Source: an uncultured Gemmatimonadales bacterium (GTDB taxonomy: Bacteria; Gemmatimonadota; Gemmatimonadetes; Gemmatimonadales; Gemmatimonadaceae). From it: a stretch of DNA of 64,000 bases. Under the pieces are notes generated by a model. That model was not told the origin of the DNA. It saw only the letters and a program-made list of their open reading frames with translations, and searched no databases. The position numbers and the translations under genes were made by a program. Positions 1 through 64,000 of the stretch are shown here, one piece after another. Numbering within the stretch: the first letter of the stretch is position 1; every line of letters begins with the position of its first letter. The stretch lies in contig CAWDVJ010000002.1 of the NCBI GenBank assembly GCA_963805725.1, positions 3,545 through 67,544 on the forward strand, written 5' to 3'.

Positions 1-303
1 TGGAAGAGCCGATCCATCGCAGCGATGTAGCCCTGCGCGACCAACAAGTCATGCTCGGACGCGGCGTAAAGTGTGCCACACCCCATCGGTCGCGGATGAC
101 CGTGACGGGCTCGCGCAAGGAGGCTAAATGGAGCGTGTCCGGGGCGTGTGACGCCACGATAGGTCGGGCGATCTCCCGCTGCGCCGGAGCGCGTCTGGGC
201 ACAAGCGTCGTCGGTCCTTTCTCCGTGCTGGGTGAAAAATGGGCGCGGCGACCATGAACGAGAGCACGGCGGCCCTGCAGCTCGGTAGCAGATTCCCGTC
301 CAT
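1..303 (-). pseudogene. penicillin acylase (Ntn-hydrolase S45) family, N-terminal part; runs off the left edge and has frame changes
   Basis: Minus-strand translation gives LASLREPVTVIRDRWGVAH and, one frame over, LYAASEHDLLVAQGYIAAMDRLF. This matches the conserved RD.WGVPHI / GY..A.DRLFQ N-terminal block of penicillin/cephalosporin acylases. Candidate ATG at 303 (MDGNLLPSCRAAVLSFMVAAPIF). At least 2 frame changes. Confidence 0.5.
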
Positions 304-490
304 GATGGTCCGTCGGTTCCGCGCGGCTGGCAACGGTCCTCCATTAGTGAGTGACTCGCAATCGGTCGCTTCCGCGTCAGTGGAGCCTCGACTCCACTCT
401 TGGCGCAGGTTCTATTCTGCTGCTAGGGCGGCGACAGAACCAGGGGCAGGGACTGGCCCGTTCCCGCCTCCGCGCTGACATTTCCCGGCC

Positions 491-1801
491 ATGAGTGAAG
501 CGGCGACCCTTCAATCTGGCGGCGCGGCCCGCACGTCGGCCGCCACGCGATGGGGCCAGCTCGTCCTCGGCATCATCTGCATGTCGATGATCGCCAACCT
601 GCAGTACGGATGGACGCTCTTCGTGAATCCAATCCACGACCGCCACGGGTGGGGACTCCCGTCGATCCAACTCGCGTTCACGGTGTTCGTCGTGATCGAG
701 ACGTGGCTCGTGCCGCTCGAGGGGTACATCGTCGATCGGATCGGCCCGCGGTTCGTCGGCGTCATCGCCGGCGTGCTCGTCGCGATCGCGTGGGCGATCA
801 ACGGCGCTGCGCACTCGCTCGCGATGCTCTACGTGGGCGCGGTGGTCGGCGGCGTCGGGGCGGGCGCCGTCTACGGCGCATGCGTCGGCAACGCGCTCAA
901 GTGGTTCCCCGACCGGCGCGGGCTCGCCGCAGGGCTCACGGCGATGGGATTCGGCGCGGGATCCGCGCTCACCGTGTTCCCGATCGCCAACATGATCAAG
1001 TCGCACGGCTACGAGGCGACGTTCTTCAGGTTCGGCCTGGCGCAGGGGGCGGTCGTGTTCGTGATCAGCTGGTTCCTCCGCGCGCCCGATGCGTCGGTCA
1101 CCGCTGCCAAGCCGGTGCCGAAGCGCGCCGCCGCGTCCCTGGCCGCAACGACACGCCGATCGAGATGCTCCGCACGCCAGCATTCTGGGTGATGTACATC
1201 ATGTTCGTGCTCACCGCGACGGGCGGGCTTATCGCGACGGCGCAGCTCACGCCGATCGCGAAGGACTTCGGGATCGCCGACATCCCGGTGTCGCTCGTCG
1301 GGCTCACGGGCGCGGCGCTCCCGTTCGCGCTCTCGCTCAACCGCATTTTGAACGGCGTGAGCCGTCCCGCGTTCGGCTGGGTGTCGGATCACATCGGCCG
1401 CGAGAACACAATGTTCGTCGCGTTCGCGCTCGAGGGTATCGCGATCCTACTCCTGGGCGAGTTCGGACACGACCCGCTCGCATTCGTGCTGCTCACCGCC
1501 CTGACGTTCTTCGCGTACGGCGAGATCTACCGCTCTTCCCCGCGACGTGCGGCGACGAGTACGGCCGCAAGTTCGCCGCGGCGAACGCGGGGCTCCTGTA
1601 CACCGGCAAGGGGATGGCCTCGCTTCTCGTCCCGGTGAGCAGCGTGATCGGCGCCTCGGGACCGGGGGGATGGCATACGGTGTTCATCGTTGCGGCGGTG
1701 ATGAACCTGGTCGCGTCGGCGATGGCGCTCGTCGCGCTCAAGCCGGCGCGGCGCGCCGGCGGAGAAGGCGGGCGACGCAGCGGGCGACGACGGCGCGGTA
1801 G
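491..1801 (+). CDS. MFS transporter, oxalate/formate antiporter (OFA)-like; needs at least 2 frame changes
   Basis: The 491..1192 piece has LVLGIICMSMIANLQYGWTLFV, DRIGPRFV and AGLTAMGFGAGSAL. It continues from ~1150 in the frame of 550..1638 (TPIEMLRTPAFWVMYIMFVLTATGGL, NGVSRPAFGWVSDHIGRENTM). From ~1535 it continues in the frame of 1089..2534 (GDEYGRKFAAANAGLLYTGKGMASLLVP). The 3' end is uncertain. Confidence 0.8.
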
Positions 1802-1814
1802 GGGTGATCGCACA

Positions 1815-2829
1815 ATGAAGATCGCCGTCGTCGGCGCGGGCTCCATCGGCGGGTTCGTTGGCGGGCGGCTCGCCGCCGCCGGCGAGGAGGTCACGTTCAT
1901 CGCCCGCGGCGCGAACCTCGCGGCGATCCGCGCCAACGGCATGCGCGTGATCGGCGAGGACGGAAAGGAGACGGTCGCGAGGAACGCGCGCGCGGTCGAG
2001 TCTGCGGCCGAGCCGGCGCCCAGGATGTGGTCGTGCTCGCGGTCAAGGCGCATCAGGTGGGCGCCGTCGTCGGCACCGTCCAGCGCCTCTGCGGCGCGGA
2101 CACGCCGATCATCACGATGCAGAACGGCGTGCCGTGGTGGTACTTCCAGCGGCACGGCGGCGAGTACGACGGCACGCCGGTCCGCGCGGCGGATCCCGAC
2201 GGCGCCATCGCCCGCGCGATCGACCCCGCCCGCATCATCGGGAGCGTCGTCTATCCGGCGGCGGTGCTCGAGGCACCCGGCGTCGTGCGCGTCCTCGAGG
2301 GGCGACGCTTCACGCTCGGCGAGCTCGACGGCTCGACGACGCCCCGCATGCAGCGCATCGCCGCGGCTTTCACGCGGGCAGGGTTCAAGGCGCCGATCAC
2401 CGACGACATCCGCGGCGAGATCTGGCTCAAGGTGTGGGGCAACCTCAGCTTCAACCCGATCAGCGCGCTCACGCACGCGACGCTCGTCGACCTCCTCAAG
2501 TTCCCGCTCACGCGGGAGCTGTCCGCCGAGATGATGCGCGAGGCGGAGGCGATTGCGGCCAAGCTAGGCGTTACGTTCCGGGTCGGCATCGACAAGCGGC
2601 TCGCCGGCGCTGAGAGGGTCGGCGCGCACAAGACGTCGATGCTGCAGGACGTCGAAGCCGGCCGGCCAATGGAGATCGAGGCCTTGGTCGGCGCAGTCGT
2701 CGAGCTGGGACGTCTCACGAGCACGCCGACGCCGCATGTTGACGCGTGTACGCCTGCGCACGCCTGCTGGCGCAAACGCTCGCCGACACCGGCGGGTCGC
2801 TGACCGTTGCGCCCGCGAAGGCGCGCTGA
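1815..2829 (+). CDS. panE: 2-dehydropantoate 2-reductase (ApbA/PanE family); 2 frame changes
   Basis: Starts MKIAVVGAGSIGGFVGGRLAAAGEEVTFIARG (NAD(P) fold). Continues in the 2027..2803 frame (MQNGVPWW, GEIWLKVWGNLSFNPISALT, HKTSMLQDVEAGRPMEIEALVGAVVELG). The tail VYACARLLAQTLADTGGSLTVAPAKAR-stop is in a third frame from ~2748. Confidence 0.85.
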
Positions 2830-2850
2830 CGCTTTAGGAGGATCGCCCGA

Positions 2851-4386
2851 ATGACCGACGCAGGACAGACGATCGCCGAAGTTCTGGAGCCGGCGCGGAC
2901 CATGCGCCCGCCCTGAGCGCGCCCGGCGGGAAGCCGCTCACCTACGCCGCGCTCCGCGCGCACGTGACGACCATCGTGGCGGCGCTCGCGACGCAGGGAA
3001 TCGGCGCCAACGATCGCGTCGCAATCGTGCTCGACAACGGCCCCGAAGCCGCGTCGGCGTTCCTGAGATCGGCACGGCCGCAACGGCGGCGCCCCTCAAT
3101 CCGTCCTATCGCGCGGACGAGTTCGAGTTCTACCTCACCGACCTGCGCGCGAAGCTCCTCGTCATCGCGCACGGCAAGGAGTCGGCGGCCGTCGAGGTCG
3201 CGACGCGCCTCGGCGTCCCGATCGCTCGGTTGGCGCCGCGACCGGAGCGCGGCGCGGGGAGCTTCGACCTCGTGTTCGCGTCCAGCGCGTCGAGCGCGCC
3301 ACGCGCCACGCGCCGAGCCGTGCGACGAGCGACGACATCGCGCTCGTGCTGCACACGTCGGGGACGACGTCTCGCCCCAAGATCGTGCCGCTCGCGCAGA
3401 AGAACGTCTGCGCGTCGGCGGCGCACATCCGCTCCACGCTCGCGCTCACGGCGGACGACTGCGGCCTCGTGATCATGCCGCTGTTCCACATCCACGGCCT
3501 CGATTGCCGCCCTCCTCGCGCCGCTCTCGGCGGGCGGCGAGGTGTCGTGCTCGAGCGGGTTCAACGCGCTCAAGTTCTTCGCCTGGATGGGCGAGGTGCG
3601 GCCGACGTGGTATACCGGCGTGCCGACAATGCACCAGGCGATTCTGCTGCGCGCGCCGCACAACGCCGACGTCGTCCGGTCGCACCGGCTCCGATTCATC
3701 CGCTCGTCGTCGTCGCCGCTCCCGCCGACAGTGATCGCCGAGCTCGAGCGCGTGTTCGGCGCGCCGGTGATCGAGGCATACGGGATGACCGAGGCAGCGC
3801 ACCAGATGGCGAGCAATCCTTTGCCGCCTGGGACGCGCAAGCCGGGGACAGTAGGGCGCGCCGCCGGCCCCGAGGTGCGCGTGGTCGACTCGAACGGGAA
3901 ACCGGTCGCCGCCGGCACGCCGGGCGAGATCGTGATCCGCGGCCCGAACGTGATGAAGGAGTACGAGAACAATCCGACCGCGAACGCCGAGGCGTTCTAC
4001 GACGGATGGTTTCGCACGGGCGACCAGGGTATGATGGATGTCGACGGACTACCTGAGCATCACCGGCCGGCTCAAGGAGATCATCAATCGCGGCGGCGAG
4101 AAAATTTCACCGCGCGAAGTCGACGAGATCATCATGCTCCACCCGGCCGTCCATCAGTGCGTGACGTTCGCGCTCCCGCACAAGATGCTCGGCGAAGACG
4201 TCGCGGCCGCAGTCGTGCTTCGGCAAGGCCTCTCGGCCGACGACAAGGAGCTGCGCGTCTTCGCGTCGACGCGCCTCGCGCCGTTCAAGGTGCCGCAGCA
4301 AGATCCTCATACTCCCCGAGATTCCGGTGGGTGCGACGGGGAAGTTGCAGCGCATCGGCCTCGCCAAGAAACTGGGACTCGCATAA
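2851..4386 (+). CDS. AMP-dependent synthetase/ligase (short acyl-CoA synthetase, oxalate-CoA ligase/AAE3-like); about 6 frame changes
   Basis: Homologous blocks alternate between frames: [46 protein letters not shown] (AMP motif), [106 protein letters not shown]-stop. Frame changes at about 2905, 3068, 3335, 3510, 4045 and 4300. Confidence 0.85.
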
Positions 4387-4392
4387 CACTCC

Positions 4393-6348
4393 CTATTGTG
4401 CGCCGGCCATACTGTGGACGACGGCTTGTAGGGCGCGGACGCGTCGTACGTCGCTAGCGGTGCTCGCGTCGTTGCCCAGCCGGGTCGCGAGTCGGGTCAG
4501 CTCGCTCGTGCGCTGCGCGCCGCTCGCGTGCTCGGCCCGATCGAGGGCGCTCGAGATGGCCGACGTCTGGCCGGCGCTCAGTCCGCGGTCACGCACGAGC
4601 TGGTCGACGTAGGCACGCGCGACCGGGAATGCGGCGGGCCAGACCAGCTTGGGCTGGGTCTGCGGATTGAGCTCAGCGAAGCGCACGAGATTCGCCGCGT
4701 CGATCTCGTTCTGCGTGAGATCGGCCGTTGGTGTCAGCTTGAAGATGTCGAGTCCGCGTGCCTTGTCCGATCCGTACAGGTAACCGTTGTAGTAGTACGC
4801 TCCCCAGTAGCCGCCTCGGACCAACTTCGTGGAGTCGATCGGCCCGCGGTCGAAGTAGGCGATCTCCCGAGGGTGCGCGGGATCAGTGAAATCGAAAATC
4901 GAGATTCCGCCCCGATACCAGGCTTGTGACATGATGTCGCGCCCCGGTACGGGGATGAGAGAGCCGTTGTGCGCCACACAGTTTTCCGACGGGCCCTGGG
5001 CGGCCGGCAGCTTGAAGTAGCCAACGTGTGTCAGGGTGTCATGCTGCAGCCTGAAAATCGAATCCGCTCCCCAGTCGGCCGGATCCGTCGGGAGACACTT
5101 GGCCGCCCCACCACCGCCCCACTCGTCGGTGAAAAGAAGCGTGGTCGCGCTGTTGTTGAACGTCGCCGAATGCCAGAAGGCGAAGTTCGAATCGGCTACC
5201 GCCTGCAGCCTCACCGGATGCACCGGATCCTTGATGTTGAGCAGCAGACCGTAGCCCGAGCACGCACCACCAGCCAGGCCCATCGCTGGATAGACCGTGA
5301 TATCGTGGCATTGCGAGGGGCCGCCCGCACTGACGAACTGGCTCAGGGTTGCGGGCACCGTCACACCCATCAGGCGCAGCGAGTCGCTCAACACTCGCAC
5401 CTTGTCCGGGTTGTCCAGCTCGAGAAACAGCAGTGAGAACGTCCGGACGATGCGCAGAGAATCGGAGGCTGAGGTGTTCGGCGGCATCGGCGGCAAGAAC
5501 GGATGCGGCCCGCCCATGAGCGCCCCGTTGGCGGTGTCCGCGACGGCCAAGTTGTAATGCGGGGGCGCCGTGAGACCGCTGAAGATACGGGCCGAGCTGA
5601 CGATCCGGGCTTGTTCCGGATGAGCCAGCGGGACTCGAATAACCTCGATCCGAAACAGTGCGCTGTTCGGATCACTGACTTCGCCCTTGAGGCACTCAGG
5701 CATCTCCGTGGTCGAGCGCACTGGTCCCAGCCCCGACACGTAGATGTATACAACCCCTTTGTTGATCGGGTCCGGCACCATCGTATTGGTGTGCGATCCG
5801 CGGCATGTCTGTACATCGGCGACCTGTTTCGGTTGGGCCGGATCGGACACGTCGAAGATGCGAATCCCGATCATTCGCTCCTTACTGACAGTGTCCTCCA
5901 CACGCTGCATCCCACAGTCCAGCCGGCTCCCCCGGTTCTCTGCCGACACGAACAGCAAGTGACCGGCGAGCGAGACGTCGCCCTGCTCGGTGAAGCACGG
6001 GAGCGCGACCGCGAGCTTGGGGTCTTCCGGATTCGCGATATCCCAGATTTGTAACCCGTTGAAGTTCCCCTGGTACAGGTAGTGACCGCCGAACGCCAGA
6101 TCTGAGTTTGAATACGTCTGAACGGGCTCGTTGGGCTTGAAGACATCAGCCCTGTTCCGGTGGGCGACGAGGTCGAGACCCTTTGCGGCAACACCGGCGT
6201 CGTACAACCCACCCTTGAGGTGGTAGCGCACGTCGGTGGTATCCGCCTGGGCCTGCGCCAGCACCGGGACAGTCAGCGGCACCGCGGCCAAGAGGAGGGA
6301 CCAGCGGACGACGAATTCTGGGACAGACATGGACTGAGACCTCCTCAC
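4393..6348 (-). CDS. secreted LVIVD-repeat-like beta-propeller protein (cassette copy A, intact)
   Basis: 651-aa ORF. Signal peptide [29 protein letters not shown], from ATG 6330 preceded by GGAGG (the ORF-track start is GTG 6348). Blade-like repeats [47 protein letters not shown]. The motifs [18 protein letters not shown] and [17 protein letters not shown] are shared with copies B and C. Confidence 0.8.
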
Positions 6349-6995
6349 TATTGCCTCCCGGTGAGCGACTGTAACAACGCTTGCATGCGCGCAATCTCGG
6401 CGCGCTGACCTGCGTCAATGTCGTTGGCGAATCCGGAAATATCCGACTGCTGACCTCCCCCTGGGGTCGCAAACAGCTGCGCTACCATCTTGAGCGCTCC
6501 CTCGTGATGCGGGATCATCCCCTGCAGGTAGAGACGGTCGAATTCGGTGCCGCGCGCCGCATCGAGTTGCCGCATTTGTGCGGGCGTGAGCATCCCCGAC
6601 ATTATCATCGGATCGAGACCCATGTCCATGTCCGGCATCTGCAGGGGGCTCGTGTCGTGCACGGGACCGACCTGCTTCGAGAGCATGTGCAGGGGATCGG
6701 GGGCCGCGAGACGGCGGTCGAGGAGCCAGTCCTGCATCAACCGGATCTCGTCCCGCTGTGAGAGTGCAATGCGCTTGGCGAGGACGAGGAGCCTCGGACT
6801 CGCATCATGGCTCGACGCCCAATCGGACATGACAACCGCTTGGGCGTGATGCATGATCATACCCTGCATGAAGATGACATCCGCCCCGGTGTAGTCGCGT
6901 GGAGTCGGCCCGGGCCCCTGGGCCAAGAGGGGCGTTGCGCACAGGGCGACGGTGGCGACCGCGGTGCGCCCCGACGCGATCGATCTATTCACCAA
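6348..6995 (-). CDS. DUF305 domain-containing protein (cassette copy A)
   Basis: 215 aa with a signal-like N-terminus. Two DUF305 half-sites, FMQGMIMHHAQAVVMS and YLQGMIPHHEGALKMV. The stop TAG at 6348-6350 abuts the start of the downstream propeller gene. Confidence 0.85.
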   Translation of the reverse strand: MVNRSIASGRTAVATVALCATPLLAQGPGPTPRDYTGADVIFMQGMIMHHAQAVVMSDWASSHDASPRLLVLAKRIALSQRDEIRLMQDWLLDRRLAAPDPLHMLSKQVGPVHDTSPLQMPDMDMGLDPMIMSGMLTPAQMRQLDAARGTEFDRLYLQGMIPHHEGALKMVAQLFATPGGGQQSDISGFANDIDAGQRAEIARMQALLQSLTGRQ

Positions 6996-7092
6996 TCCGC
7001 CTGAACAAACAAGAAGGAGAAAGTCGAAGATTGTGCGGCGGCATCATGCGGCATTCGAGTATGGAACCAGCGTGGTATGCGGCAACATGCCG

Positions 7093-7112
7093 GGGCGGCC
7101 CTCAAGCCGCCC
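7093..7112 (-). terminator. GC hairpin just after the 7114-8070 gene
   Basis: GGGCGGC-cctcaa-GCCGCCC, a 7-bp stem one nt beyond the stop codon. No clear U-tract. Confidence 0.4.
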
Positions 7113-7113
7113 A

Positions 7114-8070
7114 TCACGCTCCGACAGCCAAGAGAGGGTCAGTCCGGCTAATGGCCAACGACGAGACAATGAAAAGAACCACGCCGTCGGATGGACTGAC
7201 TGCTGTTTGCAGCACGGTCCCCTCGCAGTCCTTCACGCAGCCGAGGTTCTGACCGGCGTTTACGGCTTCATTAACCGCAACCGCCGGATACCAAAAGCCC
7301 GCGTGGTCGCTGCGCAACCACAGAAACCGTTCGAGGAGTGTGAACGGCACGGGCTCTGGAGCTCCACCCGAAATCATCTCGAGGTGGCGCATGAGACGGT
7401 TGAGACCATTCGCGTGCCATCGGACGTCCTCGGGCGCCCAAATTCCCTGTCCGCCGGATTCAGGCAGGATGGACGGAATGCCTGCAGCCGAGGCGGCCCA
7501 CACGGTCGACCCCGGAACCTCGCTGCCTACCAGAAAATGAATGCCGAAGATCTTCGCCATTTCCAGCGACATTTCATCGACATGGTTGTCGCCGGACCGG
7601 GAGAAGATCGTGAACGGAACCAGCGCTTCGATTAAATCGCCGCCATGCAAGTCCACATAACATGTGGCTTGCGTGATGACGTTGCCGAACAGCCAAGCCG
7701 CGATTTGTTCAGAGGCAGTGCCGTGCGCATCGCCCGGAAACACACGATTCGGATTCTTGCCGTCGAGAGGACAGACGTAAATGGAACGCGCCGCAAACGC
7801 AGGCATATCCACGACCGGCACCACAATCACGCGCCCGCACAGGCTTGCCGGTTCGAGAGAGCGTCCCAGTTCGAGCGCTGCGGCGATGCTGGCGTATTCC
7901 GCCGCGTGAACGCCGGCTGTCACCACGAGCGTCGGCCCTTCCCCAGCTCCATTGATGAGCCACATCGGAAGGCGGCAAGGGCCGCCCTGCACCACAAATT
8001 CATTTATTCCGAAGAGCTTCTCACCCGGTCCGGCTGAAAGCGCACCGACGGTTAATGGGTTCTTTGACAT
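7114..8070 (-). CDS. succinylglutamate desuccinylase/aspartoacylase (AstE/AspA, M14-like) family protein
   Basis: 318 aa. Family blocks GEGPTLVVTAGVHAAEYAS, NPNRVFPGD and YVDLHGGD. Lies 12 nt downstream of the MFS gene on the same strand. Confidence 0.85.
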   Translation of the reverse strand: MSKNPLTVGALSAGPGEKLFGINEFVVQGGPCRLPMWLINGAGEGPTLVVTAGVHAAEYASIAAALELGRSLEPASLCGRVIVVPVVDMPAFAARSIYVCPLDGKNPNRVFPGDAHGTASEQIAAWLFGNVITQATCYVDLHGGDLIEALVPFTIFSRSGDNHVDEMSLEMAKIFGIHFLVGSEVPGSTVWAASAAGIPSILPESGGQGIWAPEDVRWHANGLNRLMRHLEMISGGAPEPVPFTLLERFLWLRSDHAGFWYPAVAVNEAVNAGQNLGCVKDCEGTVLQTAVSPSDGVVLFIVSSLAISRTDPLLAVGA

Positions 8071-8082
8071 AGGCGTGTTTCC

Positions 8083-9435
8083 CTACCGTGCTGGATCAAC
8101 AGCGAAACTGCTCGAAGGATTCGATCGGTCCGGTAATGGGCGGCGCTCAATTGTTATCGTTTCCAGTCCGTGTGACGACGGGCCCTTTTCGACACGCCAC
8201 AACACGTAGGCGATGCACACGGCCAGCACCGCTATCCCGGTGAAGGTGTATAAGCTCGCACGGTAGCCGGCTGGATTTGCGGCGCTCGCTAGCCAGTGGT
8301 CGTTGGTCCAACCGATCAGCAAGTTGATAATGACCAGACCGAGCTGCTGCACCGAGTCCAACATTCCGTTGGCCAATCCCAGACGCGATCTGTCGACTAC
8401 GTAAACGAGCGCCGGCCACATGACCGCCGGCACCAGGGCGAACGCCACGCCCATCATGGCCATCGGGATTGCAGGCTGGATGTTGGTGAATCCCAGCATG
8501 GGAAATGCCGGTACGATCAGCAACGATCCCAACATCATGAGCAATGACCGGTGTCCGTAGCGATCGACGAGCAGGCCGAAGATTGGCATGCCGATCAGCG
8601 AGAAAAAAGGTTCCATGCCCACCAGCAGCGATGCAGTTTGCGGTGAGACATGCCGAGCCTCAATCAGAAATTTCTGTCCGAACGTTTCAAACGGGAAGAT
8701 GCAACCGTAGAAGGTGAAACACAGCGCTGCAATCAGCCAGAATGAACGACTAAACCGGAATACTTCACGCAAGGGGATTTTCACCGTTCTGGCGCTATGT
8801 CCCAAAGTGAATCGCCGTTCACCGCGTGCATCGAGAATCCAGTAGGCCGCAGCGCCAAGGAGGCAGAGTCCCCCGAAGGCCACGCCGAGAAGAAGAGGCC
8901 AGCGCCAATGAGTGTATGCCTGGGGCAACCAGGCCGGAGACACTTGCGCGCTCAGCGAGCCCAATCGCGCAGCCGACCCGCGGACGCCGAAGGCCAGACT
9001 CAACTCATGGGAGTAGAACCACCGCGCCACGGCGACGTTCGCGGAGAGCGCGAGGGCCTCTCCGCCAAAGCCCACCAGCAGGCGGCCAACGGCCATGACA
9101 GCCAGACGAGGGCTAAGGGCCGTGATAACCAAGCCGATGAAAATGAGGATGCCGAAAATCGACAGCGACTTCCGCGTTCCTGTCCGGTCAATGACCACGC
9201 CGCAGGCCAGCGCCATGACGATGTTCGGGAGACTATAGATGGCCTGCAGCAGGCCAATATCCGAGTTCGAGAAGTGGAGTTGGCGACTGAGCAGCGGCGC
9301 GAGCGGCCCAATGTAATCGAAGGCGTAATAGCCGCCGTAACAGGCGATTCCGATCACCGCGAGGATTGCCCAGCGGGACGCACGCGATGGCGCGGGCTTC
9401 TGAATCGCCTCCGGCTCGATCAAAGCGGCGCTCAT
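8083..9435 (-). CDS. MFS transporter
   Basis: 450 aa, multi-helix hydrophobic profile, loop motif VIDRTGTRKS. Probably co-transcribed with 7114-8070. Confidence 0.85.
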   Translation of the reverse strand: MSAALIEPEAIQKPAPSRASRWAILAVIGIACYGGYYAFDYIGPLAPLLSRQLHFSNSDIGLLQAIYSLPNIVMALACGVVIDRTGTRKSLSIFGILIFIGLVITALSPRLAVMAVGRLLVGFGGEALALSANVAVARWFYSHELSLAFGVRGSAARLGSLSAQVSPAWLPQAYTHWRWPLLLGVAFGGLCLLGAAAYWILDARGERRFTLGHSARTVKIPLREVFRFSRSFWLIAALCFTFYGCIFPFETFGQKFLIEARHVSPQTASLLVGMEPFFSLIGMPIFGLLVDRYGHRSLLMMLGSLLIVPAFPMLGFTNIQPAIPMAMMGVAFALVPAVMWPALVYVVDRSRLGLANGMLDSVQQLGLVIINLLIGWTNDHWLASAANPAGYRASLYTFTGIAVLAVCIAYVLWRVEKGPSSHGLETITIERRPLPDRSNPSSSFAVDPAR

Positions 9436-9703
9436 TCCAAGGCGCGCATTGAGATGAGCGTCTCCATAACAAGAGCATGACCAATTTGATACCGCCCCGC
9501 AATGCTGACAGGAGTGTGACGCGAACAGCCGTACTCAGACAGCTGATCGAAACGCGATGCCCGGCGCGCGACTGAGGAGACCGAGGAGCGTCGACTCAGT
9601 GGTTTCGCCGCGCCAACCTCCCGTCTCGTGGCCGGGATCGTGCAGTCACTTCCCGCCCCGAAGCGACAGCACGCTATCAACTTCTCCGATTTCGAGGTTA
9701 CCG

Positions 9704-10600
9704 ATGTCTACCGTTTCAGGCCCCGCGAGCCGTAGCGGCACCTTCACGATGGGCGGCGATCTAACCGTGCACCGGTTGGGCTTCGGCAGCATGCGCCTGA
9801 CGGGTCCGGGCATCTGGGGCGAGCCCCGAGATCACGACGAATCGATCGCCGTCCTTCGACGCGCGGTCGAGCTCGGGATCAATCTGATCGACACGGCGGA
9901 TTCCTATGGGCCGGGGGTGGCGGAGCGACTGATCGCGGAGGCGCTTTACCCCTACCCTGAAGGACTGATCATCGCGACAAAAGGAGGCTTCCAGCGACCT
10001 GGTTCAGATCGGTGGGTCGAGGATGGACGGCCGTTGCACCTCCGGGAAGCCTGTGATGACAGTCTCGGTCGGCTTCGCCTCGAGCGGATCGATCTGTACC
10101 AGTTGCACCGCATTGATCACAAGGTGCCGCTCGAAGATCAGATTGGCACGCTCGTCGACCTCCAGCGAGAGGGCAAGATTCGACACATTGGTCTCTCTGA
10201 AGTGACAGTCGCACAAATCGAGGCGGTCCGACGGTTGACGCCCATCGTCTCAGTTCAGAATCGATTCAACCTGATCGATCGTGCGTCGGAGCCCGTACTC
10301 GATTACTGCACGCGCCAGGGACTGGGCTTCATTCCCTGGTTCCCGCTGGCTACCGGCCGCCTCGCCGATGCCGAAGGGCCGGTCTCGCGCGTGTCAGCAC
10401 GTTTGCACGCGATGCCGGCGCAAGTCGCGCTCGCGTGGCTGCTTCGCAAGTCGCCCGTGATGCTCCCGATTCCCGGAACCGCGACGGTCCGGCACCTCGA
10501 GGAAAACACCGAGGCGGCACTCGTCAACATCGACAACGAATCTTTCGAGGAGTTGGACACCGCCGAATCGGCAGTCGCAAGTGGGTCGGCCGCGCGCTGA
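9704..10600 (+). CDS. aldo/keto reductase
   Basis: Start moved to ATG 9704 (MSTVSGP). Family blocks GFGSMRLTG, IDTADSYGPG, LYQLHRID and IPGTATVRHLEEN. Confidence 0.9.
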   Translation: MSTVSGPASRSGTFTMGGDLTVHRLGFGSMRLTGPGIWGEPRDHDESIAVLRRAVELGINLIDTADSYGPGVAERLIAEALYPYPEGLIIATKGGFQRPGSDRWVEDGRPLHLREACDDSLGRLRLERIDLYQLHRIDHKVPLEDQIGTLVDLQREGKIRHIGLSEVTVAQIEAVRRLTPIVSVQNRFNLIDRASEPVLDYCTRQGLGFIPWFPLATGRLADAEGPVSRVSARLHAMPAQVALAWLLRKSPVMLPIPGTATVRHLEENTEAALVNIDNESFEELDTAESAVASGSAAR

Positions 10601-10740
10601 GTAAAAATGCGTCCGTCATCGTTATTCGGAATGCCGAACCATGCGCATTGGTGCCGTCGGCGCCTCGAAAAGGTCCTACGTATTTGGAATGGCGCCCTGG
10701 GCGTGCCGAGGTGAGAATTGCAAGTTCGGAGACACATGCA

Positions 10741-11475
10741 ATGAGTGAAGAGCTCGAGGGAAGAACCGCCCTCGTCACCGGGGCAAGTCGCGGCATCGGC
10801 CGCGCGATCGCTCGTGCCATGGCAGGAGCGGGAGCCGACGTGGCCGTGAGCTACCGGAGCAACGACAGCGAGGCCGAAAAAGTGTGCGCGGACGTCCGGG
10901 GATATGGTCGGCGCTGCGTCGTCGTGCGCGGGGACGTTGCCAGGCAGAGCGACGTGGAACGACTACTGGAAAGTGTGCACGGGACCCTTGGCCAAATCAC
11001 GATCCTGGTGAACAATGCCGGCGTCGGCCAGGGACGCACGATCGAGAACATCACGGAGCAGGACTGGGATCAGATGCTCGCGACTAATCTCAAAGGCGTC
11101 TTCCTGCTCACCCAGGCGGTGTTGCCGGACATGCGCGCTGCACGGTGGGGCCGGATCATCAATCTGTCCTCTGCGGCCGCCCAAATGGGCGGTGTGGTCG
11201 GGCCCCATTACGCCGCCTCAAAGGCGGGCGTGCTCGGTCTGACGCACTACTACGCGGCGCAGCTGGCCAGAGAGGGAATCACCGCCAACTCCATCGCCCC
11301 GGGGCCAATCGCTACTGACATGGCCAGCGCGCTGCCGCAACTGACGGCAGAGAGCGTGCCCGTAGGACGCTTCGGCACGGTCGAGGAGGTCGCTCAGGTA
11401 GCGTTGATGCTGGCGACCAACGGATTCATCACTGGGCAGACGATAAACGTGAACGGAGGACGCTACCTCGCCTGA
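10741..11475 (+). CDS. SDR family oxidoreductase (3-oxoacyl-ACP reductase FabG-like)
   Basis: Start ATG 10741 (MSEELEGRTALVTGASRGIGRAIA). NNAG and YAASKAG catalytic motifs. Confidence 0.9.
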   Translation: MSEELEGRTALVTGASRGIGRAIARAMAGAGADVAVSYRSNDSEAEKVCADVRGYGRRCVVVRGDVARQSDVERLLESVHGTLGQITILVNNAGVGQGRTIENITEQDWDQMLATNLKGVFLLTQAVLPDMRAARWGRIINLSSAAAQMGGVVGPHYAASKAGVLGLTHYYAAQLAREGITANSIAPGPIATDMASALPQLTAESVPVGRFGTVEEVAQVALMLATNGFITGQTINVNGGRYLA

Positions 11476-11556
11476 CAATGCCTCCGTGAGGCACCCGCCA
11501 CGCTTCTCGCTGTTCCCGCCCGACGCAGTCCCTCATCGCAGCGGAGGCGAGCGCAG

Positions 11557-12867
11557 TCAGACCCGCGTCAGTTCTCCGGCATATTGATCCACGGACGCTC
11601 GAACCATCGCGTCGCCGCTCGGTCGGACTCCTAGCCAGAACATGGCTCCCGTGAAGGCGACCGCTGCGCCTACGCCCATCGACCAGGACCATCCAAAATG
11701 GGTACCGACCCATGGGGTGACGATTGGCGCGAGCACGCCGCCCAACTGGCCGCCGGTGTTGAGCAACCCAGCCGCGGTGGTGCCGTGTACTCCTCCAAGT
11801 TCCACCGCCGTCATCCAGGAAGCGGCTTCGGCCGCGACCGCGGCGGCAAGCGCCACGCTGAACCAAGCAACGACCCACCGCGGATCCTTGGCGAGCACAC
11901 CGACGATGAGCAGCACGGCGCCGGCGGACAGTCCGAGCACGGGCACCATTGCGCGGCCTCTCCGCAGTCCCATGCGTCGAACGCACAGATCGGTTAGCCA
12001 ACCACCCGAAAGCACCCCGCCTGCCATCGCCAATGTCACGATGGTCGAGTAGAGCCGGCTGGTGTCCGTACCAAGCTTCAGCACATCGCCGAAGTAGTAC
12101 TGCATCCAGTAGAAAAACAAATACTCGAAGTAGTCGAGCGCCGCATAGGCGGCCGTGACCCGCAGGAGGTTGCGGTTCTTGAGCAGCTGCATCCAGGGCC
12201 GCTTACTGGCTGTCCCGTGTGCAGGAGCGCTGGCACGCCGATTCGTGGGCGTATCGCCCGCCACGAGCCACCACAGGGCGGCGACAAAGAGGGTAACAGC
12301 CCCGGACACAATGAAGGCCACCGGCCATCCCACAGCGTCACTGAGCCGGCCGAAGATGATATACGTTGATGCGACGCCGACCAGCGCGGCACCCAGCGCG
12401 AATCCGTTGGCAAGCCCTTGAGACGGCTGCGGGATCCAGCTCGAGACCGCGCGGGCACTGGAAGGGTGGAGCGGCCCGTTGCTCGCGCCCATGAGACTCC
12501 GCACCACCAAGAGGCCAACCCACAGTGGCCCGGCAGATGCCACGACGAGCCCCAGCGTGCCGGTGAGCGCGGTGAGTGCGGCGCTAGCCGTTACCATGAT
12601 CCCTAACGTGATCCAGATCCCGAATCGATCGGCAAACATACCTGCCGGCGTCTGCAACAGAGTATATCCGACGAGGAATGCGGAATACACAACGCCCATG
12701 CGTTCAGCGCTAATCCCAAAATCGGGAATCAGGTGCTCGGTGCCGGCGACCGCTATGCTCACCCGATTGAAGTGGCCGAAGAAACTCACGGCCATGAGGA
12801 GCGGTACAATGCGCCACGAACTGCGAGAGGTCTCGGTCATCGGCCAGAGAGGATGTGAAGGCGCCAA
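11557..12867 (-). CDS. MFS transporter
   Basis: 436 aa, 12-helix-like profile, GMFADRFGIW loop motif. Confidence 0.85.
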   Translation of the reverse strand: MAPSHPLWPMTETSRSSWRIVPLLMAVSFFGHFNRVSIAVAGTEHLIPDFGISAERMGVVYSAFLVGYTLLQTPAGMFADRFGIWITLGIMVTASAALTALTGTLGLVVASAGPLWVGLLVVRSLMGASNGPLHPSSARAVSSWIPQPSQGLANGFALGAALVGVASTYIIFGRLSDAVGWPVAFIVSGAVTLFVAALWWLVAGDTPTNRRASAPAHGTASKRPWMQLLKNRNLLRVTAAYAALDYFEYLFFYWMQYYFGDVLKLGTDTSRLYSTIVTLAMAGGVLSGGWLTDLCVRRMGLRRGRAMVPVLGLSAGAVLLIVGVLAKDPRWVVAWFSVALAAAVAAEAASWMTAVELGGVHGTTAAGLLNTGGQLGGVLAPIVTPWVGTHFGWSWSMGVGAAVAFTGAMFWLGVRPSGDAMVRASVDQYAGELTRV

Positions 12868-12937
12868 TCATGTAGGACCGTCTGAGATATCGGAAGTGCG
12901 AATTGACTCCACGGCGTGCCCCGCGCACTATGAAAAC

Positions 12938-13885
12938 ATGGCGAAGACGCGCCCATCCTCAGCCGTGTGGGATGTCCCCTGCGACACCAGAGAAGCCGTC
13001 GTCGGACCCGGCGACCGGTCCGTGCACTTGACGAATCTCGACAAGGTCTTCTGGCCGCGACTGGGAACGACGAAAGGCGACCTCCTGAGATACTACGTCG
13101 CCGTCGCCCCCGCGCTAGTACCTCACCTGGTTGGTCGCGCCATGGTGATGAAGCGGTATCCGCACGGCATTGACGGTCCGTTCTTTTTCATGAAGCGCAC
13201 GCCGACGCCGCACCCCGGCTGGCTCTCAATGTGCTCCATTCGACATGCGTCCGGTAACGTCATTGACTTTCCCATCGTTGATGACCCAGCCGCACTCCTC
13301 TGGATGGTCAACCTGGGCTGTATCGATCTCAATCCGTGGTACGCACGGTGTGACGACGTGGATCGGCCGGACTACCTCCACTTCGATCTCGACCCGACCC
13401 CGCGCACGCCATTTGCCCTGGTACGGGACGCGGCGCTGCTGGTCCGTGACGCGCTCGCAGACCAGGGCATGCATGCCTTTCCCAAGACTACGGGATCTCG
13501 CGGAGTGCACATCTACGTTCCGATCCGCCGCGGCCCCACGCAGAAGACCGTATGGACGGTCGCCAAGGCGCTCGCACGCGCCCTCGCCGCGCAAGTGCCC
13601 CGCGTGCTCACGGCGGAGTATCGCGTCGCACGCCGCCCCGAGCGGCGCGTACTGATTGATTACAACCAGAACGCCTGGGGGCGGACGCTGGCGTCGGTCT
13701 ATTCGGTCCGACCTACGCCAACAGCGACGGTGTCGACCCCCGTAACGTGGGAAGAAATTGAAGCCGGCGTGGAGATTGAGGACTTTCGTCTCTCCAACGT
13801 TCCCGATCGCATCCGCGCGCTGGGAGATCTCTGGGCCAATGTAGACCGGCCTCGCGCGCGCTTCGACCTTCAAAAGGTGGTCTGA
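12938..13885 (+). CDS. ligD: LigD polymerase/primase (AEP) domain protein, NHEJ
   Basis: Start ATG 12938; the ORF-track start 12479 would overlap the divergent MFS gene. Blocks VFWPRLGTTKGDLLRYY, HFDLDP and KTTGSRGVHIYVPI. Confidence 0.9.
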   Translation: MAKTRPSSAVWDVPCDTREAVVGPGDRSVHLTNLDKVFWPRLGTTKGDLLRYYVAVAPALVPHLVGRAMVMKRYPHGIDGPFFFMKRTPTPHPGWLSMCSIRHASGNVIDFPIVDDPAALLWMVNLGCIDLNPWYARCDDVDRPDYLHFDLDPTPRTPFALVRDAALLVRDALADQGMHAFPKTTGSRGVHIYVPIRRGPTQKTVWTVAKALARALAAQVPRVLTAEYRVARRPERRVLIDYNQNAWGRTLASVYSVRPTPTATVSTPVTWEEIEAGVEIEDFRLSNVPDRIRALGDLWANVDRPRARFDLQKVV

Positions 13886-13890
13886 CGCGA

Positions 13891-14928
13891 ATGGCGCTCC
13901 CCATAGGAAACGGCTATGCCCCGGCGGAAGCCAAGCCGGTGCACCACTTGCCGGTGGGTCCGGAGTGGTCATACGAACCGAAATGGGACGGCTTTCGGTG
14001 CCTGGCGTTTCGCGACGAGCAGCGGGTGTCACTCATGTCGAAAGCCGGGAAGCCGTTGACTCGATACTTCCCGGACGTCGTCGCGACCATCCTGGCGCTC
14101 CGCGCGCAGCGATTCGTTCTCGATGGGGAGATCGTCGTGCCAGTCGGCACAACACTGTCATTTGATCAGTTGTTGCAACGCATTCATCCCGCTGCCAGCC
14201 GCGTACGCATGTTGGCCGCGAGCTTTCCCGCTCTGCTCATTGCGTTCGACATTCTAGCGACCGGCGAGACGTCGCTGATCGACCGCCCATTTGCCGAACG
14301 ACGCCAGCGTCTCGAGTCATTCGTGCGACGGTTTGGCGTGACCGCGTCCGGGCTACGTCTGTCGCCGATGGCGCGCAGCGCCGCGGTGGCGCGGCGTTGG
14401 CTCGGTGGTGAGCGGCGCGGCCTCGATGGCATCGTCGCGAAGCGGCTGGATCTGCCCTACGAGTCCGGCAAGCGTACGGGGATGGAGAAGGTCAAGAACA
14501 TCCACACTGCGGACTGCGTCGTCGGCGGTTTCAGGTACGCCTCGAAAGGACGAGCGATCGGATCGCTATTGCTCGGTCTCTACAATGCCGCTGGGGTCCT
14601 TGACCACGTCGGCTTCGTGTCGTCATTCACATCGGCGGAGCGAGCAACGTTGCCGTCGCGAGTCACGCCCCTCGTTGGTGGATCGGGCTTCACGGGACGC
14701 GCGCCGGGCGGCCCTAGTCGGTGGAGCACTGAGCGGTCGGGTGAGTGGGTTCCACTTCGCCCCACTCTTGTTGTCGAGATCGCCTACGACCACTTTGCCG
14801 GCGGGCGGTTCCGTCACGGCACCGCATTTCGTCGTTGGCGTCCAGACAAAGCCCCACGACAGTGCACGACGGCGCAGCTGCGCGCCGAAGGACGCTCTGC
14901 CCTTCATCTGCTGCGCCTCGGCGTCTGA
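13891..14928 (+). CDS. ATP-dependent DNA ligase (LigD ligase-domain type)
   Basis: 345 aa. Motif I EPKWDGFR (adenylylated Lys), LDGEIVV, GLDGIVAKR. Starts 5 nt after the polymerase gene. Confidence 0.9.
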   Translation: MALPIGNGYAPAEAKPVHHLPVGPEWSYEPKWDGFRCLAFRDEQRVSLMSKAGKPLTRYFPDVVATILALRAQRFVLDGEIVVPVGTTLSFDQLLQRIHPAASRVRMLAASFPALLIAFDILATGETSLIDRPFAERRQRLESFVRRFGVTASGLRLSPMARSAAVARRWLGGERRGLDGIVAKRLDLPYESGKRTGMEKVKNIHTADCVVGGFRYASKGRAIGSLLLGLYNAAGVLDHVGFVSSFTSAERATLPSRVTPLVGGSGFTGRAPGGPSRWSTERSGEWVPLRPTLVVEIAYDHFAGGRFRHGTAFRRWRPDKAPRQCTTAQLRAEGRSALHLLRLGV

Positions 14929-14953
14929 TAAACGCGTCGCCATGGGGGTCAAC

Positions 14954-15391
14954 TCAGCGCGCAGCATCTGGCGTCTCTGCCGCTCGCGCCCGGACGTCCG
15001 TTGACGTTATCTCCACCGATGCAGGTGTGACGGTCGCCCACCGCTCGGCGATCTTGCTGCCCTCCACGCGCCAGAGCACAAAGCCGCGGCACTGCATCCG
15101 CTTGCCGGATGCTGGGTCGGTCCATCTCCAGATGTTCTTGCAGACGACTTTGTCGCCTTCGGCAATCATGTCCTCGATCGTGAGCTTGAGATCGGGCATC
15201 GACTTGTACATCGCCAGCATCATCTGCTCATCACCAGCGATGTCAGTAGGCTTGCCGCCAGGTCCATCGTGATCGAAGAAATCCGGCGTCATGTTCTTCC
15301 GAATGGCGGCGACGTTTTGCTTGTTGACGAACTCATCGAAATGATTGCTGACCAATTGCTTCATCTGGTCGGGTGTGAGCTGGGTCGCCAT
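14954..15391 (-). CDS. SnoaL-like / ester cyclase family protein
   Basis: 145 aa. The layout (NHFDEFVNKQNVAAIRKNMTPDFFDH, LKLTIEDMIAEGDKVVCK, GFVLWRVEGSKIAERW) is typical of ester cyclases. Confidence 0.75.
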   Translation of the reverse strand: MATQLTPDQMKQLVSNHFDEFVNKQNVAAIRKNMTPDFFDHDGPGGKPTDIAGDEQMMLAMYKSMPDLKLTIEDMIAEGDKVVCKNIWRWTDPASGKRMQCRGFVLWRVEGSKIAERWATVTPASVEITSTDVRARAAETPDAAR

Positions 15392-15544
15392 GAGTCACCT
15401 TTCCGCTGAGGGTGAAGTCGCAACGCGGCGCTCACGCGAGCGTTGGCCGGCGTGTAGGCGGCCTGCAGGGCGTTGCGGGAGAGTCCGTCCAAAAGCCCGT
15501 GAGTGGTACGCTGCGGTCTTGATGCTCGTTGCATCCTCCGTTCT

Positions 15545-16495
15545 TTAGAAGTGAGAGGTGCTTCGAATGCGCAGCTGTGTTCCCCATGGATCGCGTGCAA
15601 TTACTTCGGTGGCAGCCTCATGCGCCGCAGCGTACCCGCCGCGCGCGAGGCTGTCGGCGGCTTCGGTGACGCTCGTGGCGTCTGGTAACTCGATGGTCCA
15701 CTCCAACAGCCGCGCATCCTCTTCTGGTGCCGCGATCGCGCCGCGCCCGGCCCACGTGTTGGTACCAAGATGGTGATGGTAGCCACCAGCCCCGAGAAAC
15801 AACGCACCCGGATAGCCCCACACAGTGCGATCGAACCCCAAGCCTTCAGAAAAGAACCTCGACGCTGTCGCAACGTCACCAACGTGCAGGTGCATGTGAC
15901 CCATCACTGTTCCCGACGGCATCCCGCTCCATTGAACTCCGCCAGCCGCCGCAAGCAGGCCGGGGAGATCGACCGGATCGGTCGCCATCATCAATTCTCG
16001 ACCGGCGCGCCGCCACGCGCTGCGCGGTCTATCGACGTAAATCTCGACTCCGAGATTGTCGGGGTCCTGGAGATAAAAAGCTTCGCTCACAAGATGATCG
16101 GCCGCGCCCGCCGGTGCGTCAATGTCAGCCAGGTGCTGCACGAAGCGGCCGAGTGACGAGCGATCCGGCAGAAGTATCGCGAAGTGGTAAAGGCCGAGAC
16201 GTCCACGCGGCGGAGCTGGCCGTGCGCCCGCCCGCACATGTAGCTCGACCAGCGGAGTGTCATCACCATGCGCTGCGAGCACAGATCGGGAGGCATCGCC
16301 CTCGATCTTTTGTAGTCCAAGAACGTCTTCATAGAACGCAAGCGACCTGCTCATATCGGCCACCTGAAGGCTCACTCGGCCCAGACGAGTGGATTTGGGC
16401 AAGCGAAAGCCACTGGGCGGCTCACCATAACTACCCGGCGTCGCTGGCTGGTCACCCAAAGCGTCGCCAGCACTGGGGTGAGTACCTGCGTCCAT
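15545..16495 (-). CDS. two-domain VOC (glyoxalase / extradiol dioxygenase-like) protein
   Basis: Start ATG 16495 preceded by AAGGGAGG. Two glyoxalase modules: RVSLQVADMSRSLAFYEDVLGL with LYHFAILL, and MHLHVGDVATASRFFSEGLGF with GGYHHHLG. Confidence 0.85.
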   Translation of the reverse strand: MDAGTHPSAGDALGDQPATPGSYGEPPSGFRLPKSTRLGRVSLQVADMSRSLAFYEDVLGLQKIEGDASRSVLAAHGDDTPLVELHVRAGARPAPPRGRLGLYHFAILLPDRSSLGRFVQHLADIDAPAGAADHLVSEAFYLQDPDNLGVEIYVDRPRSAWRRAGRELMMATDPVDLPGLLAAAGGVQWSGMPSGTVMGHMHLHVGDVATASRFFSEGLGFDRTVWGYPGALFLGAGGYHHHLGTNTWAGRGAIAAPEEDARLLEWTIELPDATSVTEAADSLARGGYAAAHEAATEVIARDPWGTQLRIRSTSHF

Positions 16496-16999
16496 AAGAG
16501 CCTCCCTTCTTTTAGTGTATGGGTCAGCACCCATCGGCCGGCGATTGAGCGGCGCAGAAAACTGTTCGAATGCCGAGAATTTGGACAGTAAGAACGCGCA
16601 GCGCGGCTCGAGCCGTATGCTACCGCCCGGGCGCAAAACACGCACTTAATGCCTTGACTAGCGGCGGCACGCTGCCGACTATAGGCGGCGGTGAGATAAT
16701 TCACGAAGTCGGCGGTGAAGGTGCTACTTGGTTCCCCGATCCCCGTCGGCCGGTGCCAAGCACTCGCACGGCACCGGTTCGACGTCTGAGCCATGTTACG
16801 CCTCCCCTGGTGGCGCAGGCGCCGGTGTACAAATGGGAGCCCCTCGACCTGCTCAGGAACAAGGCGGTCCGTCGTACTTGAGAACTCGCCACGACGAGAG
16901 CACGACATCTGGTGAGCGGACCGGACACCGGGTATTTATTCCCAGTTGTCTAGAGCCGATCCAATTTCTCGTCGAGCAGACTGACTGAAGGAGGTCATC

Positions 17000-17623
17000 G
17001 TGACGACCAAACGCGTTGCCGGCGCGCTCGTACTCTTCGCCGTGTTGCTCGGCGGCCCATCGCTCGCGCTCTGCCAGGGCGGCGGCATGGCGGGAATGAG
17101 CGGCATGGACATGGGCCATGAGATCGTGATCCCGAAAGGCGCCGACGTACACCAAGGCCGACGTCGAGTTCATGCAGGGAATGATCGCGCACCACGCGCA
17201 GGCGATCGTCATGTCCCGGATGGCCGCAGTCGCACGGCGCCAATCCGCAAGTGCTGAAACTCTCGACACAAGATCGATCAGTCGCAGGTGCCGGAGATTC
17301 GCATCATGCAGAACTGGCTCCAGCGCAACAACCAGTTCGCGCCCGATACGTCGTCGTGGCACACACGTGATGATGTCGGGCATGCTGACGACCGCACAAC
17401 TCAACGAGCTCGACGCGGCCAAGGGGGTCGACTTCGACCGCGCGTACCTCCGCCTGATGATCCAGCACCACGCCGGCGCGCTGAAGATGGTGGACGACCT
17501 CTTCACCACCCCGGCGCCGGACAGGAAGTCGACGTGAACGTGTTCGCGAACGATGTCGTCACGGTGCAAACCGCCGAGATCGGCATCATGCAGAGGTTGT
17601 ACAAAGAGCTGCCCGCGCAGTGA
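17000..17623 (+). pseudogene. DUF305 domain protein (cassette copy B); about 5 frame changes in 620 nt
   Basis: Pieces 17000..17257, 17172..17537 and 17288..17623. Signal MTTKRVAGALVLFAVLLGGPSLALC, then FMQGMIAHHAQAIVMS, IDQSQVPEIRIMQNWLQ, MLTTAQLNELDAAKGVDFDRAYLRLMIQHHAGALKMV and VFANDVVTVQTAEIGIMQRLY. Confidence 0.8.
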
Positions 17624-17671
17624 ACCGCCGCAGTCGCCCCGTACCACACCCAGCCACCGGAGTCTGTTCCG

Positions 17672-19564
17672 ATGCGCAGTTCATGCAAGCTGATAGGCCT
17701 CATCGCGACCCTCGTCGCTCCGGCGCTCGTGTCGGCGCAGACCTATCCGAGCGCCACCGATCCGCGGAGCAACCTCAAGCCGGGCCGGTTCGACGCCGGA
17801 GAAGCGGCGAGCAACATGCGCCTCGTGTCGTTCTCGCAGAAGCCGGCGCAGTTCGACACGGCGCGCGGCCTGACGTTCATCAACTCCGACCTGGCGTTCG
17901 GCACGCCACTACGTCTACCAGGGCAACTTCGCCGGCTTCACGATATGGGACGTGAGCCGATCCGGCAAAGCCGGTCATCGCGTCGGTCATGGAGTGCATC
18001 ACGTCGCAGGGCGACCCGACGATCGTCGGCAACCTGCTGTTCATCTCCGCCGAGGGCGCGGGCAATCGCAATGACTGCGGCAAGGGCGGCGTGCAGGACC
18101 CGAAGGACCACATGGCGGGCGTGCGCATCTTCGACGTCTCGAACCCGCACGCGCCCAAGCTGATCAAGAACGTGCAGACATGCAAAGGCTCGCACACGTA
18201 CACGGTCGTCCCGAGCCCGACGGATCCAAGAACATCGTCTACCTCTACGTGTCGGGGCAGCAGGCGGCGCGGCCGGACACGGAACTGGCCGGGTGCAAGA
18301 ACGGCACGGACCCCGCGGACCCGACGAACTCGCTCTATCAGCTCGACATCATCAAGGTGCCGCTCGATCACCCCGAGCAGGCCGAAGGTGATCCCGGGCG
18401 CGCGGATCTTCACCGGCCTCGACGCGACCCCGGATTGCGCCGCGTTCTGCGCTCCGGCGACGCCGCCGGCGGCGGCTGCGCCGCGGCACGTGGCGGCGCC
18501 CGACTCGGCGATCGCACGCCGACCGCTGCGTGCACACGGGCCCGCACAACTGCCACGACGTGACGGCGTACCCGGCGATGCACCTCCTGCGTCGCCGCAT
18601 GCACGAGCCACGCCATCCTGGTGGATATCTCGAACCCTGAGAAGCCGGTGCGGCTGGCCGCCCTGACCGACACCAACAATTTCCAGGGCCGGCACACGGC
18701 CGGGTTCAGCAACGATGGCAAGAAGACCATCGTGACCAATGAGTGGGGCGGTGGCACGGGCCCGATGTGCCAGGCCAGCTAGCATGCATGGAGCATGGGC
18801 GGCAACACGATCGTCACCGCTCAGCGCCGACAACAAGAAGCTGACGCAGCGCGCGTACTTCAAGATGCCCGCCGCGCAGACCGCGCGAGGAGAACTGCGT
18901 CGCGCACAACGGGGGCCTCATCCCGGTGCCGGGGCGCGACCTCTACGTGCAGGGCTGGTACCAGGGTGGCGTCGACGTCATGGACTTCACGGACGCGGAC
19001 CATCCGACCGAGATCGCGTACTTCGATCGCGGTCCGATCGATCCGCCGCCGGGCGCGAGTACCGTCCGGCAACGGCGCGATGCGCGGCGGGCGCACCGCT
19101 GCACGATCGGCGGATCGTGGGGCGCGTACTACTGGAACGGGATGATCTACTCGTCGGAGCTCGACCGCGGCTTCGACGTCTTTGAGCTGACGCCGAGCGC
19201 GCAGCTCTCGGCGAACGAGATCGCCGCGGCAAAGCTGGTGAGGTTCAAGGAGTACAACCCGACGAGCCAGCCGAAGCTCGTCTGGCCGCCGGCGTTCGTC
19301 GTGGTGCGCTCGTACCTCGACCAGCTCGTGCGCAACGACGGCCTCGCCGCCGATCGCACCGCCGGCGATCTCGGCGGCGCTCGACGCGGCGGAGCAGAAG
19401 AGCGGTGCGGCGCGCGGCGCGGCGCTCACCGCGCTCGCGAAGCAGGTGGACGGCGACGCGAGCGGGGCGAAGGACGCGGCGCGCGTGCGCATGATGGCGG
19501 CCGCGATCAAACGGCTGGCGGCGGCACAGGTGCCGGCGTCACAACTGGCGTCGCATCGAAGTAA
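17672..19564 (+). pseudogene. LVIVD-repeat-like beta-propeller protein (cassette copy B); at least 10 frame changes
   Basis: Signal MRSSCKLIGLIATLVAPALVSAQ. Homologous blocks are scattered over three frames: [158 protein letters not shown]. The 3' end is uncertain (19564-19646). Confidence 0.8.
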
Positions 19565-19587
19565 CCGCGGGCGGCACGTAGCGGGAG

Positions 19588-19619
19588 ACGAAAGGCGTCC
19601 GGTTCCGGGCGCCTTTCGT
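19588..19619. terminator. hairpin between convergent genes
   Basis: ACGAAAGGCGTCCGG-tt-CCGGGCGCCTTTCGT (one G.T pair), followed by TCGCTTGT on the plus strand. Confidence 0.5.
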
Positions 19620-19642
19620 TCGCTTGTGCCGGGCAGTCGCTG

Positions 19643-20398
19643 TTAGTGGGCTCCGTCGCGGGTCCAGAGCACCAGCGCCCCGCAGGTCGCGGCGTCGCGA
19701 AGCTCGGCAGGCACCGTCGCGGGCTGCGCGTAGAGCTCGATCCCCACGAGTTGCTCGGCGAAGATCTTGTCGAGATCGGGCGGCTGGGCGCCTGTGAACG
19801 GATAGATCCGAACGCCGTCGCGGACCACCGCGGCGTAGCAGGGCGAGGACGCGCTCGCCGGCGACCGCATAGCGAGTTGGGACTCTCCGTGCGGTCCCGG
19901 CACGATGAACGCGCCCGCATCCATCTTGTAGGACATTGGCAAGCGGACGTCCGGCAGCAGCGTCGAGCTGCGCACGGGTGAAGAACTTGCCCTGCCCCTT
20001 CGTTCGCCGAGCGTCGAACCCCGCGAACGTCAGGTCCGTCTTTTGTCCCTTCGCCTTCGCCGTGTCCGACGCGAGAATGGGGATGAGCACGAGCTGGACG
20101 GGCTGCGGGATGTTCGGCCCGGTGTTGAAATTGTCCTCAAACGTCTGGTAGCCGCGCGCGACCACTTCGACAATGTGCCCACCGTCGTCCAAGTCGGGAA
20201 CCAACACGTTGCCGGCGGAATCGGTGTTTCCGGCCTCGATGGTGTGATCGATCGTGACGACCGCGCCCCGGATGGACACGGTGTCACCCGCCCGGTGGAG
20301 GTGAAGCACCACGTCACGGGTGCCCTGGGCTCCGGCCACACGGGCCGATATCACAGCGGCGCCGACAACGCCAGGCAAAGAACTCGCACGATTCGCAT
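19643..20398 (-). CDS. carboxypeptidase-regulatory-like (CarboxypepD_reg) domain secreted protein; 2 frame changes
   Basis: ATG 20398 with signal MRIVRVLCLALSAPL. Beta-sandwich block DVVLHLHRAGDTVSIRGAVVTIDHT...NVLVPDLDDGGHIVEVVARGYQ. C-terminus GIELYAQPATVPAELRDAATCGALVLWTRDGAH-stop. Frame changes at about 20355 and 19960. Confidence 0.65.
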
Positions 20399-20427
20399 GA
20401 AGATCAGGTTCGGGTTGCGTGTAGAGA

Positions 20428-20880
20428 TTAGAGCCCCAAAATAACGCGGCGCCGTCGTCTGGCGACTCGGTCGACGCGGTCCGAGACCGACGCTTGGAAC
20501 TCACCTTCGGCCGCGATGATCTTGGCTCGCCGCTCGCGTTTCCGCTTCGGCCTGGGCGGCAATCGCTCGCTGCATGTCCTGCGGCAAGTCAACTTGCTTG
20601 ACCTGGACCTGCGTGACTTTGACGCCCAAGGCCTCGGTGTGTTCGTCGAGCATCGCCTGCAGCCGTACGTTCAACTTCTCAGGCTCTGAGAGGAGATCAT
20701 CCAACTCGACCTCGCCGAGTAACGAACGCAGCCCGGTTTGAGCCGCCTGCTCAACCGCATAGCGATAGCTTTCTACTTCGACGACAAACGCAAGCGACGC
20801 AAGCACCGTGATGTTCACAGCGATTCTCCGTTGCTCCGGGATGACCGGCGATCGTCACGCCAACGATCAGTATCCCCTTC
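20428..20880 (-). pseudogene. SPFH/band-7 (slipin/HflC-like) gene remnant
   Basis: [92 protein letters not shown], then [17 protein letters not shown] in another frame. No N-terminal membrane anchor. The upstream part collides with the mreB start. Confidence 0.6.
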
Positions 20881-20940
20881 AGGGTCAAACGTGGCCAATG
20901 GCATGGCGAAGCGCCACGCAGACGGGAGGCTGTAACCAGC

Positions 20941-21984
20941 ATGCGCTGGCCTTTCCTCGGAACCAGATCGCAGTCCCTATTCCCGACGAACGCGGTTGCC
21001 GTTGATCTCGGCACAGCGAATACGCTCATCTACGTCCAGGGCGCGGGCATCGTGCTCAACGAGCCCTCGGTCGTGGCGCTCGATCGCGAGACCAGGAACA
21101 TCAAGGCCGTCGGGCTCGACGCCAAACGCATGCTCGGCCGCACCCCGGCTGGCGTGCTCGCTGTGCGACCCATGAAGGACGGCGTGATCGCCGACTTCGA
21201 CGTCACTGAGCAGATGCTGCGCCACTTCCTGACGCTCGTCATTGGAAAGCATGTATTCAGGAGAAAGCCTCGCGTCGTTGTGTGCGTCCCGTCAGGTATT
21301 ACGGAGGTGGAACGGCGTGCCGTCCGCGACGCCGCCGTCGGCGCTGGGGCTAGCGATGTGTTCATGGTTGCCGAACCGATAGCCGCGGCGATCGGCGTCG
21401 GCCTCCCGGTGGAGGCACCGACCGGCAACATGGTGATCGACATCGGGGGTGGCACCACCGAGATTGCGGTCATCGCGCTGTCCGGCATTGTCAGCAACAC
21501 GTCGATCCGGACCGGCGGCGATGAGCTCGACATTTCGATCGTGCAGTTCGTGCGCAGGAATTACAACTTGCTGATCGGTGAGCCCACAGCCGAGCTGATC
21601 AAGATGCAGATCGGATCGGCCGTGCCAGTGGGCGAAGAGCAAACAATGGACGTCAAGGGGCGCGACCTCATCTCGGGTATCCCGAAAACCGTCACTGTCC
21701 ATTCCGCGGAAATCCGCGAGGCGCTCCAGGAGTCGATTCAGCAGATCGTCGACGCCGTCCGGCGCGCACTCGAGATCACGCCGCCCGAGCTCGCGAGCGA
21801 CATTGTCGATCGCGGAATCGTCTTGACGGGCGGCGGGGCGTTGATCCGCGGCCTGGACCTGCTCCTGAGCCAGGAGACGAGCCTGCCGATCCACGTCGAC
21901 GAGGATCCTCTGACGTGTGTCGTCCGCGGCGCCGGTCGCATACTCGACGACCAGGAGAAGTACTGGTCTCTTCTGAGCAGTTGA
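20941..21984 (+). CDS. mreB: rod shape-determining protein MreB
   Basis: 347 aa. [84 protein letters not shown]. Confidence 0.95.
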
Positions 21985-22099
21985 ACCCTGAGCGTGCGTG
22001 GTCGCGAGAAGAATCGCAGCCATCGCGTCACCCGCTACAATGGTCTCACGGGCTCAGGCAGTTCTGTCACAGGACCCGGAATTTGCGACAATGCGCCGC

Positions 22100-22606
22100 T
22101 CAGCGCGATCGTCGCGCGCGGATCTTGGCAAGCGTCCGAGTCCAGACCAGTTGCCACAGCGAGGCGCGGCGCGGCGGTCCGGCGTTGCGCATTGGCTCTC
22201 GTGCCGCAGCACCAAGGTGCTGCAATCGTTGCAAGCTGTCCATGGCGATTGCACGCTGCACGAGGTAGTGCTCGAGAAGGGCGGCCTCCGCTCGTCGATG
22301 CCCGGCGGCCGGGTCGCCTGTGACGGCAGAGTCAGTCGCAGCGGTGGCATCCACGTGACCCCGGCGAAAGAGCGTATCAATTGCATCGAGCGACTCGGTG
22401 GCTCGGCCGGCATCGTCTTGGCCTTGGGCCAGCCCTCGCGTCAACACACCGAGCTCCGCGATCTCGGCCGGGGACCACGGAACGCGCCCGCGGGGCGGAA
22501 GGCTCTGATTCGGGAGTTCCGCTACGTATCCCTGCAGCCGGATGGACAGATAGCGAAGCTCCCCCGCTGCTTCGCCCCACGCTCGCCGGTCGGCGGGCGA
22601 AATCAC
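22100..22606 (-). CDS. hypothetical protein
   Basis: 168-aa ORF with protein-like composition and GC3 around 75 %. No family recognised. The overlapping plus-strand 221-aa ORF is Arg/Ser-rich. Confidence 0.45.
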   Translation of the reverse strand: MISPADRRAWGEAAGELRYLSIRLQGYVAELPNQSLPPRGRVPWSPAEIAELGVLTRGLAQGQDDAGRATESLDAIDTLFRRGHVDATAATDSAVTGDPAAGHRRAEAALLEHYLVQRAIAMDSLQRLQHLGAAAREPMRNAGPPRRASLWQLVWTRTLAKIRARRSR

Positions 22607-22714
22607 GACCGAACGGGACCCGGGGTCCGCATAATCAGCTCGTCACCTGGTATGAGACATTGACAACCTACGAGAGTCCATCCTTTCTATTGCAGCATAG
22701 CACAATGCGCGCGT

Positions 22715-22987
22715 GTGAGCACGACGACGTGGCGCAACGGACCCCAGCATGACACGGTGGCGGCAAGGCGGCGCCCTTTTGTTCTGGCCGGCGTCGGCAT
22801 CGATCTTCAGAATAACTATCCCTCCAAGCAATCCTCGGCGGGACCGATGGTCCCGCTTGGCGGAGGTGTCCGGTGGGTGGTTGGCTCGGGCAGCGTGATT
22901 TTCCTGGAAGCAACGAGCTATCTGGTGTTCCGACCTGTGGCGACCCGAGACGTGCCGTTACTCGCCGGGTTCAAGGTGAGACTCTGA
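22715..22987 (+). CDS. possible small outer-membrane beta-barrel (OmpW/porin-family-like) C-terminal fragment
   Basis: FVLAGVGIDLQ...GGGVRWVVGSGSVIFLEATSYLVFRPVATRDVPLLAGFKVRL-stop has alternating hydrophobic beta-strand character. No signal peptide in frame. Confidence 0.25.
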   Translation: MSTTTWRNGPQHDTVAARRRPFVLAGVGIDLQNNYPSKQSSAGPMVPLGGGVRWVVGSGSVIFLEATSYLVFRPVATRDVPLLAGFKVRL

Positions 22988-23000
22988 TGCCGCAACGCAC

Positions 23001-24585
23001 CTACGTCGCGCGCGGCGGGGCTACGAAGCGGCGTGACTGCCGTTCGTATCCGTGCGCCAGCGCCAGCACGCGCGCATCCTCACCGGGCAGGCCCACGATT
23101 GACAGATTGAGTGCCGGCATCCCATCTGCGCCGATTCCTGCCGGCACGGACACCTCGGGGAGACCAAGCCAGTTGCCGTAGCCGAGCGCTGTCGGGATAT
23201 CCGGCCAGGGCTCGAGGGCGCGCGGAGCGTTGAAGGGCATGGTAGGGTACACCATGGCGGCGACGCCGGCCGTGCGCATCGACGTTGCGAGCGCCGCCAG
23301 CACGGTAGCGCGCGAACGAGCGAAGGATCGCCCCGCCGGATCGTCGGCCATCGGCCGGTCCAGCAGCGGGGCGCACTGCTCGAATGTGGCAGGGAGCACA
23401 TTCATAGAAATCGCGATACGCCGTGTACCCGAGTCGCACCGCCGCGCGCGGGTCAGATGTGCGGCCAGCGAAATAGCGGAGCAGAGCGTTGACCGTGGGA
23501 GCCGGTGATTTCGGGTCCACGACCACGTCGCCCCGGTCGCGAGCGGCGGCGGCAAACGCCTCATGCACTGTGGCGCGGTCGACCGCCGGGGCAAAGCTCT
23601 CCACGGTCGCGCCCCCGGCGCGCAGATCGCTTACGGCTCGGTCCCAGATGGCGAGAGCCTCGGCGGTCATCTGTGCCCGTGGGACGTGCGCGTCGACGAG
23701 CCCCAACCGGACTCGCGCGAGTGCGTCGTCCCGTAGAGCCGCGATGGATGCGCCGTCCCGCGTGTTGGCGCGCGTGAGCGGGTCCAACGGGTCGGCGCCC
23801 GCCACCACCGCAAGCAGCAACGCTGCGTCGGCCACCGTCCGCGCGAGCGGTCCGTGCGTGTCGAGATATGGCCAGGTCGGGATTACACCTGAGCGCGCGA
23901 CGAGTCCGAAGGTCGGTTTCATCCCCACCACGCCGGTGAACTGCGCCGGGATGCGGTTGGAACCGCCGTCATCGGTCCCCAGCGCCGCAAACGCCATTCC
24001 GGCCGCGACCGCGACCGCCGATCCCGCACTCGAGCCGCCCGGCGTCCGCGTATGCGTTGGGTCGTGCGGATTCAGTACCTGGCCCGTGTGGCTGCTGGTC
24101 CCGTTGCCGCCATATGCGAAGTCGTCGGCCGCGGTCTTCCCGAGGACGATGGCCCCGGCGGCCCGGAGTCGCGCCACCTCGACGGCGTCACGCGACACGG
24201 TATCGGGGAAGGAGCGCGCCCACTCGGCGTTGGAGCCGGTGGTGGGGAGACCGACCATATCGTAGATCGCCTTGGCGAAGACCGGCACGCCGTCGAGTGG
24301 TCCACGCATGCGACCCGCGCGTTGGCGCACATCGGCGGCGCGCGCGTCGGCCGCCACGGAATGGGCAAGCGCGTCAATGGCCCGCCAGGTGTACCCCTGC
24401 GTCTGGCACCGGTCGAGCGCACGAGCGCTCACTTGACCGGCAGTCCACGCGCCCCGATGCCGACCCGCCTGGTACGCGGCGATGGTGGCATCGAGGGGGT
24501 CAGCATCATCACCAGCCCAGGACGAGACCGGGAGCGCAACGAGGGCGGCCAGTTGGGCGAGCGCTTCGCGTCGGGTCACAGACAT
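23001..24585 (-). CDS. amidase (amidase-signature family), Tat-type signal; 1 frame change
   Basis: MSVTRREALAQLAALVALP signal. AS signature GGSSAGSAVAVAAGMAFAALGTDDGGSNRIPA. The C-terminal third (MNVLPATFEQ...LNLSIVGLPGEDARVLALAHGYE) is in the frame of 23001..23594. Frame change near 23405. Confidence 0.85.
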
Positions 24586-24669
24586 TGATTCTCGCTCATC
24601 TCCCGATCGCGAGCCAGTTTCTGGGGACTATTCGTGACGGATCGCGCAGTCCCCTCCTGGGGCCGAGCG

Positions 24670-25122
24670 TTAACCGTCCGTGAGATCGGTGCTCTGTCCG
24701 ACCTCGATGATATAACCGTCAGGATCGCGGATGTAACAGCGAATCTCGCCGTACTTGGCAATCGGTTCGGTGAGGAACTCGGCTCCTCGATTTTTCCACA
24801 GTTCATAGCACGCTTGAATATCCGCAACGCGGATATTCATAAAGCTGCTGATCCTGTCCGGGTCGGCGGGAACGTCGAGCGTCACAGTCGGTTTGTCCGG
24901 GGTGGGCCCGCCCCCGACGTTGACAATGAGCCACGTATTCGCGATCTGAATGTGCCCAGACGCACCCTTGCTATCGCCTCTGCTCAGAACGCGGCCGCCG
25001 AAGACCCTTTCATAGAAGCGAGCCGATCGGTCGATGTCAGCAACGGTGATGAACTGTGTGACGGTGAACCCGTCGCGCGGGGGCATCTCATAGCTCTTCT
25101 GTTCGACTTGTGCGGCGTTCAT
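24670..25122 (-). CDS. VOC family (glyoxalase/bleomycin resistance) protein
   Basis: ATG 25122 preceded by AAGGAG. FITVADIDRSARFYERVFGG and CYIRDPDGYIIEV. Confidence 0.85.
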   Translation of the reverse strand: MNAAQVEQKSYEMPPRDGFTVTQFITVADIDRSARFYERVFGGRVLSRGDSKGASGHIQIANTWLIVNVGGGPTPDKPTVTLDVPADPDRISSFMNIRVADIQACYELWKNRGAEFLTEPIAKYGEIRCYIRDPDGYIIEVGQSTDLTDG

Positions 25123-25165
25123 TGATGCTCCTTTCGACATAGCGCGCAGCGGACTCGCGACTGAG

Positions 25166-26371
25166 TCACTCGGAGTAGTCCACCGGGAGCTCATGGCTCG
25201 CGTCGTTGTAGAGGATGCCGATCAACGGAATGCCAGGCTCGGCTACTGCGTCTGAGCGACGAGCCATGACCTCGCCGGCCACCCCGCTCGTGTATTCGGC
25301 CACTACGTCGCCAAACGTATTTCGCTGGATGGCAACCTTCTGCCCAACTTTGACCTTGTCCTTCAACTTGACCAGAAGCTCCACGAATCCGCCATGAGTT
25401 GCAAGGATGGTGTGCCCACTGTTGGCGATGAAGATGTCCGTATCCCTCCCGGTGCGGCCCATCTGACCGGAGAGAATCCCGTGGTGCTTGAGCACATTCA
25501 TTGTGCCTTCGACGAACAAGGGGATCATGTTGAGGTCCAGGACGCGCGAAGCGCCAATCTCTGGCGTGAGTGCCGGGATGCCCACATCGATGAATGCGTT
25601 CGCGAGCAGTGTGGGATAGGCGGCGTTGTCGAAGATCTGGTCGATGGGAAAGAGCTCCGCCATCGCCCGCACCTCAGGCAATTCCATCCGGGCGAGATTG
25701 AACGCTGTCACATCCATACCTGTCGTCCCGGTATGAAAATCGAGGGCGTAGTCGGCGTTCGGTTTGAAGAGTTTGTTGAACAGGATGCCAGCGTGCCGGC
25801 TGGCAGCACTGGCACCATTCTCATTTCCGGGCCATTCGCGGTTGATGTCAATGAGGTCGATTCCTCTTCCTGAATTCGGCCATCTGCGCGCCATGCCTTC
25901 CAGGGCCGGACGGGATACGTCAGGGACTGCCACGACCGTACCCGACATCTGGGCAGGATCGAGCTGGCTCATGACGGTTTGGATCGTGTGCACCGAACTG
26001 ATCTCATCGCCGTGCACACCACTGGTGAGAGCGATGCGCTTACCCGGCTTCGCCCCCGCGGCGACTAGCACTGATACATACCAGTGCTGACCCGTTGGCA
26101 TTTGCACACCCTCGAAATAGAACGCGTGCTTCTTGCCACGTTCCAGATCATTCACGTCGAGAACGCTGATGACTTTCTTCCCATCGATCACATCGCCGGT
26201 GTAGACCGTTTTTTGTGGTGCACCCGGTGCTGGGCCAACGGGCGACGCTTTGGTGTCCTGGGCATTCGCAGTGCCGGCACTGCTCGCAAGAATGGCCGAC
26301 GTGCCAACCAGGCCGATGGCCGCAACTATGAAGTCACGGCGATCGAGGCCGTCCTTTTGTTCGTTCGGCAT
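25166..26371 (-). CDS. succinylglutamate desuccinylase/aspartoacylase family protein, Tat-secreted
   Basis: 401 aa. Twin-arginine signal RRDFIVAAIGLVG. GVHGDEISS, INREWPGN, LDFHTG. Confidence 0.85.
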   Translation of the reverse strand: MPNEQKDGLDRRDFIVAAIGLVGTSAILASSAGTANAQDTKASPVGPAPGAPQKTVYTGDVIDGKKVISVLDVNDLERGKKHAFYFEGVQMPTGQHWYVSVLVAAGAKPGKRIALTSGVHGDEISSVHTIQTVMSQLDPAQMSGTVVAVPDVSRPALEGMARRWPNSGRGIDLIDINREWPGNENGASAASRHAGILFNKLFKPNADYALDFHTGTTGMDVTAFNLARMELPEVRAMAELFPIDQIFDNAAYPTLLANAFIDVGIPALTPEIGASRVLDLNMIPLFVEGTMNVLKHHGILSGQMGRTGRDTDIFIANSGHTILATHGGFVELLVKLKDKVKVGQKVAIQRNTFGDVVAEYTSGVAGEVMARRSDAVAEPGIPLIGILYNDASHELPVDYSE

Positions 26372-26706
26372 GGTGCAGGCTCCGTACGTTGCGTACGAGT
26401 CAGGGCGCTGGTCCCTACCGTCACGCAGTCAGAGAACGTGGCGTTGTGACGCAGGACGCGTCATGGCTATTCCATTACGCGTCTCATGGATCCGGGCTGT
26501 CTCCCGGAAGCACTACTCGATCAAAGCAGCCAGGCCGCCTACGTGCCATTCGACCTAGGTCGTCACTCGCCGCAACGTTGTGAATGACTACGCAGAAGGG
26601 ACGAGACGGGGGCCGCGCCTTCTGGGCGCCAGCTCACGGGTGGTGCAGGTACTCTTGAGCCCCGCAGAAGAACCGCCTCAGCACAATGCGTGGTAGCGCA
26701 TCGCCG

Positions 26707-27540
26707 TTAGAAATCCTGCATGAGCATGAGTTTGATCACGGTCCTGTCGGTCGCCGGTGTAAAGCCGTGGCTCACGCCGAATTCGAGACCGTGAGAGCTC
26801 GTGCCGATGTCCACCACAGCAAACAGTGATTGCATTTGCTCACTCGGGCTATCAAAGCCACTGACTGCGCCGAAATCGGCATAGTGCTCCAGTGCAAAAG
26901 CGAGACGCTGGCTCACGTTGTAGGCGACCCGTTCTGACGGTGCGAAATCGAGGTTTCGAAAGCCGTTGTAATACGTATCGAGAATCGGATTGACGATGAG
27001 ATCCCATGGACCCAGATGGGTACCGATGATTGGCCGGATCTCCCCGGAGAAGCGATGGGTATCCCACTGTGGTCGGTTGTAGCTGTATTCGAAATTGATG
27101 CCATAAAAGACTGTGCGATCGGCCGCATGCGGTACTACGAACAGCGTGCGCAGCTTGACCCCGTCGAAGAGCAGCCGGCCATCGCTCGCGAGCGTGTAGA
27201 TCGGCACATAGGCGCCCGCCTCGAACCAGTCCGTGACGCCGTAGGCCCACTCCGGTACGCCATTGAGGGCATGATTCGGTATCACAGCGCCTGGGAAAGC
27301 CTGCGTCGTGCGACCCGATGGCGTGAAGTTATTGTGCCAGGTGAGATTCCACCCGCCCACCCCAACGATCTCGGCGTCGTAGACCTGAATCTCATCGGTC
27401 TGCGCGACCACAGGTCGCGTCACACACAGCAGGAGTGGGAGCCATAACAGCTGCCGGTACGTGCTCGTGACCCTGTGAATACGGGCCAGTACAGCCATCA
27501 CCCGATCGCCACGGCGCTGCACGAATTTGTCGATCCGCAT
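26707..27540 (-). CDS. outer-membrane beta-barrel 'transporter' (MetA-pathway/phenol-degradation-like family)
   Basis: 277 aa. Signal (LLWLPLLLCVTRPVVAQ), beta-rich body, C-terminal ...LMLMQDF ending in Phe. ATG 27498 is an alternative start. Confidence 0.7.
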   Translation of the reverse strand: MRIDKFVQRRGDRVMAVLARIHRVTSTYRQLLWLPLLLCVTRPVVAQTDEIQVYDAEIVGVGGWNLTWHNNFTPSGRTTQAFPGAVIPNHALNGVPEWAYGVTDWFEAGAYVPIYTLASDGRLLFDGVKLRTLFVVPHAADRTVFYGINFEYSYNRPQWDTHRFSGEIRPIIGTHLGPWDLIVNPILDTYYNGFRNLDFAPSERVAYNVSQRLAFALEHYADFGAVSGFDSPSEQMQSLFAVVDIGTSSHGLEFGVSHGFTPATDRTVIKLMLMQDF

Positions 27541-27949
27541 ATGCCAATGTTACGGCATTCGCCGATACTCGGGGAGCGCGGCGACTCACGCGTGAGAGGC
27601 CGCCAATGGTCGGCAACGGGCATTTCTGCACGGCACCGGTCCACCGGGATGCCCGGGTGGACTCGGCGCCTGTGACAAGCCAGCACCCCGACCCAAGACG
27701 GCGGATTCAACTGTTCCCGTAAATCCCCCGGCGGTTGCCGCCGCCGTCCCCTGTGGACTCTGTACAGACGCATTTCACGTGCATTGCGACAGTGCGTGGC
27801 GCGCATCCTGCGCCTGGGACCAGTCTGCCGCCGGGCACTGTCACGACGGCGGACAGCGTTCCACGCTCAGCGCGGTTGGTCATCGCATGCGCGCGGTGCT
27901 AGGAGAATGCGCGCGCACAATCGAGGGAGGCGAGGAAGGAGATACGCAC

Positions 27950-28726
27950 ATGCCGTCCGACGCATCACATGACTCGACTCAACGGGCCCGTTTAACCACG
28001 CGCGAGTTGCCCGGGAGCGACCGACGGGAGTTCCTCCGCCTGGTTGGCCTCGGCGCCGCAGCGGCCTGTCTACCGGGCTTGCTCAGCGCCTGCAGCACCG
28101 CAGCGGCCACGTCGCCGGTCAGTTCCACGCCGCCTGCGGACACCACGGCCAAGGCCTCGGGCCCCCCGAAGATTACGCTCGATTTCAGCACCGACTACGG
28201 CGTGCTGAACCTCGCATACCTGCTCGAGCAGGTGGCGTCTGCGTTCTACACAGAGGTGAACAAGGCGCCGCCGCCGAACATGGATAGCCACGAGCAGTAT
28301 GTGCTGCAGCAGATCGCGGTTCACGAGGCCATCCACGTGAGCTTCTTCAAGACGGCCCTCGGCAACCATGGCATCCCGCAGGCCACCCTCAACTTTGCGA
28401 CCGTGAACTTCAAAGACCGGGACAATGTGCTCATTACCGCGAAGACTCTCGAGGATTTGGACGTTGGAGCATACAATGGGGCTGCGCCGTTTCTGCAGAG
28501 CGCAACCAACCTCACGCTTGTGGCGAAGATCGTCTCCGTGGAGGCGCGGCACGCTGCGGCGGTGCGGGACCTCCTGGCGCCTCGGACGAGCGCCTTCGCA
28601 GGAAGCGATGTCATCAACGCCGAAGGCTTCGACCAGGCTTTGCTCCCGTCCAATGTGCTGACGTCGGTCGCGCCGTACGTCAAGAATCAAATCGTGCTCA
28701 CCAACGTCCCCTCGGCTACGGCGTAA
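27950..28726 (+). CDS. ferritin-like (Ferritin_2-type) domain protein, Tat signal
   Basis: ATG 27950 after GGAGGCGAGGAAGGA. SDRREFLRLVGLGAAAACLPGLLSAC signal. LNLAYLLEQVASAFY, HEAIHVSFF, VSVEARHAAAVRDLL. Confidence 0.85.
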   Translation: MPSDASHDSTQRARLTTRELPGSDRREFLRLVGLGAAAACLPGLLSACSTAAATSPVSSTPPADTTAKASGPPKITLDFSTDYGVLNLAYLLEQVASAFYTEVNKAPPPNMDSHEQYVLQQIAVHEAIHVSFFKTALGNHGIPQATLNFATVNFKDRDNVLITAKTLEDLDVGAYNGAAPFLQSATNLTLVAKIVSVEARHAAAVRDLLAPRTSAFAGSDVINAEGFDQALLPSNVLTSVAPYVKNQIVLTNVPSATA

Positions 28727-28736
28727 GGAGCGACGA

Positions 28737-29585
28737 ATGGATCCGTACACTACCCCCTCCGAACCCGTTCTCGAGACGCTGGACCCGGAGATTCGCGCCC
28801 GTCTGGCGCAGCGGGAGGCAGAGATCGCGCACGGCGCGAGCGTTGCGCGCGTGACGGCGGCTGGTTTGGCCATGGCATCCGTGCCCGTCGCGCTCGCGGC
28901 ATTGGCGCGCGACGTGTTCGCGCAGGGAGGTCTCCCAGCCAACATCGTGTCCATTCTCAACTTTGCGCTGATGCACGAGTACATGGAGTCGACGTTGTAT
29001 AACTACGGCCTCTCCGAGCACTTTCAGGTCGTTCCGGGCGAAGACATCCCGCTGTTCCAGACCATCCAGGCACACGAGAACCTGCACAAGCAGTATCTCC
29101 TTGCCACTCTGGGCTCGGAGGCCGTTCGCGAGCCGTTTTTCGATTGGTCAGGTGGAGGCGGCACGTACAACGGCCCGTACCATGCGGCGTTCTACGAGTA
29201 CAACGAGTTCAAGGCGCTGTCGCAGTCCTTCGAGGACCTCGGCGTGCGGATGTACAAGGGGCTAGCGCCGGCTCTGATGGGGGAGCAACCCCTCCTGCTC
29301 GCCGCGCTGCAGATCCATTCGGTCGAGGCGCGGCACGCATGCGAGGTGCGGCGGCTCCGTGGCAACTTCCTCGACAATGTGCCCAACCGGGGGTGGATCA
29401 CGGGCAACCAGACGGACATCTCCCTCACCAGCGCGTTCTACGCCGCGGAAGAGAACACCGTCCAGGACGGCATCGACCTCGTGACGCTGCAATTCAGCGC
29501 GGCGGACGCGAGCGAGGCGTTCGACGAACCAATGACCATGCAGGAGGTGCAGGCGGCACTCGTCCCCTTCATAATCCCGCCGTAA
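28737..29585 (+). CDS. ferritin-like (Ferritin_2-type) domain protein
   Basis: 282 aa, starting 10 nt after the previous gene. ILNFALMHEYMESTLY, HENLHKQYL, IHSVEARHACEVRRL. Confidence 0.85.
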   Translation: MDPYTTPSEPVLETLDPEIRARLAQREAEIAHGASVARVTAAGLAMASVPVALAALARDVFAQGGLPANIVSILNFALMHEYMESTLYNYGLSEHFQVVPGEDIPLFQTIQAHENLHKQYLLATLGSEAVREPFFDWSGGGGTYNGPYHAAFYEYNEFKALSQSFEDLGVRMYKGLAPALMGEQPLLLAALQIHSVEARHACEVRRLRGNFLDNVPNRGWITGNQTDISLTSAFYAAEENTVQDGIDLVTLQFSAADASEAFDEPMTMQEVQAALVPFIIPP

Positions 29586-29643
29586 TGGCCCCATTGAGCG
29601 ACGCTCAGCCGGCCGTCCTTCCTCTTTTCTGCGTCGCTCCTTT

Positions 29644-29674
29644 CTATTGTGGCCCGCACAGCGGGCCACAATAG
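29644..29674. terminator. perfect 14-bp palindrome between convergent genes
   Basis: CTATTGTGGCCCGC-aca-GCGGGCCACAATAG. A second inverted repeat, GAGCGACGC...GCGTCGCTC, lies at 29596-29639. Confidence 0.6.
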
Positions 29675-29678
29675 GCCG

Positions 29679-31646
29679 TCACCGGCTGCGGGATTGGACG
29701 TCGGCGGTTGACTTGGCGGTGTTGCCCTGCCACGATGCGAGGATCTCGGCCTGCAGCACGTCGGGGTGGTCGATCGGCGTCATGTGGTAGCTCTCGTCCA
29801 TGCGGTGTGCCAGCGTCACGTCGATCGTCCGGTCGTGGCCGTCCCGGGAGATCCCGACCTTGACCACATCGCCGGGCTTCTTGGTCACGATATAGGCGCG
29901 CAGCGTCGCGCCCGGGGTCGTGGCGCCATCGATCGATTCGACTATGTCTCCTACTCGGAGGCCGGCGCGCTCCGCGGGTGACTTCTCCTTGACCGCCGTG
30001 ATCGCCACCTTGCCGTCGACGTCCTCGTCGATCGCGCCGAGGAAGGGATCCTTCGTCTCGACCGGCGGATCGACTCGCAGTCCAGCGTAGGCGAGATACT
30101 TGGGATAGTCGATCTCCTTGGTCGTGTTGGCGTACTGGAACACCTCGTCCAGCGGTGCGCCGGCCACGGCCTCGCATGCCTTCTGGAATTCCTCGTCGGT
30201 CCAGCCACGCTTCAGCTGCTTGTAGTACTTCTGGTAGAGATTGCGCATCACATTGTCGAGCGACTTCTGGTTCTTCGTGTCGTGGCGGATTGCGAAGTCG
30301 AGGACGAGACCCAGCAACGGCCCAGTGTTGTAGTAGGAGACCGTCTTGGAGATCGGGCCGGTCGATGGGATGCCGGGTTGCGCGGGGCCGCCAGGCGTCC
30401 CAGCACGGGTGCGCGCCCCAGTGGCTCCGCCACCGCCGGCGCCTCCCTGCCCCCGTCTAGCAAAGCTGTACTGCGTCCAAGTGTTCCAACTGTCCATGGC
30501 GGGCGACTCATAGAGATGGCCGGTGCCGTCTTCCACCGTTTTCATGTCTTTCGTGAAGCTGCCCAACAGATCATCCAGCGTCATGAGCCCGGCACGCGCC
30601 ACCAGCATGTACTCGTAATAGACCGTGAAGCCCTCCGAGACCCAGAGCATGTGCGTGCGGTTTTCCCGGTCGTAGTCGAAAGGCCCGAGCGCGATGGGGC
30701 GGATGCGCTTCACGTTGTAGGTGTGGAAGTACTCGTGCGCCAGGAAGCCAAGCTCGCGATTGCGCACCGGTCCCGGGGCGTCGTATGCGGGGTTCGCATG
30801 GAAGGGAACGGCCGCAGAGTTCAGGTGCTCGACGCCGCCGCCGCCAGCACCGTAGCCCAGGAACACATAGTGGGAGTACGGGATATCGCCCATCATCCGC
30901 GTGGCGACCTGCACGATGGCCTTCAGCTCGCCCATGAACTCGGCGCCGTCGAAGGCCTGTGCGTCCATGTTGTAGGCGACGAACTCGTGGCGCACACCCC
31001 CCACCTCGAAGGCCGGGAGTGAATCCAGATTGCCGATGAGAATTGGACTGTCGTACAGCGCGTCGTAATTGGGCGCCTCGTAGACGTGGCGCGCGCCTGG
31101 CGAGGCAGGATCGAGACCGGTGGCCACGTCTCGCCACCCAGCCGGCGGCTCAATGTCCACGGTCACGCGATGGTTGATGAGGCCCGCGGGATACATGAAG
31201 ACGCCGGTGCCGATCAGGAAGCCGTGCGAGCCGTCGAGATAGGGGCTGGCCACGAACGCCGTCGTGGCCAGTACGTCGTACGTCAGCGTCACCCTCGGGG
31301 CATTGGCCGTCCGCACACGCCAATCGTTGGGCGAGACCTTGTCGTTGACCGACACGCTGTCCCACCCGAGGGTATGCCCCGTGCCGTCCACGGCTTTGAA
31401 GTCTTTCACGTTGCGCGCGAAATCCATGATGCCGTAATAGCCTGGCGACCACACTGGCAGCTTGAAATCGATCGAGGATCCCGTCAGGCTGTCGCACTGC
31501 ATGACGACGTGATAGACCTGCGAGGCCGCATCCGGCATCGTCACCGTGAAGGCAATCGTCCCGCGCGCCTGTTGCGCCGAGGCCAACGAGGCCGACAACA
31601 ACAGGACGCCGACGCCGAACAGCATGCTGCGACCCATGTTCTTCAT
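29679..31646 (-). CDS. M61 family glycyl aminopeptidase with C-terminal PDZ domain
   Basis: 655 aa. Signal MLFGVGVLLLSASLASAQ. HEYFHTYNVKRIRP. PDZ-like GLRVGDIVESIDG. Confidence 0.9.
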   Translation of the reverse strand: MKNMGRSMLFGVGVLLLSASLASAQQARGTIAFTVTMPDAASQVYHVVMQCDSLTGSSIDFKLPVWSPGYYGIMDFARNVKDFKAVDGTGHTLGWDSVSVNDKVSPNDWRVRTANAPRVTLTYDVLATTAFVASPYLDGSHGFLIGTGVFMYPAGLINHRVTVDIEPPAGWRDVATGLDPASPGARHVYEAPNYDALYDSPILIGNLDSLPAFEVGGVRHEFVAYNMDAQAFDGAEFMGELKAIVQVATRMMGDIPYSHYVFLGYGAGGGGVEHLNSAAVPFHANPAYDAPGPVRNRELGFLAHEYFHTYNVKRIRPIALGPFDYDRENRTHMLWVSEGFTVYYEYMLVARAGLMTLDDLLGSFTKDMKTVEDGTGHLYESPAMDSWNTWTQYSFARRGQGGAGGGGATGARTRAGTPGGPAQPGIPSTGPISKTVSYYNTGPLLGLVLDFAIRHDTKNQKSLDNVMRNLYQKYYKQLKRGWTDEEFQKACEAVAGAPLDEVFQYANTTKEIDYPKYLAYAGLRVDPPVETKDPFLGAIDEDVDGKVAITAVKEKSPAERAGLRVGDIVESIDGATTPGATLRAYIVTKKPGDVVKVGISRDGHDRTIDVTLAHRMDESYHMTPIDHPDVLQAEILASWQGNTAKSTADVQSRSR

Positions 31647-32202
31647 GCGATGTTTCCTCTTGAGCGCTACGGAGCGTTAGGTCCCATGAAGGTACCTGGC
31701 GACGGCGCAGGGTAAGCCGCCACTGTTGTGCTTCTGCCGGTTCGCAAACATGCGGGAGCAGATGCCAACAGCAGCAACCAGCTGTGGTTCGCGAGAACCT
31801 CGTCTGCCGCGAAACTACAGGCCTTCCATGGTTCAGGCGAGGCGTCAATGGGGATTGGCCAGGACCGCACGGTGGCCGTTTGAGCGATGCCTTTGGTAGC
31901 CCCACGGGACGCGTGGGGCCGCTTGCGCCAGGTGAGGCGGAAGCGCTATCGTCTTGCCAGATGGTGGCATTTCCCTCTCGATCGTAGATCAGACCGCAGC
32001 GACGCATGGCGGAACCGACATTTCCGAGACCATGACCATGTCGGGTCGCCGACGTCATTGCGGACTGCACTTTGGGGTGGATTCCCTACACGCGGGCAGT
32101 TGCATCATGGCCAGGGCCCACATCCCGATGGCCTCATGTTTCGGGTCCCGCCGTCGTAAAGGCGAACCCAATCGTGCGGGACCGCGTTCATCAGGCCCGG
32201 CG

Positions 32203-32860
32203 ATGAACGGGTTTCTTCATCTGGCCATGCTCGCCGGCCTTGCTTTCGGCCAGAGCAATCGCCTGCCAAACGCCAACGGGCGGGTCTGGCAGCGGGAACG
32301 AAGGCGCGACCCCGCGCGTTTCCGCCCCGGCCGCGCCGGCCCTGCAGCCCCCGACGGCTGCCAATGTGCACTTCATGACGGGCATGATCAGCCACCATGC
32401 CCAGGCGGTTGTCATGGCCCGGTGGGCGCCATCGCACGGGGCGTCGCCGAGCGTGCTCGGGATCTGTGACCGGATCGCGGTGTCGCAAACCGATGAGATC
32501 AAGTACATCCAGAACTGGTTAGCCGATCGGCATCAGCCGGTGCCGCAGCCCGATCCGCACGGCCTCACGATGGCCGGCATGGATCACCCGATGCTCATGC
32601 CCGGCATGTTGAGTCCGGAGCAGATGGCCGCGCTCGACCAGGCGCGAGGGACCGCGTTCGATCGCCTGTTTCTCGAAGACATGATCGTGCATCACCAGGG
32701 CGCGATTACAATGGTGCAAGAGCTGATGCACTCCTACGGCGCGGCGCAGGACCCGCTGTTCTTCCAATTCGCGACCAATGTGAACGCCAACCAGTCCGCG
32801 GAGATCGAGCGGATGACGCGAATGCTCGCTGCATTGCCGCCCGCGACAGCGGGCCAATGA
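32203..32860 (+). CDS. DUF305 domain protein (cassette copy C); probable N-terminal frame change
   Basis: Main ORF 32240..32860 has HFMTGMISHHAQAVVMA and FLEDMIVHHQGAITMV. The only signal-like start (ATG 32203, MNGFLHLAMLAGLAFG) is one frame off, which suggests a frame change near 32280. Confidence 0.8.
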
Positions 32861-32927
32861 TAGGATGCACTCTTTAGATCTCGACGCTCTTTCGCTTTCG
32901 CTCGCTTTCCTTTTCACGAGTCCAGCC

Positions 32928-34831
32928 ATGACCCGTCATCTCGCAGCAACCCGTCGCGGCCCGGGCCGCACTGCATCCGCGGTCTTTGCGGTCACGGGGG
33001 CGCTCGTCGCCGCCTCGCTCATGCTGGCGCCGCGCGCGTGGTCGCAATCGGGGGACGAGCGCCAATCGGTGGCGGTGGTCAACACGTCCACCACGCCGCC
33101 CAATCCGGATCCGCGCAATGCATTGAAGGCAGGCTGGCCGGACGCTGGGCAAGCGTCGTGGAACATGCAGCTCGATGCCGCCGTACGACCGCCGGAGCCG
33201 TTCTTCGATCCGAATGGCCCGGGACCCACGTTTCGCAGCACGAACAGCGACCTGGCCTTCAAGGGTAAGTACGTGATTCAGGGTAACTACAAAGGGTTCC
33301 AGGTCTGGGACGTCTCGAATCCGAGCCAGCCACATATCGCCGGCGTGTCCGTGTGTCCTGGTGGGCAGGGTGACGTGTCCGTGTATCACAATCTGCTCTT
33401 CCTCTCAGTGGAAGATCTGGCCGGGCGTGTCGACTGCGGCACCCAGGGGGTGCCGGACACCGTCAGCAAGGAGCGGTTCCGCGGAGTGCGCATCTTCGAC
33501 ATCAGCGACATCCAGCACCCGAAACAGATCGGCGGCGTTCAAGCCTGTCGCGGGTCGCACACCAACACGCTGGTGGAGGACCCGAACGACAAAGCCAACA
33601 TTACATCTATTCTTCGGGCAACGCGGCGTCCCGGTCATCGAGCGAGCTCGCCGGGTGTTCGGAAAACGCAGCCGACGACGACCCGAACGCGCCGCGATTT
33701 TTGATCGAAGTGATCAAGGTGCCGCTGGCGCACCCCGAGCAGGCCAAGATCGTGAGCACGCCGCGAATCCTTAACCAGCTCGCACCAGTGACCTACCACG
33801 CTCCGCTTCCGGAGGACCAGGCGAGGCGAGCGGCAGCGATGGCGGCCAGGGAAGCCGCGGCGGCCGCCAGTGGTGCCAAGCCCGCTGGGCCGCAGCATTC
33901 GGCGATCACCCCGGTTGTCATGTATTGCCACGACATCACGGCTTACACGTCCATTGGGAGGGCCGGCGCCGCATGCATCGGCTACGGGCTGCTGCTCGAC
34001 ATTCGTGACCCTGCGAATCCGAAACGGATCACGGCGGTGGCCGACTCGAACATCGCGGTCTGGCATTCGGCCACGTTCAGCAACGACGGGAAGAAAGTCG
34101 TGTTCGGGGATGAGTGGGGCGGACCGCACTGCCGGGGGACGGACAACAAGGATTGGGGCGGCCTCTCGATCTATGGGCTCGCAAGCGACGGGATGCAGTT
34201 CACGAGCTATTACAAGATTCCGGCTGCGCTGGCCGCCACTGCGGAATGCACGGCTCACAACGGCTCGCTGATCCCCATCCCCGGCCGCGACGTCGCCGTG
34301 TACAGCTGGTACGAAGGCGGGATCTCAGTGGTCGACTGGAGCGATGCGTCGCATCCGAAGGAGATCGCCTTCTACGATCTCGGCGCCAATGATTCGACGA
34401 AAGTGACGATGGGAGGCTTCTGGTCGACGTACTGGTATAATGGCCACATCTACGGTTCCGAAATCACGCGAGGCCTAAACGTTCTCGAGCTCAAGCCCAG
34501 TGGCCTCCTCTCGCAGAACGAGATCGACGCGGCCAAGTCGGTTCACCTCGACACCTTCAACCCTCAGAGCCAGAAGAAGATCGTCTGGCCGGCGACGTTC
34601 GCGCTTGCGCGTGCGTATCTCGATCAGTTGGGTCGTAACGACGGCCTGTCGGCCGATAAGCGCGCCGAGGCGGCTCGTAGTCTCACCGCGGCAGAGAAGC
34701 AGAGCGCCGACGCGCGCAGGACGTCGCTCACGACATTGGCGACGAAGCTCGACGGCGACGCGGCTACCGCGGGCGATGCCGCTCGGGTGCGGCTCCTCGC
34801 CAACGCGGTTCGCAGGCTCGCGGCTAGTTAG
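32928..34831 (+). CDS. LVIVD-repeat-like beta-propeller protein (cassette copy C); 1 frame change
   Basis: ATG 32928. [50 protein letters not shown]. At ~33601 (aacattacatc, apparently one T short) it continues in the frame of 33701..34831 ([39 protein letters not shown]). Confidence 0.85.
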
Positions 34832-34844
34832 TGCGACGTCCCGT

Positions 34845-34879
34845 CCGCCGCGCGCCTGTGAACTGACGGCGCGCGGCGG
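34845..34879 (+). terminator. GC-rich hairpin after the propeller gene
   Basis: CCGCCGCGCGCC-tgtgaactgac-GGCGCGCGGCGG, a 12-bp perfect stem starting 14 nt after the stop. Confidence 0.55.
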
Positions 34880-35133
34880 CACGGGGCCGCGGGCCGCTCG
34901 TCGGGCCCGATTGTCCAATAGAATTGTTCCCGGGACAACGACCATAAGCGGTTAGCGTCCCGAAAGGAGCGCAGAGAGGCTTACGACCGCTCACCGCGCG
35001 TATGTTCTAGCCGTAGTATGACCAGGAGTATGACCCATTGCTCGCCACGGCGCTTGGTCCTCTCTACGTCTGGTTTACGTTCTTCCCGGACGCTTCATAT
35101 GAGAGTTGATGATTGCCGTTGCTAAGTAGCAGG

Positions 35134-35159
35134 GCGGGGCACGACGCGGCGTGCCCCGC
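35134..35159 (-). terminator. hairpin after the 727-aa lipoprotein gene
   Basis: GCGGGGCACG-acgcgg-CGTGCCCCGC, a 10-bp stem 14 nt beyond the stop at 35173. Confidence 0.55.
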
Positions 35160-35172
35160 GATCAGTCACCGA

Positions 35173-37356
35173 CTAAATGCTACACATTTTGATGTCGGGA
35201 TCGACGTGTTTCCATTGTGGCGCTTTCCAGACCTCTTTCTTCCATGCGAGAAAGTGACTCAGCGTTTCCACAATCGGTATCGGCATGACCGTGGTGAGAT
35301 CGGCGCCAATGTGCGCAACGCGATCAATGGTTACGCGCTTGCAGGGCGGGTTGAGCGTAGCGACGGCCGCCGAGTTGGTCACGGTGATAACGACCACATG
35401 GTCAACGAAGCCCATCGCGGCCAGTCCGAACACGCCGACACCCAGTCCGACGCGGGGAATCTGAACCGCGATCACAACGCCGGACACACCTGGGCTCTCC
35501 GCCGTGGTCTCCAGTACCTCAGGCTCGGACCCTGACAGACTGAAATTGGTATTCGCCTGTGATTGCGTCGTCACATTCAGTCCGCCGCCCTGGCCGTTGA
35601 AGTCGAACTTGGCGTGGAAGTGGTGCGCGGCGTGTTTTCCGGAGAGGCCGACCTTGAAAAGGAAGTCTCCACCGACTTGCACGATAAAGGGGATGCCGCT
35701 GACGATCAGCGGAATGTTGAACACCACCGGAATGTGGGCGATCGGGAGGCTCACATCGCCGGTGCCGCCCTCCCCCAATCGCGCCACATACTCAAAATCG
35801 ATCTTGCCCTTGAGTCCGGTGAACGACACAGAGGAGCCGGCATTCGGGACCGGACCCGCGACGCCGGTCGTGACAACGGCAGCGACTGACATCGGGTCGA
35901 TGTCGGCGTGGGCGCGAAAGCGGACGTCGAGATTGTCGCTGATGATGAAGAAGACACTGCGAGCCATACTCTTGAGCGCCGCCAAATTCTTGGCCTTCTG
36001 CTCCGCGGCCTTTGCAGCCGCCTCAGCCGCTTCATACTCCTTGTGCGCCTCGGCCAAGTCGTCTTCCACCTCCTTCTTGTTCAGGAAGTCCAGGCCAGCC
36101 TTCTGGTTGGCACTGGCATTGGATGGCGGCGGCGGCGTGGGTCGGTTGGCAACCTGGGATAGCTTCTCCACGTCCTTGAGCATGCGTTCGTGGGCTTCCT
36201 CGGCTTCCTGCTCCGCGTGGCGCTGCTCCTTGATATCCTCATAGAACTCGTATCGCTCGTCGCGAAGCATCTCGTTGCTCGCGCCCTTCGCGGGGCCTCC
36301 TTCCTCCATCTTGCGTCCTTCCAACTCGAACTGCAGCGTCCTGGGGCCGGCGGCGTAGGCCATCGAGTATTCCCACCCGGCGATGTCGCCGTTGTACCCG
36401 CCTCCTCGCCCCGCAACGACGTCCTCCTCGGCGGTCGCCTCGTCGCTGCCCGCTTGGCCGCCGTTCTCGCTGGCTCCTCCCTGCCCTCCCTGGCCTGCGA
36501 CTGGTCCTATCACAGGTGGACCAGGACGGTAGGCGACATCCCGGAAGAGCGACGGCGCTGGTGCAAGCGTGAGATTCTTCCAGGCACTGTCGGGCAACGA
36601 CGATCTTCGCGCCGTGCGGCTGATGGCGGTGCTGTAGTCCACCGGACTGTCGAACTCGATGTCGGCTTTCGGCAGCGCCTCGCTCAACGACACGGGCACG
36701 GTATGTATCGTGAACTCACTGTCGATCGCGCCCGCAAGGTCGATGCGCGCGATCGTCAGGCCCCAGATCCAGACGAGTCGGCCCGGCTGGAGCTTCTGCA
36801 CTATGGGATCGGCGGCGGCAAACGTGTAGGAGTCGCCGCCGCGGCTGATCGCGCGCAAGGAACGCAGCGCTTCCTCGCGACTCACCGGAACGACGCTGTC
36901 GCTCCATTGCACTTCGAACTTCTTGGGCTTGACCTCGTGCACGGAATTGAGGTATGCCCGGATCGCGCTTTGATCCGCCCCCTCCATCATCGACGTGTTG
37001 AAGGTCGTCGGTTGAGCCTGAGCGCTCCCGGCCGACGCAGCGCTCTCCTCGGCCGCGCGTTTGCGGCACGCACTCGAGAAGAGCAGTCCGGCAGCGCAGC
37101 CACTCCACGCCGTTACTCGCCAACGACGTCCGCGTTTCAGCAAGCTCCTTGTGCTTGTGGGTTCTCGTGTACCGCCCCATCGCGCTTTTGATCTGCCCTC
37201 CATCATCGACGTGTTGAAGGTCGTCGGTTGAGCCTGAGCGCTCCCGGCCGACGCAGCGCTCTCCTCGGCCGCGCGTTTGCGGCACGCACTCGAGAAGAGC
37301 AGCCCGCCAGCGCAGGCACTCCACACCGTCACTCGCCAACGACGTCCGCGGTTCAT
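35173..37356 (-). CDS. orphan lipoprotein, 727 aa, no recognisable family
   Basis: Lipoprotein signal MNRGRRWRVTVWSACAGGLLFSSAC. Gly/Gln-rich linker. Charged helical segment (EQRHAEQEAEEAHERMLKDVEKL, AEAHKEYEAAEAAAKAAEQKAKNLAALK). Beta-rich C-terminal half. AAGGAG RBS upstream of the ATG. Confidence 0.8.
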   Translation of the reverse strand: MNRGRRWRVTVWSACAGGLLFSSACRKRAAEESAASAGSAQAQPTTFNTSMMEGRSKARWGGTREPTSTRSLLKRGRRWRVTAWSGCAAGLLFSSACRKRAAEESAASAGSAQAQPTTFNTSMMEGADQSAIRAYLNSVHEVKPKKFEVQWSDSVVPVSREEALRSLRAISRGGDSYTFAAADPIVQKLQPGRLVWIWGLTIARIDLAGAIDSEFTIHTVPVSLSEALPKADIEFDSPVDYSTAISRTARRSSLPDSAWKNLTLAPAPSLFRDVAYRPGPPVIGPVAGQGGQGGASENGGQAGSDEATAEEDVVAGRGGGYNGDIAGWEYSMAYAAGPRTLQFELEGRKMEEGGPAKGASNEMLRDERYEFYEDIKEQRHAEQEAEEAHERMLKDVEKLSQVANRPTPPPPSNASANQKAGLDFLNKKEVEDDLAEAHKEYEAAEAAAKAAEQKAKNLAALKSMARSVFFIISDNLDVRFRAHADIDPMSVAAVVTTGVAGPVPNAGSSVSFTGLKGKIDFEYVARLGEGGTGDVSLPIAHIPVVFNIPLIVSGIPFIVQVGGDFLFKVGLSGKHAAHHFHAKFDFNGQGGGLNVTTQSQANTNFSLSGSEPEVLETTAESPGVSGVVIAVQIPRVGLGVGVFGLAAMGFVDHVVVITVTNSAAVATLNPPCKRVTIDRVAHIGADLTTVMPIPIVETLSHFLAWKKEVWKAPQWKHVDPDIKMCSI

Positions 37357-37375
37357 GCAACGCTCCTTGTGCTTG
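36964..37375. repeat. tandem direct duplication (2 x ~195 nt, ~95 % identical, 23-nt junction) covering the RBS, start codon and lipoprotein signal
   Basis: Copy 36964-37157 matches copy 37181-37375. Both contain ...ctccatcatcgacgtgttgaaggtcgtcggttgagcctgagcgctcccggccgacgcagcgctctcctcggccgcgcgtttgcggcacgcactcgagaagagcag... Confidence 0.9.
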
Positions 37376-37376
37376 A

Positions 37377-37404
37377 TTAGCCGTTAGCCCTTAGCCGTTA
37401 GCCC
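37377..37404. repeat. heptanucleotide microsatellite (TTAGCCG/TTAGCCC) x4
   Basis: ttagccg ttagccc ttagccg ttagccc, 21-48 nt upstream of the lipoprotein start codon. Confidence 0.9.
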
Positions 37405-37951
37405 GACTCAGCCATTGCACGCGCCTGGGCGCTCAGAGCAAGTATAGCCGCCGGGCCCATGCCGCCGACCTGAATGATACCGTCGTAGTCCCCACCTCCT
37501 CGTGGTGCGTCGGGGTTAGCATCAACGAGTTCATTGGCCGGATTGTTGGCACCGGCGGCTGCAAAACGACGGCGACAGCGACAATCGGGAGCAGCCCGCA
37601 AGTCGTCGGGCAGACTCCAGGGCCACCCGCGTGAGCCGGACTCGAAACGCCGATCGCACCATCCTCGAGGGAAGAAAGCTGACGAGCTCACGCCGACTGC
37701 ACCCCCGCGACCGGGGGAGATCATACGAGTGGGTCGAAGGGGCGGCAAGTCGGCGGCCCATTGGAACCAGCCACGCACAGCGTCAGCGGCGCGGCCGCCG
37801 GCGATCGTCTGTAACGGCGGCCGTCGAGCTCCCGCAAAGGCATTCCGGCACCGTGGCGACGGCGATGTGAGAAGAAACGCCTCCTCTGGGCGTTGTACCG
37901 TTGGGTAGGAAGGCATTGCCGTCGCGACTCCATACCGATCGGGGAGGCTCG

Positions 37952-38559
37952 ATGTTCAGCAAGATCTCGACGTTCACGGTGGCCGTCGCCGCGCTCCTGG
38001 CGACTCCCGTGATGCCCGCGTCCGCTCAAACAACGAAGCCGCGGCCGGCCCGGTGACCACGCTCCCGAGACAGCGGTGGCGCCGCACAATCTGCTGATGC
38101 CCCCTCCACCGGTGACCGCGCCGCCGCCGGCATTCAGCGTGACTCTGCAGAATTGTGCGCTCGTCCCGGGGGACGCCAGCGGTGCGCCGTTCTCGATCGG
38201 GATGGCATCGGCCTTCAACATCAACACCAACGCGCAGCCCGGGCCGGCGAGCGGCTTATGGTCCGCGGGGCAGGTCGGCACGGGCACCATTCAGTTCGTT
38301 GCCGGTAACAACCTCGCCGATGTGGCTCGCCAACTGCCACGCTCAAAACATTCTGCCGAGGATGACGATCACCGATGTGTCATCGACTGGGACGATCGTG
38401 TACGACATGCCGAACGTTCTCGTCACAAGCCAACAACGGAACGGCAAGAGCTATTCCTTCGACTATATCACGATCAATTGGACTGTTCCGAGTCCCGGCG
38501 GAACTTTGCTGAGTAGGAGTACCTGCCAGTACATGGGGAACCAGCGCGGCTGCCGTTGA
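37952..38559 (+). CDS. small secreted hypothetical protein; 2 frame changes
   Basis: ATG 37952 after GGGGAGG. Signal MFSKISTFTVAVAALLATPVMPASAQ. Continues in the frames of 38076.. (FSVTLQNCALVPGDASGAPFSIG, GTIQFVAGNNLADV) and 38155.. (ILPRMTITDVSSTGTIVYDMPNVLVTSQQRNGKSYSFDYITINWTVP). Confidence 0.5.
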
Positions 38560-38805
38560 TCTCGGCCGGTCGCCTCTCGGTGGGTCGGCGCGGCTCCAGT
38601 CATGCGTTCTTCGGGTCAGACCGCTGCGTCGGCGGCGATCGCCATTCGGCAAGGTGGCCGGTGAACCAATCATGCGTCACCGCAGACGTGAGCCGCTTAT
38701 GATCGGCACGCAGTGGTCAACTCGCTGGCGTGGCGCGCTCACGCTTCGAGAATCACAACAGGGCGTACAAGAACCAAGACATTTCGCGAGGGGGACACGC
38801 GTAAA

Positions 38806-39262
38806 ATGTTCATTCGCTGGTTGTTCGCCGCCGTGCACCTGCTGGCGCTGGGCATTGGGCTCGGCGCCATTCTGGTCGCGTGCCAGAGCTTTTCGGGAAC
38901 GCTGGACGTCGCAGGGCTGAAGCGTGTGTTTTACGCCGATACCTGGTGGGGCATCGCGGCGATCCTGTGGATCGGCACGGGGCTGATACGCGCATTCGGC
39001 GGGCTCGAGAAGGGGAGTCACTACGACATCCACAACTACATTTTCCAGGCGAAGATCGACGTTGCTCGTCATCATCCTCCTGCTCGAGATCGCGACGATG
39101 CTCGCACTAATCCGCTGGCGCACGAAAGTGGCACGCGGGGCTGACCCCGACACGCACTCCGCCCGAACGTACGCGATAATCAGCACCATCCAAGCCAGCC
39201 TGATCGTGCTGATGGTGCTTGCCGCGACGGCTATGGCCCGAGGCTACGGCCAAGGCCATTAG
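38806..39262 (+). CDS. DUF2214-like four-helix membrane protein; 1 frame change
   Basis: MFIRWLFAAVHLLALGIGLGAILVA and DTWWGIAAILWIGTGLIRAFGGLEKG, then from ~39058 in the frame of 39062..39262 (LLVIILLLEIATMLALIRWR, LIVLMVLAATAMARGYG). Confidence 0.7.
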
Positions 39263-39382
39263 TCGCGCATACACTGCGTGGCGGGATGACGACGCAGTTG
39301 GTTGACGACAGCGACTGATGCGCAACACAACGGGGCGACGTCATCCGACGCCGCCCCCTATTGTTGCACACGTTCTCAGCAC

Positions 39383-39790
39383 TCATCCGCCAATCTTCTT
39401 TTTCGTCCAGATCACGATCACTTCGCACTGCGAGTCGGGACGCGGCGCAAACAGCAAGGCGTCCCGATCGCCGCGCAGAGAATCGGGAACGTATTGTCAA
39501 CGCGTGCGCCGGTCGGACCAACCTCGATTTTTTGACCTGGACTCCAGCCATTCGTTCCCTTGGCCGAGACGGCTAAAGGCGTGCTGCAACTCGGCTGTGC
39601 GGCGGACGATCTCCGGCGGCCTGGCCGCAACAATGCGCTGGCGCCGCTGCCGGGACTCCGAACCAGCTCGTGACTCCCGAGTAGTTCGGTGTCGAGGCTT
39701 GGCGCCATCTGGAACCTTTCTACCCTGGGCAATGTCTTAAATCGCGCACAATGATCCTTTGCGAACTCCGGCGCCAGCACTGCGCTGAGG
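39383..39790 (-). pseudogene. decayed gene fragment with a C-terminal CxxIxIWT motif
   Basis: Minus-strand pieces in three frames: RQRIVAARPPEIVRRTAELQHAFSRLGQGNEWLE, QKIEVGPTGARVDN, YVPDSLRGDRDALLFAPRPDSQCEVIVIWTKKKIGG-stop. The tail resembles the C-terminus of the 19643-20398 protein (IELY...CGALVLWTR). Confidence 0.25.
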
Positions 39791-39835
39791 CGCAGGATGC
39801 GAGCACCGTTCACGACGATGGACTTGGAGGGCCCA

Positions 39836-40371
39836 ATGATGAGTCGATCCCTGGCCGTCGCGTTCATCATTGCGGCCACTGGTAGCGGCGCGCCGTGCTT
39901 GGCCCAGAGCAATCCCCTGAGTGCCGACGTCAAAGCGGACTACAAAACCATACGAGACTACTTCCTTCGGGCCGCAGAAAGATGCCCGAAGGCAAGTACG
40001 ACTTTAGGCCGTCGCCGGATGTCCGCAGCTTTGGCCAGCAGGTCGCCCACGTGGCCGACGACCAATACAACCTCTGTGCGCCCGCCAAGGGAGAGACCAG
40101 AAAAGCGGCGTATACAGACATCGAGAGTCGCCTGTCCAAGAAGGCCGATCTGGTGGCCGCACTCAAGACAGCCTTCGCGTATTGTGACGCGGCCTACGAC
40201 GCGTTGACGGATGAATCAGGCGCGGAAGTCGCCACCAACGGCCGCAAGACCAAGTTTGCCATGTTGAACTGGAACTTGTGGCATACGTGGGAGCACTACG
40301 GCAATATCGTGGTATACTTGCGGATGAACGGCCTGGTCCCTCCCTCGAGTGAGAAGATGCCGGGCAAGTGA
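39836..40371 (+). CDS. DinB family protein, secreted; 1 frame change
   Basis: MMSRSLAVAFIIAATGSGAPCLAQ signal. At ~39978 (gcagaaagatg, an A-run one short) it continues in the frame of 39895..40371: FGQQVAHVADDQYNL, WNLWHTWEHYGNIVVYLRMNG. Confidence 0.8.
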
Positions 40372-40388
40372 CGAAGACCGCACTCATT

Positions 40389-40495
40389 GGCCATGCGCAG
40401 AACCTACCCGTGCGGTGTCAGCCGAGCGTCAAGGCAGAAAGTAGAGAGGAGAAAGGAGACCGAGTAACGCGGCCCCGTGGCGCACACGCCATCCA
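40389..40495 (-). repeat. nested-hairpin repeat family, partial copy 4
   Basis: ggccatgcgcagaacctacccgtgcggtgtcagccgagcgtcaaggcagaaagtagagaggagaaaggagaccgagtaacgcggccccgtgg aligns with 56031-56125. Confidence 0.85.
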
Positions 40496-40504
40496 GGTCC
40501 GCCT

Positions 40505-40816
40505 CACGTTATCTGAGTTCCCCAACCGTCGTACTCGCAGTTGTAGTTCAATCCGTCTCGGATCATCGAGGCAACCCATCGTCAAGATCTCGGGCGACAC
40601 GGGCGTTGGTTGCGTGTGCCCTTCGACAACCCACTGTCCGTCTGGGCTAGCTGGGTCAGGCTTCACGTCGACGGCGTAGTCCGTCACGTGCGCTAGCAGC
40701 TTTTTCAATTCTTCTGCGGTTGTCTGCGTGCGCGCGTAGAAAGTGAATTCGAGGGTCAGTGGCGTCTGAGTCGTGACCCCTCGCGCGGTCAGGGCGGCCC
40801 AGGTCTGCTTGTTCAT
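40505..40816 (-). CDS. RraB-like (regulator of ribonuclease activity B family) small protein; 1 frame change
   Basis: MNKQTWAALTARGVTTQTPLTLEFTFYARTQTTAEELKKLL...DGQWVVEGHTQPTPVSPEIL, then in another frame RWVASMIRDGLNYNCEYDGWGTQIT-stop (YDGW end motif of the family). Frame change near 40575. Confidence 0.6.
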
Positions 40817-40829
40817 TGCTAGCTCGATG

Positions 40830-41524
40830 CGACAGCAACTCTCGGCGGCGGGCGTATTGCTTCGCAGCTTCGCCGCTGGCTGAACTTGTTGTGCCCGGCT
40901 GCGCTGCCTTCGCTGTGGGCGCGAGACGGAGAAGCGAAAAGCTTGTAACGCAGAGAGTAGGTCGGTTTCTCGCCCTGCAGCGCGGGTGATGATCATTACG
41001 ACGATGCCAGCATTGGGCCTCACCACGGTGCTCACCTCCGTTGTGAACAACGTGTGGGCCGTGTAGGCGCCTGAATGGGTCGCCGTTAGCGGCACTTCGC
41101 GTCCGAGCCAGCGCGCGGCGCAGCGCCGCGAGTGCCCAATGGGCTTTCCCATCTCCAGATACCCACGGCCGAACGCGAGGCCCTGAAGCGCCTGCCGCCC
41201 CAGCACTGTGACATAGGACGAATCCGGTCCGAACCAGGCCGGCTCCTTCGAGTTGGGCGACGAACTCTGAGTGGGTCGGAACCCCGTTGGCAGCGCGATG
41301 GTTCCGTCGAGTGAGTCCACATGCCACGGCTGGTCCGCAAGTCCGGGCGCAACGGTTGTGGGGAGCGGTGGTAGGCATGGCGGAAATGATCGGGCCACGC
41401 CGGTCCACTCCTCAGGCGTAATGATGTAAGCGGCGGAATCTGGCGCAGTCTGGCCTTTCGCCTGCATGGCAATCAGGGCCGAGATCGCTCCAGCGAGTCG
41501 CAGTCTTCTCAACTGTGTCGGCAC
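40830..41524 (-). CDS. hypothetical secreted protein
   Basis: Signal-like MPTQLRRLRLAGAISALIAMQAKGQ. No family recognised. The ORF track reads it in frame into the RraB-like gene, so the 3' end is uncertain. Confidence 0.5.
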
Positions 41525-41568
41525 AAGCGCTCACCGCGGGCTGGCAAAGAACATCGCTCAATCAGTGA

Positions 41569-41907
41569 TCAGGGAAGCCGGTTCGCCACGAAACGATACA
41601 AACGTACGATCCACGGCGGCATTCCAGCGTTGGACATTGAATCCACTAAGCGTCGTGCCGTTGCGCCCCGTCCCCACCATGGCGTTTTGAGCGCATCACG
41701 CTTCCTCGTCTCCCATGCTCGGCGTTGCTCCTCGTCGAAATGAGGCAGGAGTCGCACGAACGCAATCTCTTCTTCGACGCACCAATGCTCCATGCGCGGC
41801 AGCCTCCGCGCAGTGGCGGGTATCCCTCTAGTGGCAAATCGTGTGTGCGTCAGCTCGTGCACGATTGCGCTGGCTAGGCCAGCGTTGCTTTGTTGCTCAA
41901 GGGGCAC
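41569..41907 (-). CDS. small HExxH-motif protein (putative metallopeptidase-like), hypothetical
   Basis: GTG 41907, 9 nt after the cysK stop. LASAIVHELTHTRF, then CVEEEIAFVRLLPHFDEEQRRAWETRK. The long N-terminal part of ORF 41569..42114 overlaps cysK and is discounted. Confidence 0.4.
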   Translation of the reverse strand: MPLEQQSNAGLASAIVHELTHTRFATRGIPATARRLPRMEHWCVEEEIAFVRLLPHFDEEQRRAWETRKRDALKTPWWGRGATARRLVDSMSNAGMPPWIVRLYRFVANRLP

Positions 41908-41915
41908 TCGAGGCG

Positions 41916-42890
41916 TTACCCCTCGTTCTCGTATAGCGCCGTCGTCAGGTACCGGGCGCCGCTGTCGGGTGCGATGCACGCCACGCGGGCATCTGGGCCC
42001 AGTTCCCGAGCGACGTCGAGCGCAGCCCAGACGATAGCGCCGCTCGACATGCCGACGAAGAGCCCCTCCTCTTTCGCGAGCCGCCGAGCGATTGGAAAGG
42101 CGTCCTCCTCCCACGCCCGCACAATTCGATTGACGACCGAGCGGTCGAAGTTGGCTGGCACGAACCCCGGCCCCATGCCCTGAAACTGATGCTGGCCACG
42201 TGCGCCGCCCGAAAGCACGGGGGAGCGTGCCGGCTCGACGGCGACCACGAGGGTGTCGGGCCGCCGTTCCTTCAGGTACCGTCCGACCCCGCTTATCGTC
42301 CCGCCGGTGCCGGAGCCATAGACGAATGCGTCAATACGGCCGTTCATTCGCGCCCATAGTTCCGGCGCCGTGGTCTCGTAATGAATGCGCGGATTTGCGG
42401 GATTGCCGAACTGGTCGGGCATCCACGCGCCCGTTGCGTCGCGAATTCTCTCTGCCTCTTCGATCGCCGCCAGCATACGCCGCTCGGGATCCGTCGGCAC
42501 GATCTCGGCGCCGTAGGCCCGCACCGTGCGTTTTCGCTCGTCGCTCATTGACGACGGCATGGCGAGAATCAACCGATAACCCCGCGCCGCCGCGACTTGC
42601 GCCAGACCGATACCGGTGTTGCCTGACGTGGGCTCGACGATCAGCCCGCCGGGCCTCAGCACGCCGCGCACTTCGGCGTCGAGAATCATTCCAAGCGCCG
42701 TCCGATCCTTGATCGATCCACCGGGATTCAAGCCTTCGAGCTTGACCCAGATTTCGCCCATCTGCGGCTCGACGATGTGCCGGAGGCGCACCATTGGTGT
42801 ATGACCGATCGCATTGTCAATCCGCGACGATGCGTCGCGAGGCTCCACAAGCAGGGGCGCGATTGCGCTCATTACCCATTGAACCGGCAC
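41916..42890 (-). CDS. cysK: cysteine synthase A (O-acetylserine sulfhydrylase)
   Basis: GLNPGGSIKDRTALGMI (PLP Lys), EPTSGNTGIGLA, GTGGTISG. ATG 42872 is an alternative start. Confidence 0.92.
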   Translation of the reverse strand: MPVQWVMSAIAPLLVEPRDASSRIDNAIGHTPMVRLRHIVEPQMGEIWVKLEGLNPGGSIKDRTALGMILDAEVRGVLRPGGLIVEPTSGNTGIGLAQVAAARGYRLILAMPSSMSDERKRTVRAYGAEIVPTDPERRMLAAIEEAERIRDATGAWMPDQFGNPANPRIHYETTAPELWARMNGRIDAFVYGSGTGGTISGVGRYLKERRPDTLVVAVEPARSPVLSGGARGQHQFQGMGPGFVPANFDRSVVNRIVRAWEEDAFPIARRLAKEEGLFVGMSSGAIVWAALDVARELGPDARVACIAPDSGARYLTTALYENEG

Positions 42891-42999
42891 GCACGGCTTC
42901 GAGTTCCGCGATGGATCTGGGGCGGCGGGCCCCAGGGACGGCGGTCGAGTTTGCCGCGGGCGACTTCCCTGGAGATTGGCAAAGCACCTCTCCGCGGGC

Positions 43000-44208
43000 T
43001 CAGTTCGTTTCTAGGGCCTCCTTCCCCGGCAATTTCGGGAACGGCGCGTGCGGCTCGTCCTGATACCAGTAGGCCACCGAGGCAATGTCATCCCTCAGCG
43101 GCAGATATCCTCCTGTATCCCGCCAACCGAGTGCCTGTATGGTGACGCGCAGATCCGAATTGAAGCGAACGGGGTCGGCAATGTGCCAACGGTACAACCC
43201 AAACCGCTGCTGTGATTGATATAAACCGTCCGGCTTGATGACTTGCACGAGACCCGAGTACGGGCTCGTAAACTCCTCGTACTGCTTCGTCTCACTGTTC
43301 TCGAAGTCGTACGAACCGTTGAAGTAGTCCTCGGTGCCGGTCCCATTGATCGTTGGGAAGTTCTGGTCCCCGTCGATGTAGAACTTGATCTCGCCCTCGC
43401 CCCACCACCCATTGTTGTGCACGCCCCACGCCATGTAGGTGCCGACGTAGTGACCCTTGCCTTTGACTCCATCGAGGATCGTGTAGACCTGCTTGTACGG
43501 CAGCGGATTCACTCGGCGAAACTGCGCGTGGAAGTAGGCAGCGTCCGTGGGCACAGGTGCGAGTGCGTAGTCAATCTGATAGTACAGCTCCATGGGTTTA
43601 CTATCGAGATTCTCGATCGTGATTCTCGCCTTACGCCTGAACGGCAGCGGCCAATACGCGTTGAATGCGCTCCCCGGATTCACGCACACAGCCAGCGACG
43701 ACACCCGTGCGTACTTACCCCAGCCCATCGCGAAGAAGTCACCCACCGGGACCTCCACCGAGGGCTCGTGCTCGTCGTCCCAATACATCCGCAGAATCGA
43801 GAGGCGCCAATTCCCGGTTGGAGTCATCCAAATGTGTTGGATCGCCCCAGAGCCAGTGATCTCCGCGAGCGTGTACGTCGTGCCCGCCCCGATCTTGACG
43901 GACGGGCTGATCTTCCACCCCGGACCCAAGTCACGAGCCATGCTTGCGCCCGTCCCCTCGGTCGCCATGCCACCCTTGCCCTTCTCACCAGTCGGATTCT
44001 CCGGGCTGATGGAAAATGTCCGCGCAGTCGATAGGCGATACAGATTGCCGAGATGAGTATCGAGGCCGTCATACGAGCCATTCTGAGCCAAAACGGCGCG
44101 CGGCCCGCACACCAGGAATGCGGCGGCTACAAGTCTAATGGTTGACAGCACTGCGGCTCCCTCAATGTTTGGGTGCACCGAAACGACCGAGAATCGACGT
44201 TCAGACAT
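43000..44208 (-). CDS. DUF2961 / glycoside hydrolase family 172 protein, secreted
   Basis: 402 aa. ISPENPTGEKGKGG, IQHIWMT, LRMYWDDE, WWGEGEIKFYIDGD, GTGTEDYF. Confidence 0.85.
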   Translation of the reverse strand: MSERRFSVVSVHPNIEGAAVLSTIRLVAAAFLVCGPRAVLAQNGSYDGLDTHLGNLYRLSTARTFSISPENPTGEKGKGGMATEGTGASMARDLGPGWKISPSVKIGAGTTYTLAEITGSGAIQHIWMTPTGNWRLSILRMYWDDEHEPSVEVPVGDFFAMGWGKYARVSSLAVCVNPGSAFNAYWPLPFRRKARITIENLDSKPMELYYQIDYALAPVPTDAAYFHAQFRRVNPLPYKQVYTILDGVKGKGHYVGTYMAWGVHNNGWWGEGEIKFYIDGDQNFPTINGTGTEDYFNGSYDFENSETKQYEEFTSPYSGLVQVIKPDGLYQSQQRFGLYRWHIADPVRFNSDLRVTIQALGWRDTGGYLPLRDDIASVAYWYQDEPHAPFPKLPGKEALETN

Positions 44209-44353
44209 ATCAGGATCTGTTTAGTCAATTTCGCGAACTGTACTTCGCATTCGGGAAGGCGCGATGGGCGACGCTGTGACTACAACGACTCCGTGACGTG
44301 GGCGTGCCGCAAAAAAGAGCCGTCGGAAGTCAGACATCGGTAACCCGTCCCCG

Positions 44354-47189
44354 TTATCCGCGACGGTGTGTTGTGATGCCCAGCTCGACGCTGATCTCAG
44401 TCCCTGCCGTAAGAACCACGGGACTGCTGAACTCCACGTGCACATCGGCGCCATCGACCACAGCGGTGTGACCGGTGATCGGCCGTCCATTTGGGCCGGT
44501 CATTCGCGTCGTGGCGACGACTGAGCCCTGCGCGACGTTGACGATCAGCCGGCGGAATGGGAACCTCGCCATGTCGCGCGGCGACGCGGAACGTGACTGA
44601 CCCGTCGTCTGCCGTTCGGGTCAGAGTGCCCCAACCTGATCCGGCGGCAAAAAAGCAGCGGAAGTTGCCGGCATTGACCTTCGGGGCAAAGGTCAGCGTC
44701 TGGTCGATCGCCGAGTACCGGTAGCCAGCAAGCGCGGACAGGACGGACCAGCTTGCAAGCGCGCGGGCGTAGTGGTGGCCGCACTCGACCTCGTTCCACG
44801 GATTCCGGCGCGCGCCGTCGTAGCGGTCCACCACACCTTTGACGATGGCCAGCCCTTCCTCGACGAGACCCTCGTAGATCATGTGGGCGGCGACCTGGAA
44901 CTCGACGCCGGTCCATACTTCATCGGAGTACGGGAACGGCAGGGCGGGGCGACCGCCCTTGGGCCACGTGCAGAGGACGAGTCCCTTTTCGTCGTTGAGG
45001 GCGAAGATGCGCTGCGTGTTGGGGTGATCGTAGAAGCTGGTGCGGAAGTTGTAGCGGTAGATAGCCTGTAGCGCCTGGCGGATGCGTTCGTGCGACCACC
45101 CTGGATCCAGCCCTACGACCGTCGCCATCCACGCGCCAAGCAGTTGGTCGGAGAGACAGCCCTCGCCAAACTGATAGCGAACCTGCCCGTTCTGGATAGC
45201 CGACGCGTGCCAACTGGCGTCGGCGTACTTCGTCATGGGATGGATCTGGTCGCTTGCTGGCACCTTTTGGATGTAGAACTCGCCGTTCCACAGCTGCTCG
45301 AGATTGGCGACCCCGCGCTCGCGCACCTGCCGATACGTGGCGGCAGCATCGGCATCGCCCACTGCGGTCGCCATGAGCTCCGCTGCCCGCAGCGCGCCCT
45401 GATACAGGGTGCTCATCATCGAATTCGGGCCGTAGAACTCGACGTCGTACGTGTTGTGTTGCTCCCCTTCGAAGAGGCCGTCCCGGTCGGCATCCCAGTG
45501 CGTCCAGGCGAATTCGAGGGCGCGTTTGGCGGCGGGCCAGAGCTGCTTCAGGAGTTCGTCGTCGCCCGAGAGCTGCCACTCGCGATAGAGCTTGATAATC
45601 GTGCCCGTCTGGCCGTCAGCGGCGGGGCGGAAGTCCCACTGCGCCCGCCCAACTGGGATCAGTGTGCGGAAGGCCATGCTGTCGTCGGCGCGCATGTTGG
45701 ACAGGAAGTCGGTGCGGCGCATCGAGCGCTCCAGCTCGGGGTAGAGAGCGGCGAGCGCTTGCTCGTAGTTCCAGACGTGGGTGCAGTTCATCGGGCAGCA
45801 CCCGGCGTTGTCGTCGCACCCCTCGAAGGCGAAGAACTGCTTGCCCTCGAGCAGCATGCAGGTGTTGGTGCGGATGATGGCGGCCTGGCTGGATACGGCT
45901 TCCAGCACGTACCCGGGGAGCGTCGCGGAGTAGAACCCGTCGCTGAAATCTCGGGTCTTCTTCTCGAGCTCCGGCAGACGTGCGACGGTGTGACGTGCGA
46001 CCTGCCACGCGCTCTGGAATCGCGTGCCATAGTAGTTGCGAAGATGCTGTCCTTTGACCTCCTTCTGGTCGTTCCAGTAGTTCTCGCGGACCGGGAAGGA
46101 CCAGGCGAGGACGAACGTCACCGACTGTGATTGCCCTGGCGCGAGCTGCAGTCGCGGCGCGAGCGTCGCATACGTCGAGCGGCCGTCGGCAGACGGTGAC
46201 GGGGGCACGACGTCGTGCAGCGCCCCGCTCTGGGCGAACTCGTCGTACCATTTCTGGTATGCGTCCCACCAATCACCCACATCCGCCCACGCGGTCGTCG
46301 CGGTCACGTCTGGACTCGTCGTGATGAGCGCCATCGAGCCGCCGCCCACATCCTCGGGTCCGTACTTGGCTGACGTCATATCTAGCCCTTGTACCCGCAC
46401 ACCTTCGGCGTTTTCCGTTCGGAAGGTGTTCAGGTTCTGGCCGAATCCGGGGTGCTGCGGGCCTGCGAGGTCAGCCTTCCCGTCGTAGCCGACTGCGTTG
46501 AGCAACGAAAACGCCAGTGCCAGTTCGACCGGCTTCGCGCTGCGCGAGCGCACGTGGTAGCGAAGGATCGCCACCGGCAGGCTCGAGTCATCGACATCGA
46601 GTGGGACGAAGGGATTGAACGCGTCGAGTGAGAGCTCGACCGGCAGCGACTCGTCCTCGAACGCGATCGTCGCAAAGGGATAGGCACCGGTGAAGCGCGC
46701 GGCGCGGAACCGCGGCAACCCTTCGGCGGACTCCCGGTGTCCGCCCTCTTGGCCGCGGAAGGGAGCGGCGAGCGGGCCTTCGACTACTCGCACAGCGGAG
46801 TGAGCCCCTTCGCTGCGCACCCAGAGCGCGACGAAGCTGAACGGGAGGATCTTTCCCTTGCCAGGTCGGTTGAAGATCTCCCAGTCCCTGAGCTGACCGC
46901 GGCCGCCGAGCGACACGGTACCCGTGCCAATGCCACCTAGGGGGAAGGCAACCTCGCTGAGGTGGTCGCCGGTGAGAACGCGCGGCTTCCGCGTCTGGTA
47001 CAGATCCTGTGGAGAGCAGGGGATGATGGATCCGGCCGCCGAACGAAACGCGTTCGGCTCCCGAGGCGCCTGCGCCTCGAGCGCTTGCGCGAGGGTCGAC
47101 GCGCCAATGGCGGCCGAGGACGTGGAGACGAGAAAGTCTCGACGATTGATGTTCTTGTCGACGGGGCTATCAGAGTCGGTCGGCATCAT
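44354..47189 (-). CDS. GH116 family (GBA2-type beta-glucosidase/glucosylceramidase-like), Tat signal; 1 frame change
   Basis: NRRDFLVSTSSAAIGAS signal. GGIGTGTVSLGGRGQLRDWEIFNRPGK N-domain. The last ~70 aa (FRRLIVNVAQGS...ISVELGITTHRRG-stop) are in the frame of 44354..44572, after an apparent extra C in gaggttcccattcc at ~44565. Confidence 0.85.
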
Positions 47190-48367
47190 GGCGCTGTGCT
47201 GAATCGCCTGTGTCGGCGGGGGTGCGGCGAATCATCGGAGGTCGAGGAAGAGGTTGCGTCGTCGCGACGTGAGCGGGGCGCTTGGGGGGCGCGGGCGCAA
47301 ACGACTCCAAGTCGAGCGTCTTGGCGCGCACGCCCAAGTAGTGGGTCGCCGAATCCAGGGCGTGCTCCGCGATTCGGCGAAGTGTGTCCGGCGACGTAGC
47401 GACCCGCGCATTGATGATGGCGGACGCCTCGCGGACCGGGGCGAGCGAGGCGTCATGATCCCATCGCGGGCGCGCATCGTTGGTCGTAAGAGCGATTCGA
47501 TTGCTGCCGTGTGCGGTGGCGAGCAGGATCTTGACGTGAGCGATGGCGGCGTCGACCTCCGCGCACGCGGCCCGAAACGCCTCGATCATCGTTTCGCCCA
47601 GCCGAGCTGGAGAAAACTCCTTCTTCGAGACGAGATCTACGGTGGCGTTGAGCCATCCGAGCGAGGCCTCGGCGCGGCCGTAGATGTCGTAGTCGATATC
47701 GAGCGCGCGGTCGTTACGAGAGGATGTGTTGAGGAGCTGGCTCACCCACTCGTCTACCCCCGCGCCGGTCGTGGCGCTCATCGCTTTGACGGGGACACCG
47801 TCGATCCATTGCCGGAGATGCGACGTGAGGTGGTCGAGACTCCGACGCGTCGAGCAGGTCGTTCTTGCTCAGGATGATGAGCTCCGCTTCTCGCATTTGT
47901 CGTTCGAAGAGGTAGCGGACGCTGTCGTCGAACGGTCCGGCGGAGCGGAGAAGCTGTCGCAGGCGTGCTGGCTCGACGAAGATGGAAAGGGGTGCGAGGG
48001 AGAAGGCCGCCGCATGGAAGCGTTTGATCGGCGCATAGACCGTGGCCGCCAGGTCAGTGCAGCTGCCGACGGCTTCGGCAAGGATCACGTCCGGCAGGTG
48101 CTGCTCCACCAGCTGCGATGCGCTGGCGATGAACTCCGCGAACCGGCAACAGAAGCATCCGTGGGTGATCTCGGTCACGTCGAGACCGAGGTCGCGTACG
48201 ACAGTGGTGTCGACGAGGTGAGAGCCCTGGTCGTTGGTGATGACACCGACGCGAATACCTCGCGTCATCAGCTCGCGCGCCGCAGCGATAAGTGCCGTCG
48301 TCTTTCCGGCGCCAAGGAAGCCGCCAATACACGCGAGTCGCACCATGGGATGTCGAATTTGCCGCAT
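47170..48367 (-). CDS. G3E-family P-loop GTPase (CobW/HypB/UreG-type nucleotide-binding domain); 1 frame change
   Basis: Walker A GGFLGAGKTT, ITNDQG, GCFCC, LSKNDL. The C-terminal half (MSATTGAGVDEWVSQLL...) is in the frame of 47170..47781, with a frame change near 47830. The stop overlaps the GH116 start by 20 nt. Confidence 0.75.
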
Positions 48368-48572
48368 CGGCTCAGTTCTGCAAGGCGGGACCACTATGCG
48401 TTCGCCATCGTGAGGCTGAACAGACATTCGCAGGGGCGGTCCACGAAAGCCGACGTGCCGTCGAGCAGTTGATGACGGCTTGAGGGCGGCTCCGCGTTGA
48501 CAGTCGCGGCCGGGCGGTCTTCGGATAACTCGTGGTCCGGAAATCGCTCCGCTCTATCGGCCGTGTGATCGC

Positions 48573-48605
48573 GAAGACGAGGAGTTTCTCGAACGCAAGT
48601 GGCAT
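48573..48605 (-). pseudogene. 11-codon stub of a four-helix-bundle (23S rRNA IVS-type) protein gene
   Basis: MPLAFEKLLVF matches the N-terminus of the stub at 56037. Similarity stops after it. Confidence 0.55.
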
Positions 48606-48632
48606 TCGCCGAATCTCGGCCCGTGCCTCACC

Positions 48633-48790
48633 GAGCGTCAATGCAGAAAGTAGAAAGGAGAAAGTAGTCCGAGTAGCACGGCCCCGAGGCGCTCACTGCC
48701 ATCGGGGCCGTTGGTTGCTGTGCGTCTACTTTCTACTTTCTGTTTCGCTACTCTCTATTTTTGGCCGCTCCGCGGCCAAAAATGGGCCTG
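48633..48790 (-). repeat. nested-hairpin repeat family, copy 1
   Basis: agcgtcaatgcagaaagtagaaaggagaaagtag...ACGGCCCCGA-14 nt-TCGGGGCCGT...gtctactttctactttctgtttcgctactctctaTTTTTGGCCGCtccGCGGCCAAAAAtgggcctg. Confidence 0.9.
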
Positions 48791-48851
48791 CGTAATGACC
48801 TGCTCTTCCTGACCGACCGCGACTGGTCGCACGTCGCCGCGCGATGCTCAC

Positions 48852-50792
48852 CTACTTGATGCACAGCACCCCGCGATAAATCTCGCTTTGTGATGGCGAG
48901 CGGGTAGTCATCGGCACCAGTGTATACCCGGGATGCGGGTCGAGGGCCAGGGTGACCGACACCGGGCGGAGGACCTCGTGGTGAACCACCGTGAAGACGA
49001 CCCCGTCGCCTGGGTGATGAGCGCTCAGCGTATGCTCAATGCCGGACCGGTCGAGAGCGTGGTCGTCCAGCGCGACCACAATGTCGCCGCGATCGAGACC
49101 GTCTCGCTCCGCTGGACTCCCAGGGATGATGTTGCTGACGACCGTCTGCCCATCGCGCATCGTTGCCAGCACAAGCCCAGACCAGCCCCCAGACGAGGAG
49201 AGCCGGTTCACGTCGATCCCGGCGTACCCGAAATCGCGCTCGTACGGCAGAGGATCCTTGCCGAAAAGGTAGCGGCGGAAAAAGTCGCTCATGTCTGTAC
49301 CGGCGACCTCGGACGCGACGCGGACCACGTCCTTCTCCTCGAACCCGGGCTTGGGCAGCGCGTAGCCCTCGTACATCGCGCGCATCCAATCGTCCAGCGA
49401 CTTCTGGTTGTTGGTGTGCTGGCGAATCTCGAGGTCCAGCAGCACACCCAGCGCCTCCCCTGCGTCGTAGTACGAGTAGTTGGTATTGATGATGTTGGTG
49501 GGGATGAGATTGGTCACGCCTTGGAGCGCGCTGCCGCCAATGTACCCGAACCACGTATCCCAGCTGGCATCGGCAATGCTGCGTTCGACGCGCCCGGGCA
49601 TCGCATCCACTGTGCTGATCAGTCGACTCACATGGCCCAGGTACCGCTGCGGCGTCCAAAAGCCGGCGCGGAGCGCCGCGACCAATGTGTAGTACTGCGT
49701 CAAACCTTCGGCGATCCACAGGGATGGCGTATGGACCATCTGGGCGTAGTCGAACGGGCCCAGGGACCGGGGCCGGAGTCGTTTCACGTTCCAGGCATGG
49801 AACAGCTCATGCACCGCCGTGAGCACCTTGCCGTCGTACACGTTGATCATGTCACCGCGCGTCGTCGGCGTGCTGTCTCCCCAGTCGCTCGTGTAGTTGA
49901 GCTTCGTGGAATTCAGGTGCTCGGTGCCGCCGGCGAGACCGGTTTCATGCACGACGTGGATGAGGAACCAGTACTCGGCAAACGGAGCGGGGCGCGGGCC
50001 TCCGACCGCCGGCGCCAGGATGGGGACGAGTCCATCTTCGACAATGTGCTGCACGTCCCTGGTGAACTGCGTGTAGTCTTGCTTGTCCATCTCGTCATGG
50101 ACGACGAAGTGGTACGTCGTGCCGAGGACGGTGACGTCTTTCTCCGTGAACGGCGCGATCTCGATCGGACAGTCGGCAAACCAGTCGTAATCGGCGGCGC
50201 GGAATCCCGTCGGCCCGGTCTTCTCGAGTCCCGTGGCTGTCTTCCAGTCCGCGGGGAGCCGTGAGGTATCGATCGTGAGGGTGATCGGCCGCTCCTTGGC
50301 GCCGACTTGATACATCCAGAGGTCCGGGCCGTTTATGGCCACGTGGCGATCGTCGTATTGGACCGTGGCGAGCCAATTCGCATACACCTGATATCGAATG
50401 ATCGCCGCGGTCGCGCCGTTGAGGTCTATTTCCCAGCTTTGGGCATCGGTCTTGTGCCAGGAGAGCGCGCGGCCCGCGCTATCGGTAGCGCGAAAGTCCT
50501 GGACTTCCGCGGCGAAATTGCGCACCACGTAGGAGCCGGGAGACCAGACGGCCATCGAGAAGAGCACCACCCTCCCGGCGAGTCCGCTGGTGTGAATGGT
50601 CACGTCCAAGAGGTGTGTGTTCCATCGCTCGAAACCGAGCTCGTAGCGGAGCGGCGTCGCCGCGGAGCAGATGGCAGCCGCAAAGGGGATGAGCGTGACA
50701 CCCCGGACGATCCTAGCGACATAGCGCATCATCCCTCCACCCATTCTGGTCGAGCGAAACGCAGAACAATGGATCCCCATCCTCGAATCCAC
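48852..50792 (-). CDS. M61 family glycyl aminopeptidase with PDZ domain (paralog)
   Basis: HELFHAWNVKRLRP. PDZ-like GLDRGDIVVALDD. The likely true start is MMRYVARIV at 50732. Confidence 0.9.
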   Translation of the reverse strand: MDSRMGIHCSAFRSTRMGGGMMRYVARIVRGVTLIPFAAAICSAATPLRYELGFERWNTHLLDVTIHTSGLAGRVVLFSMAVWSPGSYVVRNFAAEVQDFRATDSAGRALSWHKTDAQSWEIDLNGATAAIIRYQVYANWLATVQYDDRHVAINGPDLWMYQVGAKERPITLTIDTSRLPADWKTATGLEKTGPTGFRAADYDWFADCPIEIAPFTEKDVTVLGTTYHFVVHDEMDKQDYTQFTRDVQHIVEDGLVPILAPAVGGPRPAPFAEYWFLIHVVHETGLAGGTEHLNSTKLNYTSDWGDSTPTTRGDMINVYDGKVLTAVHELFHAWNVKRLRPRSLGPFDYAQMVHTPSLWIAEGLTQYYTLVAALRAGFWTPQRYLGHVSRLISTVDAMPGRVERSIADASWDTWFGYIGGSALQGVTNLIPTNIINTNYSYYDAGEALGVLLDLEIRQHTNNQKSLDDWMRAMYEGYALPKPGFEEKDVVRVASEVAGTDMSDFFRRYLFGKDPLPYERDFGYAGIDVNRLSSSGGWSGLVLATMRDGQTVVSNIIPGSPAERDGLDRGDIVVALDDHALDRSGIEHTLSAHHPGDGVVFTVVHHEVLRPVSVTLALDPHPGYTLVPMTTRSPSQSEIYRGVLCIK

Positions 50793-50799
50793 AAGCCAA

Positions 50800-51072
50800 T
50801 GCGGCTTCGGCTACACGGCGACCATCAAGCAGACCATCGCCACTCTCGATCCCACCGTGCCGATCTCGGACGTCAAGACGGATGGCGGCGCGCGTGAACG
50901 AGTCGATCGGTACGACACGGTTCTCGACCCGACTTGCCTCGATCTTTGCGGTAGTCGCGCCGGGACTGGTGCGGTTGGGGTGCACAGCGTGCTGGGGTAC
51001 ATTGTGAGCCGGCGGCGGCGAGAAATCGCGGTACGGGTTGCGCTCGGACGCGAATCCGCATTCGACCGGCTA
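50800..51072 (+). pseudogene. 3' remnant of an FtsX/MacB-type ABC transporter permease gene
   Basis: TIKQTIATLDPTVPISDVKT, then (frame-shifted) AARVNESIGTTRFSTRLASIFAVV, then AVGVHSVLGYIVSRRRREIAVRVALG. This is the last extracytoplasmic loop and TM helices of FtsX-domain permeases. No upstream part exists, and it is cut by the 51070 gene. Confidence 0.6.
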
Positions 51073-51870
51073 GCCTTGCTGTCCTGCGGCTTGGAGGATC
51101 AGCCGCGTGATTTCGTCGGGGTGGGAGATCAGCGAGAGGTGGCTCGCCTTCACTTCGATGGTCGTAGCTCCCATCCGTTTGGCCATGAAGCGCTCGAGAT
51201 CTGGGTTGATCACTCGATCTTCTGTCGATACCGCATACCAGCTCGGCTTCGACCGCCACGCCGCATGCGTAGTTTTGCCGGTGAGCAGTTCCTTCTGGAA
51301 GGGCCACTGGACGGCGTAGAGGACTTTGGCCTTTGCCTCCGGCAGGTCACCAGCGAAATCGCGCAGGAACGCCTCCTCGGTGAGACGTCCTTCGTCGCCA
51401 TCGAACACAATGCCGGCCGTCGCCGGCGGCGTCGGATAGGTCTTGGCGAGAGCCGCGTAGTCCTCGCCCGCATCCGGCGCACGCGCCGCCACATAGACGA
51501 GGGCCGAGACGTTTGGATGTACGCCGGCCTCGGTCACTATCATGCCAGAAAAGGAATGACCCACCAAAACCGTCGGGCCATCCTGACGCGCCAGCACTCG
51601 CTGGGCCGAAGCGACCGCTTCGGGCAGCGTCGTCAGCGGGTTTTGTACCGCCGTGACGTTGAGACCAGCCGGCTGCAATCGCGCAATCACTTCGGACCAG
51701 CTTGATCCATCGGCGAACAGCCCGTGCACGAGCACGACGTTGCGCGCTTTTGTCGGAGCGAGGCGTGCGGTCCAGGCAAACCTGGAGGTGATCGAACCCG
51801 CCGCGGCGGCAAAAAGCGTGGCCGAGAAATCGCGTCTGTTCATCATCGTGATTACCTCTTCTTTCGTCAA
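51070..51870 (-). CDS. alpha/beta hydrolase, Tat-like signal
   Basis: MNRRDFSATLFAAAAGS, VVLVHGLFADGSSW, nucleophile elbow GHSFSG. Confidence 0.88.
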   Translation of the reverse strand: MTKEEVITMMNRRDFSATLFAAAAGSITSRFAWTARLAPTKARNVVLVHGLFADGSSWSEVIARLQPAGLNVTAVQNPLTTLPEAVASAQRVLARQDGPTVLVGHSFSGMIVTEAGVHPNVSALVYVAARAPDAGEDYAALAKTYPTPPATAGIVFDGDEGRLTEEAFLRDFAGDLPEAKAKVLYAVQWPFQKELLTGKTTHAAWRSKPSWYAVSTEDRVINPDLERFMAKRMGATTIEVKASHLSLISHPDEITRLILQAAGQQG

Positions 51871-51943
51871 AGGGCTTATCAGAAGAAGACAGTCCGCGAG
51901 CGTGCGGTCCGCGCATCATCCCCCATGCTCCACATCCATGCCA

Positions 51944-53446
51944 TCAGAGACGGGGGCGGATTTCACTAGGCTTTGCGCCCACCCGAGGAGAGCGGCTCGC
52001 AACGTTCGCAACCCCTTCGTCAGTCCACTCCTGCTTCACTTCGCCGAGCAATTTCGTCAGATCCTTGATCTGAGCATCCTCGAGTGAGCGCACGGCATCC
52101 TTGATTTGCTGGAGCAGTTGCTCGTCGGCGTGGCCGGCCGCCAGCTTCTCGAGCTTCGCGTCAATGTCCTTCCACGTAAACGGCTGGGTCGTGAACCCGG
52201 GGTAATCCGACACCTCATGGCTAAACGACTTACCGCTCTTCAGCCGTACCGTCACCCGGCTTGGAAAGCGGCTCGGATAGGCGGCCGTGAAGGAATCGTC
52301 CGGTCTCACTGTGACTTTGCGGAGCAGGTTTTGCACGTCCGGCTTGTCAATCCGCCGCGGGTCGAGCTGCTCGGGCTGCACATCGCCATCGAGGAAGGCG
52401 ACGGCAAGCACGTAGGGCAGGCTGTGGTCAGCATCTTCCTTCGTCTGAACGTTCGTCTTTGGACCGAAGAGTCCGCCACCGGTGAAGTCGTACGTGTCCT
52501 GGACAACGTCAGCCTCGATGCTCACGATCTGGCTCGGATCGAATGCCTGAGTCTTGCGCAACTCAAGCGCGCAGAAGATGGCGGATTGAGTAGGGACTGC
52601 GCTGTTGTAGCTCTTCAATGAGAGCCGGTCGAAACAATCCAGTTTCACACTGTCCCAGTCGACGTCGATCGACTGGCCGAGCGCGTACGCAATCCCGTCT
52701 GTCCCTTCGATCACATACTTTGGCCCGGTCACGCCGCGGGATGCCAGGAAGACAGCGTTGACGCACCCCAGCGCTATCTCGGCCGACGAGAGACCCTTCC
52801 ATTGCGAGATCGGGGTTGTCCGCAGAACCGTCAGAGGAATGCCATTGTCGCCGCAGATTTCGATTGCTGCCGCGCACTTTGTCTCGTCGAGCCCCAGTGC
52901 CTTCGACACACCCGCCGCTATTGAGAAGGCGAGCGGGGTTGTAAGGTCGAACCCGTGGGCCATCCATGGCGCGGCGTCAGTCAGTGTCGCATCGACCTGG
53001 TACGCGACCGCCAGCGCGATCAGGAAATCCTTACCCGAACCTCCGACATGTTCGCAGGTAGCAAGGACCGCCCCCATGTTGTCCGACGGATGACAGAGCG
53101 TGCCATGCGAGAGGTAGCTGTCCATGAAATCGACGTAGCGAACCAGTGCCGTATTACCTAACGCGGCATACACGACATTGGCTTCCCCGCCGCCGATCAG
53201 CGTGCATCGGGCGTCCGAATCGCCAAACTCCTTTGCCTGGGCTATGCACGCTTCCGTCGGCCCTGCTCCCAAGGCGTTGATCGCGCACGCCAGGGAATCC
53301 AGGACGCTCACCTTGAGCCGCTCCCGCCGCTCAGGAGTGAGGTCCTCATACGTCGCCCGACAGGCGAATTCCGCGATGCCCTCGGCCTGGCTCGGACCGC
53401 TGATGATGGCCTTGGGTTTCTGGGTGTCGCTCTCGGTCGAGGCCAT
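51944..53446 (-). CDS. MmgE/PrpD family protein (2-methylcitrate dehydratase-like)
   Basis: 500 aa. VSVLDSLACAINALG, ALVRYVDFMDSY, CHPSDNMGAVLA, FLIALAVAYQV. Confidence 0.88.
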   Translation of the reverse strand: MASTESDTQKPKAIISGPSQAEGIAEFACRATYEDLTPERRERLKVSVLDSLACAINALGAGPTEACIAQAKEFGDSDARCTLIGGGEANVVYAALGNTALVRYVDFMDSYLSHGTLCHPSDNMGAVLATCEHVGGSGKDFLIALAVAYQVDATLTDAAPWMAHGFDLTTPLAFSIAAGVSKALGLDETKCAAAIEICGDNGIPLTVLRTTPISQWKGLSSAEIALGCVNAVFLASRGVTGPKYVIEGTDGIAYALGQSIDVDWDSVKLDCFDRLSLKSYNSAVPTQSAIFCALELRKTQAFDPSQIVSIEADVVQDTYDFTGGGLFGPKTNVQTKEDADHSLPYVLAVAFLDGDVQPEQLDPRRIDKPDVQNLLRKVTVRPDDSFTAAYPSRFPSRVTVRLKSGKSFSHEVSDYPGFTTQPFTWKDIDAKLEKLAAGHADEQLLQQIKDAVRSLEDAQIKDLTKLLGEVKQEWTDEGVANVASRSPRVGAKPSEIRPRL

Positions 53447-53725
53447 GGGTAATCCCTCGCTATTTGTAATCCGCTGGAAGATCCCGCGAACTGCCGACAG
53501 AATGTGCAGTAGGCATTGTCACCTCATTCAGATATCCCGATCGGCAGCACAAAGAGTACCGCCGAAAGGATTCCCGACAAATGCAATGTCTTGGGCAACG
53601 TCGGACTTCGTTCTATCGGGTCCAGGCTACTTCAGCTCGACAGTGAGAATGAGACGTCGGCGTTGCCGCCGCGCAGGGCTCGCGCGAACTCGACGGTCCA
53701 CGCTTATCGTGCGGACCGTGGCGAT

Positions 53726-54562
53726 TTATTGCACTGCCTGCACCATTGCCACAATTTCGCCAACGACGAGGTCGGGTCTGTCGCGCATGATGTAGTGACC
53801 GCTGCCGGTGGCGAACACGCCTCGCCGCCCCACACCAGCTTTGTCGAACAGTTTGTGTGCGGCAATCCACCTGGTGTCGTCCGGCGGCGGCATCGGGGGC
53901 TTCTCAGCCACGATATCCGTGATGCGGAGACCAGCCGGCCAATTCACGCCGCGCATGGTGCGTACAGTCTCCGGGAAGCCATTCAGCACTTTCTCCATCG
54001 TGGCAAATGTCTTCGGATCCTCCTTCCTGAGCTGCACGCGCTGCGCTGCCCGCCCTGCCATCAACCGGTCGACGACGCTGTCCGTAAAAAATGACGCGAG
54101 GTTCGGGTCGATCAGCACGACGCCCTTTACGACGGTGGGATTGCGCGCCGCAAACAAGGCTGCGAGAAAGCCCCCGTACGAGTGCGCGACGAGGATCACG
54201 TCGCCATCGATCTGCAGTTGCTTCAACCCTCGTTCAAGAGCTTCGACCTCCTGGGTAATGCTGTACGGCCCCGGGTCGGCGTCGCTCTGTCCGAGCCCTG
54301 CCCGGTCGTATGTGATCATGCGCGCTCCGGTTCTGCGTCTCACTTCGCGCGCGGTATTGCTCCATACCGAAGAGTTATCTCCACCCCCAGCCTCGAATAC
54401 GATCGTCGGCGGTTTGCCGGTCGCGACATGGAACTGGAGGCGATACCCGCCAACATCGACTTTCTGGTCTCGAAATGCGACCGAGTCTTGTCCCTGCGCA
54501 ACGCTTACCAACAAAAGCAGCAACGACACGCCTGCAACACGACCGATTGTTTTCATGCCCAT
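53726..54562 (-). CDS. alpha/beta hydrolase, secreted
   Basis: Signal MGMKTIGRVAGVSLLLLLVSVAQG, TIVFEAGGGDNSSVW, elbow AHSYGG. Confidence 0.88.
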   Translation of the reverse strand: MGMKTIGRVAGVSLLLLLVSVAQGQDSVAFRDQKVDVGGYRLQFHVATGKPPTIVFEAGGGDNSSVWSNTAREVRRRTGARMITYDRAGLGQSDADPGPYSITQEVEALERGLKQLQIDGDVILVAHSYGGFLAALFAARNPTVVKGVVLIDPNLASFFTDSVVDRLMAGRAAQRVQLRKEDPKTFATMEKVLNGFPETVRTMRGVNWPAGLRITDIVAEKPPMPPPDDTRWIAAHKLFDKAGVGRRGVFATGSGHYIMRDRPDLVVGEIVAMVQAVQ

Positions 54563-54838
54563 GCTGCTCTCTGGTCAGGGTGACGGGGACGGGAGCGCGG
54601 CTCGCGGGGGTGAACTGCTACACCGGGCGGGAGACGGGCGCAAGAGCCGGCCACGATCTCAGGCTAAACGTACATCAACGTTGCAGAGATCGCAGCTCCC
54701 ACGCGTACGAGCCACGCGCGCGCTTCAGTGCCAGAGAGCGGACTCTCTCGACAGACGAAAACGGCGCGAGATGGAGTAAGGCGTTGAGGGTCGCCACTGT
54801 CCTTCGACAGCGGCTTCGTGTTTCCCGATCTCTAAGGA

Positions 54839-55780
54839 CTACGGCGCGTTCACCTTGTTCGCGAACCACTGAAGGATCGTGGTTTCGAGCGCAATCCGGT
54901 GATCGGAAAAGGGGTGGTCAGTGTCGAGTGACCGGCGTGTGACGTCCGGCGCGCGGACCTGCGTTAGCGCGTCCATGAGCTCTGCGCCCTGATCGTCAGG
55001 AGTGTCATGCGTCGCGGTCACGACGAGGATCGGCACGTGTCGCAGCGCAGCCGCGCCGCTCTCCAAATGCCAGTCATATCCCTCCGCGACAATCTCTTTG
55101 GCGAGATCCACGTCCGTGTACCCGCCGAGTCGGCCGTCGACGTCATCGAACGCGGCGTGTGCCGCGGCCGGTAGTTTGTCGGACGCTACCATGAACATCG
55201 GCACGTCCGGCGCTGGATTCCACGGCGCCAGAAGAACGAGTCCCGCGAGGTGTGGATGTGTCGCCGCCACCCGAACCGCCACGAATCCGCCGTAGCTGTG
55301 TCCCAGGACAATGAGGCGAGTCGTATCAATGCGAAACCTCGCGACGACGGTCGGATCTCGGAGAAAGGCCAGCGCCGCGACCCCATCGGCCACACCCCGC
55401 GCGAGCGTAAAAGCGCCGGGACTCCCCCAGGATCCCCGGTAGTGAAACGACAGCACGTTGTAGCCGGCCCGGCGGAGCACCTGCGCCAGATCGAGGTTCT
55501 CCTCGTTGCCGGGGAGCCCGTGGAGATTGAGGACTGTCGGATGCGGCCCGACACCGGCCGCAGCGAGCATCACCCCATTGAGTCGCACGTCTCCGCTCGG
55601 GATCCAGACCGCCTCGTTGTGCATCGGGTGCGCACTGTCACGTGGCGGATCTCGGACAATCGCATTCGGCATGGTCGTCCCCGGCGTCTGCGCAATTGCG
55701 CACGGCAAAGCGCACGCGCTCGCCAGAATGCACGCCACCGCGAGAGTGTTGGGGCGCGCGAGCCCGAATAGCCGAGTCAT
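54839..55780 (-). CDS. alpha/beta hydrolase (dienelactone hydrolase/S9-like), secreted
   Basis: Start ATG 55780 (MTRLFGLARPNTLAVACILASACALPCAIAQ). LNLHGLPGNEENL, elbow GHSYGG. The upstream part of ORF 54839..56068 reads through the repeat and is discounted. Confidence 0.85.
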   Translation of the reverse strand: MTRLFGLARPNTLAVACILASACALPCAIAQTPGTTMPNAIVRDPPRDSAHPMHNEAVWIPSGDVRLNGVMLAAAGVGPHPTVLNLHGLPGNEENLDLAQVLRRAGYNVLSFHYRGSWGSPGAFTLARGVADGVAALAFLRDPTVVARFRIDTTRLIVLGHSYGGFVAVRVAATHPHLAGLVLLAPWNPAPDVPMFMVASDKLPAAAHAAFDDVDGRLGGYTDVDLAKEIVAEGYDWHLESGAAALRHVPILVVTATHDTPDDQGAELMDALTQVRAPDVTRRSLDTDHPFSDHRIALETTILQWFANKVNAP

Positions 55781-55932
55781 CCGGAAGACATTCGTGCTCG
55801 CGAGAGCTCCTGTCAACAGCGTGGCCCCGGCCCCACGACGGCTCGGCGTGTGGAATGGCGGGTTCGTATGAGAGTCCATCGCGCGCTTTGGGACGACGGT
55901 CGCCATGTCGCTCTTGGTCGCGTTCGCGCGCG

Positions 55933-56037
55933 GAGGAAAAAGTAGCCCCGGGGAAAGCGCCGGCTTGCCACACATACCGTGTCGGCCAGTTCCACACTCT
56001 TCTGGTAAACCAGAAGCTTCTCGAACGCGAAGGCCAT
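55933..56037 (-). pseudogene. 35-codon stub of a four-helix-bundle (23S rRNA IVS-type) protein gene
   Basis: MAFAFEKLLVYQKSVELADTVCVASRRFPRGYFFL is the typical N-terminus of the family. It then degenerates into an Arg-rich read-through. Confidence 0.65.
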
Positions 56038-56195
56038 GCGCAGAACCTACCCATGCGGCGTCAGCCAAGCGTCAGGGCAGAAAGTAGAAAGTAGACCGAG
56101 TGGCACGGCCCCGTGACGCTCACCGCCATCGCGACCGTTGTTGCTTCTCGTCTACTTTCTACTTTCTGTTTCGCTACTCTCTATTTTTGGCCGCC
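56038..56195 (-). repeat. nested-hairpin repeat family, copy 2 (best outer stem)
   Basis: CAGAAAGTAGAAAGTAGACCGAG...CTCGTCTACTTTCTACTTTCTG (about 20-bp stem) flanks cacggccccgtgacgctcaccgccatcgcgaccg. It ends in ...ctctatttttggccgc, with the terminator palindrome truncated. Confidence 0.9.
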
Positions 56196-56290
56196 GCCGC
56201 TTGCTTTGACGGCCCACCGCCGAGGCGACCGGTGAAGCAGGGCCCCCCCAGGACATCGCGACCCTTTGTGGCCCATTGTCCTCCTAACAC

Positions 56291-57250
56291 TCAGCGGTCG
56301 GCCACGATGCCGCTCGCAGTCGCCTCAGTGGCCAACTGCTCGTAGGTCGACTTGAGCTGATCAATGCCTTGCTCGTGCGTGTGGAGGTTGGCGCCGCCGG
56401 CATAGGCCGCTCGGCCGAAACCCGATAATTGGCGCACCTCGCTCGTCCATCGTGGCCATGAAGGCAGTGAGCGAAGGCGACCACCATACGCGCGGTCGAA
56501 CTCCTCAATGAGGTAGTGGGCGGATCGATCGGTCGTTGCCGGACCATGCTGGCCATCGATCGTTGTCACCATGAACGGAACGAGCATGTCCTTGGTGATC
56601 TCGGCGACGGCCGGTACGGGTGGCGGCGGGCGCTTCCCGAAGCCGAGTCGTGAGACTTCCCAATCGTGGACTCCGACCACGCCGACAGCAGGGTCGGCCG
56701 GCACCCAGCCGCCCTGTTCCGAGTCATAGATCTCGAGCCAGCGGTGATCGTTGTGCTCGAGACCGAAAACAGAGGCACGCGGGCCCAGCTCTTTGATCTT
56801 CTCCACCGCCCGAGCCTGCCGGTCCTCACTGCGTGGCTGGACATTGATTTCGGCGATCCACCGGGACTGCATGCCGGCTGCCTTTACCATCTCGGCAAGG
56901 ACCGCCGCCAAGTCCGCGCAGTTGCCAGCACGGCGACGCACGATCTGCTCGGGGGTGCGCTGCCGATAGTCAGTCCACGTCCACTCGAGGTTCGACCCGA
57001 TCCAGGTCACCAGTCGGCGAGTCCGGTCGCTCGGCGTACCAGCGTGACCTGCGACCCGCTGCGCGATCGCGGCAAGGGAAGAGTCGGCAGCCGAGCTCTG
57101 GGCGCTCGTGATTTCGGGGGCGAGAACACTTCCGATCAGGCCAGCCAAGAGCACAACGCGTGGCATGCACGCCTCGAGGAGCGGTGTTAGGGACGCCATC
57201 GGACGATTAGGTCGTGGCTGCCAGTTGACCGCCAATACGGGTCGAGGCAC
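56291..57250 (-). CDS. transglutaminase-like cysteine protease domain protein, secreted
   Basis: RRRAGNCADLAAVLAEMV (Cys), EHNDHRWLEIYD (His), WVPADP (Asp). Alternative starts at 57199 and 57166. Confidence 0.8.
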   Translation of the reverse strand: MPRPVLAVNWQPRPNRPMASLTPLLEACMPRVVLLAGLIGSVLAPEITSAQSSAADSSLAAIAQRVAGHAGTPSDRTRRLVTWIGSNLEWTWTDYRQRTPEQIVRRRAGNCADLAAVLAEMVKAAGMQSRWIAEINVQPRSEDRQARAVEKIKELGPRASVFGLEHNDHRWLEIYDSEQGGWVPADPAVGVVGVHDWEVSRLGFGKRPPPPVPAVAEITKDMLVPFMVTTIDGQHGPATTDRSAHYLIEEFDRAYGGRLRSLPSWPRWTSEVRQLSGFGRAAYAGGANLHTHEQGIDQLKSTYEQLATEATASGIVADR

Positions 57251-57308
57251 GATCTGGTTTCACCGCGAAAGCGATTTGTCCACCTATCAATGGCGTCGAT
57301 TCTACCGC

Positions 57309-57348
57309 GGAAAGGAGCAAGTAGAAATGAGACCGAGTAGCACGGCCC
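57309..57348 (-). repeat. nested-hairpin repeat family, short partial copy 5
   Basis: ggaaaggagcaagtagaaatgagaccgagtagcacggccc aligns with the left arm plus the start of the inner hairpin of copies 1-4. Confidence 0.7.
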
Positions 57349-57594
57349 GGAAACCGCCTAGGCGTTTGGGCTGAGTCGCGCTGGGCGATTTGCCTTGGCG
57401 CCGCTAATCTCGCCGCGCCTTCTCGAGCGCACGCATTGCGGCCTCTGCCTGCAGGTAAGGGCGAGCGAACCATCTGTTTATTGAAGGAAGCAGCGAGTAC
57501 CGGTCGTCTGTCGATTTCCCCGACCCTCGTTCGACGCCACTATACAGGGGTACTTCTGATCCCCGATTTTCGACCCTAGCTGAGGATCCGGACC

Positions 57595-58029
57595 ATGCGG
57601 TTCATGGCAATCCATTTTTTCACGAAGGCCGGCGAGGCCGGCCCGATGCCGACGACCGAGCAAATGCAGACAGGGGTGAACTTCCACGAAGAGCAGGTGA
57701 AAGCCCGAGTGCTGTTGCAGGCCGAGGGGCTGCACCCGAGCTCGAAGGGTGCGCGTGTGCGGTTCTCGGGGGAGAAGCGGACGGTCACCGACGGGCCGTT
57801 CACCGAGGCGAAGGAGCTCATCGGCGGGTTCTGGATTATTGAGGCCAAGTCGATGGAGGATGCGATCGAGTGGGTCAAGCGCATTCCCAACCTGTGGCCG
57901 GAGGAGACCGAGATCGAGGTCCGGCAGGTCGCCGAGGCCGAGGACGTGGAAGCGATGACGCCCGAACTTGAAGCGCAGATAGCGAGGCTGCACGGCGAGG
58001 CGCCGCTCGGTAGGGTGACGATACCCTGA
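57595..58029 (+). CDS. YciI family (DGPF-motif) protein
   Basis: 144 aa. VTDGPFTEAKELIGGFWIIEAKSMEDAIEWVKR. Confidence 0.85.
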   Translation: MRFMAIHFFTKAGEAGPMPTTEQMQTGVNFHEEQVKARVLLQAEGLHPSSKGARVRFSGEKRTVTDGPFTEAKELIGGFWIIEAKSMEDAIEWVKRIPNLWPEETEIEVRQVAEAEDVEAMTPELEAQIARLHGEAPLGRVTIP

Positions 58030-58113
58030 GCCTAAGCCAAAATCACGGGACCAATCTGCGGGGCATCTCTACACGGCCGGGTACAATCGCGCGTACACGG
58101 CGACGGAGGATGT

Positions 58114-58400
58114 TTGGGTGGCGACGTTGCCGGTGGGGCAGCGGATGGATGGCCGAGGGTGGCGGCGAAGGGGGCGAAGGTTCGGATCAACGGAACATTG
58201 TATCCGGTGATCGCATCCGTGTCGGCGAGCCACACGATCGGGGAGCTGGGGAGTGATGCCGCGAGGCAGGGCGCGGGCGGGCCACCGGTCAAGGCCGGAA
58301 ACGTGGCGACGATATTCGACGCGACCGACGGGTCGCGCCCCGAAGATGTCTCGGTGGCGTGCGGCGCATCTGTCTACGACATTGCGATGCGTTCTCGGCG
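58114..58400 (+). pseudogene. alanine racemase-type C-terminal domain fragment
   Basis: GAKVRINGTLYPVIASVSASHTIGELG...VKAGNVATIFDATDGSRPEDVSVACGASVYDIAM parallels v.i.G...pivGrvsMD...vdl....GdeV.l.G....e.A...gTi.YEi. No N-terminal PLP barrel is present. Confidence 0.45.
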
Positions 58401-58523
58401 CGCTGTTGCCGAGGCGGGTAATGTAAGGCGACGCGACGCCCGCTGTCGAGAATCCGGTGGTTGGTTCGACGTAATAGGGCATAGGCGACAATGGCCTTTC
58501 CCGTTACCGCGAGGATCCCGACA

Positions 58524-59435
58524 ATGATGTCCACTGCAAGATTGATAGCCACGTCCGCAGCAGGTCTGACCCTGGCGTCGGCGGGCCCAGCCACCCTTCA
58601 CACACCCGCCCCGTCGAGTGCTGAATCGGGCTACGCGCCGGTGAACGGTCTTCAGCTCTACTACGAGATTCGGGGGACGGGGGCCCCAGTGGTCGTCCTG
58701 CACGGCGGCCTTAGCAACACGGAGTTGATTGCGGGCATGATCACGCAGCTCGCGCGCACGCAGCGCGTGATCGCGGTTGACCTTCAGGGGCACGGTCGCA
58801 CGGCGGATATTGATCGTCCGTTCACTTGCGAGGCGATGGCGGACGACATCGCTGGGCTGCTCCGCTATCTCAAGATCCCGAAGGCGGACATCGTGGGATA
58901 CTCCCTCGGAGGGTCCGTCGCGCTGCGTACGGCGATTCAACACCCCGACATGATCGGCAAGCTCGTAGTGGTCTCGGCGGTGGTTCAGCCATCGGGCTGG
59001 TACCCGGAGCTGCACGCCGCGATGGAGCAGGTTGGCGCCGGCATGGCCGAGGCGATGAAGCCGAGCCCCGCGTACCAGACGTACGCCCGCATCGCTCCGC
59101 GTCCTGAAGATTGGCCGGTGTTACTCGACAAGACGGGGGCGCTGCTGAGGCAGGATTTCGATTGGACGCACGAGGTAAAATCGATCGCGGCGCCGACGTT
59201 GCTGGTCTTTGGCGACGCCAATGCGATACGGCCGGAGCACATGGTGGAGTTCTTCCATCTGCTCGGTGGAGGCACCAAAGATGGCGGTCTGGACGGGTCC
59301 GGAATGTCAAAGGCTCGGCTGGCGATGCTGCCCGGCACCACCCACTACACCATCTTTGATTCCCCGCTCCTCCCTCCGTTGATCGTGCGCTTTCTCGCCA
59401 GCGATGACTCGCGCATCCGACCCAACACGAACTAG
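58524..59435 (+). CDS. alpha/beta hydrolase, secreted
   Basis: MMSTARLIATSAAGLTLASAGPA signal, VVVLHGGL, VDLQGHGRT, elbow GYSLGG. Confidence 0.88.
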   Translation: MMSTARLIATSAAGLTLASAGPATLHTPAPSSAESGYAPVNGLQLYYEIRGTGAPVVVLHGGLSNTELIAGMITQLARTQRVIAVDLQGHGRTADIDRPFTCEAMADDIAGLLRYLKIPKADIVGYSLGGSVALRTAIQHPDMIGKLVVVSAVVQPSGWYPELHAAMEQVGAGMAEAMKPSPAYQTYARIAPRPEDWPVLLDKTGALLRQDFDWTHEVKSIAAPTLLVFGDANAIRPEHMVEFFHLLGGGTKDGGLDGSGMSKARLAMLPGTTHYTIFDSPLLPPLIVRFLASDDSRIRPNTN

Positions 59436-59530
59436 CGTCCTTCGTTTTTCACGTCGGCCAACACTGCGCGATCGTTGAACATTGCGCGAGTCGCCATTCG
59501 AAACCGCATCAGCCCCGTGACCGCTCGGCG

Positions 59531-59693
59531 CGACGCTTGAGGGCCGCGAGAGCGTGATGGAAAGGAGAAGGAGAAGATCGACCAGTAGCGCGGCCCCGTG
59601 GCGACTTATACCATCGGGGCCGTTGTTGCTTCTCGTCTACTTTCTACTTTCTGTGTCGCTACTCTCTATTTTTGGCCGCTCCGCGGCCAAAAA
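59531..59693 (-). repeat. nested-hairpin repeat family, copy 3
   Basis: ggaaaggagaaggagaagatcgaccagtagcgCGGCCCCGtggcgacttataccatCGGGGCCGttgttgcttctcgtctactttctactttctgtgtcgctactctctaTTTTTGGCCGCtccGCGGCCAAAAA. Confidence 0.9.
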
Positions 59694-59736
59694 TGGGCCT
59701 GGGTAGAGTTGAACTACCGACCTCACGCTTATCAGG
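59694..59736 (-). other. tRNA-Ile(GAU) 3' half (anticodon loop to discriminator); not a functional tRNA
   Basis: The minus strand reads CCTGATAAGCGTGAGGTCGGTAGTTCAACTCTACCCAGGCCCA: anticodon loop CTGATAA, variable loop AGGTC, T arm GGTAG-TTCAACT-CTACC, acceptor CAGGCCC plus A. The upstream 35 nt lack a D arm and the 5' acceptor GGGCCTG. Confidence 0.75.
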
Positions 59737-60311
59737 CATCCGCGCAGGGTGCCAACCGCCGGCAACTTGCCGGCGCTCCCTCGACGGTGCCGCCATCCGC
59801 CTGATTGCGCACCCAATGAAACGGCAGAATGCCGGGCCCAATTGTCCCCGGAATTGTCCCCAATCCCTGGCGCCGGCAAGACGGCTACGTGGGCGCAGCC
59901 TTTGCAGACGGCCCAGGCGCGCGCACTACTGGCCGACTGACCGTGAGCTCGATCCTCGCCAGTCGTCGACGGTTCGTCGTGCGTCTCCCCGAGCCATCGC
60001 ATCGCCCGTATTCGCACAGGGTTTTCGTCGAATTCCGTGGCGGCTTCATAAGTGACGGTTGCAGCAATGACGGAGCGCTGACGCTACAATGGTGGCCATA
60101 CCGCATGCAAAGTACAGTGTGGCCAGATCCCAGTTATCGCCGGCTCTTGTGCAGCGCCATTCGTGAGCTGCCCCGGCGCTGCGCTGGCGACCTCGAAGTC
60201 ACGCGCCGACATCCTGCTGGCCTTGCGCGACGGAGCAGGGGAACCGATTCGCCTGCGGGCTTGAATGACGGATTGGGGGTGCCCGCGAGCGCCGCGGTAC
60301 GAAATTATTTG

Positions 60312-60974
60312 AGCAGCGCCACCTCGGTCACGTCCCTGCCCTCTCCTTTGGAGAACTGATACAGGCCTCCTCGCACCCGCTCCCAGCTCGCTCCTCGGCC
60401 GCGACCCGTTCTACATCACGCCGCTGATCCCGTTGTTCGGCACCATACCCATGGCGATAGCGCTCGCGGCGCTCTGGCGCTCTCCGACGCTCCGCGACGT
60501 ACTCGAGGCGGCGTCGCTCCCAGCGCTGATTGGGGTGCAGTTCTACCGGACCATCGGCGTTGTGTTCCTGATTCTCTTGGCGCAGAAGCAGCTTCCCGGC
60601 TACTTCGCGCTGCCCGCCGGCTCGGTAATGTCGCGATCGGGCTCGCTGCGCCGCTGGTGGCGCTGGCGCTCGCGCGCGGAGTCCCGGGCGCTCCCATGAT
60701 GGCGATCGCGTGGAACGGGCTTGGCCTCGTGGACTTGCTGGGAGCCGTCGGGACGGGGTTCCTCGCGCCCGTCCTGGCGCCACATCTGGGCCCTCGCGCG
60801 CCCGCGGCCGCGCTGGGGGTCCTTCCGCTGCTACTAGTGCCTGCTTTCGCGGTACCGATCGCGGTGCTGCTCCACCTGCTTGCCATCCGTGGATCGCTCC
60901 GGGAGGTCCATCTCCGGCCGGCGCAATTGCGCAGCGGGCCAAGGTCAGCACCGCAGCTATCTACTCGATCGTGA
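60312..60974 (+). CDS. hypothetical polytopic membrane protein; at least 1 frame change, 5' end unclear
   Basis: RDPFYITPLIPLFGTIPMAIALAALW and ALIGVQFYRTIGVVFLILLAQKQLPGYFALPAG, then from ~60620 in the frame of 60657..60974 (MMAIAWNGLGLVDLLGAVGTGFLAP, LLLVPAFAVPIAVLLHLLAI). Confidence 0.55.
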
Positions 60975-61095
60975 ACCCCACGCGTCGACACCTACCGCCG
61001 GCCACAATGCTACGCACGACGGCCGTTCTGTTCCGGGAATATGTCTCACGACTCGCAGTCGAGAATGATCATGCTGGTTCTACCCCTCAACGAGA

Positions 61096-61965
61096 GTGAG
61101 TATGTCCAAAACAATCCTGATCACCGGCGCTAGCAGCGGCTTTGGCCGTGACACGGCGGGAACCCTGTTCCGCGCAGGCCACACTGTTTACGCCTCCATG
61201 CGCGGCGCGCAGGGCAAGAATCGAGAGGCCGCCGAGGCCCTGGGGAAGCTTGGCATCAAGACCGTGGAATTGGACGTTAACGACGACGCGTCCGTCGAAG
61301 CGGGCGTCAAGAAAGTGCTCGCTGAGGCCGGCAAGATCAATGTGCTGGTCAACAACGCCGGCATCGCATCGGTCGGCGTAACCGAAGCCTTCACAGCGGA
61401 GCAGGCCAAGGTCATCTTCGACACGAATGTCATCGGGCTGCTTCGCGTCACCCGCGCCGTGCTCCCCTCCATGCGCCAGAAGCACAATGGCCTGATCATC
61501 AACATCGGCTCGGTCCTCGGCCGCGTGACGTTCCCCTTCTTGGGGATCTATGGCGCGAGCAAGTTTGCCGTCGAAGCGCTGACCGACAGCCTTCGGTACG
61601 AAGTCTCGCAACTCGGCGTCGAAGTCGTGGAGGTGCAGCCGAGCGGTTACCCGACCAACTTTTTCGCCAGCATTCAGACGCCCGCCGGTACCGACGTGAC
61701 GAAGTCCTATAGCGAGGTCGGGCAGATCCCCGACGCCATGTTCAAGAGCTTCATGTCGAGGTTCGAGGGCAAGGACGCCCCGAATCCGCACGATGTCGCG
61801 GAGGCCGTCGCCAAGCTCGTGGGTCAGTCCAAGGGCAGCCGCGCTACCCGCACCGTCGTTGGCGCGCCGGCGTATGGTTCCGACAAGGCCAACGAGGACG
61901 TCGCGCCTGTCCAGGCGAAGGTGGTCGAGGCCCTGGGCCTCAGCCATCTCGAAAAAGTCGCGTGA
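61096..61965 (+). CDS. SDR family oxidoreductase
   Basis: KTILITGASSGFGRDTA, NNAGIA, YGASKFAVEAL. ATG 61102 is an alternative start. Confidence 0.9.
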   Translation: MSMSKTILITGASSGFGRDTAGTLFRAGHTVYASMRGAQGKNREAAEALGKLGIKTVELDVNDDASVEAGVKKVLAEAGKINVLVNNAGIASVGVTEAFTAEQAKVIFDTNVIGLLRVTRAVLPSMRQKHNGLIINIGSVLGRVTFPFLGIYGASKFAVEALTDSLRYEVSQLGVEVVEVQPSGYPTNFFASIQTPAGTDVTKSYSEVGQIPDAMFKSFMSRFEGKDAPNPHDVAEAVAKLVGQSKGSRATRTVVGAPAYGSDKANEDVAPVQAKVVEALGLSHLEKVA

Positions 61966-61976
61966 TGAATCGTTCT

Positions 61977-62000
61977 GGGTCGGCGGCAGGCCGCCGACCC
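61977..62000 (+). terminator. GC hairpin after the SDR gene
   Basis: GGGTCGGCGGC-ag-GCCGCCGACCC, an 11-nt perfect inverted repeat starting 12 nt after the stop. Confidence 0.6.
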
Positions 62001-62192
62001 CGCTTCACCCACAGCAGGGAAATCCGCAGCTCCCGGCCGGCATACCTGTCGACGTGAGCGCGTTCGTTGTGGCATCCGAACGCGCCGTGAAGGAGCAACC
62101 CTTCATCCCCGCCAGTATTGCGGTGTGCGCCGTGAAGGCTGTGATCGAGGCGCCATTTCTATTTGGGATGCACGACCGCTGAACGGCCCCGC

Positions 62193-62493
62193 TCATCGAC
62201 CGTCTTCGCTACCCGAACCACATTGCGCCAGAGTGTCGGCCGCACTGCAAAACGCGGCGGCCTTTTCCCGGGCCGCAGTCACGTTCGGCGGCTGTTCTCC
62301 GAGCAGCTTCATCAGGTCGCGCTGCAGCCCTAGCACCGACTGAGTCGCCCGACGATCTCGGCATTGCGTGGTACTTCTCGACGGCCTCGTCGCGCAGCTC
62401 CTCGCGGGCGAGCGACTTGAGGACGCGACGTCGGTGCTTTGTCAGCCAAGCCAGCGTACCTCGCGATTCATCGGCGTCGCTCGCTCGTGGCAC
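62193..62493 (-). CDS. hypothetical protein; 1 frame change
   Basis: TLAWLTKHRRRVLKSLAREELRDEAVEKYHA, then in another frame TQSVLGLQRDLMKLLGEQPPNVTAAREKAAAFCSAADTLAQCGSGSEDGR-stop. No family recognised. Confidence 0.35.
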
Positions 62494-62729
62494 AGGTCAG
62501 CGAGGTACTCGGCCAGATCGTCGTCTGTGGTGACAAAGTCCGGCACGAGGAGATCCGTCGCCACGCGTCGTTTTCCATCACCACCTGGATAGAAAAGCAC
62601 CCATCTCGCGCCCTGTCGCTCGGCGAGCAGCCGCTCTCCGTAAACCTCGATTTCGCGCATCAACTCAACGATACACGCGAAACGTTTTCGGTCTAGCGAA
62701 GTGCCCGGTGGGCGGCCAGTACGCGCCAT
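62442..62729 (-). CDS. small hypothetical protein (about 72-95 aa)
   Basis: MREIEVYGERLLAERQGARWVLFYPGGDGKRRVATDLLVPDFVTTDDDLAEYLADLCHERATPMNREVRWLG. I recall short conserved hypothetical proteins of this shape (…dGkrr…viP…l.eeel..yL.D..HE.A.p) but cannot name the family. Confidence 0.45.
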   Translation of the reverse strand: MARTGRPPGTSLDRKRFACIVELMREIEVYGERLLAERQGARWVLFYPGGDGKRRVATDLLVPDFVTTDDDLAEYLADLCHERATPMNREVRWLG

Positions 62730-62885
62730 CGGGTGCCCGAAGCATCGGCGGTGGGCTTAACGCCAATGTCCCAATGCAGCGTTGAGACCCACAACGCCGT
62801 CTTGCTGCGGGGCAGGGTGAAGGTATCGCATCGCCATAGTGATTCGGAGCCTCGCCCGCCGGCTCGCCCTCGCCGTTCAGGCAGT

Positions 62886-63149
62886 TCAACCATCACGTTT
62901 CCTGAGCCCCAAGTGATGTAAATATCGCCGCGGATCTGCGAGAAATCCCCTCGTCAGCGCCACGTGATCCAGGTCGTCGTACGCCACCGCGGCAACAGGC
63001 ACACGATCGAATGAATAGATTGTTGCGCCGGGAAGAGCGAGCAGAATTGGGGAATGCGTGGCGATGATGAATTGCACGCCTTCCGCGACCATGTCGGCGA
63101 GAGCGAGTTCCATTCCTGCGCCGGCCACGCCGACATGTAAGGGCGGCAT
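62886..63149 (-). pseudogene. C-terminal third of an AAA/ABC-type ATPase (SMC-like ATP-binding protein) gene
   Basis: GMELALADMVAEGVQFIIATHSPILLALPGATIYSFDRVPVAAVAYDDLDHVALTRGFLADPRRYLHHL is the D-loop/H-loop end of small AAA family ATPases. No Walker A part is found upstream. Confidence 0.6.
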
Positions 63150-63302
63150 TCATGCATGCCGCCCGTTCCACCGTCCAGAGCCCAGCCTCCGGCATCTAGT
63201 GTCCATAGCCGCCCGGTATGGCCTCATTCGGAACAAAGTATTGGCGACCGCTTCCCGAGCGCTCCTAGCTTGTTATCGGATACCTGTAACCCTGGAGCGT
63301 TC

Positions 63303-64000
63303 ATGACTCGACACCCAATGCCGGCCGTCGACGGACGTGGCGGCCCCGCTCGCTGGATCCGAATTCTTATCGTCCCGGTGTCGATCGCCATCGGCGCCTG
63401 TTTCGGCGTCCCAACAGGCGACGCCTGGAACGGCCCGCCGTTCTCCGCAGATCTGGTCGATCTTCGCAATGGCGGCGGCCGAGTGCCCACGCACGTCTAC
63501 GTCGGTGTCGGCAGGCTGCGCATGGAGTCCGCGGAACCTGGAAAGACGACCGCGTTCATCTTCGATCCGCAAAAGGGCACCTTGCTGGTGATCGACAAGG
63601 AAGCGAAGACGTATATCGACGCCGGCATGTTTTCGTCGCTAGCCGCCGCCGAGATGACACCAATGCTTCGCCTTTTCCGGCCTGCGCAGATGGCGATCCA
63701 TGCACCACGTGGAATGGTACCGTCAATCAGTTCGCGGCCTTTACGAAGCACTCCGGGACGCCACCGCATTTCTCGTGTACTCCCGTGGGAACCGACATCG
63801 TGAGCGGGCGACCAGCACACAAATGGTCCGTTGTGGCGACGGGTCGCACCGACGATTCGCATAATCAGTCAACGGTGTGGATCGACGACCGCCTCCACAT
63901 TCTCACCAAGTCCACAGACGCCAACGGTTCAATGGAGATGCGCAACGTGCGAGAGGGCGCGCCGTCCGCTGACCTGTTCGTGGCCCCCACCGATTACAAG
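63303..64000 (+). CDS. secreted hypothetical protein (LolA-like/DUF4412-like), 3'-partial at the window edge; 1 frame change
   Basis: ATG 63303. TM/signal WIRILIVPVSIAIGACFG. RLRMESAEPGKTTAFIFDPQKGTLLVIDKEAKTYID. From ~63685 it continues in another frame (DGDPCTTWNGTVNQFAAF, AHKWSVVATGRTDDSHNQSTVWIDDRLHILTKS) to the end of the window. Confidence 0.6.

Follow-up and report, generated by a model that had tools for sequence, protein, structure and literature searches.

The DUF305 family includes CopM of Synechocystis PCC 6803 (PDB 5FEJ, 5FFA-E), a lone-acting copper binder encoded with a two-component system (copMRS) near copper efflux genes, which binds Cu(I) and Cu(II) and confers copper resistance (PMC4335983). 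It binds Cu(II) at its MxxHH site, and Cu(I) binding has been linked to its richness in Met (PMC11836926, PMC4335983). Among secreted β-propellers, Sb-PTE of Sphingobium sp. TCM1 (PDB 5HRM, 5IOJ) is a haloalkylphosphorus hydrolase, a binuclear-metal phosphotriesterase whose known substrates are man-made flame retardants and whose metal centre, at the mouth of the tunnel, is built from His residues located where the inner strands begin. A DUF305 gene immediately adjoins the gene for a secreted β-propeller in Starkeya novella (Snov_0990 lies 12 bp upstream of Snov_0991, and the two are co-expressed; PMC6527743) and, within a copper-regulated cluster, in Myxococcus xanthus (MXAN_3416/MXAN_3417; PMC3707914); both loci have adjacent dedicated regulators, the ECF sigma factor RpoE1 and CorSR, respectively.

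The same gene adjacency, without such regulators, is seen in the window analyzed here, a 64,000-nucleotide stretch of a contig from a Gemmatimonadaceae soil bacterium. It contains three two-gene cassettes (A, B and C), in each of which a gene for a secreted DUF305/CopM-like protein is followed by one for a secreted seven-bladed β-propeller:

6348..6995, minus strand: copy A DUF305/CopM-like gene, 215 aa, TTG start, TAG stop at 6348-6350, intact (ORF list, Pfam, PDB match, AlphaFold)
4393..6330, minus strand: copy A propeller gene, 645 aa, ATG at 6330, intact (ORF list, AlphaFold, Foldseek, hhalign)
5326..5535, minus strand: variable insertion between blades 3 and 4 of propeller A, residues ~266-335 (paralog alignment, model helices)
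4396..4713, minus strand: C-terminal extension of propeller A, residues ~540-645 (alignment, model, profile coverage)
17000..17623, plus strand: copy B DUF305 gene, GTG start after GAAGGAGG (ORF fragments, tblastn frames, frameshift-aware alignment)
17672..19564, plus strand: copy B propeller gene, ATG at 17672 (ORF fragments, tblastn frames, frameshift-aware and ortholog-guided alignment with P0271)
32203..32860, plus strand: copy C DUF305 gene, signal peptide from ATG 32203, domain ORF from TTG 32240, 206 aa
32928..34831, plus strand: copy C propeller gene, ATG at 32928, 67 nt past the DUF305 stop, in ORFs 32865-33704 and 33701-34831

A tblastn search of the window with copy A recovered the cassettes where the first-pass annotation had placed them (E 1e-28 to 1e-97) and nothing further. 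The DUF305-first order and the intergenic distances that it gave are also correct: in A the DUF305 stop TAG is followed by GGAGG and the propeller ATG, and the gap is 48 nt in B and 67 nt in C. A hydrophobic signal-like stretch is present at all six N-termini, in agreement with the signal peptides assigned earlier, and the motifs were found as quoted, namely two MxxHH sites per DUF305 protein and TC(R/K)GSHT, CHD(I/V)T(V/A)Y and (N/E)C(V/T)AHNGxLIP(V/I)PGRD in the propellers. Copy A, described as intact, is indeed the sole pair of the three with both genes as unbroken ORFs, and its propeller is 100% identical to a database protein (P0001, 645 aa).

As deposited, copy B carries at least 14 frameshifts and copy C carries 2; the first-pass annotation made no mention of either. 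The B DUF305 gene has about five one- or two-base frameshifts (near 17147, 17217, 17266, 17369 and 17509), and frameshift-aware alignment of the B propeller reveals at least nine frame changes, in the form of single-base insertions. Position 19564, earlier taken as the end of copy B, proved to be the stop of a wrong-frame ORF; no correct-frame stop was found directly after the ...RLAAAQ of the B propeller, and its true 3' end is uncertain. In copy C the signal peptide and the domain of the DUF305 protein lie in different frames, which points to one frameshift near 32240-32250, and another near ~33601 divides the propeller into the two ORFs given above. These frameshifts are most likely patchy assembly errors. 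The same type of indel breaks unrelated neighboring genes in patches: the adjoining AMP-binding gene is spread over three frames, the gene downstream of copy B is likewise split, and comparison with the closest genome gives 19 indel events over 724-4389 against only 1 over 7105-9558. The genomes nearest to this one are metagenome bins built from long reads, and the same type of split is seen in L029, a related bin. True pseudogenes in B and C, leaving one working cassette beside two decaying ones, would account for the number of frameshifts, for the occurrence of indels outside homopolymers and for one in-frame stop in the B reconstruction. However, the events in B are nearly all +1 insertions, every motif is still intact, and the B propeller with the inserted bases removed is 86% identical to intact orthologs (alignment with P0271), a divergence no greater than that of A from the A-type orthologs (83-91%), which would be unexpected if decay had run to 14 indels; we consider such decay unlikely. 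Given that assembly error is the most likely source of the frameshifts, all three cassettes are probably functional in the organism.

The copies had been judged by eye to be roughly half identical, and hence old paralogs rather than products of a recent duplication. Alignment bears out both points: pairwise identities are 45-48% for the propellers and 38-49% for the DUF305 proteins, and other Gemmatimonadaceae contain separate intact orthologs of type A and of type B (for propeller A, identity is up to 83-91%, versus ~48% between the window copies; 74-81% for propeller B, or 86% once its frameshifts are corrected). The cassettes are thus ancient paralogs that would have been duplicated as whole units. 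The partly helical insertion between blades 3 and 4 (helices at 288-303, 308-320 and 328-331 in the model of A) is much shorter in B and C and could possibly serve as a lid or specificity element. The paralogs differ most in this lid-like insertion, which suggests that they act on different substrates.

Pfam searches recovered the DUF305 domain, as predicted, in copies A (E 5.7e-39) and C (E 1.2e-40); the accompanying remark that no function is established for either family is incorrect as regards DUF305, since CopM is a member. Copy A matches CopM among PDB sequences (E 3.5e-9). Scores against the NCBIfam CopM model (80.9 bits for copy A, 81-82 bits for the cassette proteins) are below the cut-off of 90. 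Its AlphaFold model is a four-helix bundle with a signal peptide and a disordered Met-rich linker, and the top folds that it retrieves are 2QF9, 3BT5 and CopM, the closest DUF305 structures (TM 0.77-0.87, normalized to the target). Like CopM, the cassette proteins are secreted, ~200 aa long and Met-rich in a flexible linker (~8% Met in composition), and form a bundle of two DUF305 half-repeats with an MxxHH site in each (MIMHH and MIPHH in A, MIAHH and MIQHH in B, MISHH and MIVHH in C). M46-x-x-H49-H50, M160-x-x-H163-H164, Q80/D82/E83 and Q197/E200 are invariant across the cassette versions compared (46-85 proteins). Unlike CopM, the cassette proteins are encoded in an operon with a propeller and have no copper genes nearby.

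Examination of the AlphaFold model of propeller A (pLDDT 86.8, pTM 0.83) reveals a seven-bladed propeller, whose top Foldseek match is Sb-PTE (5HRM, E 1.9e-14), ahead of the next by five orders of magnitude. Sb-PTE is also its top PDB sequence-profile match, and hhalign against an Sb-PTE-type protein gives a probability of 95.9% (E 6e-9), at ~12-21% identity. Both proteins are secreted and have seven blades and LVIVD-like blade motifs, with disulfides in Sb-PTE and probable ones in the cassette propeller; the latter differs in its helical lid insertion and C-terminal tail. This tail, noted earlier as helical and of ~90 aa, forms four helices in the model (residues 568-643, pLDDT 96-98) after a conserved NEIxAA...WP segment; the extension is common to B and C and absent from actinobacterial homologs, in which profile coverage ends near 521-523 (L092/L093).

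The residues invariant across the propeller family are D118, H180, H342/D343, H387, E403 and H454. Among 105-134 representatives of clusters built at 50% identity, 80-95% retain H180, H342, H387, E403 and H454, each of which lies at the N-terminal end of a blade's strand A (DSSP on the model). These strand positions, taken with the homology, suggest that the invariant residues cluster at the mouth of the tunnel, where propeller enzymes hold metals and where the metal centre of Sb-PTE is found. Sb-PTE has four His ligands, and for three of them the alignment places H180, H342 or H454 at a distance of 0-2 positions. No Sb-PTE residue corresponds to H387 or E403 in the hhalign register; assigning the blade register of propellers by alignment is error-prone. 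The predicted ligand set would nevertheless differ from that of Sb-PTE: the equivalent of His258 is Asp and that of Glu407 is Ala353, one His ligand and both Glu ligands of Sb-PTE lack a conserved equivalent where they align, and H387, D402/E403 and D343 are additional invariant residues. Together, the invariant residues and the homology to Sb-PTE suggest that the propeller is most likely an enzyme. The earlier claim that the propellers keep the same Cys and His residues holds for the motifs of the three window copies; in diverse relatives H237 and H486 are not conserved and C176/C213 are variable. For most or all of the conserved Cys, a role in disulfides is more probable than one in a redox or metal site: C112 and C139 co-vary strongly (phi 0.77), and the homologous Sb-PTE has three disulfides; no specific sign of redox chemistry was found. 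Thus, of the periplasmic metal- or redox-handling module initially suggested, metal handling is the best-supported general idea, through the CopM fold and motif and the His/Asp/Glu ring, and the redox part is not supported.

The LVIVD label for the propeller likewise stands in part: copy A scores 22.0 bits against a Pfam cut-off of 20.2, the N-terminal half of C falls below it at 18.5, and the remaining propeller pieces give no score. Residues 369-536 match the 'choice-of-anchor B' model TIGR04312 weakly (38-41 bits against a cut-off of 100). Proteins of these families have the repeat type of the cassette propeller in their outer blade strands, the original description of LVIVD repeats concerned cell-surface proteins (PMC2447325), and some relatives of the cassette propellers contain fn3 or Big_3_5 domains, all of which would fit a non-enzymatic surface or adhesion propeller whose linkage to DUF305 reflects operon history only. 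We regard this as very improbable, as the structural and the profile searches both have an enzyme as their best match and the DUF305 linkage persists through changes of orientation and phylum. Moreover, a near-invariant His/Asp/Glu ring at the predicted tunnel mouth, kept between clusters of <50% identity, would be unexpected for an adhesin; the His ring defines the cassette propeller and is not part of the LVIVD/TIGR04312 family definitions, and a helical tail takes the place of their C-terminal sorting signal.

The fixed pairing inferred from the three copies extends to other genomes: in a set of non-independent loci sampled mostly from one phylum, 82 of 100 propeller genes have a DUF305 gene as their immediate upstream neighbor, the linkage is seen in Actinomycetota too, and the divergence of one gene is correlated with that of the other (r = 0.84), all of which puts the pairing far from chance. 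The two genes are divergently adjacent in Streptomyces and Nonomuraea, and adjacent in other orientations in divergent metagenomic relatives (P0123, P0229, P0161, P0128). The loci examined have no other conserved neighbor, and no copper or other metal genes occur near the cassettes in the window or in related loci. The dependence is asymmetric: DUF305 occurs in 150 plasmid records, whereas a confident propeller homolog (E <= 1e-10) occurs in only 2, with a third showing a short and weak match only. Propellers with no DUF305 gene within 6 kb (L019, L035, L071), and divergent propellers with none at all (P0194, P0165), also occur. The pairing is kept across phyla, yet it is not known to have been characterized.

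In light of these observations, we propose, with about even confidence, that the cassettes encode a secreted metalloenzyme and its dedicated CopM-like metal-handling partner. Each cassette would form a self-contained operon of two genes that serves the cell envelope. Its larger product would be a secreted, disulfide-stapled propeller distantly homologous to Sb-PTE, with one or two metal ions held where the central tunnel opens and with D118, H180, H342/D343, H387 with D402/E403, and H454/N455, at the start of the innermost strand in blades 2-6, as candidate ligands. The small protein has the four-helix bundle, the pair of MxxHH sites and the flexible Met-rich linker of the CopM type; it would bind metal, copper being the best guess. 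As a dedicated metallochaperone, or 'caddie', it could either load the propeller site or keep an incorrect metal out of that site in the periplasm. In MelC1-MelC2 (the tyrosinase caddie system) and NosL-NosZ, a small secreted metal-binding helper is co-encoded with, and needed to metallate, a larger secreted metalloenzyme, and the catalytic domain of NosZ is a seven-bladed propeller with a His-ligated centre. The likeness would be functional only: DUF305 has no sequence or fold relation to MelC1 or NosL, and NosZ is absent from the top 50 fold matches of propeller A. Counting against the proposal, descriptions of CopM make it a sponge for copper or an exporter, not a chaperone serving a client enzyme, and the Sb-PTE gene lies beside IS6100 without a DUF305 neighbor. 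The differences from the Sb-PTE ligand set, the absence of metal genes near the cassettes and the propellers that lack a DUF305 gene nearby count against it as well.

Alternatively, the pair might buffer or detoxify copper with no external substrate, DUF305 sequestering it in the periplasm and the propeller acting as an accessory copper-binding or -oxidizing protein. The homology to CopM with its MxxHH and Met-rich features (PMC4335983), an Acinetobacter plasmid DUF305 gene within a CueR/P-type ATPase/HMA island, and the copper-regulated curA cluster of M. xanthus, where a DUF305 lipoprotein adjoins a β-propeller lipoprotein (PMC3707914), are consistent with such copper tolerance. It nevertheless has a low probability in our estimate, since no copper-resistance genes or regulators lie near any of ~90 cassettes inspected, the closest structural relative is a hydrolase, and the presence in one genome of three to many paralogs whose lids vary fits substrate diversification better than metal buffering; the M. 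xanthus propeller, annotated as PQQ_2, is at most a putative homolog. The only expression data found in the literature for a DUF305-propeller pair concern S. novella, where the Snov_0990/Snov_0991 promoter is activated by RpoE1 and the genes are highly expressed on tetrathionate (PMC6527743). A comparable role in the response to envelope stress or sulfur oxyanions, with the propeller acting on a sulfur compound such as tetrathionate or sulfite adducts, appears distinctly improbable for the cassettes: Snov_0991, annotated as YVTN rather than LVIVD, is at most a putative homolog, and no ECF sigma/anti-sigma pair lies beside the window cassettes or recurs in related loci. Such a role would be a special case of the proposed metalloenzyme with its metal-handling partner and does not contradict it.

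The three copies of the cassette, each a gene for a CopM-like DUF305 protein followed by one for a secreted propeller, lie on a Gemmatimonadaceae metagenome-assembled contig (G+C of the window 63.6%) whose nearest genomes are long-read soil MAGs of the Gemmatimonadales. Searches with the copy A proteins (tblastn, E 1e-28 to 1e-97) recovered exactly three DUF305 and three propeller loci in the window, at the coordinates proposed in the first-pass annotation:

6995-6348, minus strand: DUF305 gene of copy A (215 aa)
6330-4393, minus strand: propeller gene of copy A (645 aa)
17000-19564, plus strand: copy B, interrupted by frame changes
32203-34831, plus strand: copy C, interrupted by frame changes

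Copy A is intact, as had been stated: the TAG stop of its DUF305 gene is followed by 17 nt including GGAGG and then by the ATG of the propeller gene, whose product is 100% identical to a database protein (P0001). The intergenic gaps of 48 nt in B and 67 nt in C are likewise correct, every motif quoted earlier was found in the alignment, and the by-eye estimate that the copies are roughly half identical corresponds to pairwise identities of 45-48% between propellers and 38-49% between DUF305 proteins.

On the integrity of B and C the first-pass annotation was silent, and neither copy is intact in the deposited sequence. Frameshift-aware alignment places about five frame changes in the DUF305 gene of B and at least nine in its propeller gene, nearly all of the latter being one-base insertions outside homopolymers; position 19564, previously taken as the end of B, is a stop in a shifted frame, and the correct frame continues beyond ...RLAAAQ. 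In C, the DUF305 protein has its signal peptide (from ATG 32203) in one frame and its domain (in the ORF starting at 32240) in another, and the propeller is split near 33601. We think that these indels are mostly assembly errors, given that B without its extra bases retains all motifs and matches an intact ortholog at 86% identity across 607 residues, that B-type orthologs are many and intact (605-630 aa, 74-81% identity), that a second cassette, in a related long-read MAG (L029), is split in like manner, and that single-base indels occur in patches (724-4471 and 17100-20010) where they break several neighboring unrelated genes. Thus, an AMP-binding/acyl-CoA synthetase gene (about 3000-4460) is distributed among three frames, while its orthologs in the related genomes L001 and L004 are intact (511 and 522 aa), and the gene downstream of B, neither piece of which matches a Pfam family, consists of two overlapping minus-strand ORFs (19539-20504 and 19643-19975) apparently split near 19975. 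Other stretches, such as 4400-9560, are clean: relative to the closest genome there are 19 indel events (15 of them single-base) over 724-4389 and one over 7105-9558. This alternation of clean and indel-dense stretches suggests uneven consensus quality of the long-read assembly. That B and C are real pseudogenes we regard as unlikely; the corrected B has one in-frame stop, which lies inside a locally garbled stretch. Methylation-linked basecalling errors at GATC were considered as a source and set aside, as 6 of 14 events in B fall within 12 nt of such a site against about 4 expected, which is not significant. Elsewhere in the window, a minus-strand ORF for a CobW/COG0523-type GTPase, a metallochaperone family (47170-47781), apparently runs into an overlapping minus-strand ORF (47714-48427), which may be another frameshift.

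The assignment of the small protein to DUF305 holds, with Pfam PF03713 scores of 134.1 bits for A and 139.5 for C, far above the gathering score of 27; one fragment of B scores 65.4. The His-His half-sites are MIMHH/MIPHH in A, MIAHH/MIQHH in B and MISHH/MIVHH in C, and no variation is seen at the four histidines (H49, H50, H163 and H164) among 46 cassette DUF305 proteins. The residues invariant across 46-85 cassette-linked proteins are arranged in a two-fold pattern, AD..F..MIxHHAQA ... Q.DEI ... WL in the first half and FD...L..MIxHHxGA..MV ... Q..EI.RM in the second, and methionine makes up about 8% of residues. Their N-termini are hydrophobic, in line with secretion; anchoring as lipoproteins through the Cys that each of the three has after its hydrophobic stretch was rejected, because most orthologs lack such a Cys and have a plain ...AQ cleavage site, with copy C possibly an exception. 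The sequence relatives in the PDB are CopM (E 3.5e-9), 3BT5 and 2QF9. Scores against the NCBIfam CopM model (NF049983) of 80.9 bits for A and 82.5 for C fall under its cut-off of 90, which points to relatives of CopM and not equivalogs. An AlphaFold model built on a shallow window-only alignment (pLDDT 77.5) consists of four long helices, with residues 108-126 as a disordered linker; Foldseek ranks 2QF9 and 3BT5 first (TM 0.82-0.87), then all CopM entries (0.77-0.81), then Dps/ferritin-like bundles, so that the predicted fold is the CopM-type four-helix bundle. CopM is periplasmic and partly extracellular, binds copper and confers copper resistance (PMC4335983), contrary to the earlier remark that neither family has an established function, and MxxHH is its strongest Cu(II) site (PMC11836926). 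For the Cu(I)/Cu(II) binding, copper induction and copper resistance that mark the CopM family, the window proteins offer indirect evidence, namely the MxxHH motif and the Met content, and no copper genes lie close by.

The match of the propeller to LVIVD (PF08309, cut-off 20.2) is marginal: copy A is just over threshold at 22.0, the N-terminal half of C is below it at 18.5, and the other pieces of B and C give no hit. Among the matches listed, a precomputed LVIVD match is present in 21 of 120 A-type orthologs and in nearly all B-type orthologs. The family is large, with at least 8,000 matches at E <= 1e-5 in a word-based search and 4,349 clusters at 50% identity at E <= 1e-3, of which 641 are retained at E <= 1e-30. 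Examination of the AlphaFold model of propeller A (42 diverse sequences; pLDDT 86.8, pTM 0.83) reveals seven four-stranded blades by DSSP, closed by N-terminal strands, with a partly helical insertion at about 266-335 and a C-terminal four-helix tail. A PDB search with a single propeller sequence found no relative. A Foldseek search with the model returned 5HRM first (E 1.9e-14), followed by generic WD40-like propellers at 4e-9 or above, and the top two PDB hits of the family profile were 5HRM and 5IOJ (E 0.002 and 0.004), both structures of the haloalkylphosphorus hydrolase Sb-PTE from Sphingobium sp. TCM1. Comparison by hhalign of the family profile with an Sb-PTE-type protein, encoded on a Sphingobium plasmid, aligned 300 columns at 95.9% probability (E 6.4e-9). 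The seven-bladed fold is thus homologous to that of 5HRM. Matches to Choice-of-anchor B (TIGR04312) of 37.8 and 41.2 bits remain below the cut-off of 100, and whereas that family carries a C-terminal sorting signal, propeller A ends in the four-helix tail.

Among 44 full-length representatives of separate 50%-identity clusters, eight His, Asp and Glu residues of the propeller are highly conserved, and most are also retained when all 150 sequences, including fragments, are counted.

Conserved residues of the propeller (copy A numbering): full-length representatives; kept/aligned among all 150
D118: 41/44; 73/81
H180: 40/44; 84/105
H342: 36/44; 104/118
D343: 35/44
H387: 40/44; 123/134
D402: 39/44
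E403: 40/44; 121/129
H454: 41/44; 122/129

H237 and H486, which would fall within the invariant histidines counted previously, are unconserved among the representatives. By the secondary structure of the model, the conserved residues lie at the very start of the innermost strand in blades 2, 3, 4, 5 and 6, with E403 just past strand B of blade 5; the start of the inner strands is where Sb-PTE and other propeller enzymes hold their metal ligands. We infer that these residues would cluster in space. Sb-PTE reportedly contains a binuclear Mn center with ligands Glu201, His258, His317, His389, Glu407 and His475, and is said to have disulfides 146-242, 411-443 and 542-559, as described in its 2016 structure paper. 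The plasmid homolog has the same residue types at these positions, apart from a constant shift of 13 beyond residue 320, which supports the numbering. In the hhalign register, H180 is two positions off His317 and H454 one off His475, D118 lies beside His258, and the invariant Ala353 aligns with Glu407; the CHDITVYP motif around H342 corresponds, as a motif, to WHSVVP around His389; and Glu201 is outside the aligned region, with D77 nearby in the cassette propeller. H387 and E403 have no Sb-PTE counterpart in this register, and the six-ligand set, in its reported numbering, is not reproduced in the cassette propeller. The candidate site is thus related to that of Sb-PTE and not identical to it; we do not class the family among phosphotriesterases of the Sb-PTE type. 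An alternative register matching the six ligands to D118/H180/H258-259/H387/E403/H454 was discarded, because H258/259 are mostly gapped in diverse relatives. A non-enzymatic surface propeller, a reading to be set against the conserved His/Asp/Glu residues and next to the sub-threshold Choice-of-anchor B scores, strikes us as highly improbable.

Eight cysteines are common to the three window propellers. Across the representatives, C112 and C139 are gained and lost together (phi 0.77), C176 and C213 covary moderately (0.41) and C341 and C357 weakly (0.31), with no signal for the remaining pairs; a C357-C412 disulfide suggested by the Sb-PTE alignment is unsupported (phi -0.02). Along with export and with Sb-PTE's three disulfides, this covariation favors structural disulfides bracing the ligand loops, and a Cys-based redox or metal site, as emphasized earlier, is less likely. 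C341 and C451, each of which adjoins a His in the sequence, might nonetheless act as ligands.

The linkage of the two genes, for which neighborhood statistics had been called for, is strong. In 87 loci from species-representative genomes and metagenomes, 100 full-length propeller ORFs had a sufficiently long upstream region, and 82 of these have DUF305 directly upstream on the same strand. Most exceptions belong to tandem arrays of the form propeller-propeller-DUF305-propeller (L007, L017, L023 and L028), and three are solitary (L019, L035 and L071). These four Gemmatimonadaceae loci, along with L018 and L021, have two to three tandem propellers and one DUF305 gene before the last, so one helper may serve several propellers. 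Among divergent representatives (36-48% identity), DUF305 is upstream of P0123 and P0229, downstream of P0161, convergent with P0128 and absent from the vicinity of P0194 and P0165; in Streptomyces sp. NBC_00184 and Nonomuraea gerenzanensis it is divergently adjacent to a propeller lacking the C-terminal tail. No third conserved gene was found around about 90 cassettes, the next commonest neighbors (ABC exporter, Ser/Thr kinase, DNA ligase and ArsR-type regulator) occurring in at most 14 loci and not being metal-related. Over 85 cassettes, the DUF305 and propeller identity matrices correlate with r = 0.84, a value reached by 0 of 999 permutations, which fits duplication and divergence as a unit; shared species phylogeny contributes too. 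The dependence is one-sided, since 150 plasmid records carry DUF305, frequently unaccompanied by a propeller and in one case inside a CueR/P-type ATPase/HMA island, while propeller homologs are confident on only two, a third having a short weak match only. On the actinobacterial plasmids L095 (Rhodococcus) and L096 (Mycobacterium avium), DUF305 adjoins a gene for a secreted protein of some 410 aa ('Ig-like domain-containing protein'), and on L095 also DUF6153, a hint that DUF305 might have further secreted partners.

The earlier suggestion of a periplasmic metal module is, as a general idea, supported by the CopM-type fold with its MxxHH sites and by the conserved His/Asp/Glu of the propeller. 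We propose, giving the reading an even chance, that the cassette encodes a secreted metalloenzyme together with a dedicated CopM-like partner, made just before it, that serves or protects the metal site of the enzyme. The three ancient paralogous cassettes differ chiefly in a lid-like insertion. The parts are akin to known kinds, namely CopM-type metal binders and Sb-PTE-like metallo-propellers; no new principle is involved, and the function is one that we infer.

We found no paper mentioning DUF305 and LVIVD together; two papers note in passing a DUF305 gene beside a β-propeller gene, and these propellers may belong to the present family. In Myxococcus xanthus, MXAN_3416/3417 place DUF305 beside a β-propeller gene in the copper-regulated curA cluster (PMC3707914). 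A copper-buffering pair would accord with this and with the copper binding of CopM; no copper genes were seen near the window cassettes, and we judge that reading unlikely. In Starkeya novella, Snov_0990/0991 (DUF305 and β-propeller genes 12 bp apart) have a promoter activated by the ECF sigma factor RpoE1 and are highly expressed on tetrathionate (PMC6527743). A sulfur-oxyanion stress enzyme, to which this expression would correspond, is a special case of the metalloenzyme proposal, and we consider it improbable.

With distinctly less confidence, we suggest that the cassettes represent a widespread class of envelope metalloenzymes, in which a His-ringed propeller depends on a CopM-type protein as its obligatory metallochaperone; the class would span thousands of clusters, would be present many times over in a Gemmatimonadota genome and would extend to Actinomycetota. 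If true, this would give DUF305/CopM its first physiological client, and Sb-PTE, a phosphotriesterase acting on xenobiotics, would have been recruited from this natural family of enzymes. The DUF305 domain is common among secreted proteins, and CopM, the one member studied, is regarded as a solitary copper binder; the conserved, translationally close pairing of DUF305 with one enzyme-like propeller family suggests that its job might be to deliver or protect a client's metal. The propeller family has expanded in Gemmatimonadota, bacteria that are abundant in soil and whose envelope biochemistry is little studied, and its only characterized relative, Sb-PTE, degrades flame retardants. The natural substrates of the cassettes, once known, could reveal new periplasmic chemistry and new points of departure for organophosphate-hydrolase engineering.

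Next to the cassettes in the window lie unrelated genes (glyoxalase, M61 peptidase and AstE-like), oriented divergently or convergently. Scans for promoters and terminators near the three cassettes gave counts at the level of chance, and k-mers compared among the upstream regions of 82 cassettes, in search of a common operator, were GC-rich words only. Two of the neighboring families have paralogs in the window, one member of each adjoining a cassette: M61 glycyl aminopeptidases with PDZ domains (29679-31646 and 48852-50792, both minus strand) and AstE/AspA-like proteins (7114-8070 and 25166-26371, both minus strand). Two adjacent Ferritin_2 genes on the plus strand (27779-28726 and 28737-29585), coding for putative metal-binding helical bundles, are unlinked to the cassettes. 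A 160-nt direct repeat (36980-37139 and 37196-37355; 96% identical, 216-nt spacing) doubles the signal-peptide-like N-terminus of a 727-aa ORF without a Pfam match (35173-37356, minus strand), and could be a true duplication or an assembly artefact. The window has no tRNA or Rfam family. A family of intergenic repeats of about 120-180 nt (48620-48800, 59540-59710, 40400-40520 and 56090-56210) likewise has no such match. These carry hairpins and long inverted AGAAAGTAGAAAGTAGA / TCTACTTTCT arms, are present in the related genome L004 too, and look REP- or MITE-like.

Follow-up and report, generated by a model that had tools for sequence, protein, structure and literature searches.

Hairpin repeats in a Gemmatimonadales contig are decayed copies of a composite tRNA-hairpin-four-helix-bundle gene unit

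Tandem (accreted) genomic islands and cis-mobilisable elements residing at tRNA genes are bounded by direct repeats of the tRNA 3' segment. Williams is said to have described in 2002 anticodon-loop and T-loop sublocations of integration in tRNA genes. Some tRNA operons carry a distal protein gene, as do thrU-tyrU-glyT-thrT-tufB and tyrT-tpr of E. coli. The intervening sequences (IVS) of 23S rRNA in Coxiella and Leptospira encode an S23p/PF05635 protein, which is sporadic and horizontally spread, has no known function and is suspected of belonging to a selfish element; the Coxiella IVS forms an inverted-repeat stem of 28 bp that is cut by RNase III (PMC4990558).

The stretch of Gemmatimonadales DNA analysed here (64,000 nt, referred to as the window) contains intergenic repeats, all in the same orientation, that derive from one composite unit by decay or truncation. 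Read along the minus strand, this unit starts with the 3' part of a tRNA-Ile(GAT) gene. Next comes hp1, a GC hairpin abutting the tRNA end and clamped on both sides by A/T runs. The purine-heptad arm that follows (TAGAG and then (GAAAGTA)n) is separated from a pyrimidine-heptad arm by an inner hairpin rich in GC, and a leader of 0-60 nt then connects the pyrimidine arm to the gene for a PF05635 four-helix-bundle (4HB) protein. The tRNA had been missed in an earlier, sequence-only reading of this DNA: the window copies are displaced units with a tRNA-Ile 3' fragment that starts in the anticodon loop.

The unit resembles the 23S IVS in its PF05635 protein, its presumptive place in a stable-RNA transcription unit, its long inverted-repeat stem and its sporadic spread. 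Unlike the IVS, it is hosted by a tRNA gene and not by 23S rRNA (no rRNA was detected in the window), its hairpin lies upstream of the ORF instead of enclosing it, and its arms are purine/pyrimidine heptads conserved in sequence across phyla, with a candidate RNase III site. With the E. coli tRNA-protein operons it shares a same-strand protein gene directly downstream and the need for processing to separate tRNA from mRNA, but co-transcription is here presumptive and the conserved purine/pyrimidine hairpin has no counterpart there. No description of the tRNA-hairpins-4HB arrangement was found in Rfam or in the literature searched, and searches of the element against Rfam gave no match at gathering thresholds and no meaningful one when E-values up to 5 were admitted.

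A profile search of the unit revealed six co-oriented copies in the window (Table 1). The five copies reported previously were all present at their positions (E-values from 2e-69 to 2e-7), but five was not the total, the degenerate copy 6 lying outside the range covered at that time. The arm 19-mer GTCTACTTTCTACTTTCTG occurred seven times in the window at up to three mismatches, whereas the expectation from 100 shuffles was 0.00. The 4HB stubs proved to be real: that of copy 3 showed 74 % identity over 35 aa to P0011, an intact PF05635 protein, and the others were as described. The counterpart of copy 4 in a relative MAG (L089) is a complete unit including the tRNA fragment. Within the window the full 43-nt tRNA fragment is present in copy 5 only, where its alignment with annotated tRNA-Ile genes of E. 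coli shows 88-90 % identity across 41 nt. ARAGORN detected no intact tRNA anywhere in the window, and the intact tRNA-Ile expected at the head of the array was not seen.

Table 1. Positions of the unit copies, their parts and the adjoining flank in the window
Feature	Position	Strand	Remarks
Copy 1, partial	40386..40500	-	inner hairpin 3' half, pyrimidine arm, leader, only ATGGCC; profile match 40386-40500, E = 1e-23
Copy 2	48569..48798	-	profile match 48569-48798, E = 2e-69; fold -63.2 kcal/mol, z = -5.9
Copy 2 tRNA remnant	48783-48790	-	last 8 nt
Copy 2 hp1	48758-48782		
Copy 2 purine arm	48724-48757		
Copy 2 inner GC hairpin	48678-48711		
Copy 2 pyrimidine arm	48643-48669		
Copy 2 leader	48606-48642		
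Copy 2 4HB stub	48605-48573		11 codons
Copy 3	55933..56197	-	profile match 56000-56197; fold z = -6.3
Copy 3 hp1	56184-56194		3' half only
Copy 3 purine arm	56150-56183		
Copy 3 inner hairpin	56104-56137		
Copy 3 pyrimidine arm	56078-56096		
Copy 3 leader	56038-56077		
Copy 3 4HB stub	56037-55933		35 codons
Copy 4, fragment	57290..57348	-	inner hairpin part and pyrimidine arm; profile match 57290-57348
Copy 5 long hairpin	59531..59668	-	no 4HB start after it; profile match 59525-59737
Copy 5 purine-heptad arm	59635-59668		
Copy 5 inner GC hairpin	59590-59623		
Copy 5 pyrimidine arm	~59545-59585		degenerate
Copy 5 hp1	59669..59693	.	T5-GGCCGC-TCC-GCGGCC-A5, abuts tRNA 3' end
tRNA-Ile(GAT) 3' fragment	59694..59736	-	43 nt, heads copy 5; anticodon loop to discriminator base
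Conserved flank beyond tRNA fragment	59738..59861	.	
Palindrome in flank	59758-59774		GCCGGCAACTTGCCGGC
Tandem direct repeat in flank	59840-59861		10 nt, AATTGTCCCC x2
Copy 6, degenerate, newly found	29616..29677	-	hp1-like ATTGTGGCCCGC..GCGGGCCACAAT, TAGAAAGGAGCGA purine arm, inner-hairpin trace; profile E = 1.5e-9

The intact unit belongs to a family of highly conserved 4HB genes that crosses phyla (Gemmatimonadota, Planctomycetota and others). The intact 4HB gene of L040 matches PF05635 with E = 3.7e-25, and its product has more than 3000 homologs, many of them 71-82 % identical across phyla. In a metagenomic set of 63 loci encoding close relatives of this protein (69-100 % identity), the purine arm was found in 62, the pyrimidine arm in 62 and both arms in 61 loci. 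An intact same-strand tRNA ended 122-304 nt upstream of the 4HB gene in 40 of the 63, and tRNA 3' remnants were present in most of the remaining loci. All contexts fetched showed the order tRNA gene (in L110, a tRNA 3' fragment), hp1, purine/pyrimidine arms and ATG, and in a candidate-division genome of 48 % GC the exact arm 19-mer adjoins the 4HB start. The intact unit is the standard 3' flank of tRNA genes, for Pro, Arg, Glu, Gln, Ala and His and here for Ile. Since both arms precede the 4HB gene in 61/63 loci, the "element" is the normal tRNA-to-4HB spacer and not, as had been suggested as one possibility, a derivative of the 4HB gene. The observation that the leader is kept while the gene body is lost was borne out by the comparison of L007 unit A with L102, which revealed a near-precise loss of the coding sequence. 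The tRNA 3' end was not repeated within 0.6-10 kb downstream in any of 61 loci with intact tRNA and unit, which argues that the basic unit is not itself a freshly integrated small element.

According to the favoured explanation, DNA blocks would have repeatedly recombined site-specifically into the anticodon loop of a tRNA-Ile gene, each bringing a new tRNA 3' half together with a further hp1, long hairpin and 4HB gene, and displacing the older 3' half and its unit downstream. The outcome would be a co-oriented array of tRNA fragments plus units, with toxin-antitoxin pairs, hydrolases and the GH116/GH172 operon as cargo between them; subsequent deletions would have taken the 4HB bodies and parts of units, so that similarity ends abruptly and at a different point in each copy. 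In the near-identical (97 %) MAG, all five units have the same anticodon-loop start and different upstream flanks, and so does copy 5 of the window. The 43-mer is exact in L033 and in both L040 units and near-identical, with the same 5' boundary, in L075 and L089. Toxin-antitoxin modules and accessory enzymes lie between the units, and it is at the units that the window and the 97 %-identical MAG differ. The same tRNA boundary, differing flanks and intervening cargo fit repeated insertion at tRNA-Ile followed by deletion, and we infer that the multiple copies arose in this way. The flank layout of palindrome and direct repeats recurs in L033, L040a, L040b and L089 with a repeat sequence particular to each unit, and the flank in the window may be a recombination arm. 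A parallel array was found in L113, where toxin-antitoxin cassettes separate an intact tRNA-Arg and two displaced 3' fragments, and the long hairpin with a 4HB gene comes after the last fragment. In L065 28 nt of the tRNA-Pro 3' end are repeated at the flanks of a hairpin-only element. The explanation in full, combining composite unit, tRNA-Ile insertion array and tRNA-mRNA processing hairpins, is about as likely as not.

Like tandem tRNA islands, these arrays have co-oriented tRNA 3' repeats (from the anticodon loop for Ile, or near the T arm for Arg and Pro), accessory or toxin-antitoxin cargo between the repeats, and structural differences between close relatives at the repeats. Such islands differ from the arrays found here, whose blocks are very small, at 0.9-8 kb, with no integrase seen in any of them. 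The repeat here also continues beyond the tRNA for 200-300 nt, taking in hp1, the long hairpin and the beginning of the 4HB gene, and a head tRNA was not seen. A search of the 64-kb window and of the scanned genes of relatives found no integrase, transposase or RAYT. Integron attC arrays are similar in having small co-oriented, toxin-antitoxin-rich cassettes separated by imperfect hairpin repeats, with small accessory enzymes (DinB_2, YCII, alpha/beta hydrolases) as cargo, but no R''/L''/L'/R' boxes, GTTRRRY core or IntI were recognized here by eye, the repeat includes a tRNA fragment and some blocks are multi-gene operons.

It is unlikely that the hairpin is instead a self-contained non-autonomous element of the MITE or REPIN type, moved by a trans-acting enzyme and inserted independently at intergenic sites of the window. 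This idea draws on hairpin-only repeats, in which the arm sequence recurs dozens of times per genome in Gemmatimonadales MAGs among the matches listed: at least 91 tiles contain the arm 19-mer, and three of these MAGs carry, among the matches listed, at least 28, 33 and 19 arm tiles. The description of a non-coding, hairpin-forming repeat family holds, with many more copies genome-wide. The typical symmetric member consists of a GC hairpin, GAGAGAGTAGAA, arm, variable core of 9-258 nt, inverted arm and GC hairpin, and such inverted doublets containing GTAG look like REPINs. At an orthologous site of L009 and L084 a purine-rich element is present in one and absent in the other, and proximity to tRNA genes is enriched, 9 of 101 arm matches (8 elements) lying within 250 nt of a tRNA gene. 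The RAYT-mobilised REP/REPIN sequences are likewise high-copy intergenic inverted doublets with long hairpins, GTAG-containing arms and long-term stability at orthologous sites; here, in contrast, heptad purine tracts of 19-35 nt form the arms in place of a short palindrome after a single GTAG, no RAYT was found and the associated gene encodes a 4HB protein without known catalytic activity. The window copies, moreover, share sequence on either side of the hairpin, namely the tRNA fragment, leader and 4HB codons, and differ in their internal truncation points, which is unlike independent insertions of a defined element. No flanking direct repeat (target-site duplication) of at least 10 nt was found in 46 of the 47 symmetric hairpin-only members, nor a transposase, RAYT or integrase in the window, which further weakens the MITE interpretation. 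Hairpin members are kept at orthologous sites of genomes whose flanking genes are only 75-90 % identical, so they are old and stable.

Somewhat less probable still is ordinary segmental duplication and unequal crossing-over of one truncated tRNA-Ile-unit-4HB locus, followed by divergence and deletion, without site-specific recombination. It is favoured by the lack of a detectable integrase and by similarity that reaches upstream of the tRNA fragment, through the palindrome and direct repeats. Copies 2 and 6 are each closely preceded by a paralogous M61 peptidase gene (copy 6 directly after the stop codon), which suggests plain duplication for that pair, and several further paralog pairs occur in the window. 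The 21 nt between palindrome and tRNA fragment and the direct repeats are, however, wholly different in each unit though constant in length and layout, while the 43-mer beside them is identical or nearly so, a mosaic at odds with simple duplication. The cargo between units is unrelated and toxin-antitoxin-rich, and the tRNA-Arg array, in another phylum, has cassettes without the long hairpin or 4HB gene. Under repeated insertion at tRNA-Ile, at least one copy (copy 6, with the M61 paralog) may nevertheless have spread by ordinary segmental duplication.

The nested hairpin described earlier folds well (-63.2, -58.8 and -46.4 kcal/mol; z = -5.9, -6.3 and -3.0). Covariation, put forward earlier as a check, was strong for the tRNA-abutting hp1 and weak for the long hairpin. 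Of 62 metagenomic relatives, 55 carried a perfect stem of at least 7 bp at the hp1 position, representing 55 distinct sequences. Pairing extended to 94.9 % of the cells of the long stem, where two pairs switch UA to GC, but the arms of one locus paired no better with each other than with arms of other loci (p = 0.077), so RNA-level pairing of the long stem is putative. The hp1 palindrome, previously taken as terminator-like, reads T5-GGCCGC-nnn-GCGGCC-A5 on either strand; as the T-run precedes and the A-run follows the stem on both strands, leaving no U-tract, hp1 is not a terminator, and the terminator scan did not call it. The calls in copies 1, 3 and 4 were short inner-hairpin matches only, and the region-wide count was no higher than in shuffles. 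A functional role of the copies as cis-regulatory leaders, terminators or insulators, kept for the GTPase-GH116-GH172, hydrolase and transglutaminase genes, is very improbable, since, although three copies lie 60-250 nt upstream of these minus-strand genes and their very stable folds would suit a regulatory role, the adjacent genes are mutually unrelated, the copies are truncated differently, terminator calls stay at shuffle level with no U-tract trailing the hp1 stem, no sigma-70-type promoter-like site was found inside any copy, the element sequence precedes 4HB genes in 61/63 relatives' loci, the 97 %-identical MAG has a full unit of which copy 4 is what remained after deletion, and nothing supports the mobilised promoter once suggested for these genes.

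Within the composite-unit explanation, we infer for the hairpin a role in tRNA-mRNA processing or mRNA stabilisation, a candidate RNase III-type processing structure being the most plausible function. The proposed pathway starts from a joint transcript of tRNA and 4HB gene, from which tRNA 3' processing, cleavage of the 25-35 bp purine/pyrimidine stem by RNase III, or both would free the 4HB mRNA, the structured 5' end then shielding it from decay; the window copies would be non-functional remains of such a system. With 0-60 nt between it and the ATG, the pyrimidine arm probably belongs to the 5' UTR.

The five copies of the repeat that the sequence-only reading had reported in the window were all recovered, and a profile HMM of the unit matched them exclusively on the minus strand (E = 2e-69 to 2e-7) and added a degenerate sixth copy (see the table). 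With ≤3 mismatches allowed, the window contains 7 occurrences of the arm 19-mer GTCTACTTTCTACTTTCTG, compared with 0.00 expected from shuffled sequences. The nested hairpin was borne out by folding (-63, -59 and -46 kcal/mol; z = -5.9, -6.3 and -3.0), and the stubs of four-helix-bundle (4HB) genes translated as proposed, the 35-codon stub of copy 3 being 74% identical to P0011, an intact PF05635 protein. The GC content of the window is 63.6%, and the segments it shares with the MAG MFD00731.bin.2.174 are about 97% identical. Searching the element against Rfam gave 0 matches at gathering thresholds and, up to E = 5, chance miRNA and CRISPR-repeat matches alone.

The GC palindrome of the element had been described as terminator-like. 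It reads T5-GGCCGC-nnn-GCGGCC-A5 on both strands, with the U-run before the stem and the A-run after it, and the palindrome went uncalled in the terminator scan. Whereas an intrinsic terminator consists of a GC hairpin with a direct U-tract, this palindrome, the window form of hp1 (the GC hairpin adjoining the tRNA 3' end), is not terminator-shaped and its A/T runs merely lengthen the stem. On the minus strand copy 5 runs on into the 3' part of a tRNA-Ile(GAT), which begins in the anticodon loop, ends with the discriminator base and shares 88-90% identity with annotated tRNA-Ile genes of E. coli. Copy 2 retains the final 8 nt of the tRNA, CAGGCCCA. No intact tRNA was detected in the window by ARAGORN, and the window copies themselves are relics.

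The arm 19-mer was scanned across 185,579 species genomes and gave at least 91 tiles. Among the matches listed nearly all were in Gemmatimonadales MAGs, five genomes having at least 28, 33, 19, 6 and 1, and among those listed Planctomycetota, Acidobacteriota and candidate division CSSED10-310 are represented by single matches. The layout seen in the window recurs in five units of the near-identical MAG (loci L033, L040 twice, L075 and L089). One L040 unit is followed by an intact 4HB gene (PF05635 match, E = 3.7e-25), the product of which has >3000 homologs, many of them in Phycisphaerae and Planctomycetia and 71-82% identical. All genomic contexts fetched share one order on one strand, i.e. 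tRNA, hp1, TAGAG with the purine-heptad arm, a variable GC-rich core, the pyrimidine-heptad arm and the ATG of the 4HB gene. The tRNAs heading them are Glu-CTC, Pro-GGG, Pro-CGG, Pro-TGG and Arg-CCT, and at one locus (L110) a tRNA 3' fragment only.

An unbiased, protein-based metagenome scan provided 80 loci, of which the 63 with at least 300 nt upstream of the 4HB gene were used; the metagenome collection as a whole contains more than 470 units. The purine arm was found in 62 of them, the pyrimidine arm likewise in 62, and both in 61. An intact tRNA on the same strand ended 122-304 nt before the 4HB ATG in 40 of the 63 loci (Pro 30, Arg 4, Gln 3, Ala 3, Glu 1, His 1); by our own estimate, such a tRNA would be expected by chance at well below 1%. 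Most of the 23 loci lacking an intact tRNA had in that place a tRNA 3' end that could still be recognised or a degenerate remnant, and one had another 4HB gene. At locus L154 two tandem 4HB genes are separated only by hp1 and the purine/pyrimidine hairpin, so that the unit lies behind a 4HB gene and not a tRNA. In a 48%-GC genome (L054) a 4HB remnant is preceded by nearly base-for-base identical arms. The composition of the unit and its linkage to tRNA and PF05635 genes thus extend across phyla. Since the arms and the tRNA precede intact 4HB genes across loci, what had been suggested as a possible mobile element derived from a 4HB gene is instead the conserved spacer of a tRNA-hairpins-4HB unit; the repeat family itself was confirmed as observed, and its interpretation in part. 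No description of the arrangement was found in the literature searched and no Rfam family covers it, and this cross-phylum unit is apparently undescribed. The unit is probably multi-copy in many genomes. Assemblies break at the unit, most contigs with such a 4HB gene measure about 1 kb, and one 4HB copy (L197, 92% identical) lacks upstream context, its contig starting inside a tRNA-Ile 3' end.

The proposed covariation check of the stems gave different answers for the two hairpins. A perfect hp1 stem of at least 7 bp was present in 55 of 62 metagenomic loci, mostly exactly 10 nt before the purine arm, and the 55 stem sequences were all different, the stem often taking in the discriminator or CCA of the tRNA itself. 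The hp1 hairpin is therefore clearly conserved as a structure; in some relatives it has the A-run-stem-U-run form. For the long stem formed by the purine and pyrimidine arms, the duplex energy with the partner from the same locus was -31.3 kcal/mol, compared with -30.6 ± 5.7 for partners from other loci, and the best 22-nt Watson-Crick window scored 17.56 and 17.39, respectively (permutation p = 0.077). Cross-pairing thus gave no significant locus-specific covariation of the arms, any purine arm pairing about equally well with any pyrimidine arm. Within the Gemmatimonadales lineage 94.9% of the long-stem cells were paired, and a UA to GC switch was seen at two pairs in four sequences that may form one clade; the covariation score was 0.109 against 0.077 in shuffles, 4 of 500 of which reached 0.109. 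Pairing of the long stem is plausible, and by its design robust, with weak support from covariation. Conservation of the arms is at the level of sequence, and the heptads may alternatively be recognised in a sequence-specific way.

Between the end of the pyrimidine arm and the 4HB ATG lie 0-60 nt, a variable distance that leaves no universal promoter there. A sigma-70 promoter in this interval (TAGAAT/TATAAT, 6 nt before the ATG in some Planctomycete copies) was for the same reason rejected as a general feature. The pyrimidine arm probably belongs to the 5' UTR of the 4HB mRNA. It resembles (..GGTCTCCTTTCTCCTTTC..) the anti-Shine-Dalgarno end of 16S rRNA (CCUCCUUUCU), and the purine arm contains Shine-Dalgarno-like AGGAG/GGAGA; this likeness may be a coincidence of base composition.

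In Gemmatimonadales MAGs the arm occurs mostly in symmetric elements composed of a GC hairpin, GAGAGAGTAGAA, the arm, a core of 9-258 nt, the inverted arm and a second GC hairpin. Among 95 instances, 85 had the upstream GC hairpin and 57 the partner arm. These hairpin-only elements are enriched near tRNA genes and are kept at orthologous sites, where the flanking genes are 75-90% identical between genomes; in the window none was found beyond the six 4HB-type copies. Their flanking genes were convergent in 18 cases, tandem in 33 and divergent in 13, as called roughly by a crude GC3 gene caller, and a role as simple terminators was rejected since these rough calls show no orientation bias. A second repeat class of classic REP appearance, GTAGGGGCGACGCaTGCGTCGCCCC, was often noted inside or beside heptad-arm elements (L035, L037, L070, L078, L080, L086).

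The tRNA-Ile 3' fragments of copy 5, L033, L040 (twice), L075 and L089 share one 5' boundary in the anticodon loop, and an exact 43-mer of the tRNA is common to copy 5, L033 and both L040 units. The DNA upstream of the five MAG fragments differs from unit to unit, yet the layout is common: exactly 21 nt separate a palindrome (GCCGGCAAGTTGCCGGC) from the tRNA-Ile fragment that follows it, and farther out there is a tandem 10-nt direct repeat, each unit having its own 10-mer twice. One possibility is that the palindrome and the direct repeats are recombinase arm sites. All units have the same orientation, and the DNA separating them is accessory. The 2.6-kb block between the L040 units contains the intact 4HB gene, a RelE/HTH pair and a DUF433/DUF5615 pair, and L033 a DUF497-like toxin identified by eye from its translation; the blocks of the window carry other genes (see the table), among them one previously read as GH172, the Pfam match of which is DUF2961. 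Copy 1 borders on a DinB_2 gene of the opposite strand. Where the window departs from the 97%-identical MAG, it does so at the units: about 90 nt within the unit set copy 5 apart from L033, and copy 4 is a deletion remnant of the complete L089 unit. A near-precise loss, or gain, of the 4HB coding sequence separates L007 unit A from L102 (MFD05377.bin.1.62), as in the former the long hairpin and leader join the sequence found behind the L102 4HB stop codon (TGTAGCGCTGGCCCGT).

An array with a common tRNA breakpoint is likewise present on a Planctomycete contig (L113), where the 3' 26 nt of an intact tRNA-Arg(CCG) recur in two displaced copies. The tRNA-Arg copies are separated by DUF4160/DUF2442 and MazE/PIN cassettes, the long hairpin and a 4HB gene come after the last fragment, and no integrase was found within 15 kb. 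In MFD00731.bin.2.174 (L065) a hairpin-only element has tRNA-Pro(TGG) on one side and a 28-nt direct repeat of that tRNA's 3' end on the other, an att-like duplication around a gene-less element of ~170 nt.

The classic footprint that a tyrosine integrase leaves on inserting into tRNA genes is a set of displaced tRNA 3' segments sharing a boundary in the anticodon loop or T arm. Because the tRNA boundaries match this footprint, the window copies may, by analogy, be read as an accretion array. Repeats of a tRNA 3' segment with common boundaries were found both for tRNA-Ile and, as three 26-mers, for tRNA-Arg in L113. An att-site array would, however, be expected to hold its cognate integrase in or beside it, and about 60 ORFs of the window and the scanned genes of L033, L040, L075 and L007 yielded no recombinase or integrase domain. 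The L113 array has its head tRNA, whereas no intact tRNA-Ile to head the array was found by ARAGORN in the window or in the scanned tiles of the near-identical MAG. Copies 2 and 6, each behind an M61 peptidase paralog, look like the product of plain duplication, which is a weak point for site-specific accretion. The basic unit was also considered as a small, freshly integrated element. No second repeat of the tRNA 3' end was present downstream of intact units in 61 loci, so the unit is stable rather than freshly inserted.

The nearest parallel known is the intervening sequence (IVS) of 23S rRNA. PF05635 is named "23S rRNA intervening-sequence protein" and has the fold of Avd, the accessory protein of diversity-generating retroelements (DGRs); its members are very widespread, and we know of no function for them outside DGRs. 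An IVS is recognised as an insertion in helix 9, 25 or 45 of 23S rRNA with terminal inverted repeats enclosing the ORF. There, the PF05635 ORF lies inside a stable-RNA gene and is freed by RNase III at a 28-bp stem (PMC4990558). The unit shares the protein family, as the L040 gene and the copy 3 stub demonstrate, but not the host gene, since it stands behind tRNA genes or fragments and Rfam gave no rRNA family match anywhere in the window. The IVS stem encloses the ORF, whereas both arms of the unit precede the 4HB ATG and no complementary arm was seen after the stop codon. Given the different host gene and the position of the ORF outside the stem, the unit is not an IVS. The heptad-arm elements, with their many copies and inverted doublets with GTAG repeats, resemble REPINs; unlike canonical REPs, they are built of heptad tracts and separate GC hairpins, and no RAYT (Y1_Tnp) match was found in the window ORFs scanned. 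The MITE-like element suggested by the sequence-only reading has its counterpart in the inverted arms, but target-site duplications did not materialise, 46 of 47 symmetric members having no flanking direct repeat of at least 10 nt, and neither the window nor the loci inspected showed a related autonomous transposon with matching ends. As regards an integron, the R''/L''...L'/R' boxes and GTTRRRY core of attC were not seen in the units on inspection by eye, and the ORFs of the window gave no integrase match. A DGR would have its 4HB (Avd) gene beside a reverse transcriptase and TR/VR repeats, and neither the window nor the genes called at the fetched loci yielded an RT domain.

The known kinds behind the finding are stable-RNA-linked PF05635 genes and tRNA-site accretion arrays. 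Site-specific insertion would have generated the array, each inserted block bringing its own tRNA 3' half and unit, and 4HB genes and parts of units would have been deleted afterwards. The tRNA and the 4HB gene may be co-transcribed, and tRNA 3' processing and/or RNase III cutting of the potential 25-35 bp stem would free the 4HB mRNA, which its structured 5' end could then protect. A bolder and, in our judgement, improbable idea is that of a two-part selfish system at stable-RNA genes. The hairpin and hp1 would be the cis site, and a 4HB pentamer the trans factor binding it, e.g. for processing, copying or recombination. Its homes would be tRNA 3' flanks and 23S rRNA (as IVS), with the gene-less hairpins, dozens per Gemmatimonadales genome, spawned as REPINs are by RAYT, and the tRNA-fragment arrays left as footprints.

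One highly conserved PF05635 subfamily is thus almost always placed directly behind a tRNA gene (intact in 40 of 63 loci), after a conserved double-hairpin spacer, and the family gains a second, independent stable-RNA link besides the 23S IVS. This link makes tRNA co-transcription, RNase III/RNase Z processing and 4HB binding to the heptad arms testable. At the tRNA-Ile and tRNA-Arg loci, displaced tRNA 3' fragments stand in arrays with tiny toxin-antitoxin cassettes, and no integrase was found; this would be an unusual kind of island accretion, in soil phyla that are poorly studied. In annotation terms, the unit accounts for a repeat class that breaks metagenome assemblies.

Features of the window and of related loci, with coordinates where available
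Feature	Location	Strand	Description
Copy 1	window 40389-40495	-	partial
Copy 2	window 48633-48790	-	near full length; behind M61 gene (48852-50792)
Copy 3	window 56031-56195	-	near full length
Copy 4	window 57309-57348	-	partial
Copy 5	window 59531-59693	-	near full length
Copy 6	window 29616-29677	-	degenerate (profile HMM); hp1-like hairpin, purine arm, trace of inner hairpin; directly after stop codon of M61 peptidase paralog (29679-31646)
tRNA-Ile(GAT) 3' part	window 59736-59694	-	extension of copy 5, ...CCTGATAAGCGTGAGGTCGGTAGTTCAACTCTACCCAGGCCCA
Palindrome	window 59758-59774		GCCGGCAACTTGCCGGC, beyond tRNA fragment of copy 5
Tandem direct repeat	window 59840-59861		AATTGTCCCC-GG-AATTGTCCCC, far side of copy 5 tRNA fragment
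Arms with Shine-Dalgarno/anti-Shine-Dalgarno likeness	window 48643-48669, 56078-56096	-	examples
Arms with the same likeness	L102 5873-5960		example
Inter-unit block	window		ORF without Pfam match, PALP, DUF2961, GH116, second unmatched ORF, cobW
Inter-unit block	window		M61 peptidase, alpha/beta hydrolases, PrpD
Inter-unit block	window		transglutaminase-like gene
Inter-unit block	window		YCII, alpha/beta hydrolase
L040 unit	L040 5208-5591	-	followed by intact 4HB gene
L113 array	CAYOBS010000009.1, 2381-5086		displaced tRNA-Arg copies at 3625 and 4545
L065 element	L065 about 6850-7110		hairpin-only
L007 unit A	L007 1-130		compared with L102 5856-6400
L154 spacer	L154 about 600-721		between tandem 4HB genes
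L197 tRNA-Ile 3' end	L197 1-11		start of contig
Tandem duplication	window 36980-37139 / 37196-37355		160 nt, 96% identical, 216-nt period; inside 727-aa ORF without Pfam match (35173-37356, minus)
DUF305 paralog pair	window 6348-6995 / 32240-32860
Tandem Ferritin_2 pair	window 27779-28726 / 28737-29585
Inverted similarity	window 4835-4987 / 18889-19041		153 nt, two ORFs without Pfam hits
Non-homologous end-joining module	window 12479-14928	+	LigD primase-polymerase, then ATP-dependent DNA ligase

Apart from the units, the window is rich in duplicated accessory genes, which are listed in the lower part of the table together with the end-joining module.
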